The notes beneath the pieces were generated by a model, which saw only the letters and a list, made by a program, of their open reading frames with translations, had not been told where the DNA came from and ran no database searches. Both the position numbers and the translations under genes were made by a program. From assembly GCA_044892525.1 (NCBI GenBank), contig CM097888.1, forward strand, positions 58,342,001 through 58,406,000: a DNA stretch of 64,000 nt, given 5' to 3'. Below are positions 1 through 64,000 of the stretch, piece after piece; within the stretch, counting starts at the first letter, position 1, and the number at the start of each line of letters is the position of its first letter. The DNA comes from Schmidtea polychroa. Taxonomy: Eukaryota.

Positions 1-1842
1 AAGCAATAAAATTTTGTTGCATCATGTAATTACACATTTTTGAAGTGATGCATAGAAGTTTTCTTCCACATAATCTAGTAATTGATTTCCTATATTTCGG
101 AAATTTTTTGATTGCTGCTACCTCTTCTTTCTGTGGAAATTTCTCCAAATTTTTTATATTTGTAAATTATATTTCGGATTGATTCTTTGCGAATTCCTAA
201 TAATCGCCCGAAATTATAAATATCTTCCCCGTTTCCATTACATTGACTAATCTGATTTTGTCAAGCTATGAAATTCTATCGAAATATTAGTTTTTAAATT
301 TAGGCTAATAAAATTTTACGATTTTCTAGTTTTTTCCCCAACATCAACATCGGATGGCAAAGTTGAAATTTCAAGGTAATGTGAAATACTTAAAAACTAT
401 TAAATTTTTTAAAAAATTAAGATAAATCTTACGAATTATTGTCTTCATTATTCTATACAACTCTAAGTTGAGTTTTCGGAATTTAAGTTAAAAATTTTTT
501 GTTATTTTATTCTTAAAATATTCTAAAAATGTCTGTAAATGATTTATTATAGTGCGTTTATTCATTACAACGATTATATATATCGAAATTTTGCATGCAT
601 TTTTAACTATGTGTTGTGTTTGTGTGTCATTTTATTTTTCTACTACTTTCTCATTTTCTATATTAAATGCGTTTATTCATTGCAAAGCTAAAAATCAACT
701 CACAGGTAAGTTGGTATGTTTATATAATATACACATTGACTTTTTTTTTAATATTATATATGCGTTTGTTCACTACAAACAGGTGTATATTAAATAGTAA
801 AATTACAAAAGCGATTTACACGAACTACATTAGTCAAGCCTCCACAATAACATCCAAACAGGAGCGTCAAATGGACTACTATTTAAGTATCTAAATGAAA
901 TTTTTTTTAGAAAGCTGTTCATGTAAATATCAAGTCAGGATATAAAATTATACCACTGATATATTAGTAATAAAATCAAAAATTACAGAATCAGTGTCAA
1001 CTCACCTCACAAAATCACAGAAACAAAATTAAATATACTTTGTTTTAATTTTCAGAACTTCGAATATTAGGTTTTATCGGTTTTCTAACTTTACACTTGA
1101 CTGGTCATATTCATCGATTTTTACAACTTCCATTTTCATTACACAGCTATTTTATTAACTTGAAAATATAAATAATAAAATAATACAGATAACTTTAATA
1201 TATTTATTTAAACTTTACAAACTATTACAGTTTTTGATACCAATGTTTTTAAACAACAACAAATTAACAACATAAAATTTTTTACACATTATAAACTTTA
1301 TACAATCCAACTACCTGATTACATATTACGGTGAAACCCACATATAACGAATAGGTCGGGACCGGTGAAAACTCTCCCCTTATAACGAATTTATACGGGA
1401 GAGCAAAAAAAATAAAATTAAACATTAAAGCAAATTTATTTATTAATTTCATCATTAAATACATTTTCCTACTCGAACACTTTCACGGATAAAGCAGGCG
1501 CAAGAAAATATAATTTAACCAAACCTTAACACAAATAATTGACGGATTATTGTTGAGCCTTACTCGAAAACAAACAACCTCAATTTGAAGGGGACTACAA
1601 GAATAAATTAAAACTACAAAAAATGCATTAAAAATTACACATGAAAGTCATTTGAGACTAAACTTGCAGGGATTATCAATTCTAACATACCTGCATTTTC
1701 AGAATTTGGTTTCAAACTTTATATCAGCCGTCTAATAATGAGTTAAGACAAAGATTATTTATTAACTCGTATGATTGAGCGTGATTATTAGTTTCCTGGA
1801 ACTAATCTTTTGAAACTTAACTCATTTTCTGTTATCATTCAG

Positions 1843-2858
1843 ATTACTATCCATGGATTCCAATAATTCTTGGAATTCAATGCTTTCTTTTCTATTTACC
1901 GAAACTTTTCTGGCAGGAATATTGTTCTTTCAAAGCTGGGAGTGATTTGCAAAATCTTATTGATTCTTCAATATCTGCTTCAAGAGCTTCAATTGAAGCT
2001 CGAGATCAAGCAGTTAAAATTATTTCAAATAGGATTGAAAATTTATTTCATTTTCATCGGGATTATCAAAACGGCATAATTCCGGAAATTAAACGAAGAA
2101 TTTTTAAGAGATGCCCTTTGTTAATTTGGGGGAAACGTTTTGGTAATGGTATCCTAGGTGTTTATATGTTTATCAAACTGTCGAATATTTTTATTGCGGG
2201 TTTCCAGTTATACCTTATGAAAAGAGTCTTGCAATTAGACAATGAATTTTTGTCAGTGTTCGGTCAAGTTTTTGCCCATATTTATCATGGGCACAGCTGG
2301 AATTCCACAAAATATTTCCCCCGAATAGGAAATTGCAGATTGGTAGGAATCAGATCTATTGGTATTAATGACAACTCATACGTTTCTCAGTGTGTTCTGC
2401 CAATTAATATTCTCAATGAAAAAATTTACATTTTTCTCTTTCTCTGGATGTTGTTATTGATTGCATTCTCATCATTTTATTTGTTCTACTGGCTTTACGT
2501 TATTTCTTTTCGATCTCCTAAACAAGAAATGATCACATCGTATCTAAAGGGAAAATGTAATTTTTCAAAGATTGAAAAACCAATAATTGGAAAATTTATC
2601 TCCGAGTTCATTCGGCTAGATGGGATTTTCCTGTTGAAAATGATTCGAATTAATTCTGGTGATGTTTTGACAGCTTGTGTCGTTGAAAATCTTTGGAATA
2701 CTTACAAAGTTAAATATCAATTTATTGATTTTTCAAATTCCAGAATTTCTGACGAAATGGAAAATTTTGCTATAAAATTAATTCCAGGGGATCAGAAAAT
2801 ACTTATAAATTCAAAGATTGAATCACCTTCCGCACCATTGAAAGAGATGTATTTCTAA
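1843..2858 (+). CDS. inx: Innexin (gap-junction protein), large 3' exon covering TM2-TM4 and the C-tail; 5' exon(s) not resolved
   Basis: Acceptor ttatcattcag|AT at 1841-1842 opens in frame with ORF 1947-2858. It reads YYPWIPIILGIQCFLFYLPKLFW (innexin YYQW motif), FPRIGNC and CVLPINILNEKIYIFL (second-loop Cys and TM4 signature). Confidence 0.9.
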
Positions 2859-4089
2859 TAATAGCTAAAATTTTTTTAATAAAATATTTCCATTAATCAT
2901 TAAATCTTTTATTCATTTGTAGTTTACATTTCATTCATCTATTATACATTTTTTGAAAGAATTAGGCGTTGTAATAAAGTGTTGTATTACTCTTTTCCAT
3001 TGTATTTTCTACAATTCTACAAATATCCACTTAATATATAAAGCCATGAAATCTCCTTCCTATTAATCTACAAATACTCACTATAATTAACCATAAAAAT
3101 TTCAATAGTCAAAAAATTCTTTTAAAATTCTTTAATTGTTTATTATTGAAATTATTTAAATGTTGTCTACAAAATAAATTCTAATTCAAATCTCCATCGG
3201 TAGGGCATGTAAGAGCCAATTGGACGCCGAGGTCAGATTATATGTGTGTTAATATATATAAATTTTAAAATTGTAGTTTTTTTTTATCAAAAATTTATTA
3301 ACCTAAAATAACTTAAAAATTCTGATTTAAAATATCTAAAAACAAAACCAGATGTAATAAATAAAAATTAAAAATGCGCTTTTCGAGCCTCGAGAGCTGC
3401 AAAAATAAATTTCCATGGCATAGTCGTCGAAATGTTCAGAATCATGAAATCTTAACGTTTCAAAACAATTAACGAAAATCGTATCATTAAAAATATAATA
3501 GAACATTACTAAATATTTCTTTTAAGTAAAGTGAAAAATAAATGAAAGATGCCATATTCTTTTTAAATAAAAAAATGAATCTTTGGAGTTGATGTAGATT
3601 GATTTGACCGAAACACAAAATATTTTTATTATTCTAAACCTTTTGATTAAAATATAAAAAAAATAAATGGAACCTTCGGATTAACTTACGATATTATTAG
3701 AGTTATGCAGTAAGTATATGATAGTTTTCTAACTTTATAATTACCTACTACTTCTCACTTAGTTAAAATTCTTAAGTCGAATTCGCTACTTTACTAGATT
3801 TTGTTTTAAAATTTTGTAAAAATAAATGAAAGATATACGTTAAGAAACTATATCAAAATCTCAAGAGACCGAATATTAATCTTAATAATTTTTAACAAGA
3901 GTTTATTGCAAATTTTTGCAAATGCATGATTAAATCTATGTGGCCATTTCAAAACCAATTTTTTAATGTTCTTTGAAGTTTAAAATTTTACTGGCCATAT
4001 TCGATGGAAAATACATAATAAAGTTATAGATTTTTAATTTTTTGTAGCATTTTTAGAATTCGCGAATCAAATATAAACAAATAAAAAAA

Positions 4090-4830
4090 TCTTCCTATTT
4101 TCTGTTGTAAATTTATCATCCAATTCTTACAGCCATTGTTGAAAAATATCAGATGTTATCCAAGCTTTTCTGTTAAATTTATAAGAAAGCGGTAATGAAT
4201 GAATATTTTCCAGAAATCTTGGTTTTGTGACTTGCCTATGAGTATTTGGGTGAGTTTTTTCGACCTGCACAATTTGTATAAAGTAACAGCGTCATAAGTT
4301 CTTTGTAGTGTTTTTCTCCGTTGAATTTTTCATTTTTCAAAGCCAATGTTTTATCTGACATACATCGAAAAAAGAGTGCCGTCTCATCAGCGTTGANNNN
4401 NNNNNNNNNNNNNNNNNNNNNNNNNNNNNNNNNNNNNNNNNNNNNNNNNNNNNNNNNNNNNNNNNNNNNNNNNNNNNNNNNNNNNNNNNNNNNNNNNNNN
4501 NNNNNNNNNNNNNNNNNNNNNNNNNNNNNNNNNNNNNNNNNNNNNNNNNNNNNNNNNNNNNNNNNNNNNNNNNNNNNNNNNNNNNNNNNNNNNNNNNNNG
4601 TATCGATATCTTGTTTGTGAATGGCTGAACTCTGACCACAAAATTTACTGAATGATATTTAATGTCAGTTCAAAAACTTTGTCAGTCATCCATCACTTCC
4701 ACGGAAAATGACGACACTTAATTTCTTCGAATGTATTTTAGCTTTTTTCTTTACAATGTTTCCTGATAATGGAAGGTGGATATTTCGACACTCTTTCATA
4801 AACCCGTTATAAGAGGCGGAACATCATATC
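4090..4830 (-). pseudogene. Degraded Tigger/pogo transposase spanning an assembly gap
   Basis: Minus-strand NADETALFFRCMSDKTLALKNEK (pogo DDE motif) left of the gap. A CENP-B-HTH-like stretch (KKAKIHSKKL..GSDGWLTKF..CGQSSAI) lies right of it. Stops and frameshifts present. Confidence 0.7.
4397..4599. other. Assembly gap (203 N)
   Basis: Run of N. Confidence 1.
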
Positions 4831-5455
4831 CGATTATGAGCTAAATTAAAATCAATTAGATAAACTTTGGATATTGAAAATTTCACTAGTTATAATAACT
4901 AAATTAGCCAAGTAAAACAACAAAAAGGGAAAATTTCCTTAATTTAGAAATTTGGTAAGATATATTAAATCGAAAATGTGAATGAATTTTAGAGTTTAAT
5001 TAAGATAAAAAATTTTTTTGGATATTTAATATGCTGGATATTAGAAAAAGATTAAAATTTTTGTTAATAACGATTGAAAATGTGAACGAATTTTAGACTT
5101 TAATGGAGTTAATTTTTTTATTTACTAAGCTGGATATATGAAAAGGATTTAAAAAATTTATTTTGGATCTTAAAAGTACCTAGAGTGACCCACGGTAAAC
5201 ATCAAAAGGTCCATTGATATGAGAGTGCGAAAGAAATAATGAATCTATCTTCGACTCCAGGTGTTGAACAAACTTTAATATGGGTAGCTAAAGCGTATCC
5301 TTAAATGACTTGTAGACACAACTTCGCTAATTCCCAGACGTTTGAAAGAAATTTCGTGTATACTTGAGTGAAGTTTAATGATACTCTAGTAAATTAAGAT
5401 CTGACGTTTGTAAAACCAAAACTATTAACGACACCAAAATTATCGTAACTTATTA

Positions 5456-6080
5456 TGTTGAGGATACCTAAATAACAATTTATAAATAAATAAATAAAAT
5501 TACCGGGGGGAAGATCGTCATGACAAACAGAACGATCTATGGGAACTCAGATAAGAAAATGGAAGTGAAAAGAAATGAGAAAGAGGAATGAAACAAAAGA
5601 AATTAAACAAGAAAATAAAAACCAAGGTCTAATTAAGTACTAATTAATTTGTACAAAAAAGAAAAGGAATTTTGAAAATCGGGAAAAAGGAAAACAACAA
5701 TATTCTTATCTCGACAGCTTGCCAGTGATAACGTAATTGCCGGAGAAGGCGGTTGAACAAAAAAGGAAAAAGAGAAACTATCTTGACAGCCGTCAGAGAT
5801 AAATATGGAACAGTCGGGAGAGGCAGGAGAAAGAATTGAAAAAACACTTGATTATCTTGAGTGCCACAATATAAGCGAACTATATAAAGAGAAACTAGCA
5901 GAGACAAAATCAGACAAAATTAGAGACAAAGAGTGACGTGAAATTGAGACGAAACGTGAGAGACAAATTGATGCAAAAACAAGACAAAAAGTGGCGCGAA
6001 ATTGAAACGATTTAAGAGACAATTTGAGAGATAAAATTATTAGAGAAAAATTAGACGTCGAACGAAACGTTATTGGAGAT
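5456..6080 (+). mobile_element. 5' part of an LTR, same family as the solo LTR at 50605-51647 (opposite orientation), truncated on the right
   Basis: Starts TGTTGAGGATACCTAAAT and aligns by eye (roughly 80%) with the reverse complement of ~51020-51647. Confidence 0.75.
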
Positions 6081-6089
6081 ATTGATATC

Positions 6090-6310
6090 TATTGATATCT
6101 AGGGGACGAGACTGAAGCTAACTTGACTCCTTCCCAGAAACCCAAGGTGATTTGCCAAAATGATCTCCCTCATGTGTACCCATGACGACGAGTCATGTTG
6201 GTGCTGTACACATAGGTTGGAACCTATGAGTAGGTGAGCCCCTGTGTTAGTACTACTCACATTATTCGCTGTTCGGGTTCGTGAATTCCGTTGGAAGGAC
6301 TTACATCAAT
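6090..6310 (-). mobile_element. LTR 3'-end fragment (copy D) of the RING-carrying LTR family
   Basis: Contains donor GTAAGT (6304-6299), the GGGGCTCACCTAC motif and the bulged stem-loop (6168-6216), as in copies A, B, C and E. Confidence 0.6.
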
Positions 6311-7169
6311 TTGCTTTCGCCCCTGGTCCAAATGGGTCGCTTATCATAGCTATTCGAATATGTAGACAGAAATCAATAGATCATATACAAAACTGTAACA
6401 AGACGATATCCGACACAAATATATTAAACGCAGTACAAAGACACTCAATTTCCTTTTTCCATTGAACTTGTGAAGCTTGCATATTTATTCGAACTTATCG
6501 AACCATTCGTCGATTTTTGATATTCTCACCGTTAAAACATTCTATTGCACTTAATGTCTTTTAACATTCCAGATAGCTTGTATAATATTACTCAATAAGA
6601 CATAGACAATATTTTAAAACGTTTATTTACACACCTGTAAGTTATTAAACAACTTTTAATTTCACTTATACATTAACATTGAAAACTACAATTTAATATA
6701 ATCAAAAAATCCATAACATATGCGTTTCCATTTACGAAGCGCACCAAACATTTGAATTGTTCCATTACAAGATGACGGGAACTTGAAATAATTAACATTA
6801 AAAATAACTTTTAAAGGAAATAAATCTAAATTTTATTTTAAAATAAATACCTTACTAAATATTTCAAAACTTAATGAATAAGTCGTTAAAAATTAAAAAT
6901 GAATCGTTATTAAAATCAATAAAAGAACAAAATATATATTTTATAAAAATATGTGAAATAGAATAATATCATAATTTATTTAAGAAGGAATTGTAAATTT
7001 CCAAAATTCTTAGAATAGTGATAGTTTCCCTCCATGTTCTAAGATAGTAGTTTACATAATCTTTTATATGCCTTAAATGAAGAGTGCAATTGTCCTTAAA
7101 TTTTTTTTAATTTTAACATGTTTAGCTGTTTGAACATTAAGATATACAAATTCAATCATAAATTTTAAA

Positions 7170-8456
7170 TGTTCCATTTGCTGGGGTGCTACTCGGTTGA
7201 CTCCGATAAAACCTTTCGATTCACGTCTAGAGGATGGTGGTCTCTTACATTAACATCTTTCGCATTTCTGTCAGCCGCAAGCAGTACTCCACATGATCTC
7301 TCACGACATAACACCCATGAATTGCTCCATATTGGTACTATATTATGTCGGCGAGACATCAGAAAACAGGTGAGCCCCTGCCTTAGGACTACTCTTTCCT
7401 GAAGACTCGACTTTTCCTTCTCCGACGGCTGATAGAAGGTCTTACGTCTTAACTACTCCCCATTTGATCTCAACTCGTTATCCTCCTCTGAGTTCGTTGC
7501 CCGGAATTTTCAGATTCAGAGAGTATGGTAATTAAGACAATTTCTTCACGATAGTAGAAAAGAAAACAGTGAACGAAAACGTTTATTGATCAACTATTAC
7601 ACACTTAACCGTCGACACAACAAAAGAAAACATTTGACTACACAATGTTGATCACAAAATTCATGACTATTCAGAGGTTATCCTACTCAAGAGTATCGTT
7701 TCGTTTCTCCCGGTCGGCTTCCGCAAATAAGGCCTCTAAATCGAAAAATTCGGAAGCGTTCTCTTCCCAAGTTGTTCCAGCAGCTGAGATGATCCGACAC
7801 TGCATCCCGGTGTTCGCAGTTGACACGGGAGCAACGCTACTATTCGCCTGCTCAATGGGTGCGACGCGCTTCTGTGCCTTTTCGATAGCTCGCTCCTGCT
7901 TTTTCTTACGCTCTGCTCGAGATAGCTGTCGTCGCTTGGGCTTTAATGATGGATTGGTAGTATAGGATATACTGGGTGTTGGGAAAATTTTGGGTTTCAC
8001 TCTACTGGTGCCCATGAAAACGACTTCATTGGAATTAGGCGAGAGTTCCGCCTCTACACACCCTTGACAAGACTTCTCCGAGGTTCGAGGTCTATTCGGG
8101 GTTTGGTCGTGATGGGTAGGCAACACATTATCTTCCTCGGTTATCGGTATAGTCACGATCTTTCGAGTAATCGAAGCCTGTAGGTACTCTTTGTTTAGAG
8201 CTTCCGACTGCTCCTTTATGAGAAGCCGTTGCGATCTACTTTCAGCGATTAGACTATCGCGGCATTGTTCGCTCCGGAGTAAAAAAAAATCAAATTTTAT
8301 TTTCTGAAATCGTACTGGCCACAAGGCCGAAGGGGAGAATTTCTCACCCTTATGTGTTCTGCAGCTTTTAATTGTCAATTTCTTCTAATGTTGGAGTTAG
8401 AAACTCCCACATTTGTACGTGGTTTACAAGTTTTTCCGGTAAACATCCTTAGGCAT
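7170..8456 (-). mobile_element. LTR-derived segment (copy C) with coiled-coil ORF and structured block; no PBS follows, so 3' or solo LTR
   Basis: Same order as copy A: ORF, donor GTAAGA (7445-7440), AGTAGTCCTAAGGCAGGGGCTCACCT, bulged stem-loop (7304-7350), CA terminus near 7170. Confidence 0.6.
7683..8456 (-). pseudogene. Coiled-coil/basic protein of the LTR family; open 8378-7683, ancestral N-terminus (ATG 8456) broken by in-frame stops
   Basis: LRSEQCRDSLIAESRSQRLLIKEQSEALNKEY aligns with LRLEHCRDSLLEESRCQRLTIKAQSEALHKIY of ORF 12890-13648. The upstream in-frame MPKDVYRKNL*TTYKC resembles MTTSTNTGKNLHPCFSC. Confidence 0.7.
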
Positions 8457-8464
8457 GATAGAGG

Positions 8465-8620
8465 TGTTGGCGTATGTGGGGAAGAAAGGAAATTACGATC
8501 GCTTTCGTTCCGCTCAGACCCTTCCACAGCATACCCGCAATGACTTTACTAATATTCCCTCATGTGAGCCCGTGGAGATGTTACACGTTGGTGATGCCCA
8601 CATGGGTTGGAGTCGGTTAG
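8465..8620 (-). mobile_element. LTR 3'-terminal 155 bp (copy B), near-identical to the end of copy A
   Basis: Matches 12370-12545 with about 5 substitutions plus one indel. Ends ...CCCCACATACGCCAACA with no PBS after it. Confidence 0.8.
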
Positions 8621-9532
8621 TAGGTGAGCCTAGATCTGAGCGTTCTTGGGTCGGCCGTGATTCTCCTGTGCTCTCTTTGTCTTCTCTTTGTTCCTTTTGC
8701 TTGAGCGGGTTCTGACTTGGTTTGTCCTAATCGGTTGTCGGGTTTCTTCGAATTCCTCCTGCGCAGGTTCTGAATTTCTTTAACTGGATTGCTTGTCGAT
8801 CTTATTTGAATTCCTTCTAAGCTGGTTCTGAGTTGGCTTGGTTGGATCCAACAATGAAAAAATGATATCGTGTTGCATTTGCTTACACGAATCAATCATT
8901 CCCTTTTGCAATATTCAAACACAGACACCGTTTAGGGCCTCTGTTATGCTTCTCTTCTTTTCCCCATACAATCTTCGTGGATTATAATTACCCATCAACC
9001 CATATTTTTCGTCTATTTTAAATTATCTATTTGGGGTAGTAACAATTATCTATATGGTCGTATGAATTATCTATAGTTACCATTTATAGTATAAATAGGT
9101 CGTTGTCGGTATCTGCTTATTACCCCCCTTTATTTTCTTAATCCTCTTGCGCTATTTTCGCTATTTTTCTTATTCCTGTCTGTTCTCCCCTCACTCGGTT
9201 CTACTCTGGAACCAAAAAAATTCGTTTTCCCGGTTTAAACCAAAAAAAATTCTGTAGAACTTTGTCTGCTTAACTGGGATCCCCTTTAATTATTTAATTA
9301 TTTTCTTCCTTTTGTTAATCATTTATTCTCGCTTATTCTTTATTTTACTATCTTCTTAATTCATTTTCCTTTCTTGTTCCTTTTCCCCCTTGAAATTATA
9401 TTATCCATTACTACGAGCTCGTTTATTCTTCCCTAAAATCAAATTCCCGTATCTAATTTAAATTCGCTTCCCTTAATTCCGTTTTTCAGCTAGCTTTAAT
9501 ATTCTATCTCACTGTAATTTCTAGGCCTTTAC

Positions 9533-9855
9533 GACTGGCTGGTACTTTTCAACAGCTCAATCTTCATTATCCTGACCGGCTGGACTTCTCACAACTCGGC
9601 CTTAATATCTCTGGACTGACTGGACTCTTCACAACTCAGTCTTAATTTCCCTGACCGACTGGACTCTTCAACAGCTCAGTCTTAATTTCCCCGGACTGGC
9701 TGTACTCTTCAACAGCTCAGTCTTAATTTCCCTGACCGGCTGGACTCTTCAACAGCTCGGCCTTAATATCTCCGGACTGGCTGGACTCTTCACAGCTCAG
9801 TCTTAATTTTCCCTGACCGGCTGGACTTTTCAACAGCTCGGCCTTAATATCCCCT
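9533..9855. repeat. Tandem array of eight ~40-bp units with alternating variants
   Basis: Consensus GACYGGCTGGACTCTTCAACAGCTCRGYCTTAATWTCYCY read directly. Confidence 0.9.
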
Positions 9856-11405
9856 GAACCTGCATGCTTCCGCTTCTTTTTCTCTTTTATTCCAAATTCT
9901 CATTTTCTCTGCTTTTGTTGAGGTCTCGATATTCGGGAACACTCAACTTACTGGTTCTTATATATGTATAAATATATCAAAAGACAAAGTAATTTCTAAA
10001 ACTTTTGTTATAAAGAAAAATTTACCAAATATGAATTAGTCTGCTAGATTATAAAAATCCTTTTAATATCCAACCGAATATGCTTGTATGTACTGTGTGA
10101 ATGTTGTGTTTCTCTTGCTGTGTTGCGTGTAGGCTTTTGAACGTTTTTGTTTGTCTGTTCGAGTTTTAGCACTAATAAGGATTAACCTTTTTAGTATGTT
10201 AACGCGGTTAAAATTTTGGGCGAAGAAAATGAATTTTACCTCGCTATTTATACTATTTTCGTGTCTATGAAATTAAATTGATATATTTTTATAAGTATAC
10301 TTAAGAAAATAACATATTTTATAAATATGGTTAAAGTATTAATTATTGAAAAATTAATTAAAGTGTTAATTATAAAAATTATATATGTTCTAAAATTATT
10401 ATTATTTAATTATTATTTTAAAATATCTAAAATTCTAAAATCATATGTCCACTTATGTTCTTATAAATTGTTATTATTCTTATAGCATATGTTTTGAAAT
10501 CAAGATTATAATTTCAAATACTAATACTAATTAAGATTATTTATTTTGTAATTCTAAATAATAATTAGTCCCCGTAATATATTTTATTTTAATGTACATG
10601 AACATCGAAACATGAAATAATATTCCAAAGATAAATAAGATGCACAGTAATAATAATTGTCATAAAATAATAATCCAAAAATAAATAAGATGCACAGTAA
10701 TAATAATTGTCAAAAGCATAAACTAATGTACATAGTCAATAATCAAATTGCAATGATAATCGTCACTGTTTTGACTTGTCCGGCTTTGGTTATTTGGGTT
10801 CTACGTAGATATTGACTCTGAACTTGTTGCTGCCCGTTCTATAGTAGTGGGTTAGTTCAAATTCTTCAATTCTTCTTCCTCTGTCATCCAACACTTTTAC
10901 TTTTAATTTGTCGACTTAATCTTTACCGCTTGAGAGTGTTTTCCCCTTTCCCCCCTTGCTCAAAACGCAAAACGATCGCATTGATCCATTTCTACATTGG
11001 CATGGTGATCAGTCATACCGCATAAACTTTTCAATATCCGCGATGGTACCTCGCCTCACATTTCTTACTCGGGATGATCGTACCTCCCGAAGGTGGCTCG
11101 GTTTTTCCCCCTTTAACCCTTATGTTGGGACTAGTTCCACTTTATGTAATTAATTAAAAATTTTTTTTTAGACACTTTTTCTTCATGGTGAACAAAAATT
11201 ATAATAAAATTATTAAGATCTATCATAAACGGAATTATAGCTGCACACAATGAGATAAACAAACAAAAATATTTTATTCATTATTCAGTTCACGCTACAT
11301 AACGATATACAATACTATTATTAAAATGTTACCACATCGATAAAATAAAATGTTTCAGTCTAATTGTTAAATCAACCAATTCTTTCACCGAGTGACGATC
11401 GCGCG

Positions 11406-11885
11406 CTAATTGAAATAGACAACGTGTTTTTCTTTTATCTCGCATGCACATAGAGAACAATGAGTCAAGACGGCGACGCATTCGTCGCAATGACTTAGGT
11501 GTCCGCAAGGTAAGATCAGAATTCTGCCGGGTCGGACCTTACAGATATTACAAGTTCTCAATGCTGCTGCTTTCTCTTCGATCAAGATTCGTATTCTCTT
11601 AGACAGAGTTTTCACTTGTTCGCGTACTTTTATATATTCAGTATTTAAGTCAGGATCGTCGAGACGTTGTTGAAACCATTGGTAGTGGATTGACAAGTCA
11701 GTGTCGTTATTTGTTGCTCCCAATATATCTGTTAGAAAGTTTTGTTTAGATATCAGTGGTGCATTGTGACGTTGCTGCTCTAGGAGTTCTATTTGTTTCA
11801 ATTTCTCGGTTAATGTTTCTATTGAGTCGTTTTCTATGTCGACGAACCTGCTTAGTCGCTGTAAATGCTGTCTGGCTTCTGGCAT
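11406..11885 (-). CDS. Coiled-coil plus C-terminal IAP-type C3HC4 RING protein (159 aa, probable E3 ligase), carried by an LTR element
   Basis: CNIC..ILILPCGHLSHCDEC..LTHCSLC..IKEKHVVYFN* has all 8 Zn ligands and a terminal aromatic residue as in IAP RINGs. No BIR domain. Acceptor ttattcag|atATG precedes it. Confidence 0.85.
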   Translation of the reverse strand: MPEARQHLQRLSRFVDIENDSIETLTEKLKQIELLEQQRHNAPLISKQNFLTDILGATNNDTDLSIHYQWFQQRLDDPDLNTEYIKVREQVKTLSKRIRILIEEKAAALRTCNICKVRPGRILILPCGHLSHCDECVAVLTHCSLCACEIKEKHVVYFN

Positions 11886-12344
11886 ATCTGAATAAATGTG
11901 TAGTTATTATTTATTCTTACTGATGTTAAAGATAATATTATTGCGCTTTTGTTTAATATTATTTATCTTTTATTTGTTATTGTTTCCAACTTTTGCATTT
12001 TATTCAATCTTTAAAAATCTCCCCGTCGTACTTTCGATTTTCAATCATTTAATTTTATTGTCATTACTTTCCTTCATTACCCCTTTTATTTTAATAAATT
12101 ACAAATATTTAATTCCCATTTTCTCTTCCAATCATACTCAATCATATTCATTCATACTCATTTAGATTCATTTTTGTTCATATCACACTCTATTTCGGAC
12201 TCTTAACACAAACAGTTCACGTTTTCGTTTCATTGCACCATAATATTAAATCAATTCAGTTCGGTCCCGATTCTATTTTTTATCATAATTAGTTGGATTA
12301 GCACATCATAACACAACAATAAACACTCAAATCAAATCAGATTC

Positions 12345-12362
12345 ATCCCGGCTGAGCCCCCA
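12345..12362 (-). promoter_or_regulatory. Primer-binding site complementary to tRNA-Pro 3' end
   Basis: Minus strand TGGGGGCTCAGCCGGGAT is 16/18 identical to the MLV tRNA-Pro PBS TGGGGGCTCGTCCGGGAT. It lies 7 nt after a CA terminus. Confidence 0.85.
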
Positions 12363-12369
12363 AAAATCA

Positions 12370-13650
12370 TGTTGGCGTATGTGGGGAAGAAATTATTATC
12401 ACAAGACATACCATCGCTTTCGTTCCGCTCAAACCCTTCCCCAGCATACCCGTAACGACTTTACTAATATTCCCTCATGTGAGCCCGTGGAGATGTTACA
12501 CGTTGGTGATGCCCACATGCGTTGGAGTCGGTTAGTAGGTGAGCCCCTGCCTTAGGACTACTATTAACCCACTCTCGGTTCGGGTTCCAAGGTGCCTTAG
12601 AAGGTCTTACCCACACTCTCACACATAACTCGGTCCGACCCAGGTCCAAGGGGACGACCTTTATATATGGGCATACATTCAAGATCACCATTTCATTCAA
12701 ACTGATCACAGAGTTATTCATATCAATAATACCCTCAATGAAATCGAAAATTATATTAAAATAAAGATAGAAGAGATATTTACAACAATTAACACATCAA
12801 CAAAACTTAACAAGCTAAACATGCAGCACCATCAAATTATCGTAAAGTTTATTCACGACTCAGAAGGATCGAGACAGATAGTGAGTCAATCAATTGAACA
12901 CCTCCCCTTCTGCAATCATCTCGTCAATGTCGACGGGTAGCCGGCGATCTTCCAAGAATTTAATGCCATCTGAGGGATCTACCCGGAAGATTTCTTTCGC
13001 GGGGATCGAGTGAGTGGAGATCTCCTTAATCCTTGACTGCGCCACGAACAACGACGCTTCGAGCGTGGCCATAGCATCTCTACGCTTTTGGTTTTTCTCC
13101 GAGCGTGTCGGCCGTTTCCTCTTACGAGGTTGCAAGGTGGTTTTCGCTGGAGAGGTTACGGCAGGTGATATGAGAATTGGGGCCAAGATGGGATCTGATG
13201 GGCCTCCTGCCATTGGTCTATAGCCCGATAGCACAGGGGCGGGAATGGGTGGCAGATGTGGGCCATGCCCCTTACAACTGGATGTTGAAGGCTCTGCTGA
13301 TTGATGGTGGACTGGGAACACATTGGTTCCATCTTGGATTGGGTATTCGCGAACTCGCTTCGCTATTTCAGCATCGGAATAGATTTTGTGAAGGGCTTCG
13401 GATTGGGCCTTTATAGTCAACCGCTGACATCGGCTCTCCTCTAGGAGACTGTCACGGCAGTGCTCCAGACGTAAGATCTTGCTTTTCTCCTCTTTCATTT
13501 GTGGCGGGGAGAACCACGTTCCTTCATAGATGTCGATCCTCTTTTTCAATTCCCCAATGTATAGGTGGAGTTGCGCGATGTCCGCATTTTTATCGGCACA
13601 GGAAAAGCAAGGGTGAAGATTTTTCCCAGTGTTGGTTGATGTGGTCATCT
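12370..13650 (-). mobile_element. 5' LTR (copy A; 5' boundary unresolved) containing a coiled-coil ORF, TATA box, splice donor and structured block
   Basis: Ends in CA immediately before the PBS. Contains TATATAAAG (12667-12659), donor G|GTAAGA (12610) and stem-loop 12476-12519. Confidence 0.7.
12890..13648 (-). CDS. Uncharacterised 252-aa coiled-coil/Pro-rich/basic protein in LTR copy A
   Basis: Uninterrupted ORF with acceptor tctttag|ATG; homologous to the ORFs at 7683-8456 and 19807-20265. Confidence 0.7.
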   Translation of the reverse strand: MTTSTNTGKNLHPCFSCADKNADIAQLHLYIGELKKRIDIYEGTWFSPPQMKEEKSKILRLEHCRDSLLEESRCQRLTIKAQSEALHKIYSDAEIAKRVREYPIQDGTNVFPVHHQSAEPSTSSCKGHGPHLPPIPAPVLSGYRPMAGGPSDPILAPILISPAVTSPAKTTLQPRKRKRPTRSEKNQKRRDAMATLEASLFVAQSRIKEISTHSIPAKEIFRVDPSDGIKFLEDRRLPVDIDEMIAEGEVFN

Positions 13651-14289
13651 AAAGATTAAGATATTTATATTTGCACTTTAAACATTATTGGATCGTCAGT
13701 TACACTTCCACGACGCGAGTTTTATTTACATCCACTCCACATTAAAATAATAAAAATTTCAGCTCTCCCATGCATACCAGTGGCCATCCTGAGACCCATT
13801 CAAGCCTCAATCATTCAAGTCAATTTGTTCAAACGGCTGCAGTTCTATGAAAAGAAAACGGAACCTCGTACATCATTCTATTCGCACATAACAGTCTTAT
13901 GTCTATCTTCGGGGTTGGAAGTTTGCCCGTAAATATATCCTCATCGACTTGTATTATTATTTTATTATCGTTGATGTTATTTATTATTTTCCCCCCATTG
14001 TGTCTTGTATAACGTCCTCCACTTTGTCAAATTTTCAGGGGTTTAGGTTAGCCAAATAATCCAATGCGATAAATGTTCCCTGGCGCTATTCTAAATCAAG
14101 TTAGTAGAACATGAAATTCATAAGTTATTAATTTTCAATGATTATTTAAAATATCAGCTTGCCTATTTTAAACTTTCGCCTTAACTGTCGTCATAGCGAC
14201 GCAGCAAATTGAGCGATAGTGTGTAAACATTTTCTCCTGTCTGTATTACGTATGTTATTTAAAACGTCGTGACACATACCTATGTTAGA

Positions 14290-14690
14290 ATTCATTATGT
14301 GATACCAACTACACTCTTAAAATTTCAACCCCCTTTTCAATGAATGTATTCGATTCACCCCTACACACAACTTCAGTAATTCTCTTACTATGGTTATGTA
14401 ATGGTGATACTATCTTGCTCCTTAGTCTAAATGTGTCGTGGTGTGCTGGGGGTAGCTTATGCAACCTCTCGATGAATTTTCAAGGCGCCCCAAACTCTTG
14501 ATTAGCATTTTTTAAGAAATTTTTCAGTTCTTATGACGTAAGTTGTTTGTGATTCCTAACTGACAAGATTAAATCTATTAATTTCAGATCTGGAAAAGAT
14601 TCGTGTTGACACTCCGATAGCTATAGCCCACTCAGACACTCGGCTACTATCTCTCGCGCTCCATGGACTGGAGTTTTTATCGGATTATTA
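14290..14690 (-). pseudogene. Decayed coding remnant, possibly retroelement gag
   Basis: About 130 codons in one frame with a few stops (..FPDLKLIDLILSVRNHKQLTS*ELKNFLKNANQEFGAP*..); no diagnostic motif. Confidence 0.3.
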
Positions 14691-17600
14691 TTGCCACTTG
14701 TTAGGTTGTAGGTTATTTGTTAGTTTCGTAGTTTTGTTATTTAATAAGAAAATTGATGTACCCGAAAGAGTCTCCGTTAAAACTTCTGGCGGTCTACATC
14801 CTCTGGAGTTCATTTTAATGGCTACCGTAAGAATCTCGTTGGAAGTTTTGCTTTTTTCTCAGAATAGATGCTAGACTTTTCCTATGTGGTTTATCAGTAA
14901 AATCGAAGTAAATCCTAAATCTCTAAAATTGCTGCTACTGAGATGTGATTTTGTGAGAATGTCCCTTAGTTCGGATTACAACTGGAGTGTCCACCTCCTA
15001 CTACTAGCCTCACGGTGATAAATTTCTTGTGTTTGATGCACGAAGAGGTTTGATGATAGCAATTTTCGACCTCACTCGGTGACAGAATTCCCGCAACGTA
15101 TGTCTATGTCTCTCGCTAGATGTCCTCACCCCTCCTGACCAACCCAAGAACGGCATACATTTCTGCCATAGCTCTTAGACCGCCAGGAAGGACGAATCGA
15201 TCTCTTCAACCACAACTAATATTCGTCAAATAGAAGAAAACTAATTATCACAATGAAAAATAAACAAATAAGTGAAAATCAAATCCGGTTAAAGACATTA
15301 TTACTGAATGAAAAATTATTTACCTGGCGACCATTTCATTTGGGTTTCAGGTATGATGTTTTGCCGGCCCTGTGATTGTGCCATCGATCATGATATTAAA
15401 TGAAACTCGCATAAGCTCTATTTACGTTTTCTGTGAATATAATTCTACGACATCGTTGGGATGCATATTCTGGAAATTACTTGAACTATTTGTTGGGCTA
15501 GAACTGATTTCTAGACCCAAACTTCTAATTATGACTGAAAAGTGTAGGTACACAACATGCAAAAAGTATAGCTAAATATTAAAAACTACACCAAATAAAC
15601 AATAGTAATTAAAGGAAAAAACAACAAATAATAAACACAGAAATTAAATAAAATTATACAAAAGCAAGAAGTTATGCAAAATAAAATTCAAAAATAACCA
15701 AATAAACACAGAGTTACAAAAAACAGACTCGAATAACTTAAAGACGGTAAAAGCAGTAAAAAATTCCAGAAAAACCCAGAACATTCCATAAAATGGCGAT
15801 GACCATCACAAAAGCCATCTAGAACAACAAAAGTTAGAAAAAATAAATAAATTAGTATTAAAAATAAAAAATCTTAAAAAGAAATTCATAAAACATCAGT
15901 TAAAATAAAAATAAAATTAAAATTAACATGGAATGTTCTGGAACCGTTCCAAATCCATCATGGACTTCGAATTAACAGAAAGTAATTAAAAAATAAAAAT
16001 TTAAAAATAAAAACAAAAATTATGGCACAAAAATTGCCATTAAAAATAGCAAAATCGCAAAATAGAAAATTCTGGAATAAAAAGAGTTCGAGTTTGTTTT
16101 AATGCATCAATACATACACGTGTACAAAATAGGTATATATACCGACACGTTTCGGTCATAATTAATCACCATTTTATGCCAATTATTGAGAAAAATCTTG
16201 CCGACACAAATAGTAAGGATTGTTGATTTATTTTTTTTTAATTTTTATTGCATTGATGAATTAATTTTTCATTTTTTATTGTATTGAGGATCTATTTTTC
16301 ATTTTTATTGTAGGAATGGTTTATTTAGGAAAAATTAAAGTAATTGCATATTTTGATGTTTCTTACTTTTGATTTTCTCCAGTGATGTACGAATGTTCAA
16401 CGGCGTATGGTATTCCTGCGTCGTTGTTCAGTCCTGCATCCAATTTATTTAAGATTTATAGTACATGCATTATTAATATTATATCGATCTAATTTTATAT
16501 CGTCCTCTTTTTGTTCGGGTCCTTCGGAGGTCGAACTACTTCATGGTCATTCCATGGAGTTAGGTCGAGGAAACCCTCCGTCTGACTCTTTGTATTTATT
16601 AAAGGTCAGCCGTAAATGGTTGACTTAACATATAACATTAAGGTTTGTCGAAGTGGTCACAGTGGGGCCATGAAAGCAATATTCTTCCCGACCTTTTGCT
16701 TAATACACAATTAATTTCAACATTTAAAATCAGGAACAACATCTCTACACTAAGGTATTAATCTGAGTAGAACTCATACCTAAACTTACACAATTCTGCA
16801 CTCACACTCATGTAGCTGGTTGACCCATAAAAGTAATTTCAAGTATAATTTAACAGGCTAATTCAAATATAAATGTAGATATGATAAACTTAACTCTTCA
16901 AAAATTAAGTACAAAATTCAGGGTTTCTACATCGAAAATAGTTAGATAAACGATAAATGTGTAATCATCCCAACTAAAAAACCTCAGCTATGAACAATGT
17001 GAATAAATCTTAACTATGAAATAAACCAAATTTAGGTGTATATGGATCAGAAAATATGAATGTAGTTATGTATAGATGGTATATGTAGTTAACTTTGAAA
17101 AGGTAACCCAGTAATAATGGTAGATAGGCTTTGAAGATGTATCTTATAAAATTTCGGTATGAATTTTGGGACCTAAAAATCTAAATCATAATTAATTATG
17201 AAAGAATCTTTTTTAATCTTAAAACCATAAATTATAAAGATCATAAACGTTTTACATAAATTGTATCGATCTTAAAGTTAGAAATTCTCAAAACATAAAT
17301 TATCAAACTTATAAATGTTATATATAAAGTATATCGATAGTTATAGTTAAATTTTACTTTATAGAATATAAATTAGAAATTGTGGTATATGAATCTTGAT
17401 CACAAATATAACTCATAATTATTAACTATATATGTACATTAATTCTGAAAATTATAAACTATAATTAGTTATATATAAAAGGTTTATGGATGTAAACTAT
17501 AAGTAATTATAAGTTCTAACTATAACGTAGGGAATATAAATAATGACAGGTAAATCGGCATTATAAATATAATCTATAAAGAGGTATCAATACCAGTTAC

Positions 17601-17739
17601 AAATGATTATAATTAATATTTAACTATAAATATATAAAGTATAAATAGCTAGAATAGCTTGCCTTTAAGTACACGACGTTAAAAATTAGAAATAAAAAAT
17701 ATATTTTGTTGAAATTATAAATTATAAATTGAAAATAAT

Positions 17740-17855
17740 TATATTTCTTATTACTATTATAATCGTTATCATTATTATTATTATTATCATCATTATTATT
17801 AATATTATTAGTAGTATGGTTGTCATTATTATTATTATTATTATCATTATTATCA
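17740..17855. repeat. Imperfect (ATT/ATC)n microsatellite
   Basis: Visible trinucleotide run. Confidence 0.85.
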
Positions 17856-19176
17856 AATAAAATTATAAAACAAATTATTGATTTTGGGATTCCCCTATCT
17901 CTAAATTTAGTTTCAGTGGCCCTATCTTCCAATAAAAGTACGGAAAATCACTAAATTCTATTTTTAGTAACACCCCCCCCCGTAAAACGACCTCTATATT
18001 ACTAATGTGGGAATATATATGTATATATCGATAATATAAGTGTGTGTGCGTGTGTGTGTGTGAAGGTACAAGTATACATGCGTGATTCTGGATATATCCC
18101 CATAAATCTACAAAATAGCTGTCAGGATCTCAATGCGGTATCATGACCACAACCCTTTAAGGTAATAGTATGAAGAGAAATAATTTACTGAAACAATTTA
18201 TTAAAGTTATTAAATTTATTTCAAAACCAAATCAAAAGGAGTCTAAATTTATTAATCACTAAAATTCTGACAAAATTATCAAATCAAAGGACGAAGAACT
18301 CAATTGTAAACTACATTTATTAATCCAATCACCCCATATATTTGCATCATGGTTTCTCCGAATCATATTCATGCCAAAGTCCTGTGGGCACAGGTGATGA
18401 AATGTATCCCCTGGGGTGGGAAAGCCTCTGGATGATTCCTTCAGTTTTTTTTTGGTTCAACGACTGGCATATTGCTTTGATGTAATAATGTTGGATAGCC
18501 GACTATACTTCTTGTGTCTCTTCTACGAAATCATTGTCAGGTAATTCCGCCAGGACGATTAGTGGGTGGAACCAACCTTGGGACGACCAAGCCTTCATAC
18601 CTCATTGAATTGTAATAAACTTGATTGCTAAGCAAATCTTTGAATTTTCTCATTGGTGCTGTCAAACAATCCTTGCTCAGACGAGATGTCATGGTAGGTT
18701 GTTGGTCAATGGGGATTGTTGTGGGAGTGCGGCCGACTACTGATATGACTGAAATGTTAATAACAAGTTTATGATATCAATATTTAATATTTTCAATTGT
18801 TTACCTTATCATAGCAAAATTAACCAAAAGTACAAATTGATTCGAAATTCATTATTTATCATTAATTATAATTACATCAACAAAACAACGAAAAATTTAG
18901 ATACTGTTGAATGACTATAACAAAATAAAAAGTACTAAAAATCAAGATTCCATGGTTTTATTTAAATTATTAGTTACCAATTTTTTCTATTAGATAAAAA
19001 ATTTTTTTCTTCTTAATTTAATTGATTAAAAATTATCGCTAAGTTAAATTCAATCTTCGTGTTAAAAAAGCACTTAACTTACTTACAGTAGCTTATTATT
19101 TAGTTGAGATATTTTATCATAACTTCAATTTGTAAGTCATTGGTTAGGAACAGGTTTTAATATTTGTACTACAGAT

Positions 19177-19591
19177 ATGTCCCAATCAGGTGAGTTCAGT
19201 AATGAGGAAAACCACCGACAAATGATCACCCGGCTCCGTACGCGGTATATTTGGTACCGCATCCATGACTGGAATCGTGGATTGGACCTTGACAACTTTG
19301 GTCCGGTTATTAGAAGTGGTCCGGAACCGGATGCCGGAGAACAACGTACTCCGAGAGGCCAGAGATCAAGCGGCCGTTGACGTGGAAATCGCTCAGAGCC
19401 GGCTGAAGAGACTGGAACTGCAACTAAGAGCCAAGCGAGAGGGGGTATCCCTAGAGGAGCTCGAAGATGCCGAGATAACTCCGCGGAAGAGAGAGGAGGC
19501 CCCGCAAACAACCATTGTGATCGTGGACAATTCAGTTAACTTGGACAACTCCTGTTTTTATGAATTAACTATTAGCAGTTGTTGTGTTTGA
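19177..19591 (+). pseudogene. Probable frameshifted coiled-coil ORF upstream in LTR copy E
   Basis: Acceptor tactacag|atATG at 19173-19174. Overlapping frames 19177-19380 and 19265-19591 (EARDQAAVDVEIAQSRLKRLELQLRAKREG) sit in a GC-richer island. Confidence 0.45.
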
Positions 19592-19806
19592 TTCAAATTT
19601 TTTGTGTATATTAGTAAATGTCGAGTGTTTACTCTCAAATAAAGTGTTTTCCTTTTATTTTGTGCATTACTTGATAAATGGAGAAGTATAAAGATACTTC
19701 AGTAGAAATGCTAACATCAACTCATTAATTTTACTATTCATTGGTTTTAACTTTTTGTTTCGTGTAATGGAAACTAATGCTTTTTTCCTTTTTAGTGTAT
19801 AAATTG

Positions 19807-20265
19807 ATGGAAAACCTACGCAAGGATCGTGAGCAGGCCCAGCAGCAAACCGACGAACTCCGAATCCGGGTGGACAAGTTGAAAGGAAAATGTCGGGAGT
19901 TCGAGGGGACCTGGTTTAGTCCCGAAGTAATGAAGAAGAAAACAACCCAGATCCTCCAGCTGCAGGCCCAGGCCGCACGAGACCAGATGGAGATCCGCGC
20001 CCTCAAATTGCAGGTGCGGGCGCTGGAAACCGAGCGAAATGAGCAGTTGGTGCAGGAGGCCGTGGCAAGACAAATACGGCCACTGGCCGTTGAACTCGCA
20101 ACCATATATCCCCCAGCTGCTGAAAGTAAGCCTAAGCGAATGCGGCTTGGACGGAACATTCAGGAGAAACTGAAGAAGGCCAGGTTGGCCGAGTACGAAC
20201 GCCAAACAATTTCAGCGCAAGTGTCTACGACGGGACCGGTTTGCCCCACCAACAAGCCGATCTGA
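19807..20265 (+). CDS. Coiled-coil/basic protein of the LTR family (copy E)
   Basis: EFEGTWFSPEVMKKKTTQIL matches IYEGTWFSPPQMKEEKSKIL of 12890-13648. Acceptor ctttttag at 19794-19795, ATG at 19807. Confidence 0.7.
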   Translation: MENLRKDREQAQQQTDELRIRVDKLKGKCREFEGTWFSPEVMKKKTTQILQLQAQAARDQMEIRALKLQVRALETERNEQLVQEAVARQIRPLAVELATIYPPAAESKPKRMRLGRNIQEKLKKARLAEYERQTISAQVSTTGPVCPTNKPI

Positions 20266-20459
20266 ACTGTTGCGAAATGTTGATCTGTATATATTGGTAG
20301 TATGATTTGTATAATTGTTGTAGCATGAAAATAATAAATATTTTGTAGTATTAAAATAATATCCTAAATATTTTGTGATTGACTGTGAAGTGAGAGTTTG
20401 TGCGAGAGTTTGTGCGAGAGTTTGGGAGAACAATTTTGATAAGGGACCTGAGAAATCGG

Positions 20460-20672
20460 ACACACACCTTCTAACGGCAGTCCGTGAACCCATAGAGTAC
20501 TCGACAATTATAGTGCCTTGATGTGCTCACTTTTTGCGAGTACTCACCCCTTGGTACAGTACCAACGTTGATTACTCAACGGGTACCAAGCGGAAAAATA
20601 ATGTTGTATCCTGGGTTACGCTGGTAACAGCACTAACTAATAAACCTTTAACCATCAGTAACCCACCATACA
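20460..20672 (+). mobile_element. 3' end of a 5' LTR (copy E) with structured block
   Basis: CCTTCTAACGG..GAACCC, GCTCAC, bulged stem-loop 20550-20590, terminus ...CCATACA 4 nt before the PBS. Confidence 0.7.
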
Positions 20673-20676
20673 AATT

Positions 20677-20699
20677 TGGGGGCTCAGCCGGGATTTGAA
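20677..20699 (+). promoter_or_regulatory. tRNA-Pro primer-binding site (23-nt complementarity)
   Basis: TGGGGGCTCAGCCGGGATTTGAA is the reverse complement of TTCAAATCCCGGCTGAGCCCCCA, i.e. T-loop through CCA of a Pro-type tRNA. Confidence 0.9.
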
Positions 20700-21392
20700 A
20701 ATTTAATTGGTGAAAGAACCCGAGAATAGATATAATGGAGAGAGTAAAAGCTGATATAAAGTGATATGCATTCAAGAACGAGCAAATTGTTTTCACAAAC
20801 ACTTAAACTTAGTACATGGATATGTGAATATGATAAAATGTATGTGAAATGTTTAAATGAGTGACGGAAGTTTTGAAGTGTGTCAACATATGAATGTATT
20901 GAAAGTGAGTATGAGAATATTGTACGAATAGCGTAGTAATAGAATGAAATGATGATAAACGAAAATTAAAACGAAAACAAAATATAATAAAAATTGTAAA
21001 TATTAACGATTAATAAAATGTAAATATAAAGAAATAATAAAAATTTAAAAATAGGGGAAAAGGGGGCATAGCACGCTAATAAAAATAAACCAAATGAACA
21101 AAGTAATTAAACTTAATCAGAAAACGTGTAAAATAGGGCGATAACGAATGTGATATAGGTTATATATAATAAGACGATTATAATAAAATCACAAGAACAT
21201 GAAAGAAATTTGCGCGGGATAGAACATTAAACCAGGGGAGACGGGGTTGTTAAGAGTGATAAGTAGAATGTAAAGGTTTATTGAAGCACTAATAAAATAA
21301 GGTATTCAGGATATTAGAGGGAAAATGATAAAGGGGGAAAATGACGCGGAATATTAATAAAAAGGGAACTTTAATTAATAAATCTTACTTAG

Positions 21393-21847
21393 ATGGAATC
21401 AACCGGCTACATTACAAAGAGACTCGAAAAATTCTAAGATTTAACACACAATTCGTTACAACGGCTAAATCGCAAAGCGGACCAGTTGGTGAAAATCCAA
21501 GACGAGATGAGCTTGAATCCAAGACCGCAAGCTGAGGAAATATGTGTAATGATGAGAATAGTAACACCTAATGCAGAATTGACCATTAAAAGAGTCTACC
21601 AAATTCAAAATTTACGATTAGATAATGCCAAATTCAACATCAAATGGCAGGAGATAATGATGAAAATGGAAACGATCGAAGAAGAAATTAAAGGAGTAAT
21701 CGAACATCAAGTTAAAGATTTTAGAAAATGCTTCATATGCAGAACCAATGAAATTTATGTTATTGCGAGAATTGCGCAGAGAAAATTAAACGATGCAACG
21801 TATGCGATACGAACGTTAGAGAGAAAATTGTAATATACCTCCCGTAA
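21393..21847 (+). pseudogene. Coiled-coil plus IAP-type RING pseudogene, full-length homologue of 11406-11885
   Basis: Acceptor cttacttag|ATG; premature TAA at 21435. ..YQIQNLRLDNAKFN..FRKCFIC is followed by a frameshifting deletion of the LPCGH segment, then YCENCAEKIKRCNVCDTNVREKIVIYLP*. Confidence 0.8.
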
Positions 21848-22260
21848 GGAAATGTTGTCAAATAAATTTATTGTGAATGAAGTGATAAAATTATTAAATT
21901 ATATTAAAAATCCATTATAGCAACCGAAAGGTATAAAACATACGATGAACATAGACATATTAAGGACACAAAATACGTTAAATAAATAGAGAAGCATCAC
22001 AGCAATTAGAACTAAAATCAAAATTGAATGCAGGACTGATCATAGTTGTATGAATGAGCTGATCGATAAGATCAGTACGATTTTTATTTCCAATTTTCTT
22101 TACTTCCTGTTTTATTATTTTGGCATAGAGTGATACGATAATAAGGGGATGACAAGTGAATCGTCCTTACGACACTTGCCCGGATGGGGAAATCCTGATC
22201 AGCCTGACGAGAGAATGTAGTAGGATCCATCGCAAATGGTGGGGAGTTTCTGTCGAGTGA

Positions 22261-22280
22261 CTGATACCACTTGTGGGGAA
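22261..22280 (-). mobile_element. Possible LTR terminus (TCCCCACA) plus short PBS-like TGGTATCAG of a different element
   Basis: Minus strand ...TTCCCCACA AG TGGTATCAG; only 9 nt and the cognate tRNA is not established. Confidence 0.35.
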
Positions 22281-23346
22281 TGAACCAAAGCGATTATTAT
22301 ATTTTTTTGTCTGGGAGATTGGGACTAACTAAAAGGGTGAATAAAAATAGAAAAATAAAATAAAAATTGAAAAACGCGCGCTAAATGTTAAAAATTTAAT
22401 CCGAGAGCAGCTGCGGATTTGAAGAAACCGTTTTTGGACTTCAAATCAGATGAGGAGTACTCATTGATATGAATTTTTCCCTAGCAAGTTATGAGGCACC
22501 CGAGTAAAGCGGCTAACCACCGGACTGTAGTGTCCAACAGATTATCAGCCAAAGGACTGATGATGCTGGATCACCCAATACAAATGAATTGGGCGCACTT
22601 ATTTTTGAGTTGCTAGCGGGACTTGATACAAAAACCCGGAAGGGTAGCGAGCGAGAGAGACCCAGTTACCTACACCGAGTATTAAGGAGCCCAGTGAAAC
22701 GGTTGTGAGATGCGAGTCAACCGGTAAAAGGACTCGTATTCAATAGGCAACCAAGATTGGACCAGTTGTGAGGCGGAGGACCGAAAGTCAACTGCATATC
22801 CAATTTCCTTTTATCTTCACTAGTCGGGTGATCTGGTTCATCACTTTTGAGAATCAAGATCGAGGCGATTAGGTATTTCCGTGTTTTTTAAATCCTGATA
22901 GATAGGATTCAACGTTCAGCTCTATAGCATAAAGAGAAAGCTTTGTGGTTATACCAGATGAAATCAAAACCAATGTTTAATGCTTGAGCTATAAGCTGAT
23001 TCATTCAGAGTTTAAACAGAAGCATCTTTAGTGTATGAAGGGTTGAGAATTTCTCCCCTTATGCCTTAACCGTCAATATTATATAATAATAACACTTTGA
23101 TTTTTTTTATCACCTGGATGCATTCATATCGTTTCTATCATTCCCTCGTCACGTATTATCTACTAAAATCGTGCAGTTCATTCTTCTAGGCTCTCTATTC
23201 TCAGTCATGCCCATCCTTGGAATTACTAATGTCTTCTCAGGATTCTTCCGAACTACAATCTCTACAATTTGACCACTCATACCCTTCAGCCTATTCCCTT
23301 TACTTGCGGATTCTACCAACTCATATTCCTGTTCCAACCTTGATCC

Positions 23347-23915
23347 TGATAATAAGACAATATACGCTGTGATTTATTTTCCTAAATGGTAATGCATGAA
23401 TAAATAATTAAGGAGAAAAGAGAACGTCAGATTCTTACGAAATTATTTTATTTATAATAATACTTCATACATATTATTAGGATTCTCATCCGTGAGAACA
23501 TCCGTTTTCAAATCACTAAATAATTCCATAAATTTTATTCAATAAATTATATACTCAAAAACTTGTCTCTTCTTAAATTTGTTATTCTAAGAATCTTTCA
23601 ACTTCCTCATATCCCCCTCCTTAAGAAATTTTTTAAGTTTTTCCACGTTTCTTTCAATCTTTTTACCATTCTCGTTTCTTAAAATATATCGTCTGTCATG
23701 CACTTTCTCGATCACTTTATATGGTCCCTCATATCTGTCCTGGCTTTTGTTGCGTGTTTCTACTTTTACTAACACATCTTCACCTATTTCAAATTTCCTC
23801 CTTGTTTGTTCTTGTTCTTTCTATACCTATTTTTCTTTTGACCCGTACCATTTCTCCCTGCTAATCTTTTTTCCAAAAACTATCTCTGCGGGCTTTTTGG
23901 AAATAGTGTATGAAA
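23347..23915 (-). mobile_element. Gypsy-type integrase C-terminal remnant plus PPT plus ~260-bp LTR-like segment (repeated in every unit)
   Basis: KPAEIVFGKKI..KFEIGEDVLVK..DRYEGPYKVIEK (GPY/F motif), then PPT AAGGAGGGGGA and TGAGG...TTATCA. Confidence 0.75.
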
Positions 23916-23999
23916 TCACAATGGACGAGAGGAGAATTAGCCGATCTTGGTCCCGTCACCAGGACTGGACGCGAGCCAGGACCCGGCATAGGTTAAAGC

Positions 24000-24240
24000 A
24001 GAACCCATAAATGACGAGCTGTACGAAGTTTACATACAAGTTAGGCAAGGGGTAAATGTGACAGTGACCCTGACTACGCTGCATGGAAGCCCAACTTTGT
24101 GTCATAGAACTCGGAAATCCTACTGAGGAAGCAGAAGCGGAGTGAGACATGACTGGGCTAATCAACGGGACTTACTACGTGACAAGGCAGACACCACCCC
24201 AGAAGCACGGACGCCCCCGAAAATACCTTAAAAGGGGATG
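24000..24240 (+). mobile_element. 3' end of a second retroelement, opposite orientation (repeated in every unit)
   Basis: Ends ..PPQKHGRPRKYLKRG* (AT-hook-like GRPRK), overlapping the PPT-like AAAAGGGGA followed by TG at 24239. Confidence 0.45.
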
Positions 24241-24739
24241 AACTCCCAATGGAAATTGCATTGACTCGTGTTAATCCTCGACGTCATTTAGATTTTTATT
24301 TCGTTATCTACCTAACAATATTAGTTTTATCGTTTCTTTTCGTTATTTACTTAATAATATCAATTAGATATTTGAAATTAAATTTTATATAATTTATTTA
24401 TTCATTATTACTTATATATTATTTTTTATTATTAAACGTAAGATTTACAATCCAGGATAAGGTTCGCATCGCGTGTGTTTAGTTTATTATTATTTATAAA
24501 TTGTTTTATTAGATAAATTGTACTAATTGTGTTGAAGGTCAAATAATTTAATTCTTATATCTAATTTCATCCTTCAGAGTTTTAAAGGTTATGAATTTTA
24601 TATTTTAATATGTATTAATGAAATCTTTACAAAATTATAGATAGAAAAGTAATAAGGAAATTTATTTTCATTTTAATATTTAATCTATTAATGTAATTTT
24701 TGATTATTACAATCAATTTATTTTAGGTTTCTAATTGAC

Positions 24740-25531
24740 ATGAGTCAAATTGAATTTAAACAGACTTTAAAATTATCCAAAAATATTTTAGTAATTACTG
24801 GTGCTGGAATTAGTGCTGATAGTGGCATTCCGACATTTCGTGGTTCTCGAGCTCTTCAATGGAGAAATTATGAATCATCTAGCCTTGCTACATTATCAAT
24901 GTTTTTGAAAAATCCGTCTCTTGTTTGGGAATTTTATCATTTTCGTCGCGAAATCTGTTTGAAAGCCAATCCCAATGCTGCTCATATTGCATTATCGAAA
25001 TTTGAGATGAAATGTAAAAATGAAAATAAACAATTCTCACTTATCACACAAAATGTTGACGGTCTTCATCGACGAGCCGGTTCGGAAAATATAATTCCTA
25101 TTCACGGTGAGATATTTGAAACGAAATGTATGAAATGTAAGGATGTGAAAGAAAATTTCAATAGTCCTATTTGTGAAGGATTGCGAGATAAGGGGGATCC
25201 TAACTCGGATGAAAACTCTCATATTCCCGAGGAAAGTCTTCCTCGATGTGAATCTTGTCGGGGATTGTTACGCCCAAATGTTGTTTGGTTTGGTGAAAAT
25301 CTGCGCATTGATAATTTAGAAAAATCATATGACGCAATCAATAAATGTGACTTGTGCATTGTAGTTGGAACTTCTGGAATAGTGAATCCGGTCGCTTCGT
25401 TCCCATATCAAGTAATTGATAGAGGCATTCCCGTTGCTGAGTTCAATGTTGAATCGACCGATATTTCAGACAAAGTTAAATATTTTTTTAGAGGCGCTGC
25501 TTCGTCCATATTGCCTTCATTGCTTGAATAA
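24740..25531 (+). CDS. SIRT5: NAD-dependent deacylase, class III sirtuin (SIRT5-like), copy 1
   Basis: GAGISADSGIPTFRG, WEFYHFRR (Y66/R69 correspond to human Y102/R105), QNVDGLH, catalytic H122, CxxC..CxxC, RPNVVWFGE; intronless 263 aa. Confidence 0.95.
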   Translation: MSQIEFKQTLKLSKNILVITGAGISADSGIPTFRGSRALQWRNYESSSLATLSMFLKNPSLVWEFYHFRREICLKANPNAAHIALSKFEMKCKNENKQFSLITQNVDGLHRRAGSENIIPIHGEIFETKCMKCKDVKENFNSPICEGLRDKGDPNSDENSHIPEESLPRCESCRGLLRPNVVWFGENLRIDNLEKSYDAINKCDLCIVVGTSGIVNPVASFPYQVIDRGIPVAEFNVESTDISDKVKYFFRGAASSILPSLLE

Positions 25532-28500
25532 TTTTTCATTATTGATTACTATTTTTATTGAATAACCAGTTTCCTTAAATGATTATTTTAAACAACTGTC
25601 TTGACTATATTTAGACATTTATTTTTTAATTTGGAGAATTTTTAACTAATAATAACTATGTATACCGTATATAATATTTCCATAGCATTTATATATAATA
25701 TTTGCCGATTATGGATACAAGAGTAGTACTTAAAAAAAGTATCAAGTCAATTTGTGATGGCCAACATATTATTTACACTTTGTGTAATAAAATAGCAAAT
25801 GCATGTGCGCGTTTTTTTAGTTTCTTGGCACTTTAATCAACTTTAGGCTTGGAATAGGTTGACTGTGCCCATTTCTCTTTCAAGCGCGTGCCCTCGGTAA
25901 CTTTATTGTATCGACGTCCATTTCTAAATTCTGAGGACCTTACATCATTCCCCGTTATCAACTGTTTATTGTAAGTCAGGTTAAGGTTTGTCAGATTTCA
26001 AGTACAGTCGGTTTAACCTTTGTGAGACGTCAGAATATATTACAATAAGGTAATTTATAGATTGTGAATATCATACTAAAATTTCTCGTTTCTCCTTCCT
26101 TGTTGGTCACCTTTATCTGATACTTCAGTTAGTGTTTTAGTCAACTGGTATTGATCCTACCTCTACATTATCATTATCAGCCTGAGACTGACATGATTGA
26201 AGAGTCATGAGAGAAACAAAAAAATTTACTCCAAGACAAATTAAAAAATTAATAATTCTTCGTTGAGTTTATTGTAATTGTTGATATCGTCTGGAAATCA
26301 TTTTACGGTGTTTGAGGAAATATATTCAACGTTTAGTACCTGAAGTCCAAATTTAGTTTACGAAGTTGAATTATTGCTTGAAAGGGTTGTCGCCGTAGTC
26401 GTTGTGTTTTACTGGAGTTGCTTTTCTTGGTACGCTTTCGGTCGGGGTCGGCACTAGTTGATACAACTATCTTGGGAACCATCCATTCAATTGTAATATG
26501 ATGACAGCAGTTTACAAAAGAATATTTAAAATCATTGGCTGACGCATTTAGTTATCATTAATGGGTAGAATAGATATATAGTCATTTAAATGGATTTTGT
26601 TAAATAAAATGGAATTCTTGTGTTTAAATATCGATGATTAAGGATTCAATTATAATATTATATAGAAATTTGATAATTTCTTCAATGGTTTTCCAATTTT
26701 TTTCATCCAATAAGAATTATTTTCTTAACAATTGAAAGATGAATATCATCAAACGTTTTACTGTTATTCTAGGAAATACTTATTTTACCTAAGGATACAA
26801 CTCAAGAAAAGAATACATATTTTTTTCTAAATATTTCATTCGTCAATGACATAGTTGACTTCAAGATTTTGAAAAAGCGTAAACACACTCGCATTCCAAT
26901 TCGTATTCTGGACATTGAGGCTGGTTAATCATCAACAATCGAATAAGTTAAAGTCAATTCAACGTTATGCTCTATACCATAAAGAGAAAGCTTTGTGGTT
27001 ATACCAGATGAAATCAAAACCAATGTTTAATGCTTGAGCTATAAGCTAATTCGTTCAGAGTTTAAACAGAAGCATCTTTAGTGTATGAAGGGTTGAGAAT
27101 TTCTCCCCTTATGCCTTAGCCGTCAATGTTATATAATAATAACACTTTGATTTTTTTTATCACCTGGATGCATTCATATCGTTTCTATCATTCCCTCGTC
27201 ACGTATTATCTACTAAAATCGTGCAGTTCATTCTTCTAGGCTCTCTATTTTCAGTCATGCCCATCCTTGGAATTACTAATGTCTTCTCAGGATTCTTCCG
27301 AACTACAATCTCTACAATTTGACCACTCATACCCTTCAGCCTATTCCCTTTACTTGCGGATTCTACCAACTCATATTCCTGTTCCAACCTTGATCCTGAT
27401 AATAAGACAATATACGTTGTGATTTATTTTCCTAAATGGTAATGCATGAATAAATAATTAAGGAGAAAAGAGAACGTCAGATTCTTACGAAATTATTTTA
27501 TTTATAATAATACTTCATACATATTATTAGGATTCTCATCCGTGAGAACATCCGTTTTCAAATCACTAAATAATTCCATAAATTTTATTCAATAAATTAT
27601 ATACTCAAAAACTTGTCTCTTCTTAAATTTGTTATTCTAAGAATCTTTCAACTTCCTCATATCCTCCTCCTTAAGAAATTTTTTAAGTTTTTCCACGTTT
27701 CTTTCAATCTTTTTACCATTCTCGTTTCTTAAAATATATCGTCTGTCATGCACTTTCTCGATCACTTTATATGGTCCCTCATATCTGTCCTGGCTTTTGT
27801 TGCGTGTTTCTACTTTTACTAACACATCTTCACCTATTTCAAATTTCCTCCTTGTTTGTTCTTCTTGTTCTTTCTATACCTATTTTTCTTTTGAACCGTA
27901 CCATTTCTCCCTGCTAATCTTTTTTCCAAAAACTATCTCTGCGGGCTTTTTGGAAATAGTGTATGAAATCACAATGGACGAGAGGAGAATTAGCCGATCT
28001 TGGTCCCGTCACCAGGACTGGACGCGAGCCAGGACCCGGCATAGGTTAAAGCAGAACCCATAAATGACGAGCTGTACGAAGTTTACATACAAGTTAGGCA
28101 AGGGGTAAATGTGACAGTGACCCTGACTACGCTGCATGGAAGCCCAACTTTGTGTCATAGAACTCGGAAATCCTACTGAGGGAGCAGAAGCGGAGTGAGA
28201 CATGACTGGGCTAATCAACGGGACTTACTACGTGACAAGGCAGACACCACCCCAGAAGCACGGACGCCCCCGAAAATACCTTAAAAGGGGATGAACTCCC
28301 AATGGAAATTGCATTGACTCGTGTTAATCCTCGACGTCATTTAGATTTTTGTTTCGTTATCTACCTAACAATATTAGTTTTATCGTTTCTTTTCGTTATT
28401 TACTTAATAATATCAATTAGATATTTGAAATTAAATTTTATATAATTTATTTATTCATTATTACTTATACATTATTTTTTATTATTAAACGTAAGATTTA

Positions 28501-28792
28501 CAATCCAGGATAAGGTTCGCATCGCGTGTGTTTAGTTTATTATTATTTATAAATTGTTTTATTAGATAAATTGTACTAATTGTGTTGAAGGTCAAATAAT
28601 TTAATTCTTATATCTAATTTCATCCTTCAGAGTTTTAAAGGTTATGAATTTTATATTTTAATATGTATTAATGAAATCTTTACAAAATTATAGATAGAAA
28701 AGTAATAAGGAAATGTATTTTCATTTTAATATTTAATCTATTAATGTAATTTTTGATTATTACAATCAATTTATTTTAGGTTTCTAATTGAC

Positions 28793-29584
28793 ATGAGTCA
28801 AATTGAATTTAAACAGACTTTAAAATTATCCAAAAATATTTTAGTAATTACTGGTGCTGGAATTAGTGCTGATAGTGGCATTCCGACATTTCGTGGTTCT
28901 CGAGCTCTTCAATGGAGAAATTATGAATCATCTAGCCTTGCTACATTATCAATGTTTTTGAAAAATCCGTCTCTTGTTTGGGAATTTTATCATTTTCGTC
29001 GCGAAATCTGTTTGAAAGCCAATCCCAATGCTGCTCATATTGCATTATCGAAATTTGAGATGAAATGTAAAAATGAAAATAAACAATTCTCACTTATCAC
29101 ACAAAATGTTGACGGTCTTCATCGACGAGCCGGTTCGGAAAATATAATTCCTATTCACGGTGAGATATTTGAAACGAAATGTATGAAATGTAAGGATGTG
29201 AAAGAAAATTTCAATAGTCCTATTTGTGAAGGATTGCGAGATAAGGGGGATCCTAACTCGGATGAAAACTCTCATATTCCCGAGGAAAGTCTTCCTCGAT
29301 GTGAATCTTGTCGGGGATTGTTACGCCCAAATGTTGTTTGGTTTGGTGAAAATCTGCGCATTGATAATTTAGAAAAATCATATGACGCAATCAATAAATG
29401 TGACTTGTGCATTGTAGTTGGAACTTCTGGAATAGTGAATCCGGTCGCTTCGTTCCCATATCAAGTAATTGATAGAGGCATTCCCGTTGCTGAGTTCAAT
29501 GTTGAATCGACCGATATTTCAGACAAAGTTAAATATTTTTTTAGAGGCGCTGCTTCGTCCATATTGCCTTCATTGCTTGAATAA
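28793..29584 (+). CDS. SIRT5: SIRT5-like sirtuin, copy 2
   Basis: Protein identical to copy 1. Confidence 0.95.
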   Translation: MSQIEFKQTLKLSKNILVITGAGISADSGIPTFRGSRALQWRNYESSSLATLSMFLKNPSLVWEFYHFRREICLKANPNAAHIALSKFEMKCKNENKQFSLITQNVDGLHRRAGSENIIPIHGEIFETKCMKCKDVKENFNSPICEGLRDKGDPNSDENSHIPEESLPRCESCRGLLRPNVVWFGENLRIDNLEKSYDAINKCDLCIVVGTSGIVNPVASFPYQVIDRGIPVAEFNVESTDISDKVKYFFRGAASSILPSLLE

Positions 29585-32500
29585 TTTTTCATTATTGATT
29601 ACTATTTTTATTGAATAACCAGTTTCCTTAAATGATTATTTTAAACAACTGTCTTGACTATATTTAGACATTTATTTTTTAATTTGGAGAATTTTTAACT
29701 AATAATAACTATGTATACCGTATATAATATTTCCATAGCATTTATATATAATATTTGCCGATTATGGATACAAGAGTAGTACTTAAAAAAAGTATCAAGT
29801 CAATTTGTGATGGCCAACATATTATTTACACTTTGTGTAATAAAATAGCAAATGCATGTGCGCGTTTTTTTAGTTTTTTGGCACTTTAATCAACTTTAGG
29901 CTTGGAATAGGTTGACTGTGCCCATTTCTCTTTCAAGCGCGTGCCCTCGGTAACTTTATTGTATCGACGTCCATTTCTAAATTCTGAGGACCTTACATCA
30001 TTCCCCGTTATCAACTGTTTATTGTAAGTCAGGTTAAGGTTTGTCAGATTTCAAGTACAGTCGGTTTAACCTTTGTGAGACGTCAGAATATATTACAATA
30101 AGGTAATTTATAGATTGTGAATATCATACTAAAATTTCTCGTTTCTCCTTCCTTGTTGGTCACCTTTATCTGATACTTCAGTTAGTGTTTTAGTCAACTG
30201 GTATTGATCCTACCTCTACATTATCATTATCAGCCTGAGACTGACATGATTGAAGAGTCATGAGAGAAACAAAAAAATTTACTCCAAGACAAATTAAAAA
30301 ATTAATAATTCTTCGTTGAGTTTATTGTAATTGTTGATATCGTCTGGAAATCATTTTACGGTGTTTGAGGAAATATATTCAACGTTTAGTACCTGAAGTC
30401 CAAATTTAGTTTACGAAGTTGAATTATTGCTTGAAAGGGTTGTCGCCGTAGTCGTTGTGTTTTACTGGAGTTGCTTTTCTTGGTACGCTTTCGGTCGGGG
30501 TCGGCACTAGTTGATACAACTATCTTGGGAACCATCCATTCAATTGTAATATGATGACAGCAGTTTACAAAAGAATATTTAAAATCATTGGCTGACGCAT
30601 TTAGTTATCATTAATGGGTAGAATAGATATATAGTCATTTAAATGGATTTTGTTAAATAAAATGGAATTCTTGTGTTTAAATATCGATGATTAAGGATTC
30701 AATTATAATATTATATAGAAATTTGATAATTTCTTCAATGGTTTTCCAATTTTTTTCATCCAATAAGAATTATTTTCTTAACAATTGAAAGATGAATATC
30801 ATCAAACGTTTTACTGTTATTCTAGGAAATACTTATTTTACCTAAGGATACAACTCAAGAAAAGAATACATATTTTTTTCTAAATATTTCATTCGTCAAT
30901 GACATAGTTGACTTCAAGATTTTGAAAAAGCGTAAACACACTCGCATTCCAATTCGTATTCTGGACATTGAGGCTGGTTAATCATCAACAATCGAATAAG
31001 TTAAAGTCAATTCAACGTTATGCTCTATACCATAAAGAGAAAGCTTTGTGGTTATACCAGATGAAATCAAAACCAATGTTTAATGCTTGAGCTATAAGCT
31101 AATTCGTTCAGAGTTTAAACAGAAGCATCTTTAGTGTATGAAGGGTTGAGAATTTCTCCCCTTATGCCTTAGCCGTCAATGTTATATAATAATAACACTT
31201 TGATTTTTTTTTATCACCTGGATGCATTCATATCGTTTCTATCATTCCCTCGTCACGTATTATCTACTAAAATCGTGCAGTTCATTCTTCTAGGCTCTCT
31301 ATTTTCAGTCATGCCCATCCTTGGAATTACTAATGTCTTCTCAGGATTCTTCCGAACTACAATCTCTACAATTTGACCACTCATACCCTTCAGCCTATTC
31401 CCTTTACTTGCGGATTCTACCAACTCATATTCCTGTTCCAACCTTGATCCTGATAATAAGACAATATACGTTGTGATTTATTTTCCTAAATGGTAATGCA
31501 TGAATAAATAATTAAGGAGAAAAGAGAACGTCAGATTCTTACGAAATTATTTTATTTATAATAATACTTCATACATATTATTAGGATTCTCATCCGTGAG
31601 AACATCCGTTTTCAAATCACTAAATAATTCCATAAATTTTATTCAATAAATTATATACTCAAAAACTTGTCTCTTCTTAAATTTGTTATTCTAAGAATCT
31701 TTCAACTTCCTCATATCCTCCTCCTTAAGAAATTTTTTAAGTTTTTCCACGTTTCTTTCAATCTTTTTACCATTCTCGTTTCTTAAAATATATCGTCTGT
31801 CATGCACTTTCTCGATCACTTTATATGGTCCCTCATATCTGTCCTGGCTTTTGTTGCGTGTTTCTACTTTTACTAACACATCTTCACCTATTTCAAATTT
31901 CCTCCTTGTTTGTTCTTCTTGTTCTTTCTATACCTATTTTTCTTTTGAACCGTACCATTTCTCCCTGCTAATCTTTTTTCCAAAAACTATCTCTGCGGGC
32001 TTTTTGGAAATAGTGTATGAAATCACAATGGACGAGAGGAGAATTAGCCGATCTTGGTCCCGTCACCAGGACTGGACGCGAGCCAGGACCCGGCATAGGT
32101 TAAAGCAGAACCCATAAATGACGAGCTGTACGAAGTTTACATACAAGTTAGGCAAGGGGTAAATGTGACAGTGACCCTGACTACGCTGCATGGAAGCCCA
32201 ACTTTGTGTCATAGAACTCGGAAATCCTACTGAGGGAGCAGAAGCGGAGTGAGACATGACTGGGCTAATCAACGGGACTTACTACGTGACAAGGCAGACA
32301 CCACCCCAGAAGCACGGACGCCCCCGAAAATACCTTAAAAGGGGATGAACTCCCAATGGAAATTGCATTGACTCGTGTTAATCCTCGACGTCATTTAGAT
32401 TTTTGTTTCGTTATCTACCTAACAATATTAGTTTTATCGTTTCTTTTCGTTATTTACTTAATAATATCAATTAGATATTTGAAATTAAATTTTATATAAT

Positions 32501-32846
32501 TTATTTATTCATTATTACTTATACATTATTTTTTATTATTAAACGTAAGATTTACAATCCAGGATAAGGTTCGCATCGCGTGTTATTAGTTTATTATCAT
32601 TTATAAATTGTTTTATTAGATAAATTGTACTAATTGTGTTGAAGGTCAAATAATTTAATTCTTATATCTAATTTCATCCTTCAGAGTTTTAAAGGTTATG
32701 AATTTTATATTTTAATATGTATTAATGAAATCTTTACAAAATTATAGATAGAAAAGTAATAAGGAAATGTATTTTCATTTTAATATTTAATCTATTAATG
32801 TAATTTTTGATTATTACAATCAATTTATTTTAGGTTTCTAATTGAC

Positions 32847-33638
32847 ATGAGTCAAATTGAATTTAAACAGACTTTAAAATTATCCAAAAATATTTTAGTA
32901 ATTACTGGTGCTGGAATTAGTGCTGATAGTGGCATTCCGACATTTCGTGGTTCTCGAGCTCTTCAATGGAGAAATTATGAATCATCTAGCCTTGCTACAT
33001 TATCAATGTTTTTGAAAAATCCGTCTCTTGTTTGGGAATTTTATCATTTTCGTCGCGAAATCTGTTTGAAAGCCAATCCCAATGCTGCTCATATTGCATT
33101 ATCGAAATTTGAGATGAAATGTGAAAATGAAAATAAACAATTCTCACTTATCACACAAAATGTTGACGGTCTTCATCGACGAGCCGGTTCGGAAAATATA
33201 ATTCCTATTCACGGTGAGATATTTGAAACGAAATGTATGAAATGTAAGGATGTGAAAGAAAATTTCAATAGTCCTATTTGTGAAGGATTGCGAGATAAGG
33301 GGGATCCTAACTCGGATGAAAACTCTCATATTCCCGAGGAAAGTCTTCCTCGATGTGAATCTTGTCGGGGATTGTTACGCCCAAATGTTGTTTGGTTTGG
33401 TGAAAATCTGCGCATTGATAATTTAGAAAAATCATATGACGCAATCAATAAATGTGACTTGTGCATTGTAGTTGGAACTTCTGGAATAGTGAATCCGGTC
33501 GCTTCGTTCCCATATCAAGTAATTGATAGAGGCATTCCCGTTGCTGAGTTCAATGTTGAATCGACCGATATTTCAGACAAAGTTAAATATTTTTTTAGAG
33601 GCGCTGCTTCGTCCATATTGCCTTCATTGCTTGAATAA
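32847..33638 (+). CDS. SIRT5: SIRT5-like sirtuin, copy 3 (K93E)
   Basis: One substitution versus copy 1. Confidence 0.95.
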   Translation: MSQIEFKQTLKLSKNILVITGAGISADSGIPTFRGSRALQWRNYESSSLATLSMFLKNPSLVWEFYHFRREICLKANPNAAHIALSKFEMKCENENKQFSLITQNVDGLHRRAGSENIIPIHGEIFETKCMKCKDVKENFNSPICEGLRDKGDPNSDENSHIPEESLPRCESCRGLLRPNVVWFGENLRIDNLEKSYDAINKCDLCIVVGTSGIVNPVASFPYQVIDRGIPVAEFNVESTDISDKVKYFFRGAASSILPSLLE

Positions 33639-36600
33639 TTTTTCATTATTGATTACTATTTTTATTGAATAACCAGTTTCCTTAAATGATTATTTTAAAC
33701 AACTGTCTTGACTATATTTAGACATTTATTTTTTAATTTGGAGAATTTTTAACTAATAATAACTATGTATACCGTATATAATATTTCCATAGCATTTATA
33801 TATAATATTTGCCGATTATGGATACAAGAGTAGTACTTAAAAAAAGTATCAAGTCAATTTGTGATGGCCAACATATTATTTACACTTTGTGTAATAAAAT
33901 AGCAAATGCATGTGCGCGTTTTTTTAGTTTTTTGGCACTTTAATCAACTTTAGGCTTGGAATAGGTTGACTGTGCCCATTTCTCTTTCAAGCGCGTGCCC
34001 TCGGTAACTTTATTGTATCGACGTCCATTTCTAAATTCTGAGGACCTTACATCATTCCCCGTTATCAACTGTTTATTGTAAGTCAGGTTAAGGTTTGTCA
34101 GATTTCAAGTACAGTCGGTTTAACCTTTGTGAGACGTCAGAATATATTACAATAAGGTAATTTATAGATTGTGAATATCATACTAAAATTTCTCGTTTCT
34201 CCTTCCTTGTTGGTCACCTTTATCTGATACTTCAGTTAGTGTTTTAGTCAACTGGTATTGATCCTACCTCTACATTATCATTATCAGCCTGAGACTGACA
34301 TGATTGAAGAGTCATGAGAGAAACAAAAAAATTTACTCCAAGACAAATTAAAAAATTAATAATTCTTCGTTGAGTTTATTGTAATTGTTGATATCGTCTG
34401 GAAATCATTTTACGGTGTTTGAGGAAATATATTCAACGTTTAGTACCTGAAGTCCAAATTTAGTTTACGAAGTTGAATTATTGCTTGAAAGGGTTGTCGC
34501 CGTAGTCGTTGTGTTTTACTGGAGTTGCTTTTCTTGGTACGCTTTCGGTCGGGGTCGGCACTAGTTGATACAACTATCTTGGGAACCATCCATTCAATTG
34601 TAATATGATGACAGCAGTTTACAAAAGAATATTTAAAATCATTGGCTGACGCATTTAGTTATCATTAATGGGTAGAATAGATATATAGTCATTTAAATGG
34701 ATTTTGTTAAATAAAATGGAATTCTTGTGTTTAAATATCGATGATTAAGGATTCAATTATAATATTATATAGAAATTTGATAATTTCTTCAATGGTTTTC
34801 CAATTTTTTTCATCCAATAAGAATTATTTTCTTAACAATTGAAAGATGAATATCATCAAACGTTTTACTGTTATTCTAGGAAATACTTATTTTACCTAAG
34901 GATACAACTCAAGAAAAGAATACATATTTTTTTCTAAATATTTCATTCGTCAATGACATAGTTGACTTCAAGATTTTGAAAAAGCGTAAACACACTCGCA
35001 TTCCAATTCGTATTCTGGACATTGAGGCTGGTTAATCATCAACAATCGAATAAGTTAAAGTCAATTCAACGTTATGCTCTATACCATAAAGAGAAAGCTT
35101 TGTGGTTATACCAGATGAAATCAAAACCAATGTTTAATGCTTGAGCTATAAGCTAATTCGTTCAGAGTTTAAACAGAAGCATCTTTAGTGTATGAAGGGT
35201 TGAGAATTTCTCCCCTTATGCCTTAGCCGTCAATGTTATATAATAATAACACTTTGATTTTTTTTTATCACCTGGATGCATTCATATCGTTTCTATCATT
35301 CCCTCGTCACGTATTATCTACTAAAATCGTGCAGTTCATTCTTCTAGGCTCTCTATTTTCAGTCATGCCCATCCTTGGAATTACTAATGTCTTCTCAGGA
35401 TTCTTCCGAACTACAATCTCTACAATTTGACCACTCATACCCTTCAGCCTATTCCCTTTACTTGCGGATTCTACCAACTCATATTCCTGTTCCAACCTTG
35501 ATCCTGATAATAAGACAATATACGTTGTGATTTATTTTCCTAAATGGTAATGCATGAATAAATAATTAAGGAGAAAAGAGAACGTCAGATTCTTACGAAA
35601 TTATTTTATTTATAATAATACTTCATACATATTATTAGGATTCTCATCCGTGAGAACATCCGTTTTCAAATCACTAAATAATTCCATAAATTTTATTCAA
35701 TAAATTATATACTCAAAAACTTGTCTCTTCTTAAATTTGTTATTCTAAGAATCTTTCAACTTCCTCATATCCTCCTCCTTAAGAAATTTTTTAAGTTTTT
35801 CCACGTTTCTTTCAATCTTTTTACCATTCTCGTTTCTTAAAATATATCGTCTGTCATGCACTTTCTCGATCACTTTATATGGTCCCTCATATCTGTCCTG
35901 GCTTTTGTTGCGTGTTTCTACTTTTACTAACACATCTTCACCTATTTCAAATTTCCTCCTTGTTTGTTCTTCTTGTTCTTTCTATACCTATTTTTCTTTT
36001 GAACCGTACCATTTCTCCCTGCTAATCTTTTTTCCAAAAACTATCTCTGCGGGCTTTTTGGAAATAGTGTATGAAATCACAATGGACGAGAGGAGAATTA
36101 GCCGATCTTGGTCCCGTCACCAGGACTGGACGCGAGCCAGGACCCGGCATAGGTTAAAGCAGAACCCATAAATGACGAGCTGTACGAAGTTTACATACAA
36201 GTTAGGCAAGGGGTAAATGTGACAGTGACCCTGACTACGCTGCATGGAAGCCCAACTTTGTGTCATAGAACTCGGAAATCCTACTGAGGGAGCAGAAGCG
36301 GAGTGAGACATGACTGGGCTAATCAACGGGACTTACTACGTGACAAGGCAGACACCACCCCAGAAGCACGGACGCCCCCGAAAATACCTTAAAAGGGGAT
36401 GAACTCCCAATGGAAATTGCATTGACTCGTGTTAATCCTCGACGTCATTTAGATTTTTGTTTCGTTATCTACCTAACAATATTAGTTTTATCGTTTCTTT
36501 TCGTTATTTACTTAATAATATCAATTAGATATTTGAAATTAAATTTTATATAATTTATTTATTCATTATTACTTATACATTATTTTTTATTATTAAACGT

Positions 36601-36900
36601 AAGATTTACAATCCAGGATAAGGTTCGCATCGCGTGTTATTAGTTTATTATCATTTATAAATTGTTTTATTAGATAAATTGTACTAATTGTGTTGAAGGT
36701 CAAATAATTTAATTCTTATATCTAATTTCATCCTTCAGAGTTTTAAAGGTTATGAATTTTATATTTTAATATGTATTAATGAAATCTTTACAAAATTATA
36801 GATAGAAAAGTAATAAGGAAATGTATTTTCATTTTAATATTTAATCTATTAATGTAATTTTTGATTATTACAATCAATTTATTTTAGGTTTCTAATTGAC

Positions 36901-37692
36901 ATGAGTCAAATTGAATTTAAACAGACTTTAAAATTATCCAAAAATATTTTAGTAATTACTGGTGCTGGAATTAGTGCTGATAGTGGCATTCCGACATTTC
37001 GTGGTTCTCGAGCTCTTCAATGGAGAAATTATGAATCATCTAGCCTTGCTACATTATCAATGTTTTTGAAAAATCCGTCTCTTGTTTGGGAATTTTATCA
37101 TTTTCGTCGCGAAATCTGTTTGAAAGCCAATCCCAATGCTGCTCATATTGCATTATCGAAATTTGAGATGAAATGTGAAAATGAAAATAAACAATTCTCA
37201 CTTATCACACAAAATGTTGACGGTCTTCATCGACGAGCCGGTTCGGAAAATATAATTCCTATTCACGGTGAGATATTTGAAACGAAATGTATGAAATGTA
37301 AGGATGTGAAAGAAAATTTCAATAGTCCTATTTGTGAAGGATTGCGAGATAAGGGGGATCCTAACTCGGATGAAAACTCTCATATTCCCGAGGAAAGTCT
37401 TCCTCGATGTGAATCTTGTCGGGGATTGTTACGCCCAAATGTTGTTTGGTTTGGTGAAAATCTGCGCATTGATAATTTAGAAAAATCATATGACGCAATC
37501 AATAAATGTGACTTGTGCATTGTAGTTGGAACTTCTGGAATAGTGAATCCGGTCGCTTCGTTCCCATATCAAGTAATTGATAGAGGCATTCCCGTTGCTG
37601 AGTTCAATGTTGAATCGACCGATATTTCAGACAAAGTTAAATATTTTTTTAGAGGCGCTGCTTCGTCCATATTGCCTTCATTGCTTGAATAA
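36901..37692 (+). CDS. SIRT5: SIRT5-like sirtuin, copy 4 (K93E)
   Basis: Protein identical to copy 3. Confidence 0.95.
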   Translation: MSQIEFKQTLKLSKNILVITGAGISADSGIPTFRGSRALQWRNYESSSLATLSMFLKNPSLVWEFYHFRREICLKANPNAAHIALSKFEMKCENENKQFSLITQNVDGLHRRAGSENIIPIHGEIFETKCMKCKDVKENFNSPICEGLRDKGDPNSDENSHIPEESLPRCESCRGLLRPNVVWFGENLRIDNLEKSYDAINKCDLCIVVGTSGIVNPVASFPYQVIDRGIPVAEFNVESTDISDKVKYFFRGAASSILPSLLE

Positions 37693-40600
37693 TTTTTCAT
37701 TATTGATTACTATTTTTATTGAATAACCAGTTTCCTTAAATGATTATTTTAAACAACTGTCTTGACTATATTTAGACATTTATTTTTTAATTTGGAGAAT
37801 TTTTAACTAATAATAACTATGTATACCGTATATAATATTTCCATAGCATTTATATATAATATTTGCCGATTATGGATACAAGAGTAGTACTTAAAAAAAG
37901 TATCAAGTCAATTTGTGATGGCCAACATATTATTTACACTTTGTGTAATAAAATAGCAAATGCATGTGCGCGTTTTTTTAGTTTTTTGGCACTTTAATCA
38001 ACTTTAGGCTTGGAATAGGTTGACTGTGCCCATTTCTCTTTCAAGCGCGTGCCCTCGGTAACTTTATTGTATCGACGTCCATTTCTAAATTCTGAGGACC
38101 TTACATCATTCCCCGTTATCAACTGTTTATTGTAAGTCAGGTTAAGGTTTGTCAGATTTCAAGTACAGTCGGTTTAACCTTTGTGAGACGTCAGAATATA
38201 TTACAATAAGGTAATTTATAGATTGTGAATATCATACTAAAATTTCTCGTTTCTCCTTCCTTGTTGGTCACCTTTATCTGATACTTCAGTTAGTGTTTTA
38301 GTCAACTGGTATTGATCCTACCTCTACATTATCATTATCAGCCTGAGACTGACATGATTGAAGAGTCATGAGAGAAACAAAAAAATTTACTCCAAGACAA
38401 ATTAAAAAATTAATAATTCTTCGTTGAGTTTATTGTAATTGTTGATATCGTCTGGAAATCATTTTACGGTGTTTGAGGAAATATATTCAACGTTTAGTAC
38501 CTGAAGTCCAAATTTAGTTTACGAAGTTGAATTATTGCTTGAAAGGGTTGTCGCCGTAGTCGTTGTGTTTTACTGGAGTTGCTTTTCTTGGTACGCTTTC
38601 GGTCGGGGTCGGCACTAGTTGATACAACTATCTTGGGAACCATCCATTCAATTGTAATATGATGACAGCAGTTTACAAAAGAATATTTAAAATCATTGGC
38701 TGACGCATTTAGTTATCATTAATGGGTAGAATAGATATATAGTCATTTAAATGGATTTTGTTAAATAAAATGGAATTCTTGTGTTTAAATATCGATGATT
38801 AAGGATTCAATTATAATATTATATAGAAATTTGATAATTTCTTCAATGGTTTTCCAATTTTTTTCATCCAATAAGAATTATTTTCTTAACAATTGAAAGA
38901 TGAATATCATCAAACGTTTTACTGTTATTCTAGGAAATACTTATTTTACCTAAGGATACAACTCAAGAAAAGAATACATATTTTTTTCTAAATATTTCAT
39001 TCGTCAATGACATAGTTGACTTCAAGATTTTGAAAAAGCGTAAACACACTCGCATTCCAATTCGTATTCTGGACATTGAGGCTGGTTAATCATCAACAAT
39101 CGAATAAGTTAAAGTCAATTCAACGTTATGCTCTATACCATAAAGAGAAAGCTTTGTGGTTATACCAGATGAAATCAAAACCAATGTTTAATGCTTGAGC
39201 TATAAGCTAATTCGTTCAGAGTTTAAACAGAAGCATCTTTAGTGTATGAAGGGTTGAGAATTTCTCCCCTTATGCCTTAGCCGTCAATGTTATATAATAA
39301 TAACACTTTGATTTTTTTTTATCACCTGGATGCATTCATATCGTTTCTATCATTCCCTCGTCACGTATTATCTACTAAAATCGTGCAGTTCATTCTTCTA
39401 GGCTCTCTATTTTCAGTCATGCCCATCCTTGGAATTACTAATGTCTTCTCAGGATTCTTCCGAACTACAATCTCTACAATTTGACCACTCATACCCTTCA
39501 GCCTATTCCCTTTACTTGCGGATTCTACCAACTCATATTCCTGTTCCAACCTTGATCCTGATAATAAGACAATATACGTTGTGATTTATTTTCCTAAATG
39601 GTAATGCATGAATAAATAATTAAGGAGAAAAGAGAACGTCAGATTCTTACGAAATTATTTTATTTATAATAATACTTCATACATATTATTAGGATTCTCA
39701 TCCGTGAGAACATCCGTTTTCAAATCACTAAATAATTCCATAAATTTTATTCAATAAATTATATACTCAAAAACTTGTCTCTTCTTAAATTTGTTATTCT
39801 AAGAATCTTTCAACTTCCTCATATCCTCCTCCTTAAGAAATTTTTTAAGTTTTTCCACGTTTCTTTCAATCTTTTTACCATTCTCGTTTCTTAAAATATA
39901 TCGTCTGTCATGCACTTTCTCGATCACTTTATATGGTCCCTCATATCTGTCCTGGCTTTTGTTGCGTGTTTCTACTTTTACTAACACATCTTCACCTATT
40001 TCAAATTTCCTCCTTGTTTGTTCTTCTTGTTCTTTCTATACCTATTTTTCTTTTGAACCGTACCATTTCTCCCTGCTAATCTTTTTTCCAAAAACTATCT
40101 CTGCGGGCTTTTTGGAAATAGTGTATGAAATCACAATGGACGAGAGGAGAATTAGCCGATCTTGGTCCCGTCACCAGGACTGGACGCGAGCCAGGACCCG
40201 GCATAGGTTAAAGCAGAACCCATAAATGACGAGCTGTACGAAGTTTACATACAAGTTAGGCAAGGGGTAAATGTGACAGTGACCCTGACTACGCTGCATG
40301 GAAGCCCAACTTTGTGTCATAGAACTCGGAAATCCTACTGAGGGAGCAGAAGCGGAGTGAGACATGACTGGGCTAATCAACGGGACTTACTACGTGACAA
40401 GGCAGACACCACCCCAGAAGCACGGACGCCCCCGAAAATACCTTAAAAGGGGATGAACTCCCAATGGAAATTGCATTGACTCGTGTTAATCCTCGACGTC
40501 ATTTAGATTTTTGTTTCGTTATCTACCTAACAATATTAGTTTTATCGTTTCTTTTCGTTATTTACTTAATAATATCAATTAGATATTTGAAATTAAATTT

Positions 40601-40954
40601 TATATAATTTATTTATTCATTATTACTTATACATTATTTTTTATTATTAAACGTAAGATTTACAATCCAGGATAAGGTTCGCATCGCGTGTTATTAGTTT
40701 ATTATCATTTATAAATTGTTTTATTAGATAAATTGTACTAATTGTGTTGAAGGTCAAATAATTTAATTCTTATATCTAATTTCATCCTTCAGAGTTTTAA
40801 AGGTTATGAATTTTATATTTTAATATGTATTAATGAAATCTTTACAAAATTATAGATAGAAAAGTAATAAGGAAATGTATTTTCATTTTAATATTTAATC
40901 TATTAATGTAATTTTTGATTATTACAATCAATTTATTTTAGGTTTCTAATTGAC

Positions 40955-41746
40955 ATGAGTCAAATTGAATTTAAACAGACTTTAAAATTATCCAAAAATA
41001 TTTTAGTAATTACTGGTGCTGGAATTAGTGCTGATAGTGGCATTCCGACATTTCGTGGTTCTCGAGCTCTTCAATGGAGAAATTATGAATCATCTAGCCT
41101 TGCTACATTATCAATGTTTTTGAAAAATCCGTCTCTTGTTTGGGAATTTTATCATTTTCGTCGCGAAATCTGTTTGAAAGCCAATCCCAATGCTGCTCAT
41201 ATTGCATTATCGAAATTTGAGATGAAATGTAAAAATGAAAATAAACAATTCTCACTTATCACACAAAATGTTGACGGTCTTCATCGACGAGCCGGTTCGG
41301 AAAATATAATTCCTATTCACGGTGAGATATTTGAAACGAAATGTATGAAATGTAAGGATGTGAAAGAAAATTTCAATAGTCCTATTTGTGAAGGATTGCG
41401 AGATAAGGGGGATCCTAACTCGGATGAAAACTCTCATATTCCCGAGGAAAGTCTTCCTCGATGTGAATCTTGTCGGGGATTGTTACGCCCAAATGTTGTT
41501 TGGTTTGGTGAAAATCTGCGCATTGATAATTTAGAAAAATCATATGACGCAATCAATAAATGTGACTTGTGCATTGTAGTTGGAACTTCTGGAATAGTGA
41601 ATCCGGTCGCTTCGTTCCCATATCAAGTAATTGATAGAGGCATTCCCGTTGCTGAGTTCAATGTTGAATCGACCGATATTTCAGACAAAGTTAAATATTT
41701 TTTTAGAGGCGCTGCTTCGTCCATATTGCCTTCATTGCTTGAATAA
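40955..41746 (+). CDS. SIRT5: SIRT5-like sirtuin, copy 5
   Basis: Protein identical to copy 1. Confidence 0.95.
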   Translation: MSQIEFKQTLKLSKNILVITGAGISADSGIPTFRGSRALQWRNYESSSLATLSMFLKNPSLVWEFYHFRREICLKANPNAAHIALSKFEMKCKNENKQFSLITQNVDGLHRRAGSENIIPIHGEIFETKCMKCKDVKENFNSPICEGLRDKGDPNSDENSHIPEESLPRCESCRGLLRPNVVWFGENLRIDNLEKSYDAINKCDLCIVVGTSGIVNPVASFPYQVIDRGIPVAEFNVESTDISDKVKYFFRGAASSILPSLLE

Positions 41747-43772
41747 TTTTTCATTATTGATTACTATTTTTATTGAATAACCAGTTTCCTTAAATGATTA
41801 TTTTAAACAACTGTCTTGACTATATTTAGACATTTATTTTTTAATTTGGAGAATTTTTAACTAATAATAACTATGTATACCGTATATAATATTTCCATAG
41901 CATTTATATATAATATTTGCCGATTATGGATACAAGAGTAGTACTTAAAAAAAGTATCAAGTCAATTTGTGATGGCCAACATATTATTTACACTTTGTGT
42001 AATAAAATAGCAAATGCATGTGCGCGTTTTTTTAGTTTCTTGGCACTTTAATCAACTTTAGGCTTGGAATAGGTTGACTGTGCCCATTTCTCTTTCAAGC
42101 GCGTGCCCTCGGTAACTTTATTGTATCGACGTCCATTTCTAAATTCTGAGGACCTTACATCATTCCCCGTTATCAACTGTTTATTGTAAGTCAGGTTAAG
42201 GTTTGTCAGATTTCAAGTACAGTCGGTTTAACCTTTGTGAGACGTCAGAATATATTACAATAAGGTAATTTATAGATTGTGAATATCATACTAAAATTTC
42301 TCGTTTCTCCTTCCTTGTTGGTCACCTTTATCTGATACTTCAGTTAGTGTTTTAGTCAACTGGTATTGATCCTACCTCTACATTATCATTATCAGCCTGA
42401 GACTGACATGATTGAAGAGTCATGAGAGAAACAAAAAAATTTACTCCAAGACAAATTAAAAAATTAATAATTCTTCGTTGAGTTTATTGTAATTGTTGAT
42501 ATCGTCTGGAAATCATTTTACGGTGTTTGAGGAAATATATTCAACGTTTAGTACCTGAAGTCCAAATTTAGTTTACGAAGTTGAATTATTGCTTGAAAGG
42601 GTTGTCGCCGTAGTCGTTGTGTTTTACTGGAGTTGCTTTTCTTGGTACGCTTTCGGTCGGGGTCGGCACTAGTTGATACAACTATCTTGGGAACCATCCA
42701 TTCAATTGTAATATGATGACAGCAGTTTACAAAAGAATATTTAAAATCATTGGCTGACGCATTTAGTTATCATTAATGGGTAGAATAGATATATAGTCAT
42801 TTAAATGGATTTTGTTAAATAAAATGGAATTCTTGTGTTTAAATATCGATGATTAAGGATTCAATTATAATATTATATAGAAATTTGATAATTTCTTCAA
42901 TGGTTTTCCAATTTTTTTCATCCAATAAGAATTATTTTCTTAACAATTGAAAGATGAATATCATCAAACGTTTTACTGTTATTCTAGGAAATACTTATTT
43001 TACCTAAGGATACAACTCAAGAAAAGAATAAATATTTTTTTCTAAATATTTCATTCGTCAATGACATAGTTGACTTCAAGATTTTGAAAAAGCGTAAACA
43101 CACTCGCATTCCAATTCGTATTCTGGACATTGAGGCTGGTTAATCATCAACAATCGAATAAGTTAAAGTCAATTCAACGTTATGCTCTATACCATAAAGA
43201 GAAAGCTTTGTGGTTATACCAGATGAAATCAAAACCAATGTTTAATGCTTGAGCTATAAGCTAATTCGTTCAGAGTTTAAACAGAAGCATCTTTAGTGTA
43301 TGAAGGGTTGAGAATTTCTCCCCTTATGCCTTAGCCGTCAATGTTATATAATAATAACACTTTGATTTTTTTTATCACCTGGATGCATTCATATCGTTTC
43401 TATCATTCCCTCGTCACGTATTATCTACTAAAATCGTGCAGTTCATTCTTCTAGGCTCTCTATTTTCAGTCATGCCCATCCTTGGAATTACTAATGTCTT
43501 CTCAGGATTCTTCCGAACTACAATCTCTACAATTTGACCACTCATACCCTTCAGCCTATTCCCTTTACATGCGGATTCTACCAACTCATATTCCTGTTCC
43601 AACTTCGATCCTGATAAAACTGAAAAAGTTTTATAGAACTTTTAAAAATTTTATATCCTTTTATTTTCAATTTACATTTCACCTTATTTGAAGTTTAAAT
43701 TCTTGAAAATTTTTATTTTTATATATTTATTTAAACCAATGAGAGTGCAGGAAATTGCTTCATTTCATTTAA

Positions 43773-45011
43773 GGTAAAAGCCCGATATAGCGTCGGTAAT
43801 TATTTACATCAAAATATACCACAAAAAAGTGACAGTACACCTAAACAAGCTTTATTCACATCAAAATACACTCAAACAGCGCAATTGTATTTCAAGTAAA
43901 CAACATCACGAAAAGTAATTCACGGATAGTTATCCATAAGCGTAATTAAGAAGTTTGGAAACAAGTCTGTGCGTCGAAATTGGTTACGATACGCAAATTC
44001 TTGCAGATATGACGGAAACAACGCGCGACTTGTTCCAAATTGTCTTTTTAACTTCCTCTTCGCCCTCATCCACATGTTCTCGATGTTCTGAGTATGCACT
44101 TCGGAGTCATTAGGATCGACGAAGTTACGTTGGTGCACAACAACGGAATGCTCATATATTCCATGTCTGATTTGATCTATATTTGCATATGCAGCCCATC
44201 CATCAGACATTATATGTGTCCCTGGCAAAATGTGAGCTTCTATACAGGCTTGCAACGTCCCTGGCCGCCTGTCTTGCACTTCCAACAGGAAGCACCGGCC
44301 ACTTTCGCGTTCAATTCCTCTGAAAACCCAGTGGCCATCACGCCGCTGGCCACGGTGATATTTCCTGTGAAAATATTTTGTTTCATCTATTTCCACAATT
44401 ATAGATTGTCCATTGACGTCTATTCCACCAATTTCGGGCGCACTGCGTTCCAGCCATGTTGCACACTCTTCGCGCATGTAGTTGCACCAATCAATTACTA
44501 GGTTTTTGGCAACATCAGCCTCGTGCTGCATCTGCATCTGCGGCATATCATACGACCAGCAATAAACGAGGACAACAATTTGTTGTAATGATAATTGACT
44601 GCGTGCAAAGAAGGATTTGTTTCGCACCGATACACGTAACCACAACGGTCGCATGCCCATCTCCTACCGTCAATTCCCTGCTGGTACCGATTCAATGTGT
44701 ACAGTTGATTGTAAATTCCGCATGGCACAGAGTTGCGAACCAAGCTTCGGCGGGCACACCACTGTAATTCCGAATCAGGTTGTTGTAAGTGTGGTGAAAG
44801 CGTCGACAATCGCCACACCTCATTTAACATATCGTTTTTACTCATTTCATTACGAGGCACTATTATTGTGGATGCTCGTGGTCTTCCGGCCATTTTGCAT
44901 TTAAAATTTAATTTAATAAAAATTAAATCCATATGAAATCCATATGAAGTAGCTATCTTTTGTGGTATATTTTGATGTAAATAATTACCGACGCTATATC
45001 GGGCTTTTTTT
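43773..45011 (-). mobile_element. Merlin (IS1595-like) DNA transposon
   Basis: About 50-bp inverted repeats AAAAGCCCGATATAGCGTCGGTAATTATTTACATCAAAATATACCACAAAA. The left end starts GGT; the right terminal ACC is missing and no TSD was found. Confidence 0.9.
43920..44893 (-). pseudogene. Merlin transposase with one frameshift near 44640
   Basis: N-part MAGRPRAS..DGRRWACDRCG joins C-part SVRNKSFF..VEIDET..IMSDGW..HTQNIENMW (DDE). Confidence 0.9.
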
Positions 45012-45060
45012 TGATATATTCTTTGATTCAAAAGGCTTTTCTTATCATTTACTAGTTTAA

Positions 45061-47547
45061 CACTAGGACGGCCAGACCGGTCATTTTGACCGTTAAGCAA
45101 TTTCATTTTTATTTTGTGAGAAAACGAAAAGGAATTAACGTCTCATATTTTGTGACAATTATTCATTTTTAGTGAACTTGTTGTGCATATCAAAGCTTCA
45201 ATTATAGCATTTGTCACGACTGAGATAATGAGGCCATCCCCATGGAAGGCCGAACCGGTCAATTTGACCGGTATCTTGAAACACACAAGAAAGTCACACA
45301 TAATCATCTTACATACTAGAAAATATAAAACAAAATATAATTTACACACAACCGAAGCATTTAACAGTCATTTGGGAATGTTTTCCACAGTAAACTTTAC
45401 TACATACATGGCATATAGCTCCGGATTTGTTATCACAATGAGGAGCAGAACAAGTTTTTCGCTTCTTTAATTTTGGTTGTTCAGAACAGAGTTCACCAGA
45501 GATGGGACTTGCTGTTCGACGGCTTTTGAACTCCTCACAAAGAGATGTAGCTAATTCAAAAATAAAATCCCTTCTTTTTATAGTTGATCCCGTAGCATCT
45601 TTGAAAATAACATGTAGCGACTGGCCATCTTGCTGTTGCGGCTTTACTGCTGTATAAACGCAACATGCTATCCATGGTATCTACAGCTGTCTTATTTTTG
45701 TTATAAAAGTGTATCATTTCAGGCTTTCTCTTTTCGTCAGATCTCACACTAGCAGTAGAATGGAATGTTGACATGACAATGACTTTCTTGTCCGATTTGC
45801 CTTGAAAGAAACAGTGACAGTGTTCTGACACGATAAATGAGTCGATTCAAAAAGAGGCTTTTTCTCCAAGTGAGCTGATGATAAAAAGCGTGAATTTAAT
45901 CTTACAGTACCAACCAATGTTGTTCGATTTACAAGGAGATGTTCAGCTAGTGAGAGACTTGTAAAGAAATTGTCAGTGCAGACATTGTATCCTTTATTGA
46001 AAAATGGCTCCATTAGTTTCCTGACTACAAAATCACCCAGCCGTAATCCACGGCGTTCGTTTCTATCGTGAGCCCCTAAATATGGCATTTGATTGATGAC
46101 AAATTTGGTTTTGACATCACTGAGAATCCAGTATTTGATACCGAATTTATCAGGCTTATTTGGCATAAATTGGATGAAGCAACACCTATTTTTTAGCGGC
46201 AAAAGTTGCTCGTCGACAGTAAGGAAGGGATTAGGAGTATAAACTTGAAGACAGTTTGAAACAAACAAGTCAAATATTTCACGAAAATGGGCATATTTAT
46301 CTTGTTCTACTCTTTGACGTCGAGAACATTGTTCATCAAAACGAAGAAAGCGCAGTATCTCACGGAAACGGTTCCGAGACATGACTTCTCTGAAGTAAGG
46401 AGATCCAAATTGAGATGACCAGATTGAATTGATAGAATGTCGGCGAAAGCCTAACACACCACGGAGATACAGCAATCCAAGAAAAGCATCTAATTCTTGT
46501 AGTCTGATACACCAGTCTGACGAAGCTTCTTTTCCTTTCATAATTGTGTATTTTTGAATTAACTTCAGCATTCCCTCAGAGACTATCAAGCGCCAAGCGC
46601 TCAGGGGTGAGTCAATTTTGCGCTTTGCAAAAGCTTTCACACCAGGTGTTCCACTAAAAATATTGTGCGCAGGGAATCTGCCAACACTAATAGCGTGATT
46701 GTTTTCTACTCGATTCCAAAGAGTGCCATCCCTGCTAGATAAAACCTGATTTTCTAATGAAGAAATTGAGCTATTGACTGACTCATTGTCACTTTCTAAC
46801 GAACTTCCATTATCATCAGAGTTCCATTCATGTAACTCTTCGTCAGAATCATTTCTTTCGGGCTCATCATCACTTCCCATAGGCTGATCTTCATTTTCGG
46901 AGAGAGCAGCGTCAATATTCCATAGCTTCTGTAAAGCACGTTGAGCAGCAATTCTTTTAGTTGGCATATTTGATTCTAAAATAATGATAAAAACTCCGTC
47001 AGTAAAATAAGAAACGTCAAATTTATTATTGGATTCTAATGAAAACACGGTTTTATAATGTTTGTTATCCCAAGAAGTTCAAAGATTTTCTATAACAATT
47101 ATTAGATATTGTCTTATGACATTTCGTTAAGTTTTTCGTTTGATTCTTTTAATTTACCAAATTTCAAAACTTAGAACTCTTAATGCTTGCTTAATTACAC
47201 TTTTAATAAGCACTATCTTTGAATAAAAGCAAGAGAATATTTATAAACAAGAAATGAAGTATACATACATACCAGTCTGAATAAACGCGAAGACAATGTT
47301 TAAAATAGTGTAGCTTTGTGTCAGCTAAACAAATATTTTTATTTCATTGTTGTAAGTAGTTTAATAAATTAACTACTGTTAGAATAAAAATAGTTAAATT
47401 TTGAAAGCGTGTTAGTAGCACAAAGAAAGTATTGCTAAATGAGTTGCATCATAGAAATCTCAGCATGAAAATAAGGAGCATATGTGCACCGGTCAAATTG
47501 ACCGGTTTGGCCTTCCAAGGTATAAAATATTTCCGGCCGTCCTAGTG
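45061..47547 (-). mobile_element. piggyBac transposon
   Basis: TTAA at 45057-45060 and 47548-47551; TIR CACTAGGACGGCC; ~33-bp subterminal inverted repeat containing ACCGGTCAATTTGACCGGT. Confidence 0.95.
45342..46967 (-). pseudogene. piggyBac transposase with frameshifts and a small deletion near the 3' end
   Basis: TVDEQL, CTDNFFTS and AVDTMD triad; RWP motif; C-terminal Cys-rich domain CSAPHC..CHVCSKVYCGKH..CFGC*. Confidence 0.9.
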
Positions 47548-48029
47548 TTAATATTATTATTTATTATGAAAATTTAACTTATTTAAAATAATAATAAAGA
47601 ATTTTATTAAATTATTTATTTTTAATTTTATCAATCGACCAAATTTCTCAAAATATATTACATTAAATTAATTTCTCATTCGACACCTGTTTTTAAATTC
47701 ATTCTTATTTTTAAATTATGTAACATTACTTTTCTTTTTAAAAATTGTATTACTCTTAATTTACTTTTTTTAATTAATATAACTGTAATTTAGTTATTCA
47801 AGTCTGAGTACTCTTTTAGCTTATAGAAAATATTGAGACCACTATTCACTGTACAAAAATGAGTGAGACCACATTTCCTAATATAAAATGTATGAGCCTC
47901 AAATATCCACTTGCTATATTGTGTTGAGGTCTCTAGAAAAATTTGGGGTTCTCACTGGTACCTATATAAATGGTACCAAGGCGACTGATGTAGTAAAACA
48001 ATTTAATGCTTTTGTCAAGAAGTGCAATG

Positions 48030-48160
48030 AATAAAAAACATAAGGCGCTTCAAAACCTTGAGAGAAAGAAGCACTACTGTGCCATATAAAACGAATTCTT
48101 TGTGTATTATTCCTTTGGGACCATAGAAACAAATAGGCATTATCTTGATTCTTAATTTCA
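48030..48160 (-). pseudogene. Mariner transposase fragment
   Basis: IKIMPICFYGPKGIIHKEFV..LKVLKRL resembles the mariner MLICFFDxKGIVHKEFV motif. Confidence 0.7.
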
Positions 48161-48378
48161 AAAATTTGTATATGCTATTCAAAAGCTTGTGTTTGGATAA
48201 GTAATTATTCCCATAAACATTTCGAGACATATTATGCGTTTCTGTGGTATTGTAACCTTTTTTTCACAAAACTAAATGCTTAAACTTTGTTATTTATGTT
48301 TTATTAGCTCTGTTTACGGAGTTTTACTTAACAATATAGAAAACATAAATAAATAAAAAACATACCAAGACAATACAA

Positions 48379-49738
48379 CAGTGGCGTACCTAGGGTAAAT
48401 GGCGCCTATGGCAAACACCGATCTTGCACCCTTCTCCGACGATAGGTTACTTACGTTTTATTTTCTAAAATAATGCTTTAGAATTAGGTAAAAAAACCAA
48501 ATTCTTTAATTATATTATCAAAGTATATTTCTTTGGTCATTTCTCGTTCTATGCTAAGTAAAACAAGATCACATAATCGACTTTGGTCCATCGAGGCTCT
48601 CAAATATGAAAGTATCAATTTTAATTTGCTAAATGATCTTTCGCAACTGGCAATAGAAACCGTGATTGTCAAAAATATTTGCAATGCTATACTGAACTAT
48701 AAAATTAAGTAATTTTTCGGGGCTTGATATTCTTTCGGTACGGCTTGTTAGCAGCGTTCTAAAATCCAAAATTTCTTCATATAATTCTTGCCCATCCACA
48801 TCACAACTGTAGGCTTCTCCAATTTTTTTTCCAAAATTTCTTTCAAGTAGCTTGTTTCGGCTTTAAAACACAACCCTTCCATATCAAGAAGAAATCCAAA
48901 TTTTTCATCAATTTCTTGTAAACGAACGCTTCTACTTTTTAATTCATTGAATAGACAGACAGTCGATAGTCCCTTTCATAACTCTTTCCATTTCTTCTTT
49001 AGCTGATAAACCAGCATCTCTCGATGCTTCGCCATCCATTCTTTTCTTTCTTCTGTGTAGTCTTTCAAATTCAATGTTCCATTCAAGAAGTAAATCATTT
49101 ACAAATTTCATTTCAATACCCTCATAGTAAAGAAATTAACATTTTTATTAATGTTCCCTTTCAGTTGAATAGAGTTTAATTTAAAACCAATTTTAACTAC
49201 TTAAAAAAATATATTTACCTTAATATCTCTTAGATTTATAAAAAAACACTGGCCATTTTAACACTGAACAAATTTGTCGTTTAAAACGTAATTTAGATAT
49301 TATTCAGGATCTATTCGATCGAAAAACTATCAACTATATATAAACGAAAATCAAATGCGAATGAATATTGAATTGAGCAACAGACTGCAAAGAGACCGAT
49401 TCCCGTTAATCATACCTACGTTAGAATACCGATGCACGTGCTACGCGACGGGGATTCCCGTATTCCGAACAGAACACAACACATGCTACTATTCTGCATT
49501 TCTTTTTTTAAATACAAATTCACACTTGTAGAGAGAAACAGACCTAGAGAACATGGACAAACAAACGATTAACGAAAACGTGCTTTTCCTACGCAGTTTT
49601 TTAATACACATATTTATATCTATTAAAATATTTCTTTTATTTTCATTTGCGTATTTTTACTTAAGGCGCTTTTTCTCACCCCCTCCAGTTGGCACCCATG
49701 GCATGTGTCATGCCTGCCATACCCTAGTTACGCCTCTG
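48379..49738 (-). mobile_element. Non-autonomous hAT element (deletion derivative)
   Basis: TIR CAGTGGCGTACCTAGGGT / ACCCTAGTTACGCCTCTG; perfect 8-bp TSD CAATACAA; hAT dimerisation-domain remnant SIASCERSFSKLKLI (48484-48684). Confidence 0.93.
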
Positions 49739-50604
49739 CAATACAACATTTTATCACTTAGCAAATTGAAATATTTGTAAAAAAATCATAAAACTTTACA
49801 AAATATAGATATTAGGATAATTTATTATTAGAAATGGAATAGAATCAAATAATATTTAATTATATAGTCTCTGTTTGTGGTCGACAGCGACGCCGGGAAT
49901 TTCTACTCTTTTCCCATCTGACTGTCTCACTGACATAGCTTGTCAATTCTCCAATTCTTGACATGAATAATATGGAGCTGTCATTATTACATGGATCAGG
50001 ATAGAGAAAGCTCTGATTATCTAATTGATAAATTTATTTTTAAAATTGCACCTTTAGAAATTCAATAAATTCTTTATTAAATTTAAATATTCTTAAAAAT
50101 AATTTTTTTTAAAACATGTCCAGATCAAAATAGGACATTTTGTTGGGTTTTAATCAAAATTTGTCATTTTCAAAACAATTGGTGCAACTTTGTACCTCAC
50201 TCCTTGTGTGCTAGCTTTACAATTTAGAAAGCCCAACAATTTAGAAATTTATTATCAATTACTCAATATACAAGATCAGATTAATTACAATTACAATCGC
50301 GTGGTAAATTTATCGAGATATATAATATTTGATGCTTGCTGTTAAGCCTATATTGCATAAAATATAGAAATAAATAATTAATTTTAATAATAATAATCTG
50401 AAAAATATATTTATTGGATTCCAGATCTTTGTATAAAGTGTATCCGGTATTTGCTAATTTAGGAATGGAAATGCATTTCATTGGATACGACTCTCCTGAT
50501 TTCGAGTTGTTTGAATATTCAATTGCGATGGTGCAGTCTCCATTATCCTAGCGTAATTGCTGATTTGAAATGAACGTATCCATTGACTGCATGTCATGTG
50601 ATCT

Positions 50605-51647
50605 TGTTGGTTATTGAGTTGGTGATAAAATTTAATGTTGCTCTGACTCCAAGCGTGTCTTTATATAATTCACAAATAACACTTGACAACAGAAATCTTT
50701 ATTGATAATCACAAATAAACTTTCACTTGATACTGACAATAAATTCAACACTCTACTTGGTGACTATACAATGCTTATTACAACACTCGGTGAGGAATAG
50801 CACTTGTGTATAACACCGGAATAAGAGATCACAAATTACTGATTGGTTTCTAAACTGGGATTTTGAGCTGGTTGTTTTCTTTGACTTTCTTTCAAACTTT
50901 ATTCAAATAATCAATAACTTCTTTTCGTTTTATTATTCAACTAATTCTTTTCTTCAACTCTTCTCCAATAATTATTTTCCACAATTACTTCCTTTACAAT
51001 TATTTTGACAATCGTTTGTCCAACAACGTTTCGTCCAACGTCTACTTTTCTCCAATAATTTTATTTCTCAAATCATCAATCAAATCGTATCTCAAATCGT
51101 ATTCCAAATCCTCTCTCAAATCGTCTCTCAAATCGTCTCTAATTTTCCTTCTAAATTTGTCGTCTCTTTTTGTTCTCCCTTTTGTTTCTAATTTCATGTG
51201 CACCAGTTTTCCCTTATATAGTTCGCTTCTCTTGTGGCACTCCAGATAATCGTCTTTTTTCATTTTCCTTCTCCTGCTTCCCCGGACTGTCCCATTTTTA
51301 TCTCTGACAGCTGTCAAGTTGTTTTTCCCTTTTTCCTTTCTTGTTCGACCGCCTTCTCCCATCAATCCTATTATCACCGGCAAGCTGTCGAGATAAGGAT
51401 ATTGTTGTTTTCCTTTTTCCCTGATTTCAAAATTCCTTTTCCTTTTTGTACTAATTAATTAGTACTGACCTTGATTTTTATTTTCCTGTTTGATAACTTT
51501 TATTTCCTTTCTCTTTCTCATTTTTGATTTCTTTTCACTTCCGTTTTCTTTTCTGAGTCTCTATAGATCGTCCCGTTTGTCATGGCGATCTTCCCCCAGG
51601 TAATTTTATTTATTTCTTTATGAATTATTATTTAGGTATCCTCAACA
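50605..51647 (-). mobile_element. Solo LTR, 1043 bp
   Basis: TGTTG...CAACA termini with 4-bp TSD ATCT (50601-50604 and 51648-51651); strongly A-rich on the minus strand. Confidence 0.85.
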
Positions 51648-51829
51648 ATCTGATGACGAGAAGGAGTACCAGCAGCAGCTTTACGAGATTTATCAATTAT
51701 CACCAAATTTTTCCAATTAAAGTTTAGAGCACATTTTTATTGATTAAAAGATGGAGATGTTTGAAAGAACGTGTATATTAAATGACTTTTTGACTTTAAA
51801 AAAAAAATTAATTTCCTGTGTCATAAATC

Positions 51830-54074
51830 GATGAACTTTTATTAGAAAACAATGAAAACATGTTCAAGTCCTCTCGGTTGTAAAAAAAGGTCACCCCGCA
51901 ATTTAAATTACGTTTCGTCATTTATTTAATCTTGTTACTGCTACTACTAATACGTGTGACTTTCCTGCAAATCATTTAAAAATTATATAGATTAGAAGTG
52001 TTTAGAACTTTAGAACATTTTGTAAAATAACAGAATATTTTTTGAAGACTTTAGAACATTCTAGAACAATTTATAGCTCAATATATAGCTCAATATATAG
52101 CTCAATATATAGAATCAATATGTAGCTGCACATCTAATTTTATAGTTATTACAGAAGCAACACATGGCGCCGTACAAGCCTAGCAATAGTAGCATTCAGA
52201 AGAACAAGGATGTCTGGACCAATAATCTGGTAAAATTTGAAGACTCCAATAAAAGAAGAAGAATCGTCCCTTTGGAAGAATATTCACTGGAAGAAAAGTG
52301 CAGAATGCCTCTCCCAAAGCAAATTATCGGACGCTACTATTTCCTTGGACCAAAAATCAAAGGAAGAAAGGAGCGAATAGCGGAAATTTTCAAAGAAGTC
52401 ACCAACTTGTGGAAGAATAAACTAAATTTTCCTCATGTATCTGATAAAGTTATACGAGCAAAGCTTGATAAAATACTGAAATGTTATGATGAATGTGTCA
52501 AGCGAGGAACCTACTAACTCCTTGATGAAATTTTTGATATTACTACAGTGGATGGAACATGTTTATCTTCCGAGGACAAGCGATTGTATCATATCCAAGT
52601 GGAAAGTAAAGGAACACTGGGATACTCTACAGGCCAAGCGGCCAGTAAAGAAACGATCCATCCCTCTAAAAGACAAAAACTTTCTAATGAGTCATCCAAC
52701 TCATCATCTTACTATCCTGGTTTTAGTGATTCTGACTCTGAGGCTGACGACAGTGAATATGAAAACAATGAAGAAGAAGATGAGACAACTCCTACACCAA
52801 GCATAAAACATCATAAAAGCAAAATTGCAGTCAACATGGTGACCTCCTCAAGAGTATCAACAAACAAAGCTGCTAACATATGCAAGCAATTGGCTCGTGA
52901 AGGCATTGACATCCCAACCCCATGTCAATCAGCTATTTACAAGTCAACAATCAAAGAGGCAATCAAGCTGAAGGAAGAAATTATTGAAAATTTGCATATG
53001 AAAGTTGGTCCTTACACTTTGATGGCAAGTACATCGACAGAATGGATTATCAAGTGGTCGTCCTTAAAAAGGAAAGAAGAGAAATCAAATTGAATGTCTT
53101 TGGCTTGGTAGATGGCAGTCCTCACGAATTTAACCTATGGAATTTAATACAGATGACTGTTGCAGATACCACCAGCGTTAACACTGGAAAAAAGAATAGT
53201 GTTGTTGTAATATTGCAACGAATGTTCACAGAGAAACGCATCAACAAACCTAAGTTTATCAGTTGTCAACAGAATCCTCCGTTTGGTGATGGATGAAGAA
53301 CTTGGAAGTAAAACACAATCGCCAAACATCGAATATCAATTTATATCTCAACTGTTGAAGGAGTACGAACAACTGAAAACTCAGTTTGATAACGGAACAG
53401 AAGTAATTCTCGAAACATCAGACTGGAGAGATGATATGAAATTTTTGTTTCATCTCACTCGAGTGTTCAGATTTTTTGAGGAAAAGGGGCATTTTCCATT
53501 GATCAAGTTTCAGAAAATACCCAACATAAGCAATGCGAGGTGGAACTCCAGAGCTATACTAGCGATCCTGGCCTTCATTTTAATTCCTTCAACAAGGACA
53601 GTTCTGCAGAGAGTATGTCTATTTATATCGTATGGCTGGGCAGACCATTGGTTTACAGACCAACTGTACAACGAAAACAACTTTAATAACTTGGCTGAAA
53701 TACTGAATCCATACAAAAAGGCTTTAAGCTCTTTGAAAAATCACTGGAAGCGAGAGCCATCCATACTACAGATACCCAGAAGTAATCAATGCGCAGAGCG
53801 CGCAATCAAAGTAATGGAGGAAATTTATTCATCATGCAAAAATAAAGACAAATTGCACCTTCGATTCCTTCTGTGCAACAAGCAAGAGCAAGATCAACGG
53901 TCTGAGTCATTGTTGGATTGAAAATTTATTGTATTACATGACTATGACATTCTAAATACATTTGAATACATAGTAGTACTTATGTCAAAATCGATTTTTC
54001 AATGGCGGGGTGAACCTTTTTGAAAAGATATGCAAATAATAGTTCATTTCGTGCTTTTTAGGTAAAAGTTCATC
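51830..54074 (+). mobile_element. hATm-like transposon (approximate limits) with a frameshifted transposase at 52164-53921
   Basis: EVTNLW..NFPHVS..KLDKIL, SLHFDGK (off-frame), ADTTSVNTG, WRDDM, NARW, NQCAERAIK. Inverted subterminal motifs at 51830-51841/54063-54074 and 51884-51899/54005-54021. True termini not found. Confidence 0.7.
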
Positions 54075-55329
54075 AAACTACAGTACATGAGCATGGGGTT
54101 GATAAAAATTCATAATCCTAGTATATATACGAATATTGAAACAATACCTTTTAATTTAATTAAATTAATAATTCATTTGCAATTTAATTATTAATATATA
54201 TTGTAATTTATAAAATATAATTAGATATAAATAGAAATTAATAATTACTAAAAATATAAATAAGAATTTAAAATTTAATATAAATAGGTTAAAAGAAATT
54301 AGTTGAAGGGACAAGGACAAGCTAGATAAAATACTTATTTCAGTTTTTTTAATATTAAGACAAAGGGTATTAGGTAATAATTAATATCGAATTCATTTTC
54401 GACAAGTTGTTCAATATTCAGGTGAAACTATATTATATAAATAGAGTGATATTTGTCGCTGACATCAGATACAGAGACAGTAAATTAATCGCTTTAGAGC
54501 TTCACCAGGTATTAACAATAAAGTTTATTTACCGATTATTATAAATCTCAAGTTAAATAAATTATTTCGTTCACATGTATCAACCATACTAGTTGATTTA
54601 TCTGTTTGGAATTAAAATTAGAAAGGGTTATATTAGGAAAAGGTTAGCACAACCTGGTACTAACTATAGCGTACATTTCAGGAAATCCAACAACTCCTGT
54701 ATCCCATTACCATAGATCAGTGCTGTGATAGTCAAGTAGACCCAGCGTTTGACACTTATTTCCGAGGACGGTTTGAATAATCGATTTCTATCTTAGAGAA
54801 AGAAGTGGCATTTTTTGGGAACATTTATAAGTACATTTTGCAAACTTGTTGTATAGACAAAACAATTTTTGTTTTATTCAATTAAACCATATTAAATTAT
54901 TTATATATTACAAATTTATCTTTTGGAGTCAGACAAAATCTGTGTTAGAATCTAAATCAAGTCCACTAGATCGATCCTCATTAAAAACCCCATAAGTAGA
55001 ACAGCAAATTAAAATGGATTACTCTTAATTATTCAGAGAAATTTTTGTAGAATGAGTTGCTTCTGTTATATTACGCTTCAATATTCACAATTCACTCGAT
55101 ACCTTAACTTTTCTTTATATAGTTCGACATTATTAGTGTTTTCAATTTCATTCGTGGCAACAATATAGCTTATCAGGAAATAATTGCTGTCCCGATATTC
55201 TTCGATGTCAGAAATAATGTCAATTTAAATAACCATCCATTTATCAGATTGAATTCAGTAATTTTTTAAAAATATCAATTATATAAATTTCATATTTAAA
55301 TGATTTCCAATATTCACTTTCGAGATGTA

Positions 55330-55490
55330 TAGCTTTTCAGAAATTTTTGTGTTGTTTGACATCGATAAAATTCCATTAATGTCTTAATTTTGTTGTCATC
55401 AACCTAGCTGGGTTTCCTGAGCGTTCAGAATTATTCACATCAAAATCTCCGAACCGAAATTTCCTGAACCAATTCTGTTTAATTAAATCG
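55330..55490 (-). pseudogene. Mariner transposase N-terminal HTH fragment
   Basis: WFRKFRFGDFDVNNSERSGNP..DDNKIKTL..TTQK resembles mariner WFxKFRSGDFxLxDxxRSGRP. Confidence 0.7.
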
Positions 55491-55581
55491 ACTTTCAAAA
55501 CCGATCTCCGCTAGATCAATTTAGAGTTTTAAAATGTGTGTGTGACCTACATTGATCCAAGGGAGACCTGTTTTTAATGTG

Positions 55582-55953
55582 GATTTGACCTACATAATTT
55601 TTTATATGTCCTACATAGTCTTTGATTTGGCCTACATAGTCTTTGATTTGGCCTACATAATTTTTGATTTGACCTACATAATTTTTGATTTGACCTACGT
55701 AATTTTTATTATGACCTACATAATTTTTTATATGTCCTACATAGTCTTTGATTTGGCCTACATAGTCTTTGATTTGGCCTACATAATTTTTGATTTGACC
55801 TACATAATTTTTGATTTGACCTACGTAATTTTTATTATGACCTACATAATTTTTGATTTGACCTACGTAATTTTTATTATGACCTACATAATTTTTGATT
55901 TGACCTACGTAATTTTTATTATGACCTACATAATTTTTGATTTGACCTACATA
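55582..55953. repeat. 21-bp minisatellite, about 18 units
   Basis: Unit GACCTACATAATTTTTGATTT with variants; a 6-unit (126-bp) block is duplicated. Confidence 0.95.
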
Positions 55954-56286
55954 AAAATACTGGTTTTTAGGGAAAAAGTTCTCATTTGAGGGAAGTTGAA
56001 CCAATCTATTTACTTTTTTGCATACCTATTTAAAAAATATAACTTTTTATATGAACTTTTAGCATTAATAAATACGCTTTTGCCAGAATTTATCCTTTCT
56101 GTTAAGGTCTTACTGTACTCTTAATTTTTTAAATCAATCAACATCTCAAACCAGACCAAACTTTCCATATCCGTTCTATATATTCATCATCACAATTTGA
56201 ACATTTTATATTAATATTTCAAGCAGGTTTTTGATAGAACCGCAAAATGTATTATAATTGTTACAAAATAATCAAATTATGCTTAC

Positions 56287-56766
56287 TTGATATGAAAAGA
56301 GATTGAGAATGATTAAGTCTACTGAATAAACATGGTTGAGGGGTTTTCGATGCTGTTTCCATGGTATTCGGTTGAAACCTTTTAGAATCGACATCGTTAA
56401 TATTCGACGAGAAAGGAACCGGTTTTTGACTAGAGTTACCCACCTTCGTGACGATAGTTTGAGATCGAACTGGGGACAATGTCAGCAAATCGAAAGAAGT
56501 AGTACTCGAACGTTCTTTTATTGGTAGTAAAAATGATGAAGTCGATCGCCTTGGAATTACTTTGTCGATTGATACAGCCAATTTCTTGGAGGGACTTTTA
56601 TTGGGTATTGTTTCAATTTGAGAGGAGAACGGGGGATTTTTAACAATTATTGGAGGAATCTTGATAATAGTATCAACTGTCTTAGACTTGTTAGAATCAG
56701 GATAAAAATCTGAAATCTGAGCAGTTTCTTGCACCACTTCTGATTTCAAAACGACATTTGGTCTCT
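56287..56766 (-). CDS. Probable internal exon of an unidentified host gene (Ser/Thr/Pro-rich)
   Basis: 480-nt open frame between a pyrimidine-rich ..aataag acceptor and a GTAAGC donor; phase 1-1. Confidence 0.55.
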
Positions 56767-57387
56767 CTTATTTGTAAAATAAAATAATAAAGAAAAAATT
56801 ATTAATAATTTTGAATTATAAATTAATATTCGAGTTTTAGAGTAATTTAACGAAGGTGATATTAAATATAACCTTGAGCTATAACTAGGTTGATACCTAG
56901 GTAATCAAATATAATTAAATAAAGGAGCCATTAATTTTTTTAAGGAGAAAGTATAATTTTGGAAATGAATAGATTATTACAAGGGATCAAGACCATAAAT
57001 ATATGGGAGTAAATATATCTATAGTTAGCAAAAGTAACGGTTCCTCTGTTTGAGATATTTCCACAAATTCAAAACATTTCTCAAATAAGGACGATTCAAC
57101 AGATGAAGCGAAAATGACTCAGAAGATACCATATGAGAAATAATAATTAATTATAAATCATACTTTATAGTAATATTTCCCAAGTGATGCCTTTTCGTCT
57201 GATCTTGTACTTAATTATAATTTGAATATAACTATTAAATCATGCCTACTCTTTGGATAATTCTTTTGTATTTTCAGAAAGATTTTTTTATCTATAGTTT
57301 TTACATCCTACCGGCTGATGATGAGGAAATTGTCGAAATATATGGTGAAACTTAATTTTGGGTGGCGCTTTTTAATATGTAATATAA

Positions 57388-57390
<3 letters not shown>

Positions 57391-57439
<49 letters not shown>
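57391..57439. repeat. (TA)n microsatellite
   Basis: About 24 TA units. Confidence 0.95.
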
Positions 57440-57442
<3 letters not shown>

Positions 57443-59081
57443 TTAATTTTGAGAAGAGAAATGAAAAATTATTTATTACGAATAATATTGACTTTTCTTT
57501 CAGCAACATAAATACAAATAAACATAACGCTACAATATTATTCTTTTGTTTATCTCATATTTTTCATTGCGTTTAATGTCGACGTCATATTATGATGTTT
57601 TTCCGAAAGAAAAGATAATAATCTAATTTTAATTACCATCAAAACATTTGTCAAATGAAATTTTTATAATTTTTTCTACTTGGAATTTTGTTTTTATTAA
57701 TCATAAAATAGTTTCCATATATAAAAGGAAATGTGTTATTTCTTGTGTTGGTAATAAGAACTTTCAAGTTTCAAATCCACATTGATATTAAGTTTAACAG
57801 AAAACATTTGAAAAGGCAGTGTCAATAATTTGTAATAAATAGGACACAATTTGATCTATAATCGAAATGAAAATAAATGAAATTTTTAAAGAAAAATAAT
57901 TAATTGTAAAAAGTTCTTTAGTAAATCAAGAACACATTTCTCAAAGTCTTAAATTTAATAAAAACGTTTTAATAAAAATTTTTACAGTAAATTAATTGCC
58001 ATCAATGAATGACACCGATAATCATTATGAGAATGTGATATCATATCAAATTTTTAATATATCAATTAATTTTAATTCGCACGAAAAATGATACAAAGTC
58101 AATTTGAATATGCCGATGAAATTTTATAATTATTTTTTGAAAAACTTAAATTTTAAATATTTTACGTAAATAAAAAAGATTAAAACGTTAATTACCAACC
58201 TAGTATGATATATGATTACCTCTGAGGCCAAAGTAAATTTACTGATTAATTTAATTAAATAGTCTTAGTATAAGTCACTCAATTATTTTCTCTCTCATTT
58301 CCATGATACATGTATTGTCAACACATTTTAAAGGATAGTATACACTTAAATAATGTTTGTGTATGACGTTTACACTCAGACCTGACTCTAGGCAACATCA
58401 TATTAGGTACAGTCTAGTCATACCATCAAAGAGGGGGCACCGCGCGTTTACGTTTACACCTAAATCCAAAAGTTAAAAGTTTCTATAATCTAAACAAAAA
58501 TCGATAAAATTATAATATAGGAACACACAAACTTACCTGTGTGCAAAAATTTAATGTTCCGAAAGTTAAAAGTTTTATTATAGGAATTGAGAAAGTGACA
58601 GAAAAATAATTTTACATACAAACACAGCACACATAATATAAAATACACGCAAATTTATTATAGCTTTTTTATTCCGAAAGTAGAAAGTAATTAACATATT
58701 ATTAACATATTCATTATTTTTAATATATTAAAATTCATGGCAGAAAAAAATTTCGAAAATCGTAAATTATAATAACTTGTATAAAAAAAATAATAATTTC
58801 ATAGAATTACATAAAATGACAAAATTCGCCATATAAATGAGCTGGAGAAAGAAGATTACAAAAACTTTAAAAAATACTCCGCTTCTTTCTTAAATGTCTT
58901 AAAAAAGTAATGTATAACAAGAGCGGGTTATTGCATTGAATTCTTTAACATAATAAGTCCATGATACATATCTTGCTTCATTATATTGTGTATGAATATT
59001 GACAAAATATATTAAACTATTTTATTTGTATTAAAATATAAATTATAAAGATGTCAAAAGTACATGTTCAATAGGTGTAAA

Positions 59082-60731
59082 TATAGTTCCTCTACCGGTA
59101 AAAACCTTTACCGTTTACCGGTAAATTGCGCATTTTTACATTACCGTTTACCGGTAAAAATATTTACTAAATTACCGGTAATACGGTTATTGTGCAAAAT
59201 AAAAAAATATAATATTTATCCTATAACAATAAATATAAAAACCAGTATAACTGAATTACTTAAAGAACTACATGTGCATGTGATTTTGTGATTTTTTATT
59301 TAAAATAAATAATATTTCGTAATACATAGAAACAAATTTTTAGAAACAAAAAATCTCGTAAGTAATATAAGATTTATCTATAACGTTATTGATTTATTAT
59401 TAAAATAAAATTATATTGAAAAATTAATATTTTTTAATAAATAGAATATTGTTTAAATAGAATATGGGTTCTTCAAATGTTTGGGAGCATTTTGAAAAGC
59501 GAAAAGACAGTAAAAAAGAAGCTATATGCAGATTATGTAAAAAATCTATTAAATGTGATGGTGGTTCAACAAGTGGAATGATTTCGCACCTTAAACTTGT
59601 ACATAAAATTTTGATCAAAAAAGCAGCTGATAATGATGCAGGTCCTAGTACTTCTGCCTCTACATTTAAAAAGGATAAAATATTAATATCCAGTTATTTA
59701 CAACGTGAAACTTTAGAAGAAATTGTGTCTAGACTAATTGCTTTAGATGGTTTCTCTTATTATGGCGTGACAAATTCGTCTTTCATTCGGCAAAGTATAA
59801 ATAAACTAGGACACAAGCTTCCAAAAAATTCAACGGGCACGATGGAATTGGTAAAAGTTTATTAAGAAAAAATAAAAATACAACTTGTAGAACAATTACA
59901 GTCCAAAATTTCTATTGGGAAACGATTTTCGCTGTCTGTAGACGAATGGACAAGCATCAAAAATAGGAGATATTGCAATATTATTTTGTATGATGACAAA
60001 GAAAATTACAATCTTGGTTTAGCAAGAATAACTGGAAAATGTGATGCAAAAAATATTCAGGCAATAATAAGAAACCGATTAAATGAGTTCAACGTAGATT
60101 TTGATCATCATATTTTATGTTCAATCAACGATGTTCAATCAGATGAGTCAGCAGAATCAGATTCAGAAGATAATGTCGAGACCGACCTTTTAAATACTGA
60201 CTTGAAATCTCAATTTCAAAAAGCTATTTCTACAGCTATGGTTTCCATTTCCAGTAAACCAGTAGGATTATTATCATCAGTCCAAAAAGAGTTTTTATTT
60301 TTTGAAGTATCCGGGGAAAAAAGTCATAATCTCACACTTTTGTTCGAAGCTCTGCAAACCGCAAAACCAACATCTAAAGACAATGAAAGAACATTCTCCA
60401 TAGCGAGCCGAGTTTGCACTAAAATAAGAACTAGGTTATCGGATGAAAATTTGCACATTATCGTTTTCTTTAAATATTTTTTTTGAAACAAAATGTTAAC
60501 AAAAATAATGAATAATTTAAATTTTTGTATTTAGTTCTTTTCTTGAATGATTTCTTTTATATAATATGTATGAAATAAACATATTGCAATGTTTTTTTTC
60601 AATTAAACCATGATTTTGTTTTAATTTCTGGTAAAATGTTTATTACCGAAATTTACCGGTTTTACCGGTAATAGCATTGTTAATTTACCGTTTACCGGTA
60701 AAATAAAACATACGGTAATTGAGGAACTATA
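59082..60731 (+). mobile_element. hAT element with BED zinc finger, internally deleted
   Basis: TIR TATAGTTCCTC/GAGGAACTATA; 8-bp TSD GGTGTAAA; subterminal TTACCGGTAA repeats; BED finger VWEHF..CRLC..GGSTSGMISHLKLVH; SVDEWTS; C-terminal NERTFSIA. Confidence 0.92.
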
Positions 60732-61230
60732 GGTGTAAACCACAAATATCAACAAAATGCAATATTTTAGAAATAGTTCTAATGAAAAAGTGAATGAATG
60801 TTTATTGCGTTGCAAATACTTGAGCCAGAGTAGCGAGCACAGAGCGTAATTTTTCAAAACTAAAATTAATAAAAATGTAGTTGAGAACTAGCAAGAATTT
60901 TCAATTTAGCGAAGTTTGTTAACAGAAATTAATATTAGCCATTTAATAGAGACATTCACTCAGGTAAAAGCCTGATAAGTTATATTCTTGTATTATTTTA
61001 TATGCATCAATAAAACAAATATATTTCAAGTCTAAAGTTTAAAGGCAGAAGTTGAATCTGATCGTGTTGTAAAATCTTTTGGTTGTGTCCAAATTATAAC
61101 TTTGACAGATTGTAGCTCCCTGTATTAAATAGAGGATCATGAAATGTTAATTTTATAATTTATAAGAAATGAGGGATGTATAAAATATATGCGTTTTATT
61201 AATAATTTTCAAATTATAATAATTATTTAC

Positions 61231-61599
61231 TTTTATAAAGATTGCTAGATTTATTAGCTGATAATTCGTTGGTTAGTAATGTTGAATTGAATGAAGTTGC
61301 ATTGATAAGAAGATTTTGAGATTTAGAAGAATCAGATTCTGACGTAGGTGAGGCAACATGATCAAAAACTGGTGACCCAGTGTTTTGATTGGTTTTCGGT
61401 AAATTCGACCAATAATGATTAGAATTAGATAATCGGCAATTAGGATATAATGATGAATATTCTGTATTTGTTTTCTTTAACAAGGCGTTGAATCTGGAAT
61501 TGATAAGCGCTGTACTGAGTATATGTGATTTGGAATTGAGATTCGACAAATACGGAGGCAGATTTTCGGCAGCCGGTTTTGATCGGTTAATAGAATATC
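61231..61599 (-). CDS. Probable internal exon of an unidentified host gene (Ser/Asn-rich)
   Basis: 369-nt open frame between acceptor aagtacag and donor GTAAAT; phase 1-1, compatible with exon 56287-56766. Confidence 0.55.
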
Positions 61600-64000
61600 C
61601 TGTACTTTAAAAATGACAAATGTTATTTATGTGTTCATGTGAAAGCAGTATTAAATTTGACATAGTTCGTTTCACAATTGTGTCGTTCCAGATTAAAATT
61701 TTACCGGTTGATTGAAAGTTTAGAAACCTTTGGATTATTCTTTTTTTGTTTAAATTCTTTATCTTTCAACTGAATTTTATTTTAATTCTCAACAGACTTA
61801 AAAGAATTGAATAACAAAATAATTCCTAGTGGTATGTTGTTTTAAGTTTAAGATACAATGGGGCAGTGATCTGAAAAATTTCTAAAACACGTATGTAGAA
61901 CATGAATAGGAGATTCACAGACTTAAGTGCTTTATAATAGTTTTCATTGATCACGGACAATTGACTGCATGAAATAAAATAAAATTTATTTTAATTATTT
62001 TAAAGTCAATTTGGTGACCCAAGGATAATATAAAATTCATACAATTAGTGTATTTATACATTTAATAAGAGCAATAGAATTGTGATTACAGATTACGGTG
62101 AATGATTGCAATAGCGCTTGGTTTGAACTCCGATGGGATCAAGATTTCTATATAGTACAGATGAATGCCAAATAAAAATAAATACTTGGATGAGTTGAAG
62201 GAATTATATATCATTTAATAAAGAAAAGTTTATTTTCAGATGATACTGAAATAACAAAATTTTCTCAAATAAAATTCAAATTAATAAGTTAAATTTAAGT
62301 AATAAACTTTCTATATTTAAACTATAAGTTTGAAAAGAATTACCCGACGAATTCGTCAAATTATGCATCATTTAACAAGTCGATTTTCAGATAATATTGA
62401 AATAAAAAAAATCATGTTATCAATTAAACTTGTAAAATGTCCATGTTGAATAATTATGTAATAATAATTGTGAAATTTAATATTAAAATGGAACAGATAT
62501 TAATACATCCAACCCAGTTTTAACACGTTTTGAAATAGTACTAATTAAAAAAATTTTTATTTTACACGATCCCAAAATTCTAAGAATTTTTTCGTAATTA
62601 TTTTCTTGCTGCCTTCGCAATTACTATTTTATGGAGAATTCCCCGAATTATATAACAGCAATTAATTTCAAAGTGATAATTTTTTGGTAGCATCATTAAT
62701 TAATTTTTAACCAATTAAATGATAATTTAAGCCTTTTGCTGAGAATAATATATTTAATACAAATGAAAAAATTTTCAACTATTTGATAGTTTGTGGCAAA
62801 TTGAATGCAGTTTAAAATGCAATTAACTTTTTTCCTTTGAAACGTATCTATCGTGAAGAAACAGAATTAGATTGTATATATAATTTATAAAACGTTTACA
62901 ATTGAATCATTTAATATGAAATATTATAATTTAACAAATAATTGAATCAAAGCCAGCAAAAACAAAAATTAAGAAAATTTATTACTTGTAGCAAATGATT
63001 AAAAATAATTTCATTTTCAATTATTAATGACAGTTTTAACCAATTAATGATGCCTAACAATTTACATTTAGCTCATTTTTAAATATGTAGAAAAAACATT
63101 ATTTTAATTGAATAAAAGAAAAATTATTACATAAAATCTAATGGGGACCAAGTAATTAAAAGTTTTTTTAGAAAAACACTAAATCGCATCGTATTTCGTA
63201 TATCGCTAATCTTCAGGGCTTTAAAGAAAGTAAATAAGTATTTAATCTTGTAATTTATATTTTGACTTGGCAAACCGAAAAAAAAAACATAATTTAATAG
63301 AAGTTTCAACAGAATTTAGATTTGGATATTCTATATTTTTGGTCTAATTCTCAGATTATTCTCAGGTTAGTCTTTAATACCCAGAATATGAGAAGTTCAT
63401 ATTATCATTATTAAAGGGATAAACGATATATAAAACTATCATCTAACCATTCGCAAACTCTGCAAAGATCCAAAACAAGTGAAGAAACTTTCTATGTTAT
63501 TGATGATTTATATTAAAAGGAAAATTAAAAATTGATACCCAAAAAATGTAATAGAAACAAAATTATTAAATTTTGTCATAAATTTTCCCTACATTCAGTA
63601 TCTATGACAGTTGAGGTTGTTTTTAAACATTTATAACGGACTTAAGTAAATATACTGCCATTTCAGTAACATATCGAAATTTAATATGAAAATTTTTATT
63701 AAGTTAATAAAAACAAAATAAAAATCTATGCATCTATAATTAATTTGAGTCTGATATTGATATTGAAATGCCTTGATTAGATTCGTTGAATATTTCATAA
63801 CTACACATATAAATTACAATTTATTACAAATATTCAATTTAAACAAACATTTGTTTTCAAAGAAAATCCGGCCGTAAAACTGTCTAAAATAAAATGACTT
63901 ATTTCAGAATTTATATGATTTAATCCATCTAAATACCATTTATTCATTTTTATTTCAATAAATATCGACTATATCAGAGAGGGAAGGAGAATAGTAGCAC

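Follow-up and report, generated by a model that had tools for sequence, protein, structure and literature searches.

A covarying four-helix RNA domain beside the primer binding site of Burro-like giant gypsy elements may dock the primer tRNA

Contacts between a primer tRNA and its template beyond the primer binding site (PBS) are common in retroelements (PMC5371799, PMC11251516, PMC10730233). The elements that we discuss resemble Burro (GYPSM1), which likewise encodes capsid, CCHC, MATH, RT, RNase H, integrase, ankyrin, BIR, and RING domains, has a mononegavirus-type fusion protein between Gag and protease, and has a 5.2-kb LTR with ~28 kb from LTR start to LTR start (PMC6431247). The part of that account available to us is about proteins, and LTR RNA structure, the PBS, and the plus-strand primer are absent from it. 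In the literature that we searched, which left the original Burro genome paper outside, both the structure described below and the primer site of Burro are undescribed.

We analyzed a 64,000-nucleotide window from the planarian Schmidtea polychroa (contig CM097888.1), in which an earlier note had described five copies of a bulged stem-loop near LTR ends. These five loci (A to E) are the 3' ends of LTRs of planarian Burro-like giant gypsy elements, an identity that the earlier note overlooked. Two copies of the E family show, by Pfam matches, the order Gag-MATH-env-PR-RT-RH-IN along with ankyrin, BIR, and RING extras; the Gag of the A family looks alike by eye, and C and D are tied to the group only via their LTR open reading frame (ORF) and the RNA domain. 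The whole LTR of E is 5.2 kb (15491..20668, plus strand, with a TGTTGG start and a CCA end), and the LTR starts are 28.1 kb apart in one copy, as expected for Burro-like elements (giant, with ~5-kb LTRs). Spacers of 7-10 nt are present at both element ends, and we saw no polypurine tract, which points toward non-standard plus-strand priming. A conserved C-tract stands at the expected position of the polypurine tract. No terminal-protein domain was found among the ORFs scanned. In A, the LTR ORF (12890..13648, minus strand) has a coiled-coil-like part, a basic PKR motif, and an acceptor-like AG before its ATG, and it is followed by AATAAA (12848-12853, minus strand). Downstream of the PBS, a RING ORF (11406..11903, minus strand) has an acceptor-like AG directly before its ATG.

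The bulged hairpin, which we will call HP2, has the coordinates, strands, stems, 8-nt bulge, and single 3' G that were first described. In A (12476..12519, minus strand), a lower stem is followed by the 8-nt bulge (12503-12510), which ends in CCAA, an upper hairpin, and the single 3' G. B does not count as an independent copy: its hairpin (8561-8604) is identical to A's, and B is an LTR remnant (8465..8630, minus strand) that has only the 3' half of the neighboring helix HP1 and is fused, at a CTCA microhomology, with A's internal region. GCTCAC..ACCAA occurs five times in the window, versus 0.40 expected by chance. A covariance model run on the window gave exactly these five strong matches (54-103 bits), and the next match had 10.6 bits. 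When A and B are folded as single sequences, the result is unremarkable (z = -1.4 and 0.0); the evidence for structure is comparative.

Across 47 distinct copies, which were collected without using the bulge itself, the bulge reads A (47/47), G (40), T (35), A (39), C (46), C (46), A (47), and A (47). The bulge had been described as an invariant ACCAA; this is true of CCAA, and the base that opens the bulge, an A, is invariant too, but the A before CCAA varies by family, with T or G in its place in whole families. The single 3' G opposite the bulge is invariant (47/47), while the apical loop of HP2 varies among copies.

HP2 is one of four helices (HP0 to HP3) at the LTR 3' end; HP0 and HP3 had been missed. 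In A, on the minus strand, HP0 (12590..12613) has a 3-bp closing stem, an internal loop with donor-like GUAAG, a CC/GG stem, and a UUCUA loop. A GAACCCG linker (12581..12587), which is PAS-like and complementary to nt 50-56 of the primer tRNA's T-arm, leads to HP1 (approximately 12524..12576), a covarying helix with a 1x3 internal loop, a variable apical loop, and AGU/GCU pairs with a conserved U-G. HP3 (approximately 12363..12463) is a terminal hairpin that pairs the LTR end (12370) and the 7-nt spacer; in A it is drawn on a family-level basis, with the spacer pairing seen by eye and the computed fold giving the upper part only. The PBS follows (12345..12362).

The 3' part of the C LTR (7179..7448, minus strand) has HP0 (~7425-7448), HP1 (~7359-7402), HP2 (7304-7350), and HP3, and it ends at 7179 with no PBS after it. 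D (6095..6307, minus strand) has HP0 (~6284-6307), GAACCCG (6274-6280), HP1 (~6221-6268), and HP2 (6168-6216), and is interrupted by another repeat near 6095. The domain of E (20457..20674, plus strand) has HP0 (20457-20484) without GUAAG, GAACCC (20486-20491), HP1 (~20496-20545), HP2 (20550-20590, bulge 20558-20565), and HP3 (~20604-20674), and a tRNA-Pro PBS lies at 20677..20694.

Beyond the window, HP3 starts a short, near-constant linker past HP2, is ~80 to 140 nt long, and stops 0-3 nt before the 18-nt primer site. It pairs the spacer in 21/21 distinct sequences, where the E family shows a base with a compensating change, and its 5' partner begins 33-43 nt past the bulge. The PBS is 104-159 nt downstream of the bulge (28 of the 30 rows listed), which corrects the earlier figure that put the motif ~80-130 nt upstream of the LTR end. 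HP0 carries GUAAG in its internal loop in most families; E-type families have lost it and retain all four helices. Most families whose flank is long enough have a poly(A) hexamer ~200-375 nt upstream. The HP0 apical loop opens with UUCUA, which has a U at the purine position of the tRNA-type T-loop consensus UUCRA (10.1101/2022.12.26.521914). The GAACCC linker is present in 12 of 29 clusters, a set that still includes a few doubtful ones. Three other candidates were dropped: the TGATTTT spacer as an Sm site (the spacer pairs into HP3 and differs in E), CCTTC/GAAGG and ACCC/GGGT as outer closing helices (the 3' partners pair inside HP3), and GGACC as a match to the tRNA variable loop (its position is inconsistent).

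Comparison of 34 diverged copies shows that HP1 and HP2 covary, so the proposal that the stems differ while pairing is kept is borne out. Both sides have changed at 26 of 31 base pairs, and 83.5% of cells are paired, versus 65.1% after shuffling and 34-44% after sliding. Every non-Watson-Crick pair was said to be G-U; this is correct within the stem limits given at the time, but A-C pairs also occur across the 34 copies (129 G-U versus 43 A-C, or 79 versus 41 without two conserved U-G columns). The excess still agrees with the sense strand that was assigned, though it is not absolute. As sequence patterns rather than covariance-model scans, there are 6,173 matches in the genome and 25 in a reversed control. 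The domain is present at 30/30 PBS-anchored and 30/30 donor-anchored loci, some of which are training sequences. Against Rfam, window positions 5000-23000 gave one chance miRNA match and none on the motif, and ten family loci gave none on the motif (T-box, epsilon, and ribozyme families included). Public metagenome and viral contigs contained 41 and 23 pattern matches, all with at most 8 of 12 stem pairs. The model, run on 32 of these 64, gave a weak 16-bit match (L246) with neither HP2 pairing nor a PBS, which we judged to be chance. These results support a cis-acting RNA, apparently undescribed, under selection on the sense strand.

The PBS is 18 nt complementary to the 3' end of the host tRNA-Pro and has 1,054 exact copies. 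Among the tRNA-Pro genes listed as matching it, 100/100 have the anticodon TGG. All readable junctions are tRNA-Pro, and no family with another primer was found; the 13 exceptions are 8 decayed Pro sites and 5 junctions without a PBS. CCAA is exactly complementary to U33-U34-G35-G36 of tRNA-Pro(UGG). After the fact, we found CCAA in this exact anticodon register for 0.7% of 5,000 tRNA shuffles, and CCAA, GCTCA, and GAACCC are jointly complementary for 0.2% of 5,000; GAACCC by itself also matches 9.5% of shuffles. In such a pairing, G37 would be faced by the bulge base that varies. G37 is methylated in tRNA-Pro.

We propose, with a probability of roughly 0.4, that the domain is a primer-tRNA docking module in which CCA and the following A are predicted to pair with anticodon-loop nt 33-36. 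The covariation, the presence of the domain at the anchored loci, the placement of the HP3 5' partner relative to the bulge, the tRNA-Pro PBS, the anticodon register of CCAA, the varying base that would lie opposite G37, the T-box-like layout of a codon plus an unpaired A, and the frequency of contacts beyond the PBS in retroelements count in its favor. The four helices would act at the start of reverse transcription. The domain would lie in U5 and so be present once, in unspliced genomic RNA; HP3 would keep HP2 beside the PBS; and the CCAA bulge would capture or position the tRNA-Pro primer, as the HIV-1 A-rich loop does and in the manner of a T-box specifier, with GAACCC as a possible PAS-like contact in some families. 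NC or RT might then anneal the primer's 3' 18 nt and extend it.

Several observations count against docking. Because the readable junctions are all tRNA-Pro, CCAA cannot be seen to follow the primer, and the PBS does not single out UGG, which is confirmed in at least 996 of the 1,586 PBS-matching genes. Summed over ten conserved blocks, complementarity to the tRNA does not exceed chance (p = 0.16), a Pro codon plus a purine would be expected anyway at 3-5%, and GAACCC is confined to 12 of 29 clusters. CCAAC also complements the LTR start TGTTGG. Four base pairs are a weak contact without a protein. In three of four folds, the bulge CC can shift into pairing with the opposing GG (p = 0.2-0.45), which, together with the invariant 3' G, fits a compact protein-bound motif. 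Pairing of CCA with the UGG of the PBS, which was suggested earlier, could form in one of the four leaders that were folded (p = 0.58); we prefer pairing with the anticodon loop.

In the main rival reading, which is possible if somewhat unlikely, HP1 and HP2 are instead recognized sequence-specifically by Gag/NC or RT and thereby tag unspliced RNA for packaging or RT loading, with the likeness to a codon due to chance. The domain lies 3' of the donor-like GUAAG and inside the LTR, as the earlier note had it, so it would probably be kept only in unspliced RNA, given the splice-like signals; acceptor-like sites precede the accessory ORFs on its other side. The elements encode capsid and CCHC knuckles, the whole bulge junction with its 3' G is kept, as is the U-G pair (30/34 copies), while apical loops vary, and the shape is like that of epsilon, which binds polymerase and packages RNA (PMC3346311). 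But packaging leaves unexplained both the match of the fixed letters to the primer tRNA and the near-constant distance to the PBS, and we saw no conserved palindromic or tetraloop apex in the domain.

We are more doubtful of an extension of the docking proposal: a T-box-like reader of the primer anticodon, displaying a proline codon, combined with a mimic of the tRNA 3' end that replaces the polypurine tract, which would leave both priming steps under the control of a single tRNA identity.

A Rev/Rex-like response element, through which the basic LTR protein would control donor use, poly(A) read-through, or export of unspliced RNA, is improbable. The donor-like GUAAG within HP0, the upstream poly(A) hexamer, and a PKR..R motif retained in the LTR ORFs of A, C, and E would fit. 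But the E-type families keep all four helices without GUAAG, the motif may be a mere nuclear signal, and for the LTR protein we found neither a Pfam nor a PDB match, nor a credible one in Atlas.

We consider it very unlikely that the bulge sets the DNA ends, with CCAAC(A/G) pairing to the LTR start UGUUGG to circularize the RNA, or templating a short epsilon-like primer, and so compensating for the missing polypurine tract. CCAACR does complement the LTR start in both families where the start was seen, and the 7-10 nt spacers would be in keeping; without variation, though, covariation cannot show such pairing, and the lack of a terminal-protein domain among the scanned ORFs and the abundance of exact PBS copies favor ordinary tRNA priming.

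Least probable of all is a self-cleaving ribozyme cut at the CA of GCUCA: the HP1 3' strand, GCUCA(C/A/U), agrees with the strand that is cut in LINE-1 and twister-sister (lantern) cores, where GCUCA also pairs to AG (PMC11620745), and retrozyme LTRs carry ribozymes (PMC4918200), but in place of the GCNAG/GCUCAN loop we found a partner strand (A/U)(G/A)(U/C)AG, which lacks the G-C of GCNAG and has a U facing the G expected to bulge, the usual GCUCAC form corresponds to the A12C variant reported as almost inactive (PMC11620745), no Rfam ribozyme matched, and a cut between U5 and the PBS would presumably split the template.

Covariation seldom reveals the cis-acting RNA structures of gypsy-type elements. 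In this case a single genome holds dozens of diverged LTR families, from which a four-helix leader can be aligned unusually cleanly. Should the bulge read the primer's anticodon, these elements would be a direct system for studying the choice among isoacceptors with the same 3' end, a question raised for tRNA-Pro in HTLV-1 (PMC11251516), and a T-box-like mode of recognition would exist outside bacteria. The model is in any case, whichever ligand binds, a sensitive marker of these abundant, piRNA-controlled elements.

Among known structures, the hepadnavirus epsilon, which is located close to the 5' end of genomic RNA, is likewise built of a lower stem, a 5' bulge, an upper stem, and an apical loop (PMC3346311). 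We rejected membership in that group, since the apical loop here is variable, the RT is gypsy-type, there is a tRNA PBS, and neither a terminal-protein domain nor an Rfam match was seen; epsilon-type priming, which the earlier note had raised, is likewise unsupported, given the 1,054 exact PBS copies. A TAR-like position, in R at the extreme 5' end of the transcript, seems doubtful: HP0 and a donor are found upstream, and downstream we saw no conserved poly(A) hexamer. In the T-box specifier, the 3' end of the loop, beside a helix, presents a codon for the cognate tRNA and then an A that is left unpaired (PMC2879506), and CCA plus a 3' purine is found here too (C46, C46, A47, and A47 of 47 copies). 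Unlike the T-box as described there, the domain has one unpaired G opposite the bulge rather than a two-sided loop with a loop E partner strand, and no antiterminator that we saw; its host is a eukaryotic retroelement, and it has no Rfam T-box match. The HIV-1 PBS segment has a structured U5 upstream of the PBS (PMC11251516, PMC10730233), a loop (the A-rich loop) complementary to the anticodon loop of the primer, and a stretch (PAS) complementary to the 5' T-arm. Here, the upstream loop that complements the primer's anticodon loop is CCAA, facing nt 33-36 of tRNA-Pro(UGG). The differences from HIV-1 are that tRNA-Pro is the primer, that a separate hairpin, 104-159 nt upstream, presents the codon in its 8-nt side bulge, and that the letters of the codon are kept over dozens of diverged LTR families.

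The covariance model recovered exactly five hairpins in the window (54-103 bits), and these are the five that the earlier note had described, in LTR copies A to E. The two fixed words GCTCAC and ACCAA occur together 5 times, versus 0.40 expected. The hairpin of B repeats that of A: B starts at the 3' strand of HP1 (the GCTCAC hairpin) and is joined to A's internal region via CTCA microhomology. Thus, the window has four independent types. Across the genome, the motif pattern had 6,173 matches, some counted twice, versus 25 for the reversed pattern.

Conservation was sampled with two unbiased searches that are blind to the hairpin. At the first 30 of 1,054 exact primer-binding sites (PBS), the motif was present at all 30 (28 exactly and 2 with one change). 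Of 3,317 donor-site matches, the first 30 were scored with the model, and all 30 matched; several of these are training sequences. Among the 47 distinct rows of the donor-anchored set, the letters of the 5' bulge of HP2 (the bulged stem-loop) were A47, G40, T35, A39, C46, C46, A47, and A47, and the unpaired 3' G opposite was present in 47/47. Given these counts, the fixed word of the bulge is CCAA; the invariant ACCAA of the earlier note does not hold, as the preceding A is found in only 39/47.

The alignment comprises 34 copies, roughly one for each cluster; this total includes five added cluster members and leaves out B, one copy without the upper stem, and three singletons. RNAalifold recovered both HP1 and HP2 without being given them; 24 of the 26 pairs were compensated. 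The top mutual-information pairs lie in the same helices. In the named structure, 83.5% of cells were paired, versus 65.1% if shuffled and 34-44% if slid, and 26/31 pairs had changes on both sides (relatedness inflates such counts). By this comparison, HP1 and HP2 covary. The claim that every wobble is G-U survives as an excess (129 G-U to 43 A-C pairs on the sense strand), but A-C pairs do occur.

Two more helices flank these hairpins. The upstream helix, HP0, is present in 132/157 unique instances and comprises a short closing stem, a donor-like GUAAG in an internal loop, a CC/GG stem, and a UUCUA loop. Its comparative support is modest (pairing of 90.6% versus 83.6%, with only 3 compensated pairs). 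The downstream helix, HP3, includes the LTR end and a 7-8 nt spacer between the terminal CA and the PBS (12363-12369 and 20669-20676); the usual spacing is 2-3 nt. HP3 ends 0-3 nt before the PBS in 21/21 distinct sequences (versus 0-14 of 30 in controls). Although its segment ranges in length from 80 to 140 nt, its base starts 33-43 nt downstream of the bulge.

Host tRNA-Pro genes have a 3' end complementary to the PBS. The anticodon was TGG in 100/100 tRNA-Pro genes among the matches listed, and was confirmed in at least 996 of 1,586 matching genes. (These are the genome-wide matches to the gene form; a tandem tRNA-Pro(TGG) array with a 475-bp unit lies at 130.90-130.95 Mb of C1 in G000, loci L342-L353.) No family with another primer tRNA was found among the junctions checked: 13 had a different base after TGG, and these were 8 decayed proline sites and 5 without a PBS. 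The CCAA of the bulge is complementary to anticodon-loop nt 33-36 of tRNA-Pro; GAACCC, between HP0 and HP1, is complementary to the 5' T-arm and is present in 12/29 clusters; and GCUCA repeats the PBS core. Shuffle tests, all chosen after the match was seen, gave mixed evidence: the exact anticodon register arose in 0.7% and all three words (CCAA, GCTCA, and GAACCC) in 0.2%, while overall complementarity of ten conserved blocks had p = 0.16. At the level of sequence, these comparisons establish the domain's structure, position, and complementarity.

We propose, with a probability of about 40%, that the four-helix domain is a primer-docking module. HP3 would bring HP2 beside the PBS, the CCAA bulge would pair with the anticodon loop of the primer tRNA, and the PAS-like GAACCC linker would assist in some families. 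We infer both the docking and its effect on initiation. The strongest rival, somewhat less likely, is a packaging signal bound by Gag or RT: a compact protein site would fit both the invariant junction G and the potential of CC to shift register and pair with the facing GG. Docking and packaging could coexist side by side.

The LTR 3' ends of A, C, D, and E were fixed from solo copies; the LTR of E spans 15491-20668 (plus strand). Just outside one solo LTR is a match to the precursor of mir-753, a planarian miRNA (81 bits, L180:835-896). A 620-bp repeat in inverted orientation (5456-6077 and 51019-51647) interrupts D's LTR with its first copy, and A's internal region contains a 40-41 nt tandem repeat (9542-9873). 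E-family copies encode capsid, CCHC, MATH, a mononegavirus-type fusion protein, protease, RT, RNase H, integrase, ankyrin, and BIR, an arrangement matching that described for Burro elements (PMC6431247). The first ORF of one such copy (L102) ends in an AT-hook-like RGRP. An innexin gene, the mir-753 match, and the domains of the element are indicative of a planarian flatworm.

The LTR-encoded ORFs (19177-20265, 12890-13648, and 7683-8282) have no family match and share an EGTWFSP-type motif and a PKR basic motif. The retention of this basic motif would suit a Rev/Rex-like role for the domain, which we consider improbable because E has lost the donor and retained the helices. A pyrimidine tract and AG lie shortly 5' of the ATG in each of the LTR ORFs and in the RING ORF, and such acceptor-like sites directly 5' of each LTR-ORF ATG could serve cis- or trans-splicing. 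In most families whose flank is long enough, a poly(A) hexamer lies 3' of the LTR ORF, ~200-375 nt 5' of the bulge; no conserved hexamer was found downstream of the bulge across the families compared. The structured domain would then lie within U5 and within the intron of subgenomic RNAs.

At the 3' LTR junctions in the genome (such as L312, L313, and L239), we found no polypurine tract upstream of the LTR. A GGCCCCC tract lies 8-10 nt 5' of the LTR-start TG (414 matches versus 0 for the control). It is similar to the tRNA-Pro 3' end, and it is preceded by a small hairpin that is common to two diverged families. With this spacing, linear DNA would be predicted to carry 8-9 additional bases at each end. 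That the domain itself defines an end is very doubtful. A ribozyme is the least likely, because the partner strand of twister-sister/lantern is absent and the usual form of the motif corresponds to a near-inactive variant.

Elsewhere in the window, a 4,054-bp unit is repeated in tandem about five times (22907-43617, >99% identical), and each copy has a 275-aa ORF that looks sirtuin-like by eye. At 43776-45008 and 45744-47078 lie a 1.2-kb element, which has perfectly inverted ends of 51 bp and a transposase-like ORF, and, next to it, a piggyBac-like ORF (also labeled by eye).

The Rfam search that the earlier note had suggested matched the structure to no known RNA family, and public contigs gave chance matches only. 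We found no description of the structure in the open-access literature searched; the Burro genome paper may mention it. Precedents for the proposed docking are the A-rich loop and PAS of HIV-1 (PMC11251516, PMC10730233), the extra primer contacts of Ty1/Ty3 (PMC5371799), and the codon-plus-A layout of the T-box (PMC2879506). The domain fits no curated RNA family, although its proposed action would be like that of the known retroviral U5 leaders.

Follow-up and report, generated by a model that had tools for sequence, protein, structure and literature searches.

Why should an LTR retrotransposon carry, shortly behind its primer site, a gene for a coiled-coil protein that ends in an IAP-type RING? 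The question is raised by two elements lying on opposite strands of a 64,000-nt stretch of Schmidtea polychroa DNA (the window, by which we mean this whole stretch). A preliminary description, made from the letters alone, had proposed that a RING E3 ligase occupies the place where gag should be. This proposal fails, since in full copies gag follows the RING: the RING ORF stands in front of the capsid gene and does not replace it. Elements of this type have been described before, and the main claim is therefore no novelty.

Two truncated elements behind tRNA-Pro primer sites

Both elements follow a common order, running from an LTR end through a tRNA-Pro primer-binding site (PBS) and an A-rich leader to a coiled-coil plus IAP-type RING ORF (Table 1). 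The low DNA similarity noticed between them proved real, their sole blastn match being the 20-nt primer site. The two primer sites had been placed correctly and are exact complements of the genome's own tRNA-Pro(TGG) at its 3′ end, with the CCA, over 18 nt in element 1 and 23 nt in element 2. The 18-mer including CCA has 1,058 exact matches in the genome and its reversed control has none; a 15-mer count of 2,679 was discarded because it included tRNA-Pro gene arrays. LTR ends of the form TGTTGGG...CA and 4-bp target duplications were present in all six copies inspected, which, together with the tRNA primer site, marks them as LTR retroelements. The CA termini noted in the window are CCAACA (12370) and CCACCA (20668), 7 and 8 nt ahead of the PBS. 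For neither window element could the two copies of a target duplication be matched up, one end of each element being missing.

The A-rich leaders (44-46% A) and the acceptor, a YAG just before the ATG, also agree with what had been noticed, as does the colinearity of the two RING proteins (~25% identity). Other parts of the layout have to be revised. The supposed structured block folds no better than shuffled sequences (z -0.34 and -0.76), and Rfam has no match in the window. The upstream coiled-coil ORFs do exist as open frames but are located inside the LTR and recur in both LTRs of full copies; no Pfam family was found for the 252-aa frame of element 1. Likewise, the coiled-coil plus RING ORF announced for both elements is intact in element 1 but is a pseudogene in element 2, where the deletion near 21752 causes a frameshift and the loss of the PCGH ligands, behind an earlier in-frame stop. 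Intact 160-aa frames of this second RING are present in many other copies.

The outer end of the element 1 5′ LTR was not found, element 2 starting at 15491. The element 1 leader beyond the RING contains 40-bp tandem repeats in its segment 8753-9916, has no match in any fetched locus over 9917-10894, and ends approximately where the polyprotein open frame starts; an internal deletion of roughly 22 kb would have joined it to the end of the likely 3′ LTR. No gag or pol follows either PBS within the window, as had been observed, but full copies carry these genes, and the sole reason for their absence here is that both local copies are truncated, stopping at clear breakpoints at ~8635 (element 1) and 22908 (element 2).

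Table 1. Positions of the features of both elements in the window.
Feature	Position	Strand	Details
Element 1, end of likely 3′ LTR (terminal ~165 nt)	8465..8630	-	96% identity to 12409-12545 over 137 nt
Element 1, leader from RING to polyprotein	8640..11405	-	full copies match 10895-11405 and 8753-9916
Element 1, RING ORF, intact, 159 aa	11406..11885	-	helical/coiled-coil N-terminus and C3HC4 IAP-type RING; PF13920, 31.5 bits
Element 1, A-rich leader, 459 nt	11886..12344	-	17 upstream ATGs; acceptor-like TTTATTCAG ends two bases before ATG
Element 1, PBS	12345..12362	-	18/18 complement of host tRNA-Pro(TGG)+CCA
Element 1, 5′ LTR, partial	12370..15360	-	unbroken match 12370-13682, patch 15049-15360
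Element 1, 252-aa ORF within LTR	12890..13648	-	EGTWFSP motif common to element 2 LTR ORF
Element 2, 5′ LTR	15491..20668	+	TGTTGGGCTAG...CCACCA; unmatched stretches in the middle
Element 2, 165-aa open frame within LTR	19768..20265	+	coiled coil
Element 2, PBS	20677..20699	+	23-nt complement of host tRNA-Pro(TGG)+CCA
Element 2, A-rich leader, 698 nt	20695..21392	+	22 upstream ATGs; CTTACTTAG directly abuts ATG
Element 2, RING ORF, broken	21393..21847	+	stop 21435-21437; frameshifting deletion near 21752
Element 2, leader start, towards polyprotein	21848..22908	+	match to full copies ends 22908, where a 4,054-bp tandem array begins

Full-length relatives and the Burro elements

Nine relatives were read over 40-70 kb, and in eight of them (4/4 of family 1 and 4/5 of family 2) two LTRs of 4-5 kb enclose both the RING ORF and a gag-env-pol frame ~4,700-4,800 aa long, in the order LTR, PBS-Pro, RING ORF, leader, polyprotein, 3′ accessory ORFs, LTR. 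Family 1 is ~30.5 kb long with LTRs of 4.2 kb, and family 2 is 34-36 kb long with LTRs of 4.3-5.2 kb. The polyprotein is unbroken in two of the four family-1 copies (4,736 aa) and in one of the five family-2 copies (4,791 aa), the rest being fragmented. It comprises Gag, an env-like fusion protein, PR, RT, RNase H, integrase and, in both families, ankyrin modules; the stretch from gag through env, PR, RT and RH to IN lies 2.4-2.9 kb past the RING start, and the env-like fusion domain (PF24664, E 3e-72 and 2e-69) precedes the protease in family 1 and family 2 alike. The 3′ accessory ORFs encode TRAF in both families and a complete BIR+RING IAP in family 2, and MATH occurs inside the family 2 polyprotein and in the 3′ TRAF ORF of both. 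BIR was detected in family 2 (PF00653, E 6e-18), with none in the single family-1 copy scanned by Pfam. The suggestion that these might be the 5′ modules of a giant element has therefore been borne out.

Giant elements of this kind, Burro1/GYPSM1 and Burro-2 to -4 of Schmidtea mediterranea, were described by Arkhipova and Yushenova 2019 (PMC6431247). As far as the Burro section of that review describes them, they share with the present families LTRs, a length of >30 kb, a single polyprotein (4,873 aa there vs 4,736 and 4,791 aa here) that unites Gag, CCHC knuckles, PR preceded by an env-like fusion domain, RT, RNase H, IN and ankyrin, a MATH in the polyprotein and a BIR (both seen here in family 2), and a very high copy number. 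However, the same section names no separate coiled-coil plus IAP-type RING ORF between PBS and gag, its sole RING mention being an AIR1 motif, and it gives neither a BIR within a full BIR-RING IAP nor a full 3′ TRAF ORF. A Burro-like element of Dugesia tigrina treated there resembles family 1 in having MATH in an accessory ORF and none in the polyprotein, but its MATH ORF is upstream, whereas in family 1 the TRAF/MATH ORF is downstream and the upstream ORF is the RING (PMC6431247). BCL2-like, SUMO-like and dUTPase motifs gave no Pfam match at E 0.05 in our families; the review found some by HHpred (PMC6431247). Hence Burro identity, which the preliminary description wished to see excluded, is instead supported by architecture: set against the published description, rather than against consensus sequences, their architecture and domains indicate that elements 1 and 2 are almost certainly truncated 5′ remnants of two Burro-type giant Gypsy families. 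No title on the RING ORF appeared among the Burro literature matches listed, and Grohme 2018, its extended data, Repbase or the PMC6431247 supplement may annotate it; neither did we find a publication joining a planarian retrotransposon with an inhibitor of apoptosis and TRAF.

A conserved RING with an altered loop 2

To judge from its substitution pattern, the RING ORF is under purifying selection, with many copies intact: dN/dS is 0.08-0.17 in PBS-sampled copies and 0.08 for family-1a pairs with dS >0.6. The ORF very probably encodes a functional protein. The intact copies number 77, a set of related sequences that includes loci fetched twice (59 distinct sequences), so that counts from it are not independent; the eight zinc ligands are kept in 77/77, a Tyr among the last four residues in 76/77, and in 76/77 a YAG lies no more than 2 nt from the ATG.

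The assignment to the IAP type holds both by sequence, the best PDB matches being the RINGs of cIAP1, cIAP2, XIAP and BIRC7 (E 9e-7 to 6e-5), and by fold, where cIAP2 is the best match (rmsd 0.8 Å over 57 columns). With these RINGs and the C-terminal RING of IDOL the element protein shares C3HC4 spacing, the PCGH motif and the terminal aromatic strand; unlike them, it lacks BIR, UBA and CARD, the loop-2 Pro and the linchpin Arg, and it has a helical N-terminus of 108 residues without a match outside Burro-like sequences. The ESM Atlas returned no usable match for residues 1-110. Pfam detects no BIR in the 159/160-aa ORF, at least one such domain being the defining feature of IAP proteins (PMC4966970), and we thus do not class the product as an IAP protein. 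A word-indexed protein search with the element 1 RING gave 77 candidates, none at E 0.001, and a HMMER profile search of 1.84 billion representatives gave 5,796 matches at that threshold. The 150 matches listed include one full-length near-copy of family 2 (P0001) and a coil plus partial RING fused to a Burro-like Gag (P0003), and most of the others listed align to the RING part alone.

Loop 2 reads C-S/T/N/D/H-x-C-A/V/T/K/D in the comparison over three lineages, with Pro and Arg in 0/77, Lys in 5/77 and an acidic Asp in 40/77. E2-facing hydrophobic residues are mostly kept (loop 1 Ile 69/77, helix Ile/Leu 77/77). CPxCR is present in the IAP encoded by family 2 and in 6/6 other genomic RING exons, and the database RING matches listed have Pro in 88/147 and Arg in 81/147. 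The missing loop-2 Pro and linchpin Arg, as read from the alignment, speak against a strong ligase. As the linchpin of RNF38, Arg performs best, and substrate ubiquitylation is lowest with Ala, Tyr or Glu (PMC12326332). Absence of Arg is nevertheless no proof of inactivity, because XIAP, whose linchpin is Tyr, is an active ligase and Arg is absent from many RING E3s (PMC12326332).

Possible roles of the RING protein

The reading we favour, to which we assign a probability of about 45%, is that the RING is a selected accessory gene between PBS and gag, likely expressed from its own spliced mRNA, whose product is likely a weak or inactive partner of IAP-type ligases. Given 17-22 upstream ATGs, the RING would be hard to translate from genomic RNA; the conserved acceptor at its ATG may serve for cis-splicing from an LTR donor or for spliced-leader trans-splicing. 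Past the RING stop, an AATAAA is fixed in family 2 (at 13 nt in 40/41) and variable in family 1, which in A-rich DNA is weak evidence for a signal. The protein keeps the eight ligands and, like dimerising RINGs, a C-terminal aromatic strand, but not the residues that prime E2~ubiquitin; its partner might be the RING of a host IAP or the IAP of family 2. Such pairing could damp or redirect IAP ubiquitylation, as MDMX does for MDM2, and the host cell would stay permissive. No IAP was found in family 1, so that a host protein would have to act as the partner there; a host IAP was not confirmed, as the 10 kb retrieved alongside four IAP-like RING exons contained no BIR. The RING homodimer prediction scored 0.30, the mark being 0.32. 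Other observations also count against the partner model: the E2-facing hydrophobic positions are largely kept, and a RING tree of 78 rows and 56 columns, with unsettled bootstrap and with P0061-P0150, P0001, P0002 and incomplete-RING matches omitted, joins the 5′ RINGs neither to each other nor to the element's IAP.

The zinc-ligand pattern of MDMX (MDM4) differs from that of the element RING. Its sequence match is weak (E 0.6-0.9), and the partnership is here a proposal. The likeness lies in the proposed mode only, a RING serving as partner of an active RING, MDM2/MDM4 being cited as such an active/inactive pair (PMC12326332). By this analogy, the RING is likely an MDMX-like partner rather than a strong ligase. 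Baculovirus Op-IAP3, a viral IAP-type protein, reportedly acts by binding and stabilising a host IAP, a finding attributed to Byers et al. (cited in PMC4966970); it comes from a BIR-bearing group, whereas the element RING is BIR-less, and we found no publication on the Op-IAP3 RING stabilising SfIAP. Planarian regeneration depends on controlled cell death. Should the RING prove to be a pseudo-ligase pairing with IAPs, MDMX would have a counterpart in a mobile element. PMC6431247 puts forward, as an open suggestion, an interference of Burro with host apoptosis and ubiquitination, which becomes testable with a small, selected and easily expressed accessory protein, its 159 aa being far simpler to assay than a polyprotein of 4,800 aa. 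A bolder and rather improbable extension would see Burro elements as retrovirus-like genomes with an operon-like accessory cassette holding a self-contained set of cell-death signalling genes: TRAF, a full IAP and, upstream, a BIR-less pseudo-ligase RING as regulator of IAP turnover. Spliced-leader trans-splicing would then give every ORF its own mRNA, under control of a shared Pumilio-like 3′ UTR motif.

Next to a pseudo-ligase partner, though unlikely in our estimate, comes an active E3 that primes E2~ubiquitin non-canonically and whose N-terminal helices would recruit a host restriction factor, such as a protein of a silencing pathway, so that it is degraded. The preserved ligands and E2-facing positions agree with it, as do the Lys at the linchpin of five copies and the activity possible in RINGs lacking Arg (PMC12326332). 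In family 1a the coil is constrained like the RING (dN 0.070 vs 0.087), as expected of a substrate-binding arm, and SMEDWI-2 is given as a repressor of BURRO1 in S. mediterranea (PMC8532177), so counter-defence would pay. However, Pro and Arg are missing throughout the intact copies of all three lineages, often with Asp instead, and no substrate-binding domain was recognised. Clearly less probable still is a role outside ubiquitin, as a coiled-coil adaptor, stabilised by zinc, that would serve particle assembly, the handling of RNA or transcription of the element itself. It would accommodate the drift of loop 2 from the ligase pattern, an N-terminus matched only by Burro-like sequences and the position of the gene beside gag, but the C-terminal aromatic strand is kept, and the TRAF, MATH and IAP modules also carried by the element make a ubiquitin/apoptosis context the simplest reading.

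The main idea of the preliminary description had been a long-lived non-autonomous LTR family in which a RING replaces gag-pol. Both window copies do lack gag-pol; internally deleted derivatives occur at 4/27 RING-bearing sampled sites (the one scanned being gag-only), and one further derivative lacks gag to PR. However, the deleted derivatives retain gag, the RING is broken in the one whose RING region was read, and the window copies end at clear breakpoints. Contig C1 was sampled in order of position: at 27 of its first 40 primer sites the RING is present, every time with polyprotein matches downstream, at most 9.7 kb away, in line with the 8/9 copies read over 40-70 kb that are full-length; the check for gag-pol downstream thus refutes this very improbable reading for both families. 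A third PBS-Pro family, at 13 of the 40 sites, has no RING, so the RING gene is not needed in cis. Finally, RING genes are common, and innexin and Sir2 host genes are also present in the region, but the idea of a single-copy host gene that happens to neighbour LTR remnants is refuted by at least 150 dispersed copies per family and by a PBS at fixed distance upstream of the RING in 28/30 and 30/30 top loci.

Burro-type families and the position of the RING frame

The window (G000:C4:58342001-58406000) lies in a 781-Mb animal genome that its Burro-type elements suggest to be planarian-like. Searches of this genome returned at least 150 scored relatives of the RING ORF for each of the two LTR elements (3,424 and 790 candidates for elements 1 and 2, respectively), and the primer-binding site (PBS) lay at a fixed distance upstream of the RING in 28 of 30 top loci of family 1 and 30 of 30 of family 2, the window copy being included in each set. 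Nine relatives, all plus-strand hits selected from the lists and including two chosen for hits 26-30 kb apart, were examined over 40-70 kb. All four belonging to family 1 were elements of ~30.5 kb, one of them a tandem pair with a common LTR, with 4.2-kb LTRs 99.8-100% alike and, in two of the four, an unbroken 4,736-aa frame. Four of the five family-2 relatives had two LTRs and spanned 34-36 kb, the fifth being truncated, and one showed an unbroken 4,791-aa frame. Target duplications of 4 bp appeared in all six copies inspected. In Pfam analysis of one copy per family, both showed CCHC knuckles and ankyrin along with a Monjiviricetes-type fusion protein, protease, RT, RNase H and integrase. 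Retrotrans_gag was identified in family 1, and the family-2 polyprotein includes MATH. A 3-prime TRAF ORF was common to both (one copy each), while family 2 additionally encodes a 392-aa BIR and RING IAP at its 3-prime end (one copy).

Both families fit Burro/GYPSM1 in architecture and domains, as described in the portion of PMC6431247 consulted, where this kind of element, the apoptosis and ubiquitin domains it carries, and the proposal that it interferes with those systems are already published. The Burro account in that portion contains no BIR-less RING ORF between PBS and gag, and none of the titles listed in literature searches on Burro and planarian retroelements refers to one, Grohme 2018 and Repbase lying outside the comparison. 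The RING ORF is possibly an accessory gene not yet described.

The PBS, assigned to tRNA-Pro in the preliminary description, matches the genome's own tRNA-Pro(TGG) exactly, as the complement of its 3-prime end with CCA; its 18-mer occurs 1,058 times in the genome and the reversed control 0 times. The tRNA-Pro(TGG) genes form a 475-bp tandem array (G000:C1:130.90-130.95 Mb, segments L101-L106), and their T-arm/acceptor pattern has 2,164 matches genome-wide. On contig C1, exact 15-mer primer sites were taken in order up to the fortieth, each with 9.7 kb downstream. Of these 40 sites, 27 had a RING homologue, with a full C3HC4 frame in 23. Polyprotein matches followed downstream at all 27, so the RING accompanies gag-pol in two families; the notion of a RING ligase standing where gag should be has to be abandoned, since full copies carry gag-pol. 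Four of the 27 were internally deleted (the scanned one was gag-only, and the RING was broken in the one examined across that region); among the RING-bearing sites one lacked gag to protease and another ended after about 500 residues. Segments L122, L131, L142 and L146 represent a relative of family 2, about 70% identical to it and internally deleted, in which a 1,100-1,570-aa frame fuses gag to the polyprotein C-terminus, the RING being broken in the copy examined.

The other 13 sites constitute a third PBS-Pro family, with a different LTR end common to all and no RING homologue in the 9.7 kb downstream of each; hence the presence of a PBS-Pro is no guarantee of a RING. Its gag lay 7-10 kb downstream in 7 of 13, after a leader of 7-9 kb, and the single copy examined whole had 1.66-kb LTRs, a gag-like frame and no long pol frame. 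In the database protein P0003, a coil and partial RING (34% to family 2, 27% to family 1) are fused to a Gag 51% identical to that of family 2, indicating that the RING-before-gag order also occurs in a more distant element.

Structure and state of the window elements

The two elements do share, on opposite strands, the order LTR end, PBS, leader and RING ORF, the RING of element 2 being broken here. The primer site alone is common at the DNA level, in agreement with the little similarity first noted, and three blocks align in translation (LTR ORF, coil and RING end). Two other features fared differently: the supposed structured block folds no more than shuffles and has no Rfam match, and the upstream coiled-coil ORFs are not a separate module, being LTR ORFs found in both LTRs of full copies. 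These sense ORFs, common to both families, share an EGTWFSP-type motif and are basic in their C-terminal part.

The leader of element 1 matches full copies to about 8750 and joins, near 8635, the final 165 nt of an LTR that shares 96% identity with the end of the element's own 5-prime LTR. From this we infer an internal deletion that begins roughly where the polyprotein frame starts and extends to the distal end of the 3-prime LTR. Given that its 5-prime LTR is traceable to 15360 and that element 2 begins at 15491 in the opposite direction, element 2 was likely inserted into the element 1 LTR. Element 1 ends at 8465 against one of two older Burro-like LTR-end fragments, making the region a nest of insertions.

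Coordinates of features in the window and of genomic loci analyzed (G000, genome assembly; C4, contig; L-numbers, genomic segments)
Feature	Position	Strand	Details
Element 1 LTR end	12370	-	CCAACA, 7 nt before PBS
Element 1 PBS	12362-12345	-	complement of tRNA-Pro(TGG) 3-prime end
Element 1 leader		-	459 nt, PBS to RING ORF
Element 1 RING ORF	11885-11409	-	intact, 159 aa, PF13920 RING
Element 2 LTR	15491-20668	+	8 nt before PBS
Element 2 PBS	20677-20699	+	complement of tRNA-Pro(TGG) 3-prime end
Element 2 leader		+	698 nt, PBS to RING ORF
Element 2 RING ORF	21393-21847	+	broken: stop and frameshifting deletion
LTR sense ORF	12890-13648	-	no Pfam family
LTR sense ORF	19768-20265	+	no Pfam family
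LTR sense ORF	7683-8384	-	no Pfam family
Older LTR-end fragment	6166-6304
Older LTR-end fragment	7365-7460, 7683-8384
Innexin exon	1821-2858
IS1595/Merlin-like element	43776-45008		51-nt inverted repeats
piggyBac-like element	45240-47520		33-nt inverted repeats
hAT-like transposase	59461-60486		broken
3-prime cassette	G000:C4:59885001-59925000		L042-L045
3-prime cassette	G000:C4:44125001-44165000		L089-L092
Third PBS-Pro family			L109, L116, L118, L123, L128, L133, L136, L137, L140, L141, L143-L145

Residues and possible action of the RING protein

In pairwise Nei-Gojobori estimates on 6, 3 and 11 distinct sequences of the PBS-sampled set, the dN/dS of the RING ORF was 0.17, 0.08 and 0.15 in the three lineages, respectively. 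Among all intact copies it drops to 0.08 for family-1a pairs with dS >0.6, a value pushed down by the top hits and derived from non-independent pairs. The best PDB sequence matches were the cIAP1, cIAP2, XIAP and BIRC7 RINGs, supporting the IAP type originally assigned. The best AlphaFold model (pLDDT 87, the remaining four 53-66) comprises six N-terminal helices, for which Foldseek returned no match, and a RING resembling those of IDOL and IAPs. All 77 intact copies (59 distinct) kept the eight zinc ligands, and none had the loop-2 Pro or the linchpin Arg that prime E2~ubiquitin, the linchpin position being Asp in 40, Ala/Val/Thr in 32 and Lys in 5. The CPxCR pattern is present in the family 2 IAP and in six other genomic RING exons, and linchpin Arg in 81 of 147 database RING hits.

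Since ubiquitin transfer is tuned by the residue at the linchpin, and since IAP RINGs dimerise via their terminal strand, the RING protein may be a weak or inactive partner that would damp or redirect an IAP-type ligase, to which we assign a probability of about 0.45. The portions of the sources consulted report that transfer is best with Arg as linchpin (PMC12326332) and that cIAP1 homodimerises (PMC6349121). Counting against such a partner are the activity of XIAP with Tyr at this site (same portion of PMC12326332), the retained E2-facing hydrophobic positions, a family 1 without its own IAP, and the fact that no host IAP was confirmed. An active ligase directed at a host defence protein appears rather unlikely, and an adaptor without ubiquitin role improbable.

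In a rough tree three genomic RING exons cluster with the family-2 IAP RING (94/95, below the star mark), and the 5-prime RINGs fall into two distinct clades, the origin of neither being settled by the tree. Of the 150 PF13920 matches scored genome-wide, the majority belong to the family-2 IAP.

The leaders contain 17-22 upstream ATGs before the RING start, and a YAG lies within 2 nt of that start in 76 of 77 copies; the RING ORF would be made from a separate spliced mRNA. Spliced-leader trans-splicing is reported for S. mediterranea in the consulted part of PMC12582326, and alternative cis-splicing would explain such an mRNA equally well.

The 3-prime cassette and the Sir2 array

In two full copies, accessory-ORF starts lay within 6 nt of a YAG in 11 of 13 cases, versus 60 of the 327 Met codons internal to the polyproteins, and the gaps in the cassette measured 59-225 nt. 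In family 2, the complete IAP, with a BIR and a C-terminal CPMCR RING, adjoins a complete TRAF ORF (L091:9017 to L092:192). TGTAWAWA occurred 16-27 nt after the stop in 11 of 13 polyprotein and 3-prime accessory ORFs of the two cassettes (shuffles, mean 0.34, maximum 4; the motif was chosen from these same gaps). It resembles the Pumilio element, UGUAHAUA. According to the part of PMC5068929 consulted, UGUA is reportedly absent from planarian poly(A) sites. With this motif, its YAG-ATG starts and short gaps, the cassette looks operon-like in sequence, the gaps being near the 99-bp median reported for S. mansoni operons (PMC12582326, in part).

The match of element 2 to full copies stops at 22908, where a tandem array starts (22907-43700) that comprises slightly more than five near-identical units of 4,054 bp. 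Each unit contains an uninterrupted 275-aa Sir2-family frame (PF02146), and the genome has no close copies beyond these five; the array may reflect recent amplification of a gene or an artefact of assembly.

What the first reader, a model, noticed from the sequence alone, without database searches (positions are those of the whole stretch)
22907..43617. Five-copy tandem amplification of an intact SIRT5 gene
Seen: five complete ORFs with no disabling change and only one amino-acid difference; each has the same ~1.8 kb upstream and ~1.4 kb downstream context. Known: SIRT5 is normally single-copy in animals, and Y/R in the WEFYxxRR motif confers desuccinylase/demalonylase/deglutarylase activity. 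Inference: a very recent dosage amplification of an NAD+-consuming metabolic regulator, possibly copy-number polymorphic; true copy number could exceed five if the assembly is collapsed.
Basis: partly seen in the sequence, partly recalled or inferred. Interest (0 to 1): 0.75.

Follow-up and report, generated by a model that had tools for sequence, protein, structure and literature searches.

The report
Five-copy tandem SIRT5 gene array
A flatworm-type genome carries its only SIRT5 (protein desuccinylase) gene as five almost identical, intact, transcribed head-to-tail copies; this is a tidy but ordinary case of recent local gene amplification, and the copy number could not be checked against raw reads.

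Summary
Window 22907-43617 is 5.11 head-to-tail copies of a 4054-bp unit. Units 2-5 differ from one another at 0-6 positions, and unit 1 differs from them at 19-24. Each unit carries an intact 263-aa ORF, and the only protein difference is K93E in copies 3 and 4.

The protein is a true animal SIRT5 orthologue. It matches solved SIRT5 structures at E 2e-83, and its best hit is the Dugesia japonica sirtuin-5-like protein (65% identity, full length). The succinyl-recognition Tyr and Arg, the catalytic His and the four zinc Cys are all present.

No other SIRT5 locus exists in this 781-Mb genome, so the array is the gene itself, not extra copies of a parent elsewhere.

New here: contigs from two RNA-like public runs show a spliced transcript with a 139-nt GT..AG intron in the 5' UTR. 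The exons and splice sites are identical in all five units.

The array has the layout S-R-S-R-S-R-S-R-S-R-S. The outer 446-bp S copies are the more diverged ones and the inner S copies are chimeric, which fits unequal crossing-over.

Only assembled contigs of public runs were available, so copy number, polymorphism between strains and any dosage effect are untested.

The scan's notes list other recent tandem amplifications in this genome, which I did not check. Verdict: new member of a known kind, modest interest.

The parts
22907..43617 (+). Whole tandem array: 5.11 copies of a 4054-bp unit with the layout S-R-S-R-S-R-S-R-S-R-S (S = 446 bp, R = about 3608 bp)
22907..23352 (+). Outer left S copy (S_A). 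Its first 172 bp differ at 7 sites from all other S copies. It abuts the end of a dispersed repeat at 22906.
43172..43617 (+). Outer right S copy (S_B). It differs from all other S copies at 3 sites within its last 50 bp. About 155 bp of unique sequence follow it.
26957..27402 (+). Internal junction S copy, B-like on the left and A-like on the right. Identical chimeras lie at 31010-31456, 35064-35510 and 39118-39564; those three carry one extra T in a T run.
24503..25569 (+). SIRT5 gene copy 1, transcribed span as seen in RNA-like contigs: exon 1 from at least 24503 to 24587, intron 24588-24726, exon 2 from 24727 to at least 25569. CDS 24740-25531 (263 aa, K93).
24588..24726 (+). 139-nt GT..AG intron in the 5' UTR. 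It is present in all five units with identical splice sites; one difference inside it (24662) is private to unit 1.
28556..29622 (+). SIRT5 gene copy 2 (CDS 28793-29584, K93)
32610..33676 (+). SIRT5 gene copy 3 (CDS 32847-33638, E93)
36664..37730 (+). SIRT5 gene copy 4 (CDS 36901-37692, E93). Unit 4 is identical to unit 3 over all 4054 bp.
40718..41784 (+). SIRT5 gene copy 5 (CDS 40955-41746, K93)
27492..27951 (-). Fragment of an abundant dispersed retroelement, 93-96% identical to many genomic copies, with a weak match to an integrase C-terminal SH3 domain. It lies about 0.6-1 kb upstream of the gene in every unit; the unit 2 copy is given here.
   Evidence: very high contig depth at 23500-23899 and 27500-28099
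20800..22906 (.). Left flank: a dispersed repeat (more than 40 copies at 91-93% identity) that ends exactly at the array's left edge
43773..45008 (-). Right flank: a 1.24-kb DNA transposon with 51-bp terminal inverted repeats and an IS1595/ISXO2-type DDE transposase. More than 20 copies at 93-98% identity exist elsewhere in the genome.

Best explanation
This is a genuine, evolutionarily recent tandem amplification of the genome's only SIRT5 orthologue, and the genome is most likely that of a triclad planarian. A 4054-bp segment contains a compact gene: exon 1, a 139-nt intron in the 5' UTR, and one coding exon for a 263-aa class III sirtuin. The segment also holds about 1.6 kb of sequence upstream of the transcript's observed 5' end.

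The segment was duplicated by unequal crossing-over, most simply between two 446-bp direct repeats that flanked a single-copy gene. Further unequal exchanges between whole units then expanded it to five copies. Every unit has identical exons and splice sites, so each copy is presumably a working transcription unit.

The expected consequence is more SIRT5 mRNA and more NAD+-dependent lysine desuccinylase, demalonylase and deglutarylase. Shown here: the array, the intact copies, the SIRT5 identity and catalytic residues, the absence of another SIRT5 locus, and a spliced transcript. Inferred: the crossover mechanism, that all five copies are active, and any dosage effect. Whether the amplification is adaptive or a neutral copy-number variant is open.
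For: Array and copies: five 4054-bp units at 99.70-100% identity plus partial ends, with five intact 263-aa ORFs.

Structured differences between units: units 3-5 share three letters at 24477-24491 equivalents. Units 3 and 4 share K93E. Units 2-4 share T at column 2922. Unit 5 has one private site. Unit 1 has private changes through column 1760. This is the pattern of real, recombining copies and not of sequencing noise.

Junctions: all four internal S copies are the same chimera, with eight B-type sites on the left and three A-type sites on the right.

Identity: Pfam SIR2 at 1.5e-47. Solved SIRT5 structures at E 2e-83, against 1e-49 or weaker for archaeal and bacterial Sir2/CobB and 1e-17 for SIRT1-3. 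The best database hit is the 263-aa Dugesia japonica sirtuin-5-like protein at 65% identity and 100% coverage, followed by animal SIRT5 at about 50%. Y66, R69, H122 and C130/C133/C170/C173 are invariant in the alignment.

Sole locus: a six-frame search of the whole genome finds only these five copies plus two distant sirtuins at 27-31% identity, with all 15 candidates scored.

Expression: contigs from two RNA-like runs of two different studies join 24585 to 24725 across a GT..AG gap of 139 nt and continue through the CDS to 25569.

Constraint: a diverged strain shows 2 differences in the 792-nt CDS (N15H and one synonymous change). The same 1988-nt DNA contig shows about 17 differences plus indels in about 1190 nt of flank.

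Identical transcription units: exons and splice sites are the same in all five units.
Against: Copy number was not verified independently. Only assembled contigs of public runs were available, and their depth varied three-fold within one unit (472-1415 in X1), with no single-copy baseline in the stretch laid. Units 3 and 4 are identical, so the count of that unit type rests entirely on the assembler. No contig bridges R-end, S and R-start in one piece, so even the tandem junction has no clean independent support. The RNA contigs come from a strain about 1% diverged and cannot show which or how many copies are transcribed. The chimeric-junction pattern is also what stronger homogenisation of inner copies than of edge copies would produce, so crossover between two pre-existing repeats is not proven. 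The full 446-bp S exists nowhere else in the genome, so its own origin is unexplained.
Confidence: 0.8

Rival explanations
1. Assembly artefact. The real genome has one copy, or fewer than five, and the assembler over-expanded the repeat. Alternatively it has more than five and the assembler collapsed them.
For: No raw reads could be laid. Units 3 and 4 are identical over 4054 bp, so their number is the hardest for an assembler to fix. In run X1 no contig carries the letters private to unit 1 or to S_A (table 3).
Against: The five units are not identical. They carry shared, nested variants, which an artefactual expansion of one template would not create. At every copy-variant site that is listed, the collapsed X1 contigs carry a letter held by the majority of the assembled units: 24129 G, 24298 G, 24417 C, 24477-8 TA, 25016 A, 25824 T. 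No single assembled unit has that combination across both contigs, as expected if several unit types are in the reads. Assemblers usually collapse such repeats and seldom expand them (general knowledge).
Confidence: 0.12
2. The unit is a mobile or retro-derived element that carries a captured SIRT5 gene. One form would be an LTR-like element with the 446-bp S copies as its LTRs, multiplied by LTR-LTR recombination. Another would be a retrogene that replaced an intron-bearing parent.
For: The S-R-S layout mimics LTR-internal-LTR arrays. The coding sequence has no introns. A retroelement integrase-like fragment lies inside the unit. The first 200 bp of S belong to an old dispersed repeat family.
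Against: Full-length S and all of R apart from known repeat fragments occur only in this array, so the unit has never moved. The integrase-like fragment is on the opposite strand, is internally deleted, and belongs to a different, abundant family. No intron-bearing parent or second SIRT5 locus exists. No poly(A) remnant follows the 3' UTR. The gene does have an intron, in its 5' UTR.
Confidence: 0.05
3. The array is real but functionally neutral. It would be a transient copy-number variant in a repeat-rich, amplification-prone genome, with no adaptive dosage role.
For: Both flanks are repeat-rich. The scan's notes list several other very recent tandem amplifications in this genome, which I did not check. 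There are no synonymous differences among the copies, so selection on the copies cannot be measured.
Against: Nothing speaks against it directly. The CDS is conserved relative to its flanks between strains, but that would hold for a single-copy gene too.
Confidence: 0.5

Closest known systems
Animal SIRT5 (class III sirtuin; NAD+-dependent lysine desuccinylase, demalonylase and deglutarylase), e.g. zebrafish and human SIRT5 structures 6enx, 4utn, 3rig
   Same: The full catalytic core aligns end to end at about 50% identity (E 2e-83). The acyl-carboxylate-binding Tyr and Arg (WEFYHFRRE), the catalytic His and the CxxC...CxxC zinc site are conserved.
   Different: The protein has no N-terminal mitochondrial presequence. 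It starts 20 residues before the GAGIS motif, and the spliced 5' UTR carries an in-frame stop just upstream. The planarian group has a one-residue insertion after FRG. The coding sequence has no introns. The gene is present as five tandem copies.
Dugesia japonica sirtuin-5-like protein (263 aa) and unnamed close relatives P0002-P0004
   Same: Same length class (261-268 aa), same short N-terminus and same clade-specific insertion, at 63-65% identity over the full length.
   Different: Their gene copy number and genomic context are unknown. Only short contigs or a protein record are available.
Recent tandem gene amplifications and copy-number variants made by unequal crossing-over or NAHR between flanking repeats, such as amylase, opsin or insecticide-resistance esterase arrays
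   Same: Head-to-tail units of constant length and near-identity, edge copies more diverged than inner ones, chimeric junction repeats, and a complete gene in each unit.
   Different: The amplified gene is a housekeeping metabolic deacylase, not a gene facing the environment. No evidence for selection or polymorphism was obtained.
Other recent tandem amplifications noted by this scan in the same genome (five-copy F-type lectin amplicon s1-225444; 6147-bp tandem amplification s1-208204)
   Same: Same genome, similar unit sizes and copy numbers, and near-identical copies (notes not checked by me).
   Different: Different genes. The lectin amplicon is partly inverted, whereas this array is purely direct.

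Membership tests
SIRT5 / class III sirtuin | Sir2 catalytic domain (Rossmann fold plus zinc module) | tested here: met
   Pfam PF02146 at E 1.5e-47, covering model positions 1-180 of 180. NCBIfam NAD-dependent protein deacylase subfamily at 253 bits, above its cut-off of 243.
SIRT5 / class III sirtuin | Closer to SIRT5 than to any other sirtuin class | tested here: met
   Solved SIRT5 chains at E 2e-83; archaeal and bacterial class III/U at 1e-49 or weaker; SIRT1-3 at 1e-17 or weaker. The named database hits among the best 120 are animal SIRT5 proteins or animal 'NAD-dependent protein deacylase' entries.
SIRT5 / class III sirtuin | Tyr and Arg that bind the acyl carboxylate (human Y102 and R105) | tested here: met
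   Y66 and R69 are invariant in the alignment with animal SIRT5. The motif reads WEFYHFRRE here against WEFYHYRRE in the solved structures. The human numbering is from my own knowledge.
SIRT5 / class III sirtuin | Catalytic His and four zinc-binding Cys | tested here: met
   H122, C130, C133, C170 and C173 are invariant columns.
SIRT5 / class III sirtuin | N-terminal mitochondrial targeting presequence, as in vertebrate SIRT5 | tested here: not met
   The ORF starts 20 residues before the GAGIS motif. The spliced 5' UTR has an in-frame TAA five codons upstream of the ATG. Planarian relatives are equally short. This is a feature of vertebrate SIRT5 and not a defining feature of the family, so localisation is simply unknown.
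SIRT5 / class III sirtuin | NAD+-dependent desuccinylase, demalonylase or deglutarylase activity | not testable with these tools
   Needs an enzyme assay.
Recent tandem gene amplification (copy-number gain by unequal crossing-over) | Head-to-tail units of constant period and very high identity | tested here: met
   4054-bp period and 99.70-100% identity. Pairwise differences are 0-6 among units 2-5 and 19-24 between unit 1 and the rest.
Recent tandem gene amplification (copy-number gain by unequal crossing-over) | Each unit holds a complete gene (upstream region, exons, splice sites, 3' end) | tested here: met
   Exon 1, both splice sites and exon 2 are identical in all five units except for K93E, and each unit has about 1.6 kb upstream of the transcript's 5' end. 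Promoter activity itself was not tested.
Recent tandem gene amplification (copy-number gain by unequal crossing-over) | Recombinant (chimeric) junction between flanking repeats | tested here: inconclusive
   The internal S copies are B-type at 8 left sites and A-type at 3 right sites, with the switch between columns 295 and 399. Weaker homogenisation of edge copies predicts the same pattern.
Recent tandem gene amplification (copy-number gain by unequal crossing-over) | Copy number supported by independent reads (depth or spanning reads) | tested here: inconclusive
   Only assembled contigs were available. Their depth is noisy and has no single-copy baseline. The X1 contigs carry the majority letters at the copy-variant sites that are listed, which fits several unit types but does not count them.
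Retrogene | Intronless copy with a poly(A) remnant or target-site duplications, plus an intron-bearing parent elsewhere | tested here: not met
   The CDS is intronless, but a 5' UTR intron exists. No poly(A) tract follows the 3' UTR. There is no other SIRT5 locus. An ancient retro-origin with loss of the parent cannot be excluded.
LTR-element tandem array or gene captured by a mobile element | The unit or its terminal repeat occurs at other loci | tested here: not met
   Full-length S and R are found only in this array. Only short old repeat fragments inside them are dispersed.

The most novel reading that the evidence does not exclude
The SIRT5 array is a copy-number-variable, selected dosage amplification in planarians. 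Under this reading, strains or biotypes differ in unit number, and SIRT5 transcript level and the lysine succinylation, malonylation and glutarylation load scale with it. The extra, presequence-less SIRT5 would serve the animal's unusual metabolism of long starvation, shrinking and regrowth. The evidence here neither supports nor excludes this.
Probability: 0.1. Interest if true: 0.55.

Novelty: new member of a known kind. Interest (0 to 1): 0.3.

Why it matters
SIRT5 is the main remover of succinyl, malonyl and glutaryl groups from lysines, and in most animals it is a single gene. A natural five-fold amplification of the only SIRT5 gene would be a ready-made dosage series, in an animal group used to study regeneration, starvation-driven shrinking and apparent lack of ageing. 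That holds only if the copy number is real and varies between strains. Practically, the five identical copies matter for anyone designing RNAi, in situ probes, qPCR or genome edits against this gene, and for annotators who might merge or drop copies. Mechanistically the array adds nothing new. It is a standard product of unequal crossing-over in a repeat-rich genome where the scan's notes report several similar amplifications.

Tried and rejected
1. Copy number from reads. The look-up of sequencing runs failed twice as busy and then returned only assembled contigs. The single read-laying run gave one depth figure per contig. These ranged from 472 to 1415 within one unit in X1 and from 50 to 154 in X5, and both flanks are high-copy repeats, so no copy number can be derived. 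I considered the S:R depth ratio in X5 (about 1.1-1.3, near the 6:5 expected for five units). I rejected it as too noisy, because X1 shows the opposite trend.

2. Tandem junction in independent data. No contig runs R-end, S and R-start in one piece. X1 records 7 and 8 overlap across S, but de Bruijn contigs with popped bubbles cannot prove linkage.

3. Horizontal transfer from bacteria. This was suggested by the intronless 263-aa ORF and the CobB-type NCBIfam hits. I rejected it because the best hits are animal SIRT5, the transcript is GT..AG spliced and the base composition matches the host.

4. The unit as a mobile element, or S as an LTR. Rejected, because both occur only here.

5. A hidden N-terminal exon encoding a mitochondrial presequence. 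Rejected, because the spliced 5' UTR has an in-frame stop.

6. Other functional elements in the unit. There are no Rfam families and no tRNAs. The other ORFs are 88 aa or shorter and have no significant Pfam match. The exception is a sub-threshold integrase SH3 hit inside the dispersed repeat fragment.

7. Exact-sequence look-up of the K93 and E93 proteins. Neither is in the collection. The tools state that records of the window's own genome may be left out, so this says nothing about expression.

8. Literature. Four searches and one paper turned up no description of a planarian SIRT5 array or of SIRT5 tandem amplification in any animal. The library is incomplete, so this is weak evidence of novelty.

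9. Whether relatives have an intronless SIRT5. The 1337-nt contig L009 of a relative cannot be classed as DNA or RNA, so this stays open.
Full report
**Observation**

The window holds five open reading frames of 263 aa on the + strand, starting at 24740, 28793, 32847, 36901 and 40955. A BLAST of one unit against the whole window returns five complete 4054-bp copies at 99.70-100% identity. It also returns a 195-bp partial copy at the left end (22907-23101, 96.4%) and a 252-bp partial copy at the right end (43366-43617, 98.8%), and nothing else. The only difference between the five proteins is K93E (AAA to GAA) in copies 3 and 4.

**What the gene is**

- The protein matches Pfam SIR2 over the full model (E 1.5e-47). 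It also passes the cut-off of an NCBIfam NAD-dependent protein deacylase subfamily.
- Against solved structures, the best matches are zebrafish and human SIRT5 (E 2e-83 to 1e-79) over essentially the whole protein. Archaeal and bacterial Sir2/CobB proteins score 1e-49 or weaker, and SIRT1-3 score 1e-17 or weaker.
- In the large protein database the best hit is a 263-aa 'sirtuin-5-like protein' of the planarian Dugesia japonica (65% identity, 100% coverage). Three unnamed relatives at 64-65% follow, then animal SIRT5 proteins at about 50%.
- The planarian group shares a short N-terminus with no presequence and a one-residue insertion after FRG.

The host genome has 781 Mb in 1012 contigs, including four very large ones, and the window lies on C4 at 58.34-58.41 Mb. 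Together with about 32% G+C, this points to a triclad planarian.

**It is the only SIRT5 in the genome**

A six-frame search of the whole assembly with the protein finds the five array copies. Otherwise it finds only two distant sirtuin loci at 27-31% identity, and all 15 first-look candidates were scored. The array is therefore the SIRT5 locus itself, not a set of extra copies beside a parent gene.

**Gene structure and expression**

All the public runs listed as holding this stretch were available only as assembled contigs. I laid four of them, from four different studies, on 22500-28499.

- Two RNA-like runs (X8, X9) each have a contig of about 0.9 kb. It lies on 24503/24515-24585, skips 139 nt bounded by GT..AG, and continues from 24725 through the whole CDS to 25523/25569.
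- From the sequence, the intron is 24588-24726, beginning GTTATG and ending TTTTAG. Exon 2 starts 13 nt before the ATG.
- The spliced leader carries an in-frame TAA five codons upstream of the ATG, so the 263-aa product is complete and has no hidden N-terminal extension.
- The gene is thus transcribed and spliced. It is not strictly intronless, although its coding sequence is.
- Exon 1, both splice sites and exon 2 are identical in all five units apart from K93E. Each unit therefore looks like a complete transcription unit. Which copies are active cannot be told.

The RNA contigs and DNA run X5 come from a strain about 1% diverged from the assembly. Relative to the assembly they differ at 2 sites in the 792-nt CDS (N15H and a synonymous I200 change). 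X5's DNA contig also shows about 17 substitutions plus several indels in about 1190 nt of flanking sequence. That contrast is a rough sign of purifying selection on the CDS.

**Anatomy and origin of the array**

When the units are phased on the terminal overlap, the array reads S-R-S-R-S-R-S-R-S-R-S, with S = 446 bp and R about 3608 bp.

- The outer left copy S_A differs from every other S at 7 sites in its first 172 bp and at column 295.
- The outer right copy S_B differs from every other S at three sites in its last 50 bp.
- The four internal S copies are all the same: B-type on the left and A-type on the right, with the switch between columns 295 and 399.

This is what unequal crossing-over between two diverged direct repeats flanking a single-copy gene would leave (S_A and S_B differ at 11 of 446 positions). 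It agrees with another first-stage note on this window (s1-204359). The same pattern would also arise if inner copies are simply homogenised more than edge copies, so I treat the mechanism as likely and not proven.

Unit 1 carries further private changes up to column 1760, and it differs from the other units at 19-24 positions in all. Units 2-5 differ at 0-6 positions, and units 3 and 4 are identical. At the two unit-1-private sites that X5 covers and table 3 lists (24298, 24417), the diverged strain has the unit 1 letter. This suggests that units 2-5 descend from one derived copy. The history is therefore an older first duplication followed by a very recent expansion with exchanges between units.

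**Context**

- The left flank is a dispersed repeat (more than 40 copies at 91-93% identity) that ends exactly at 22906.
- The right flank has about 155 bp of unique sequence. It is followed by a 1.24-kb DNA transposon with 51-bp inverted ends and an IS1595-type transposase, then another repeat family, and then a piggyBac-type transposase ORF.
- Inside each unit, a 460-bp fragment of an abundant retroelement lies 0.6-1 kb upstream of the gene.
- The first 200 bp of S belong to an old repeat family at 89% identity or less.
- Everything else in the unit, and S at full length, exists only in this array. The unit is therefore not a mobile element.
- No Rfam family or tRNA lies in the unit.

**Is the copy number real?**

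Evidence in favour is indirect:
- The units carry nested, shared variants.
- At the copy-variant sites that are listed, the collapsed short-read contigs of run X1 carry a letter held by the majority of the assembled units.
- That combination is one that no single assembled unit has across both contigs.

Evidence of weakness:
- Units 3 and 4 are identical.
- Contig depths are too noisy to use.
- No contig spans a whole junction.

I put the chance of a materially wrong copy number at about one in eight.

**Comparison with what is known, and verdict**

The protein is a member of the SIRT5 family by every sequence criterion tested. It lacks only the vertebrate-style presequence, as its planarian relatives do. 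The array is a standard recent tandem amplification. The scan's notes list several others in this genome, for example a five-copy lectin amplicon and a 6.1-kb tandem amplification, which I did not check. The literature searches found no report of a SIRT5 array in planarians or other animals.

The claims about dosage, polymorphism and possible collapse remain untested. I rate this as a new member of a known kind, of modest interest. It would become more interesting only if copy number varies among strains and tracks acyl-lysine levels or a physiological trait.

Noticed in passing
window 43773-45008: A 1.24-kb DNA transposon with 51-bp terminal inverted repeats (43776-43826 and 44958-45008) and an IS1595/ISXO2-type DDE transposase ORF (Pfam PF12762, E 4e-17). 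More than 20 copies at 93-98% identity lie elsewhere in the genome, so the family looks recently active. It resembles the eukaryotic relatives of bacterial IS1016/IS1595 elements (Merlin-type, from memory).
   Followed up: partly
window 45744-47048 (- strand): A 434-aa ORF with a piggyBac-type transposase domain (PF13843, E 2.7e-55). The adjoining 45039-45700 belongs to a repeat family with many copies at about 94% identity.
   Followed up: partly
window 24740-25531 and relatives P0001-P0004: Planarian SIRT5 proteins (261-268 aa) start right at the catalytic core with no mitochondrial presequence. Here an in-frame stop in the spliced 5' UTR rules out a longer form. Where this SIRT5 acts in the cell is therefore open.
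   Followed up: partly
window 24197-26177 as seen in runs X5, X8 and X9: Public runs under the same species label fall into two groups. One is near-identical to the assembly (X1-X4, 92-94% of sampled words). The other is about 1% diverged (X5, X6 and the RNA-like runs), with N15H and one synonymous change in SIRT5 and an indel-rich stretch at 25598-25614.
   Followed up: partly
window 20800-22906: A dispersed repeat (more than 40 copies at 91-93% identity over 2.1 kb) ends exactly at the first base of the array. The array's left boundary and this element's end therefore coincide. I could not decide whether the element's insertion truncated an older, longer homology.
   Followed up: partly
window 9533-9853 and 55582-55954: Two short tandem arrays: a 40/81-bp period with 8 or 4 copies at 80-86% matches, and a 21/126-bp period with about 18 or 3 copies at 87-93% matches.
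   Followed up: no
window 4397-4599: A run of 203 N (assembly gap or masked stretch). I left it untouched.
   Followed up: no
G000:C2:145371124-145371708 and G000:C4:77744229-77747169: These are the only other sirtuin-like matches to the SIRT5 query in the genome (27-31% identity), presumably sirtuins of other classes. The C4 locus matches in two pieces with one stop between them, as an intron-bearing gene would.
   Followed up: no
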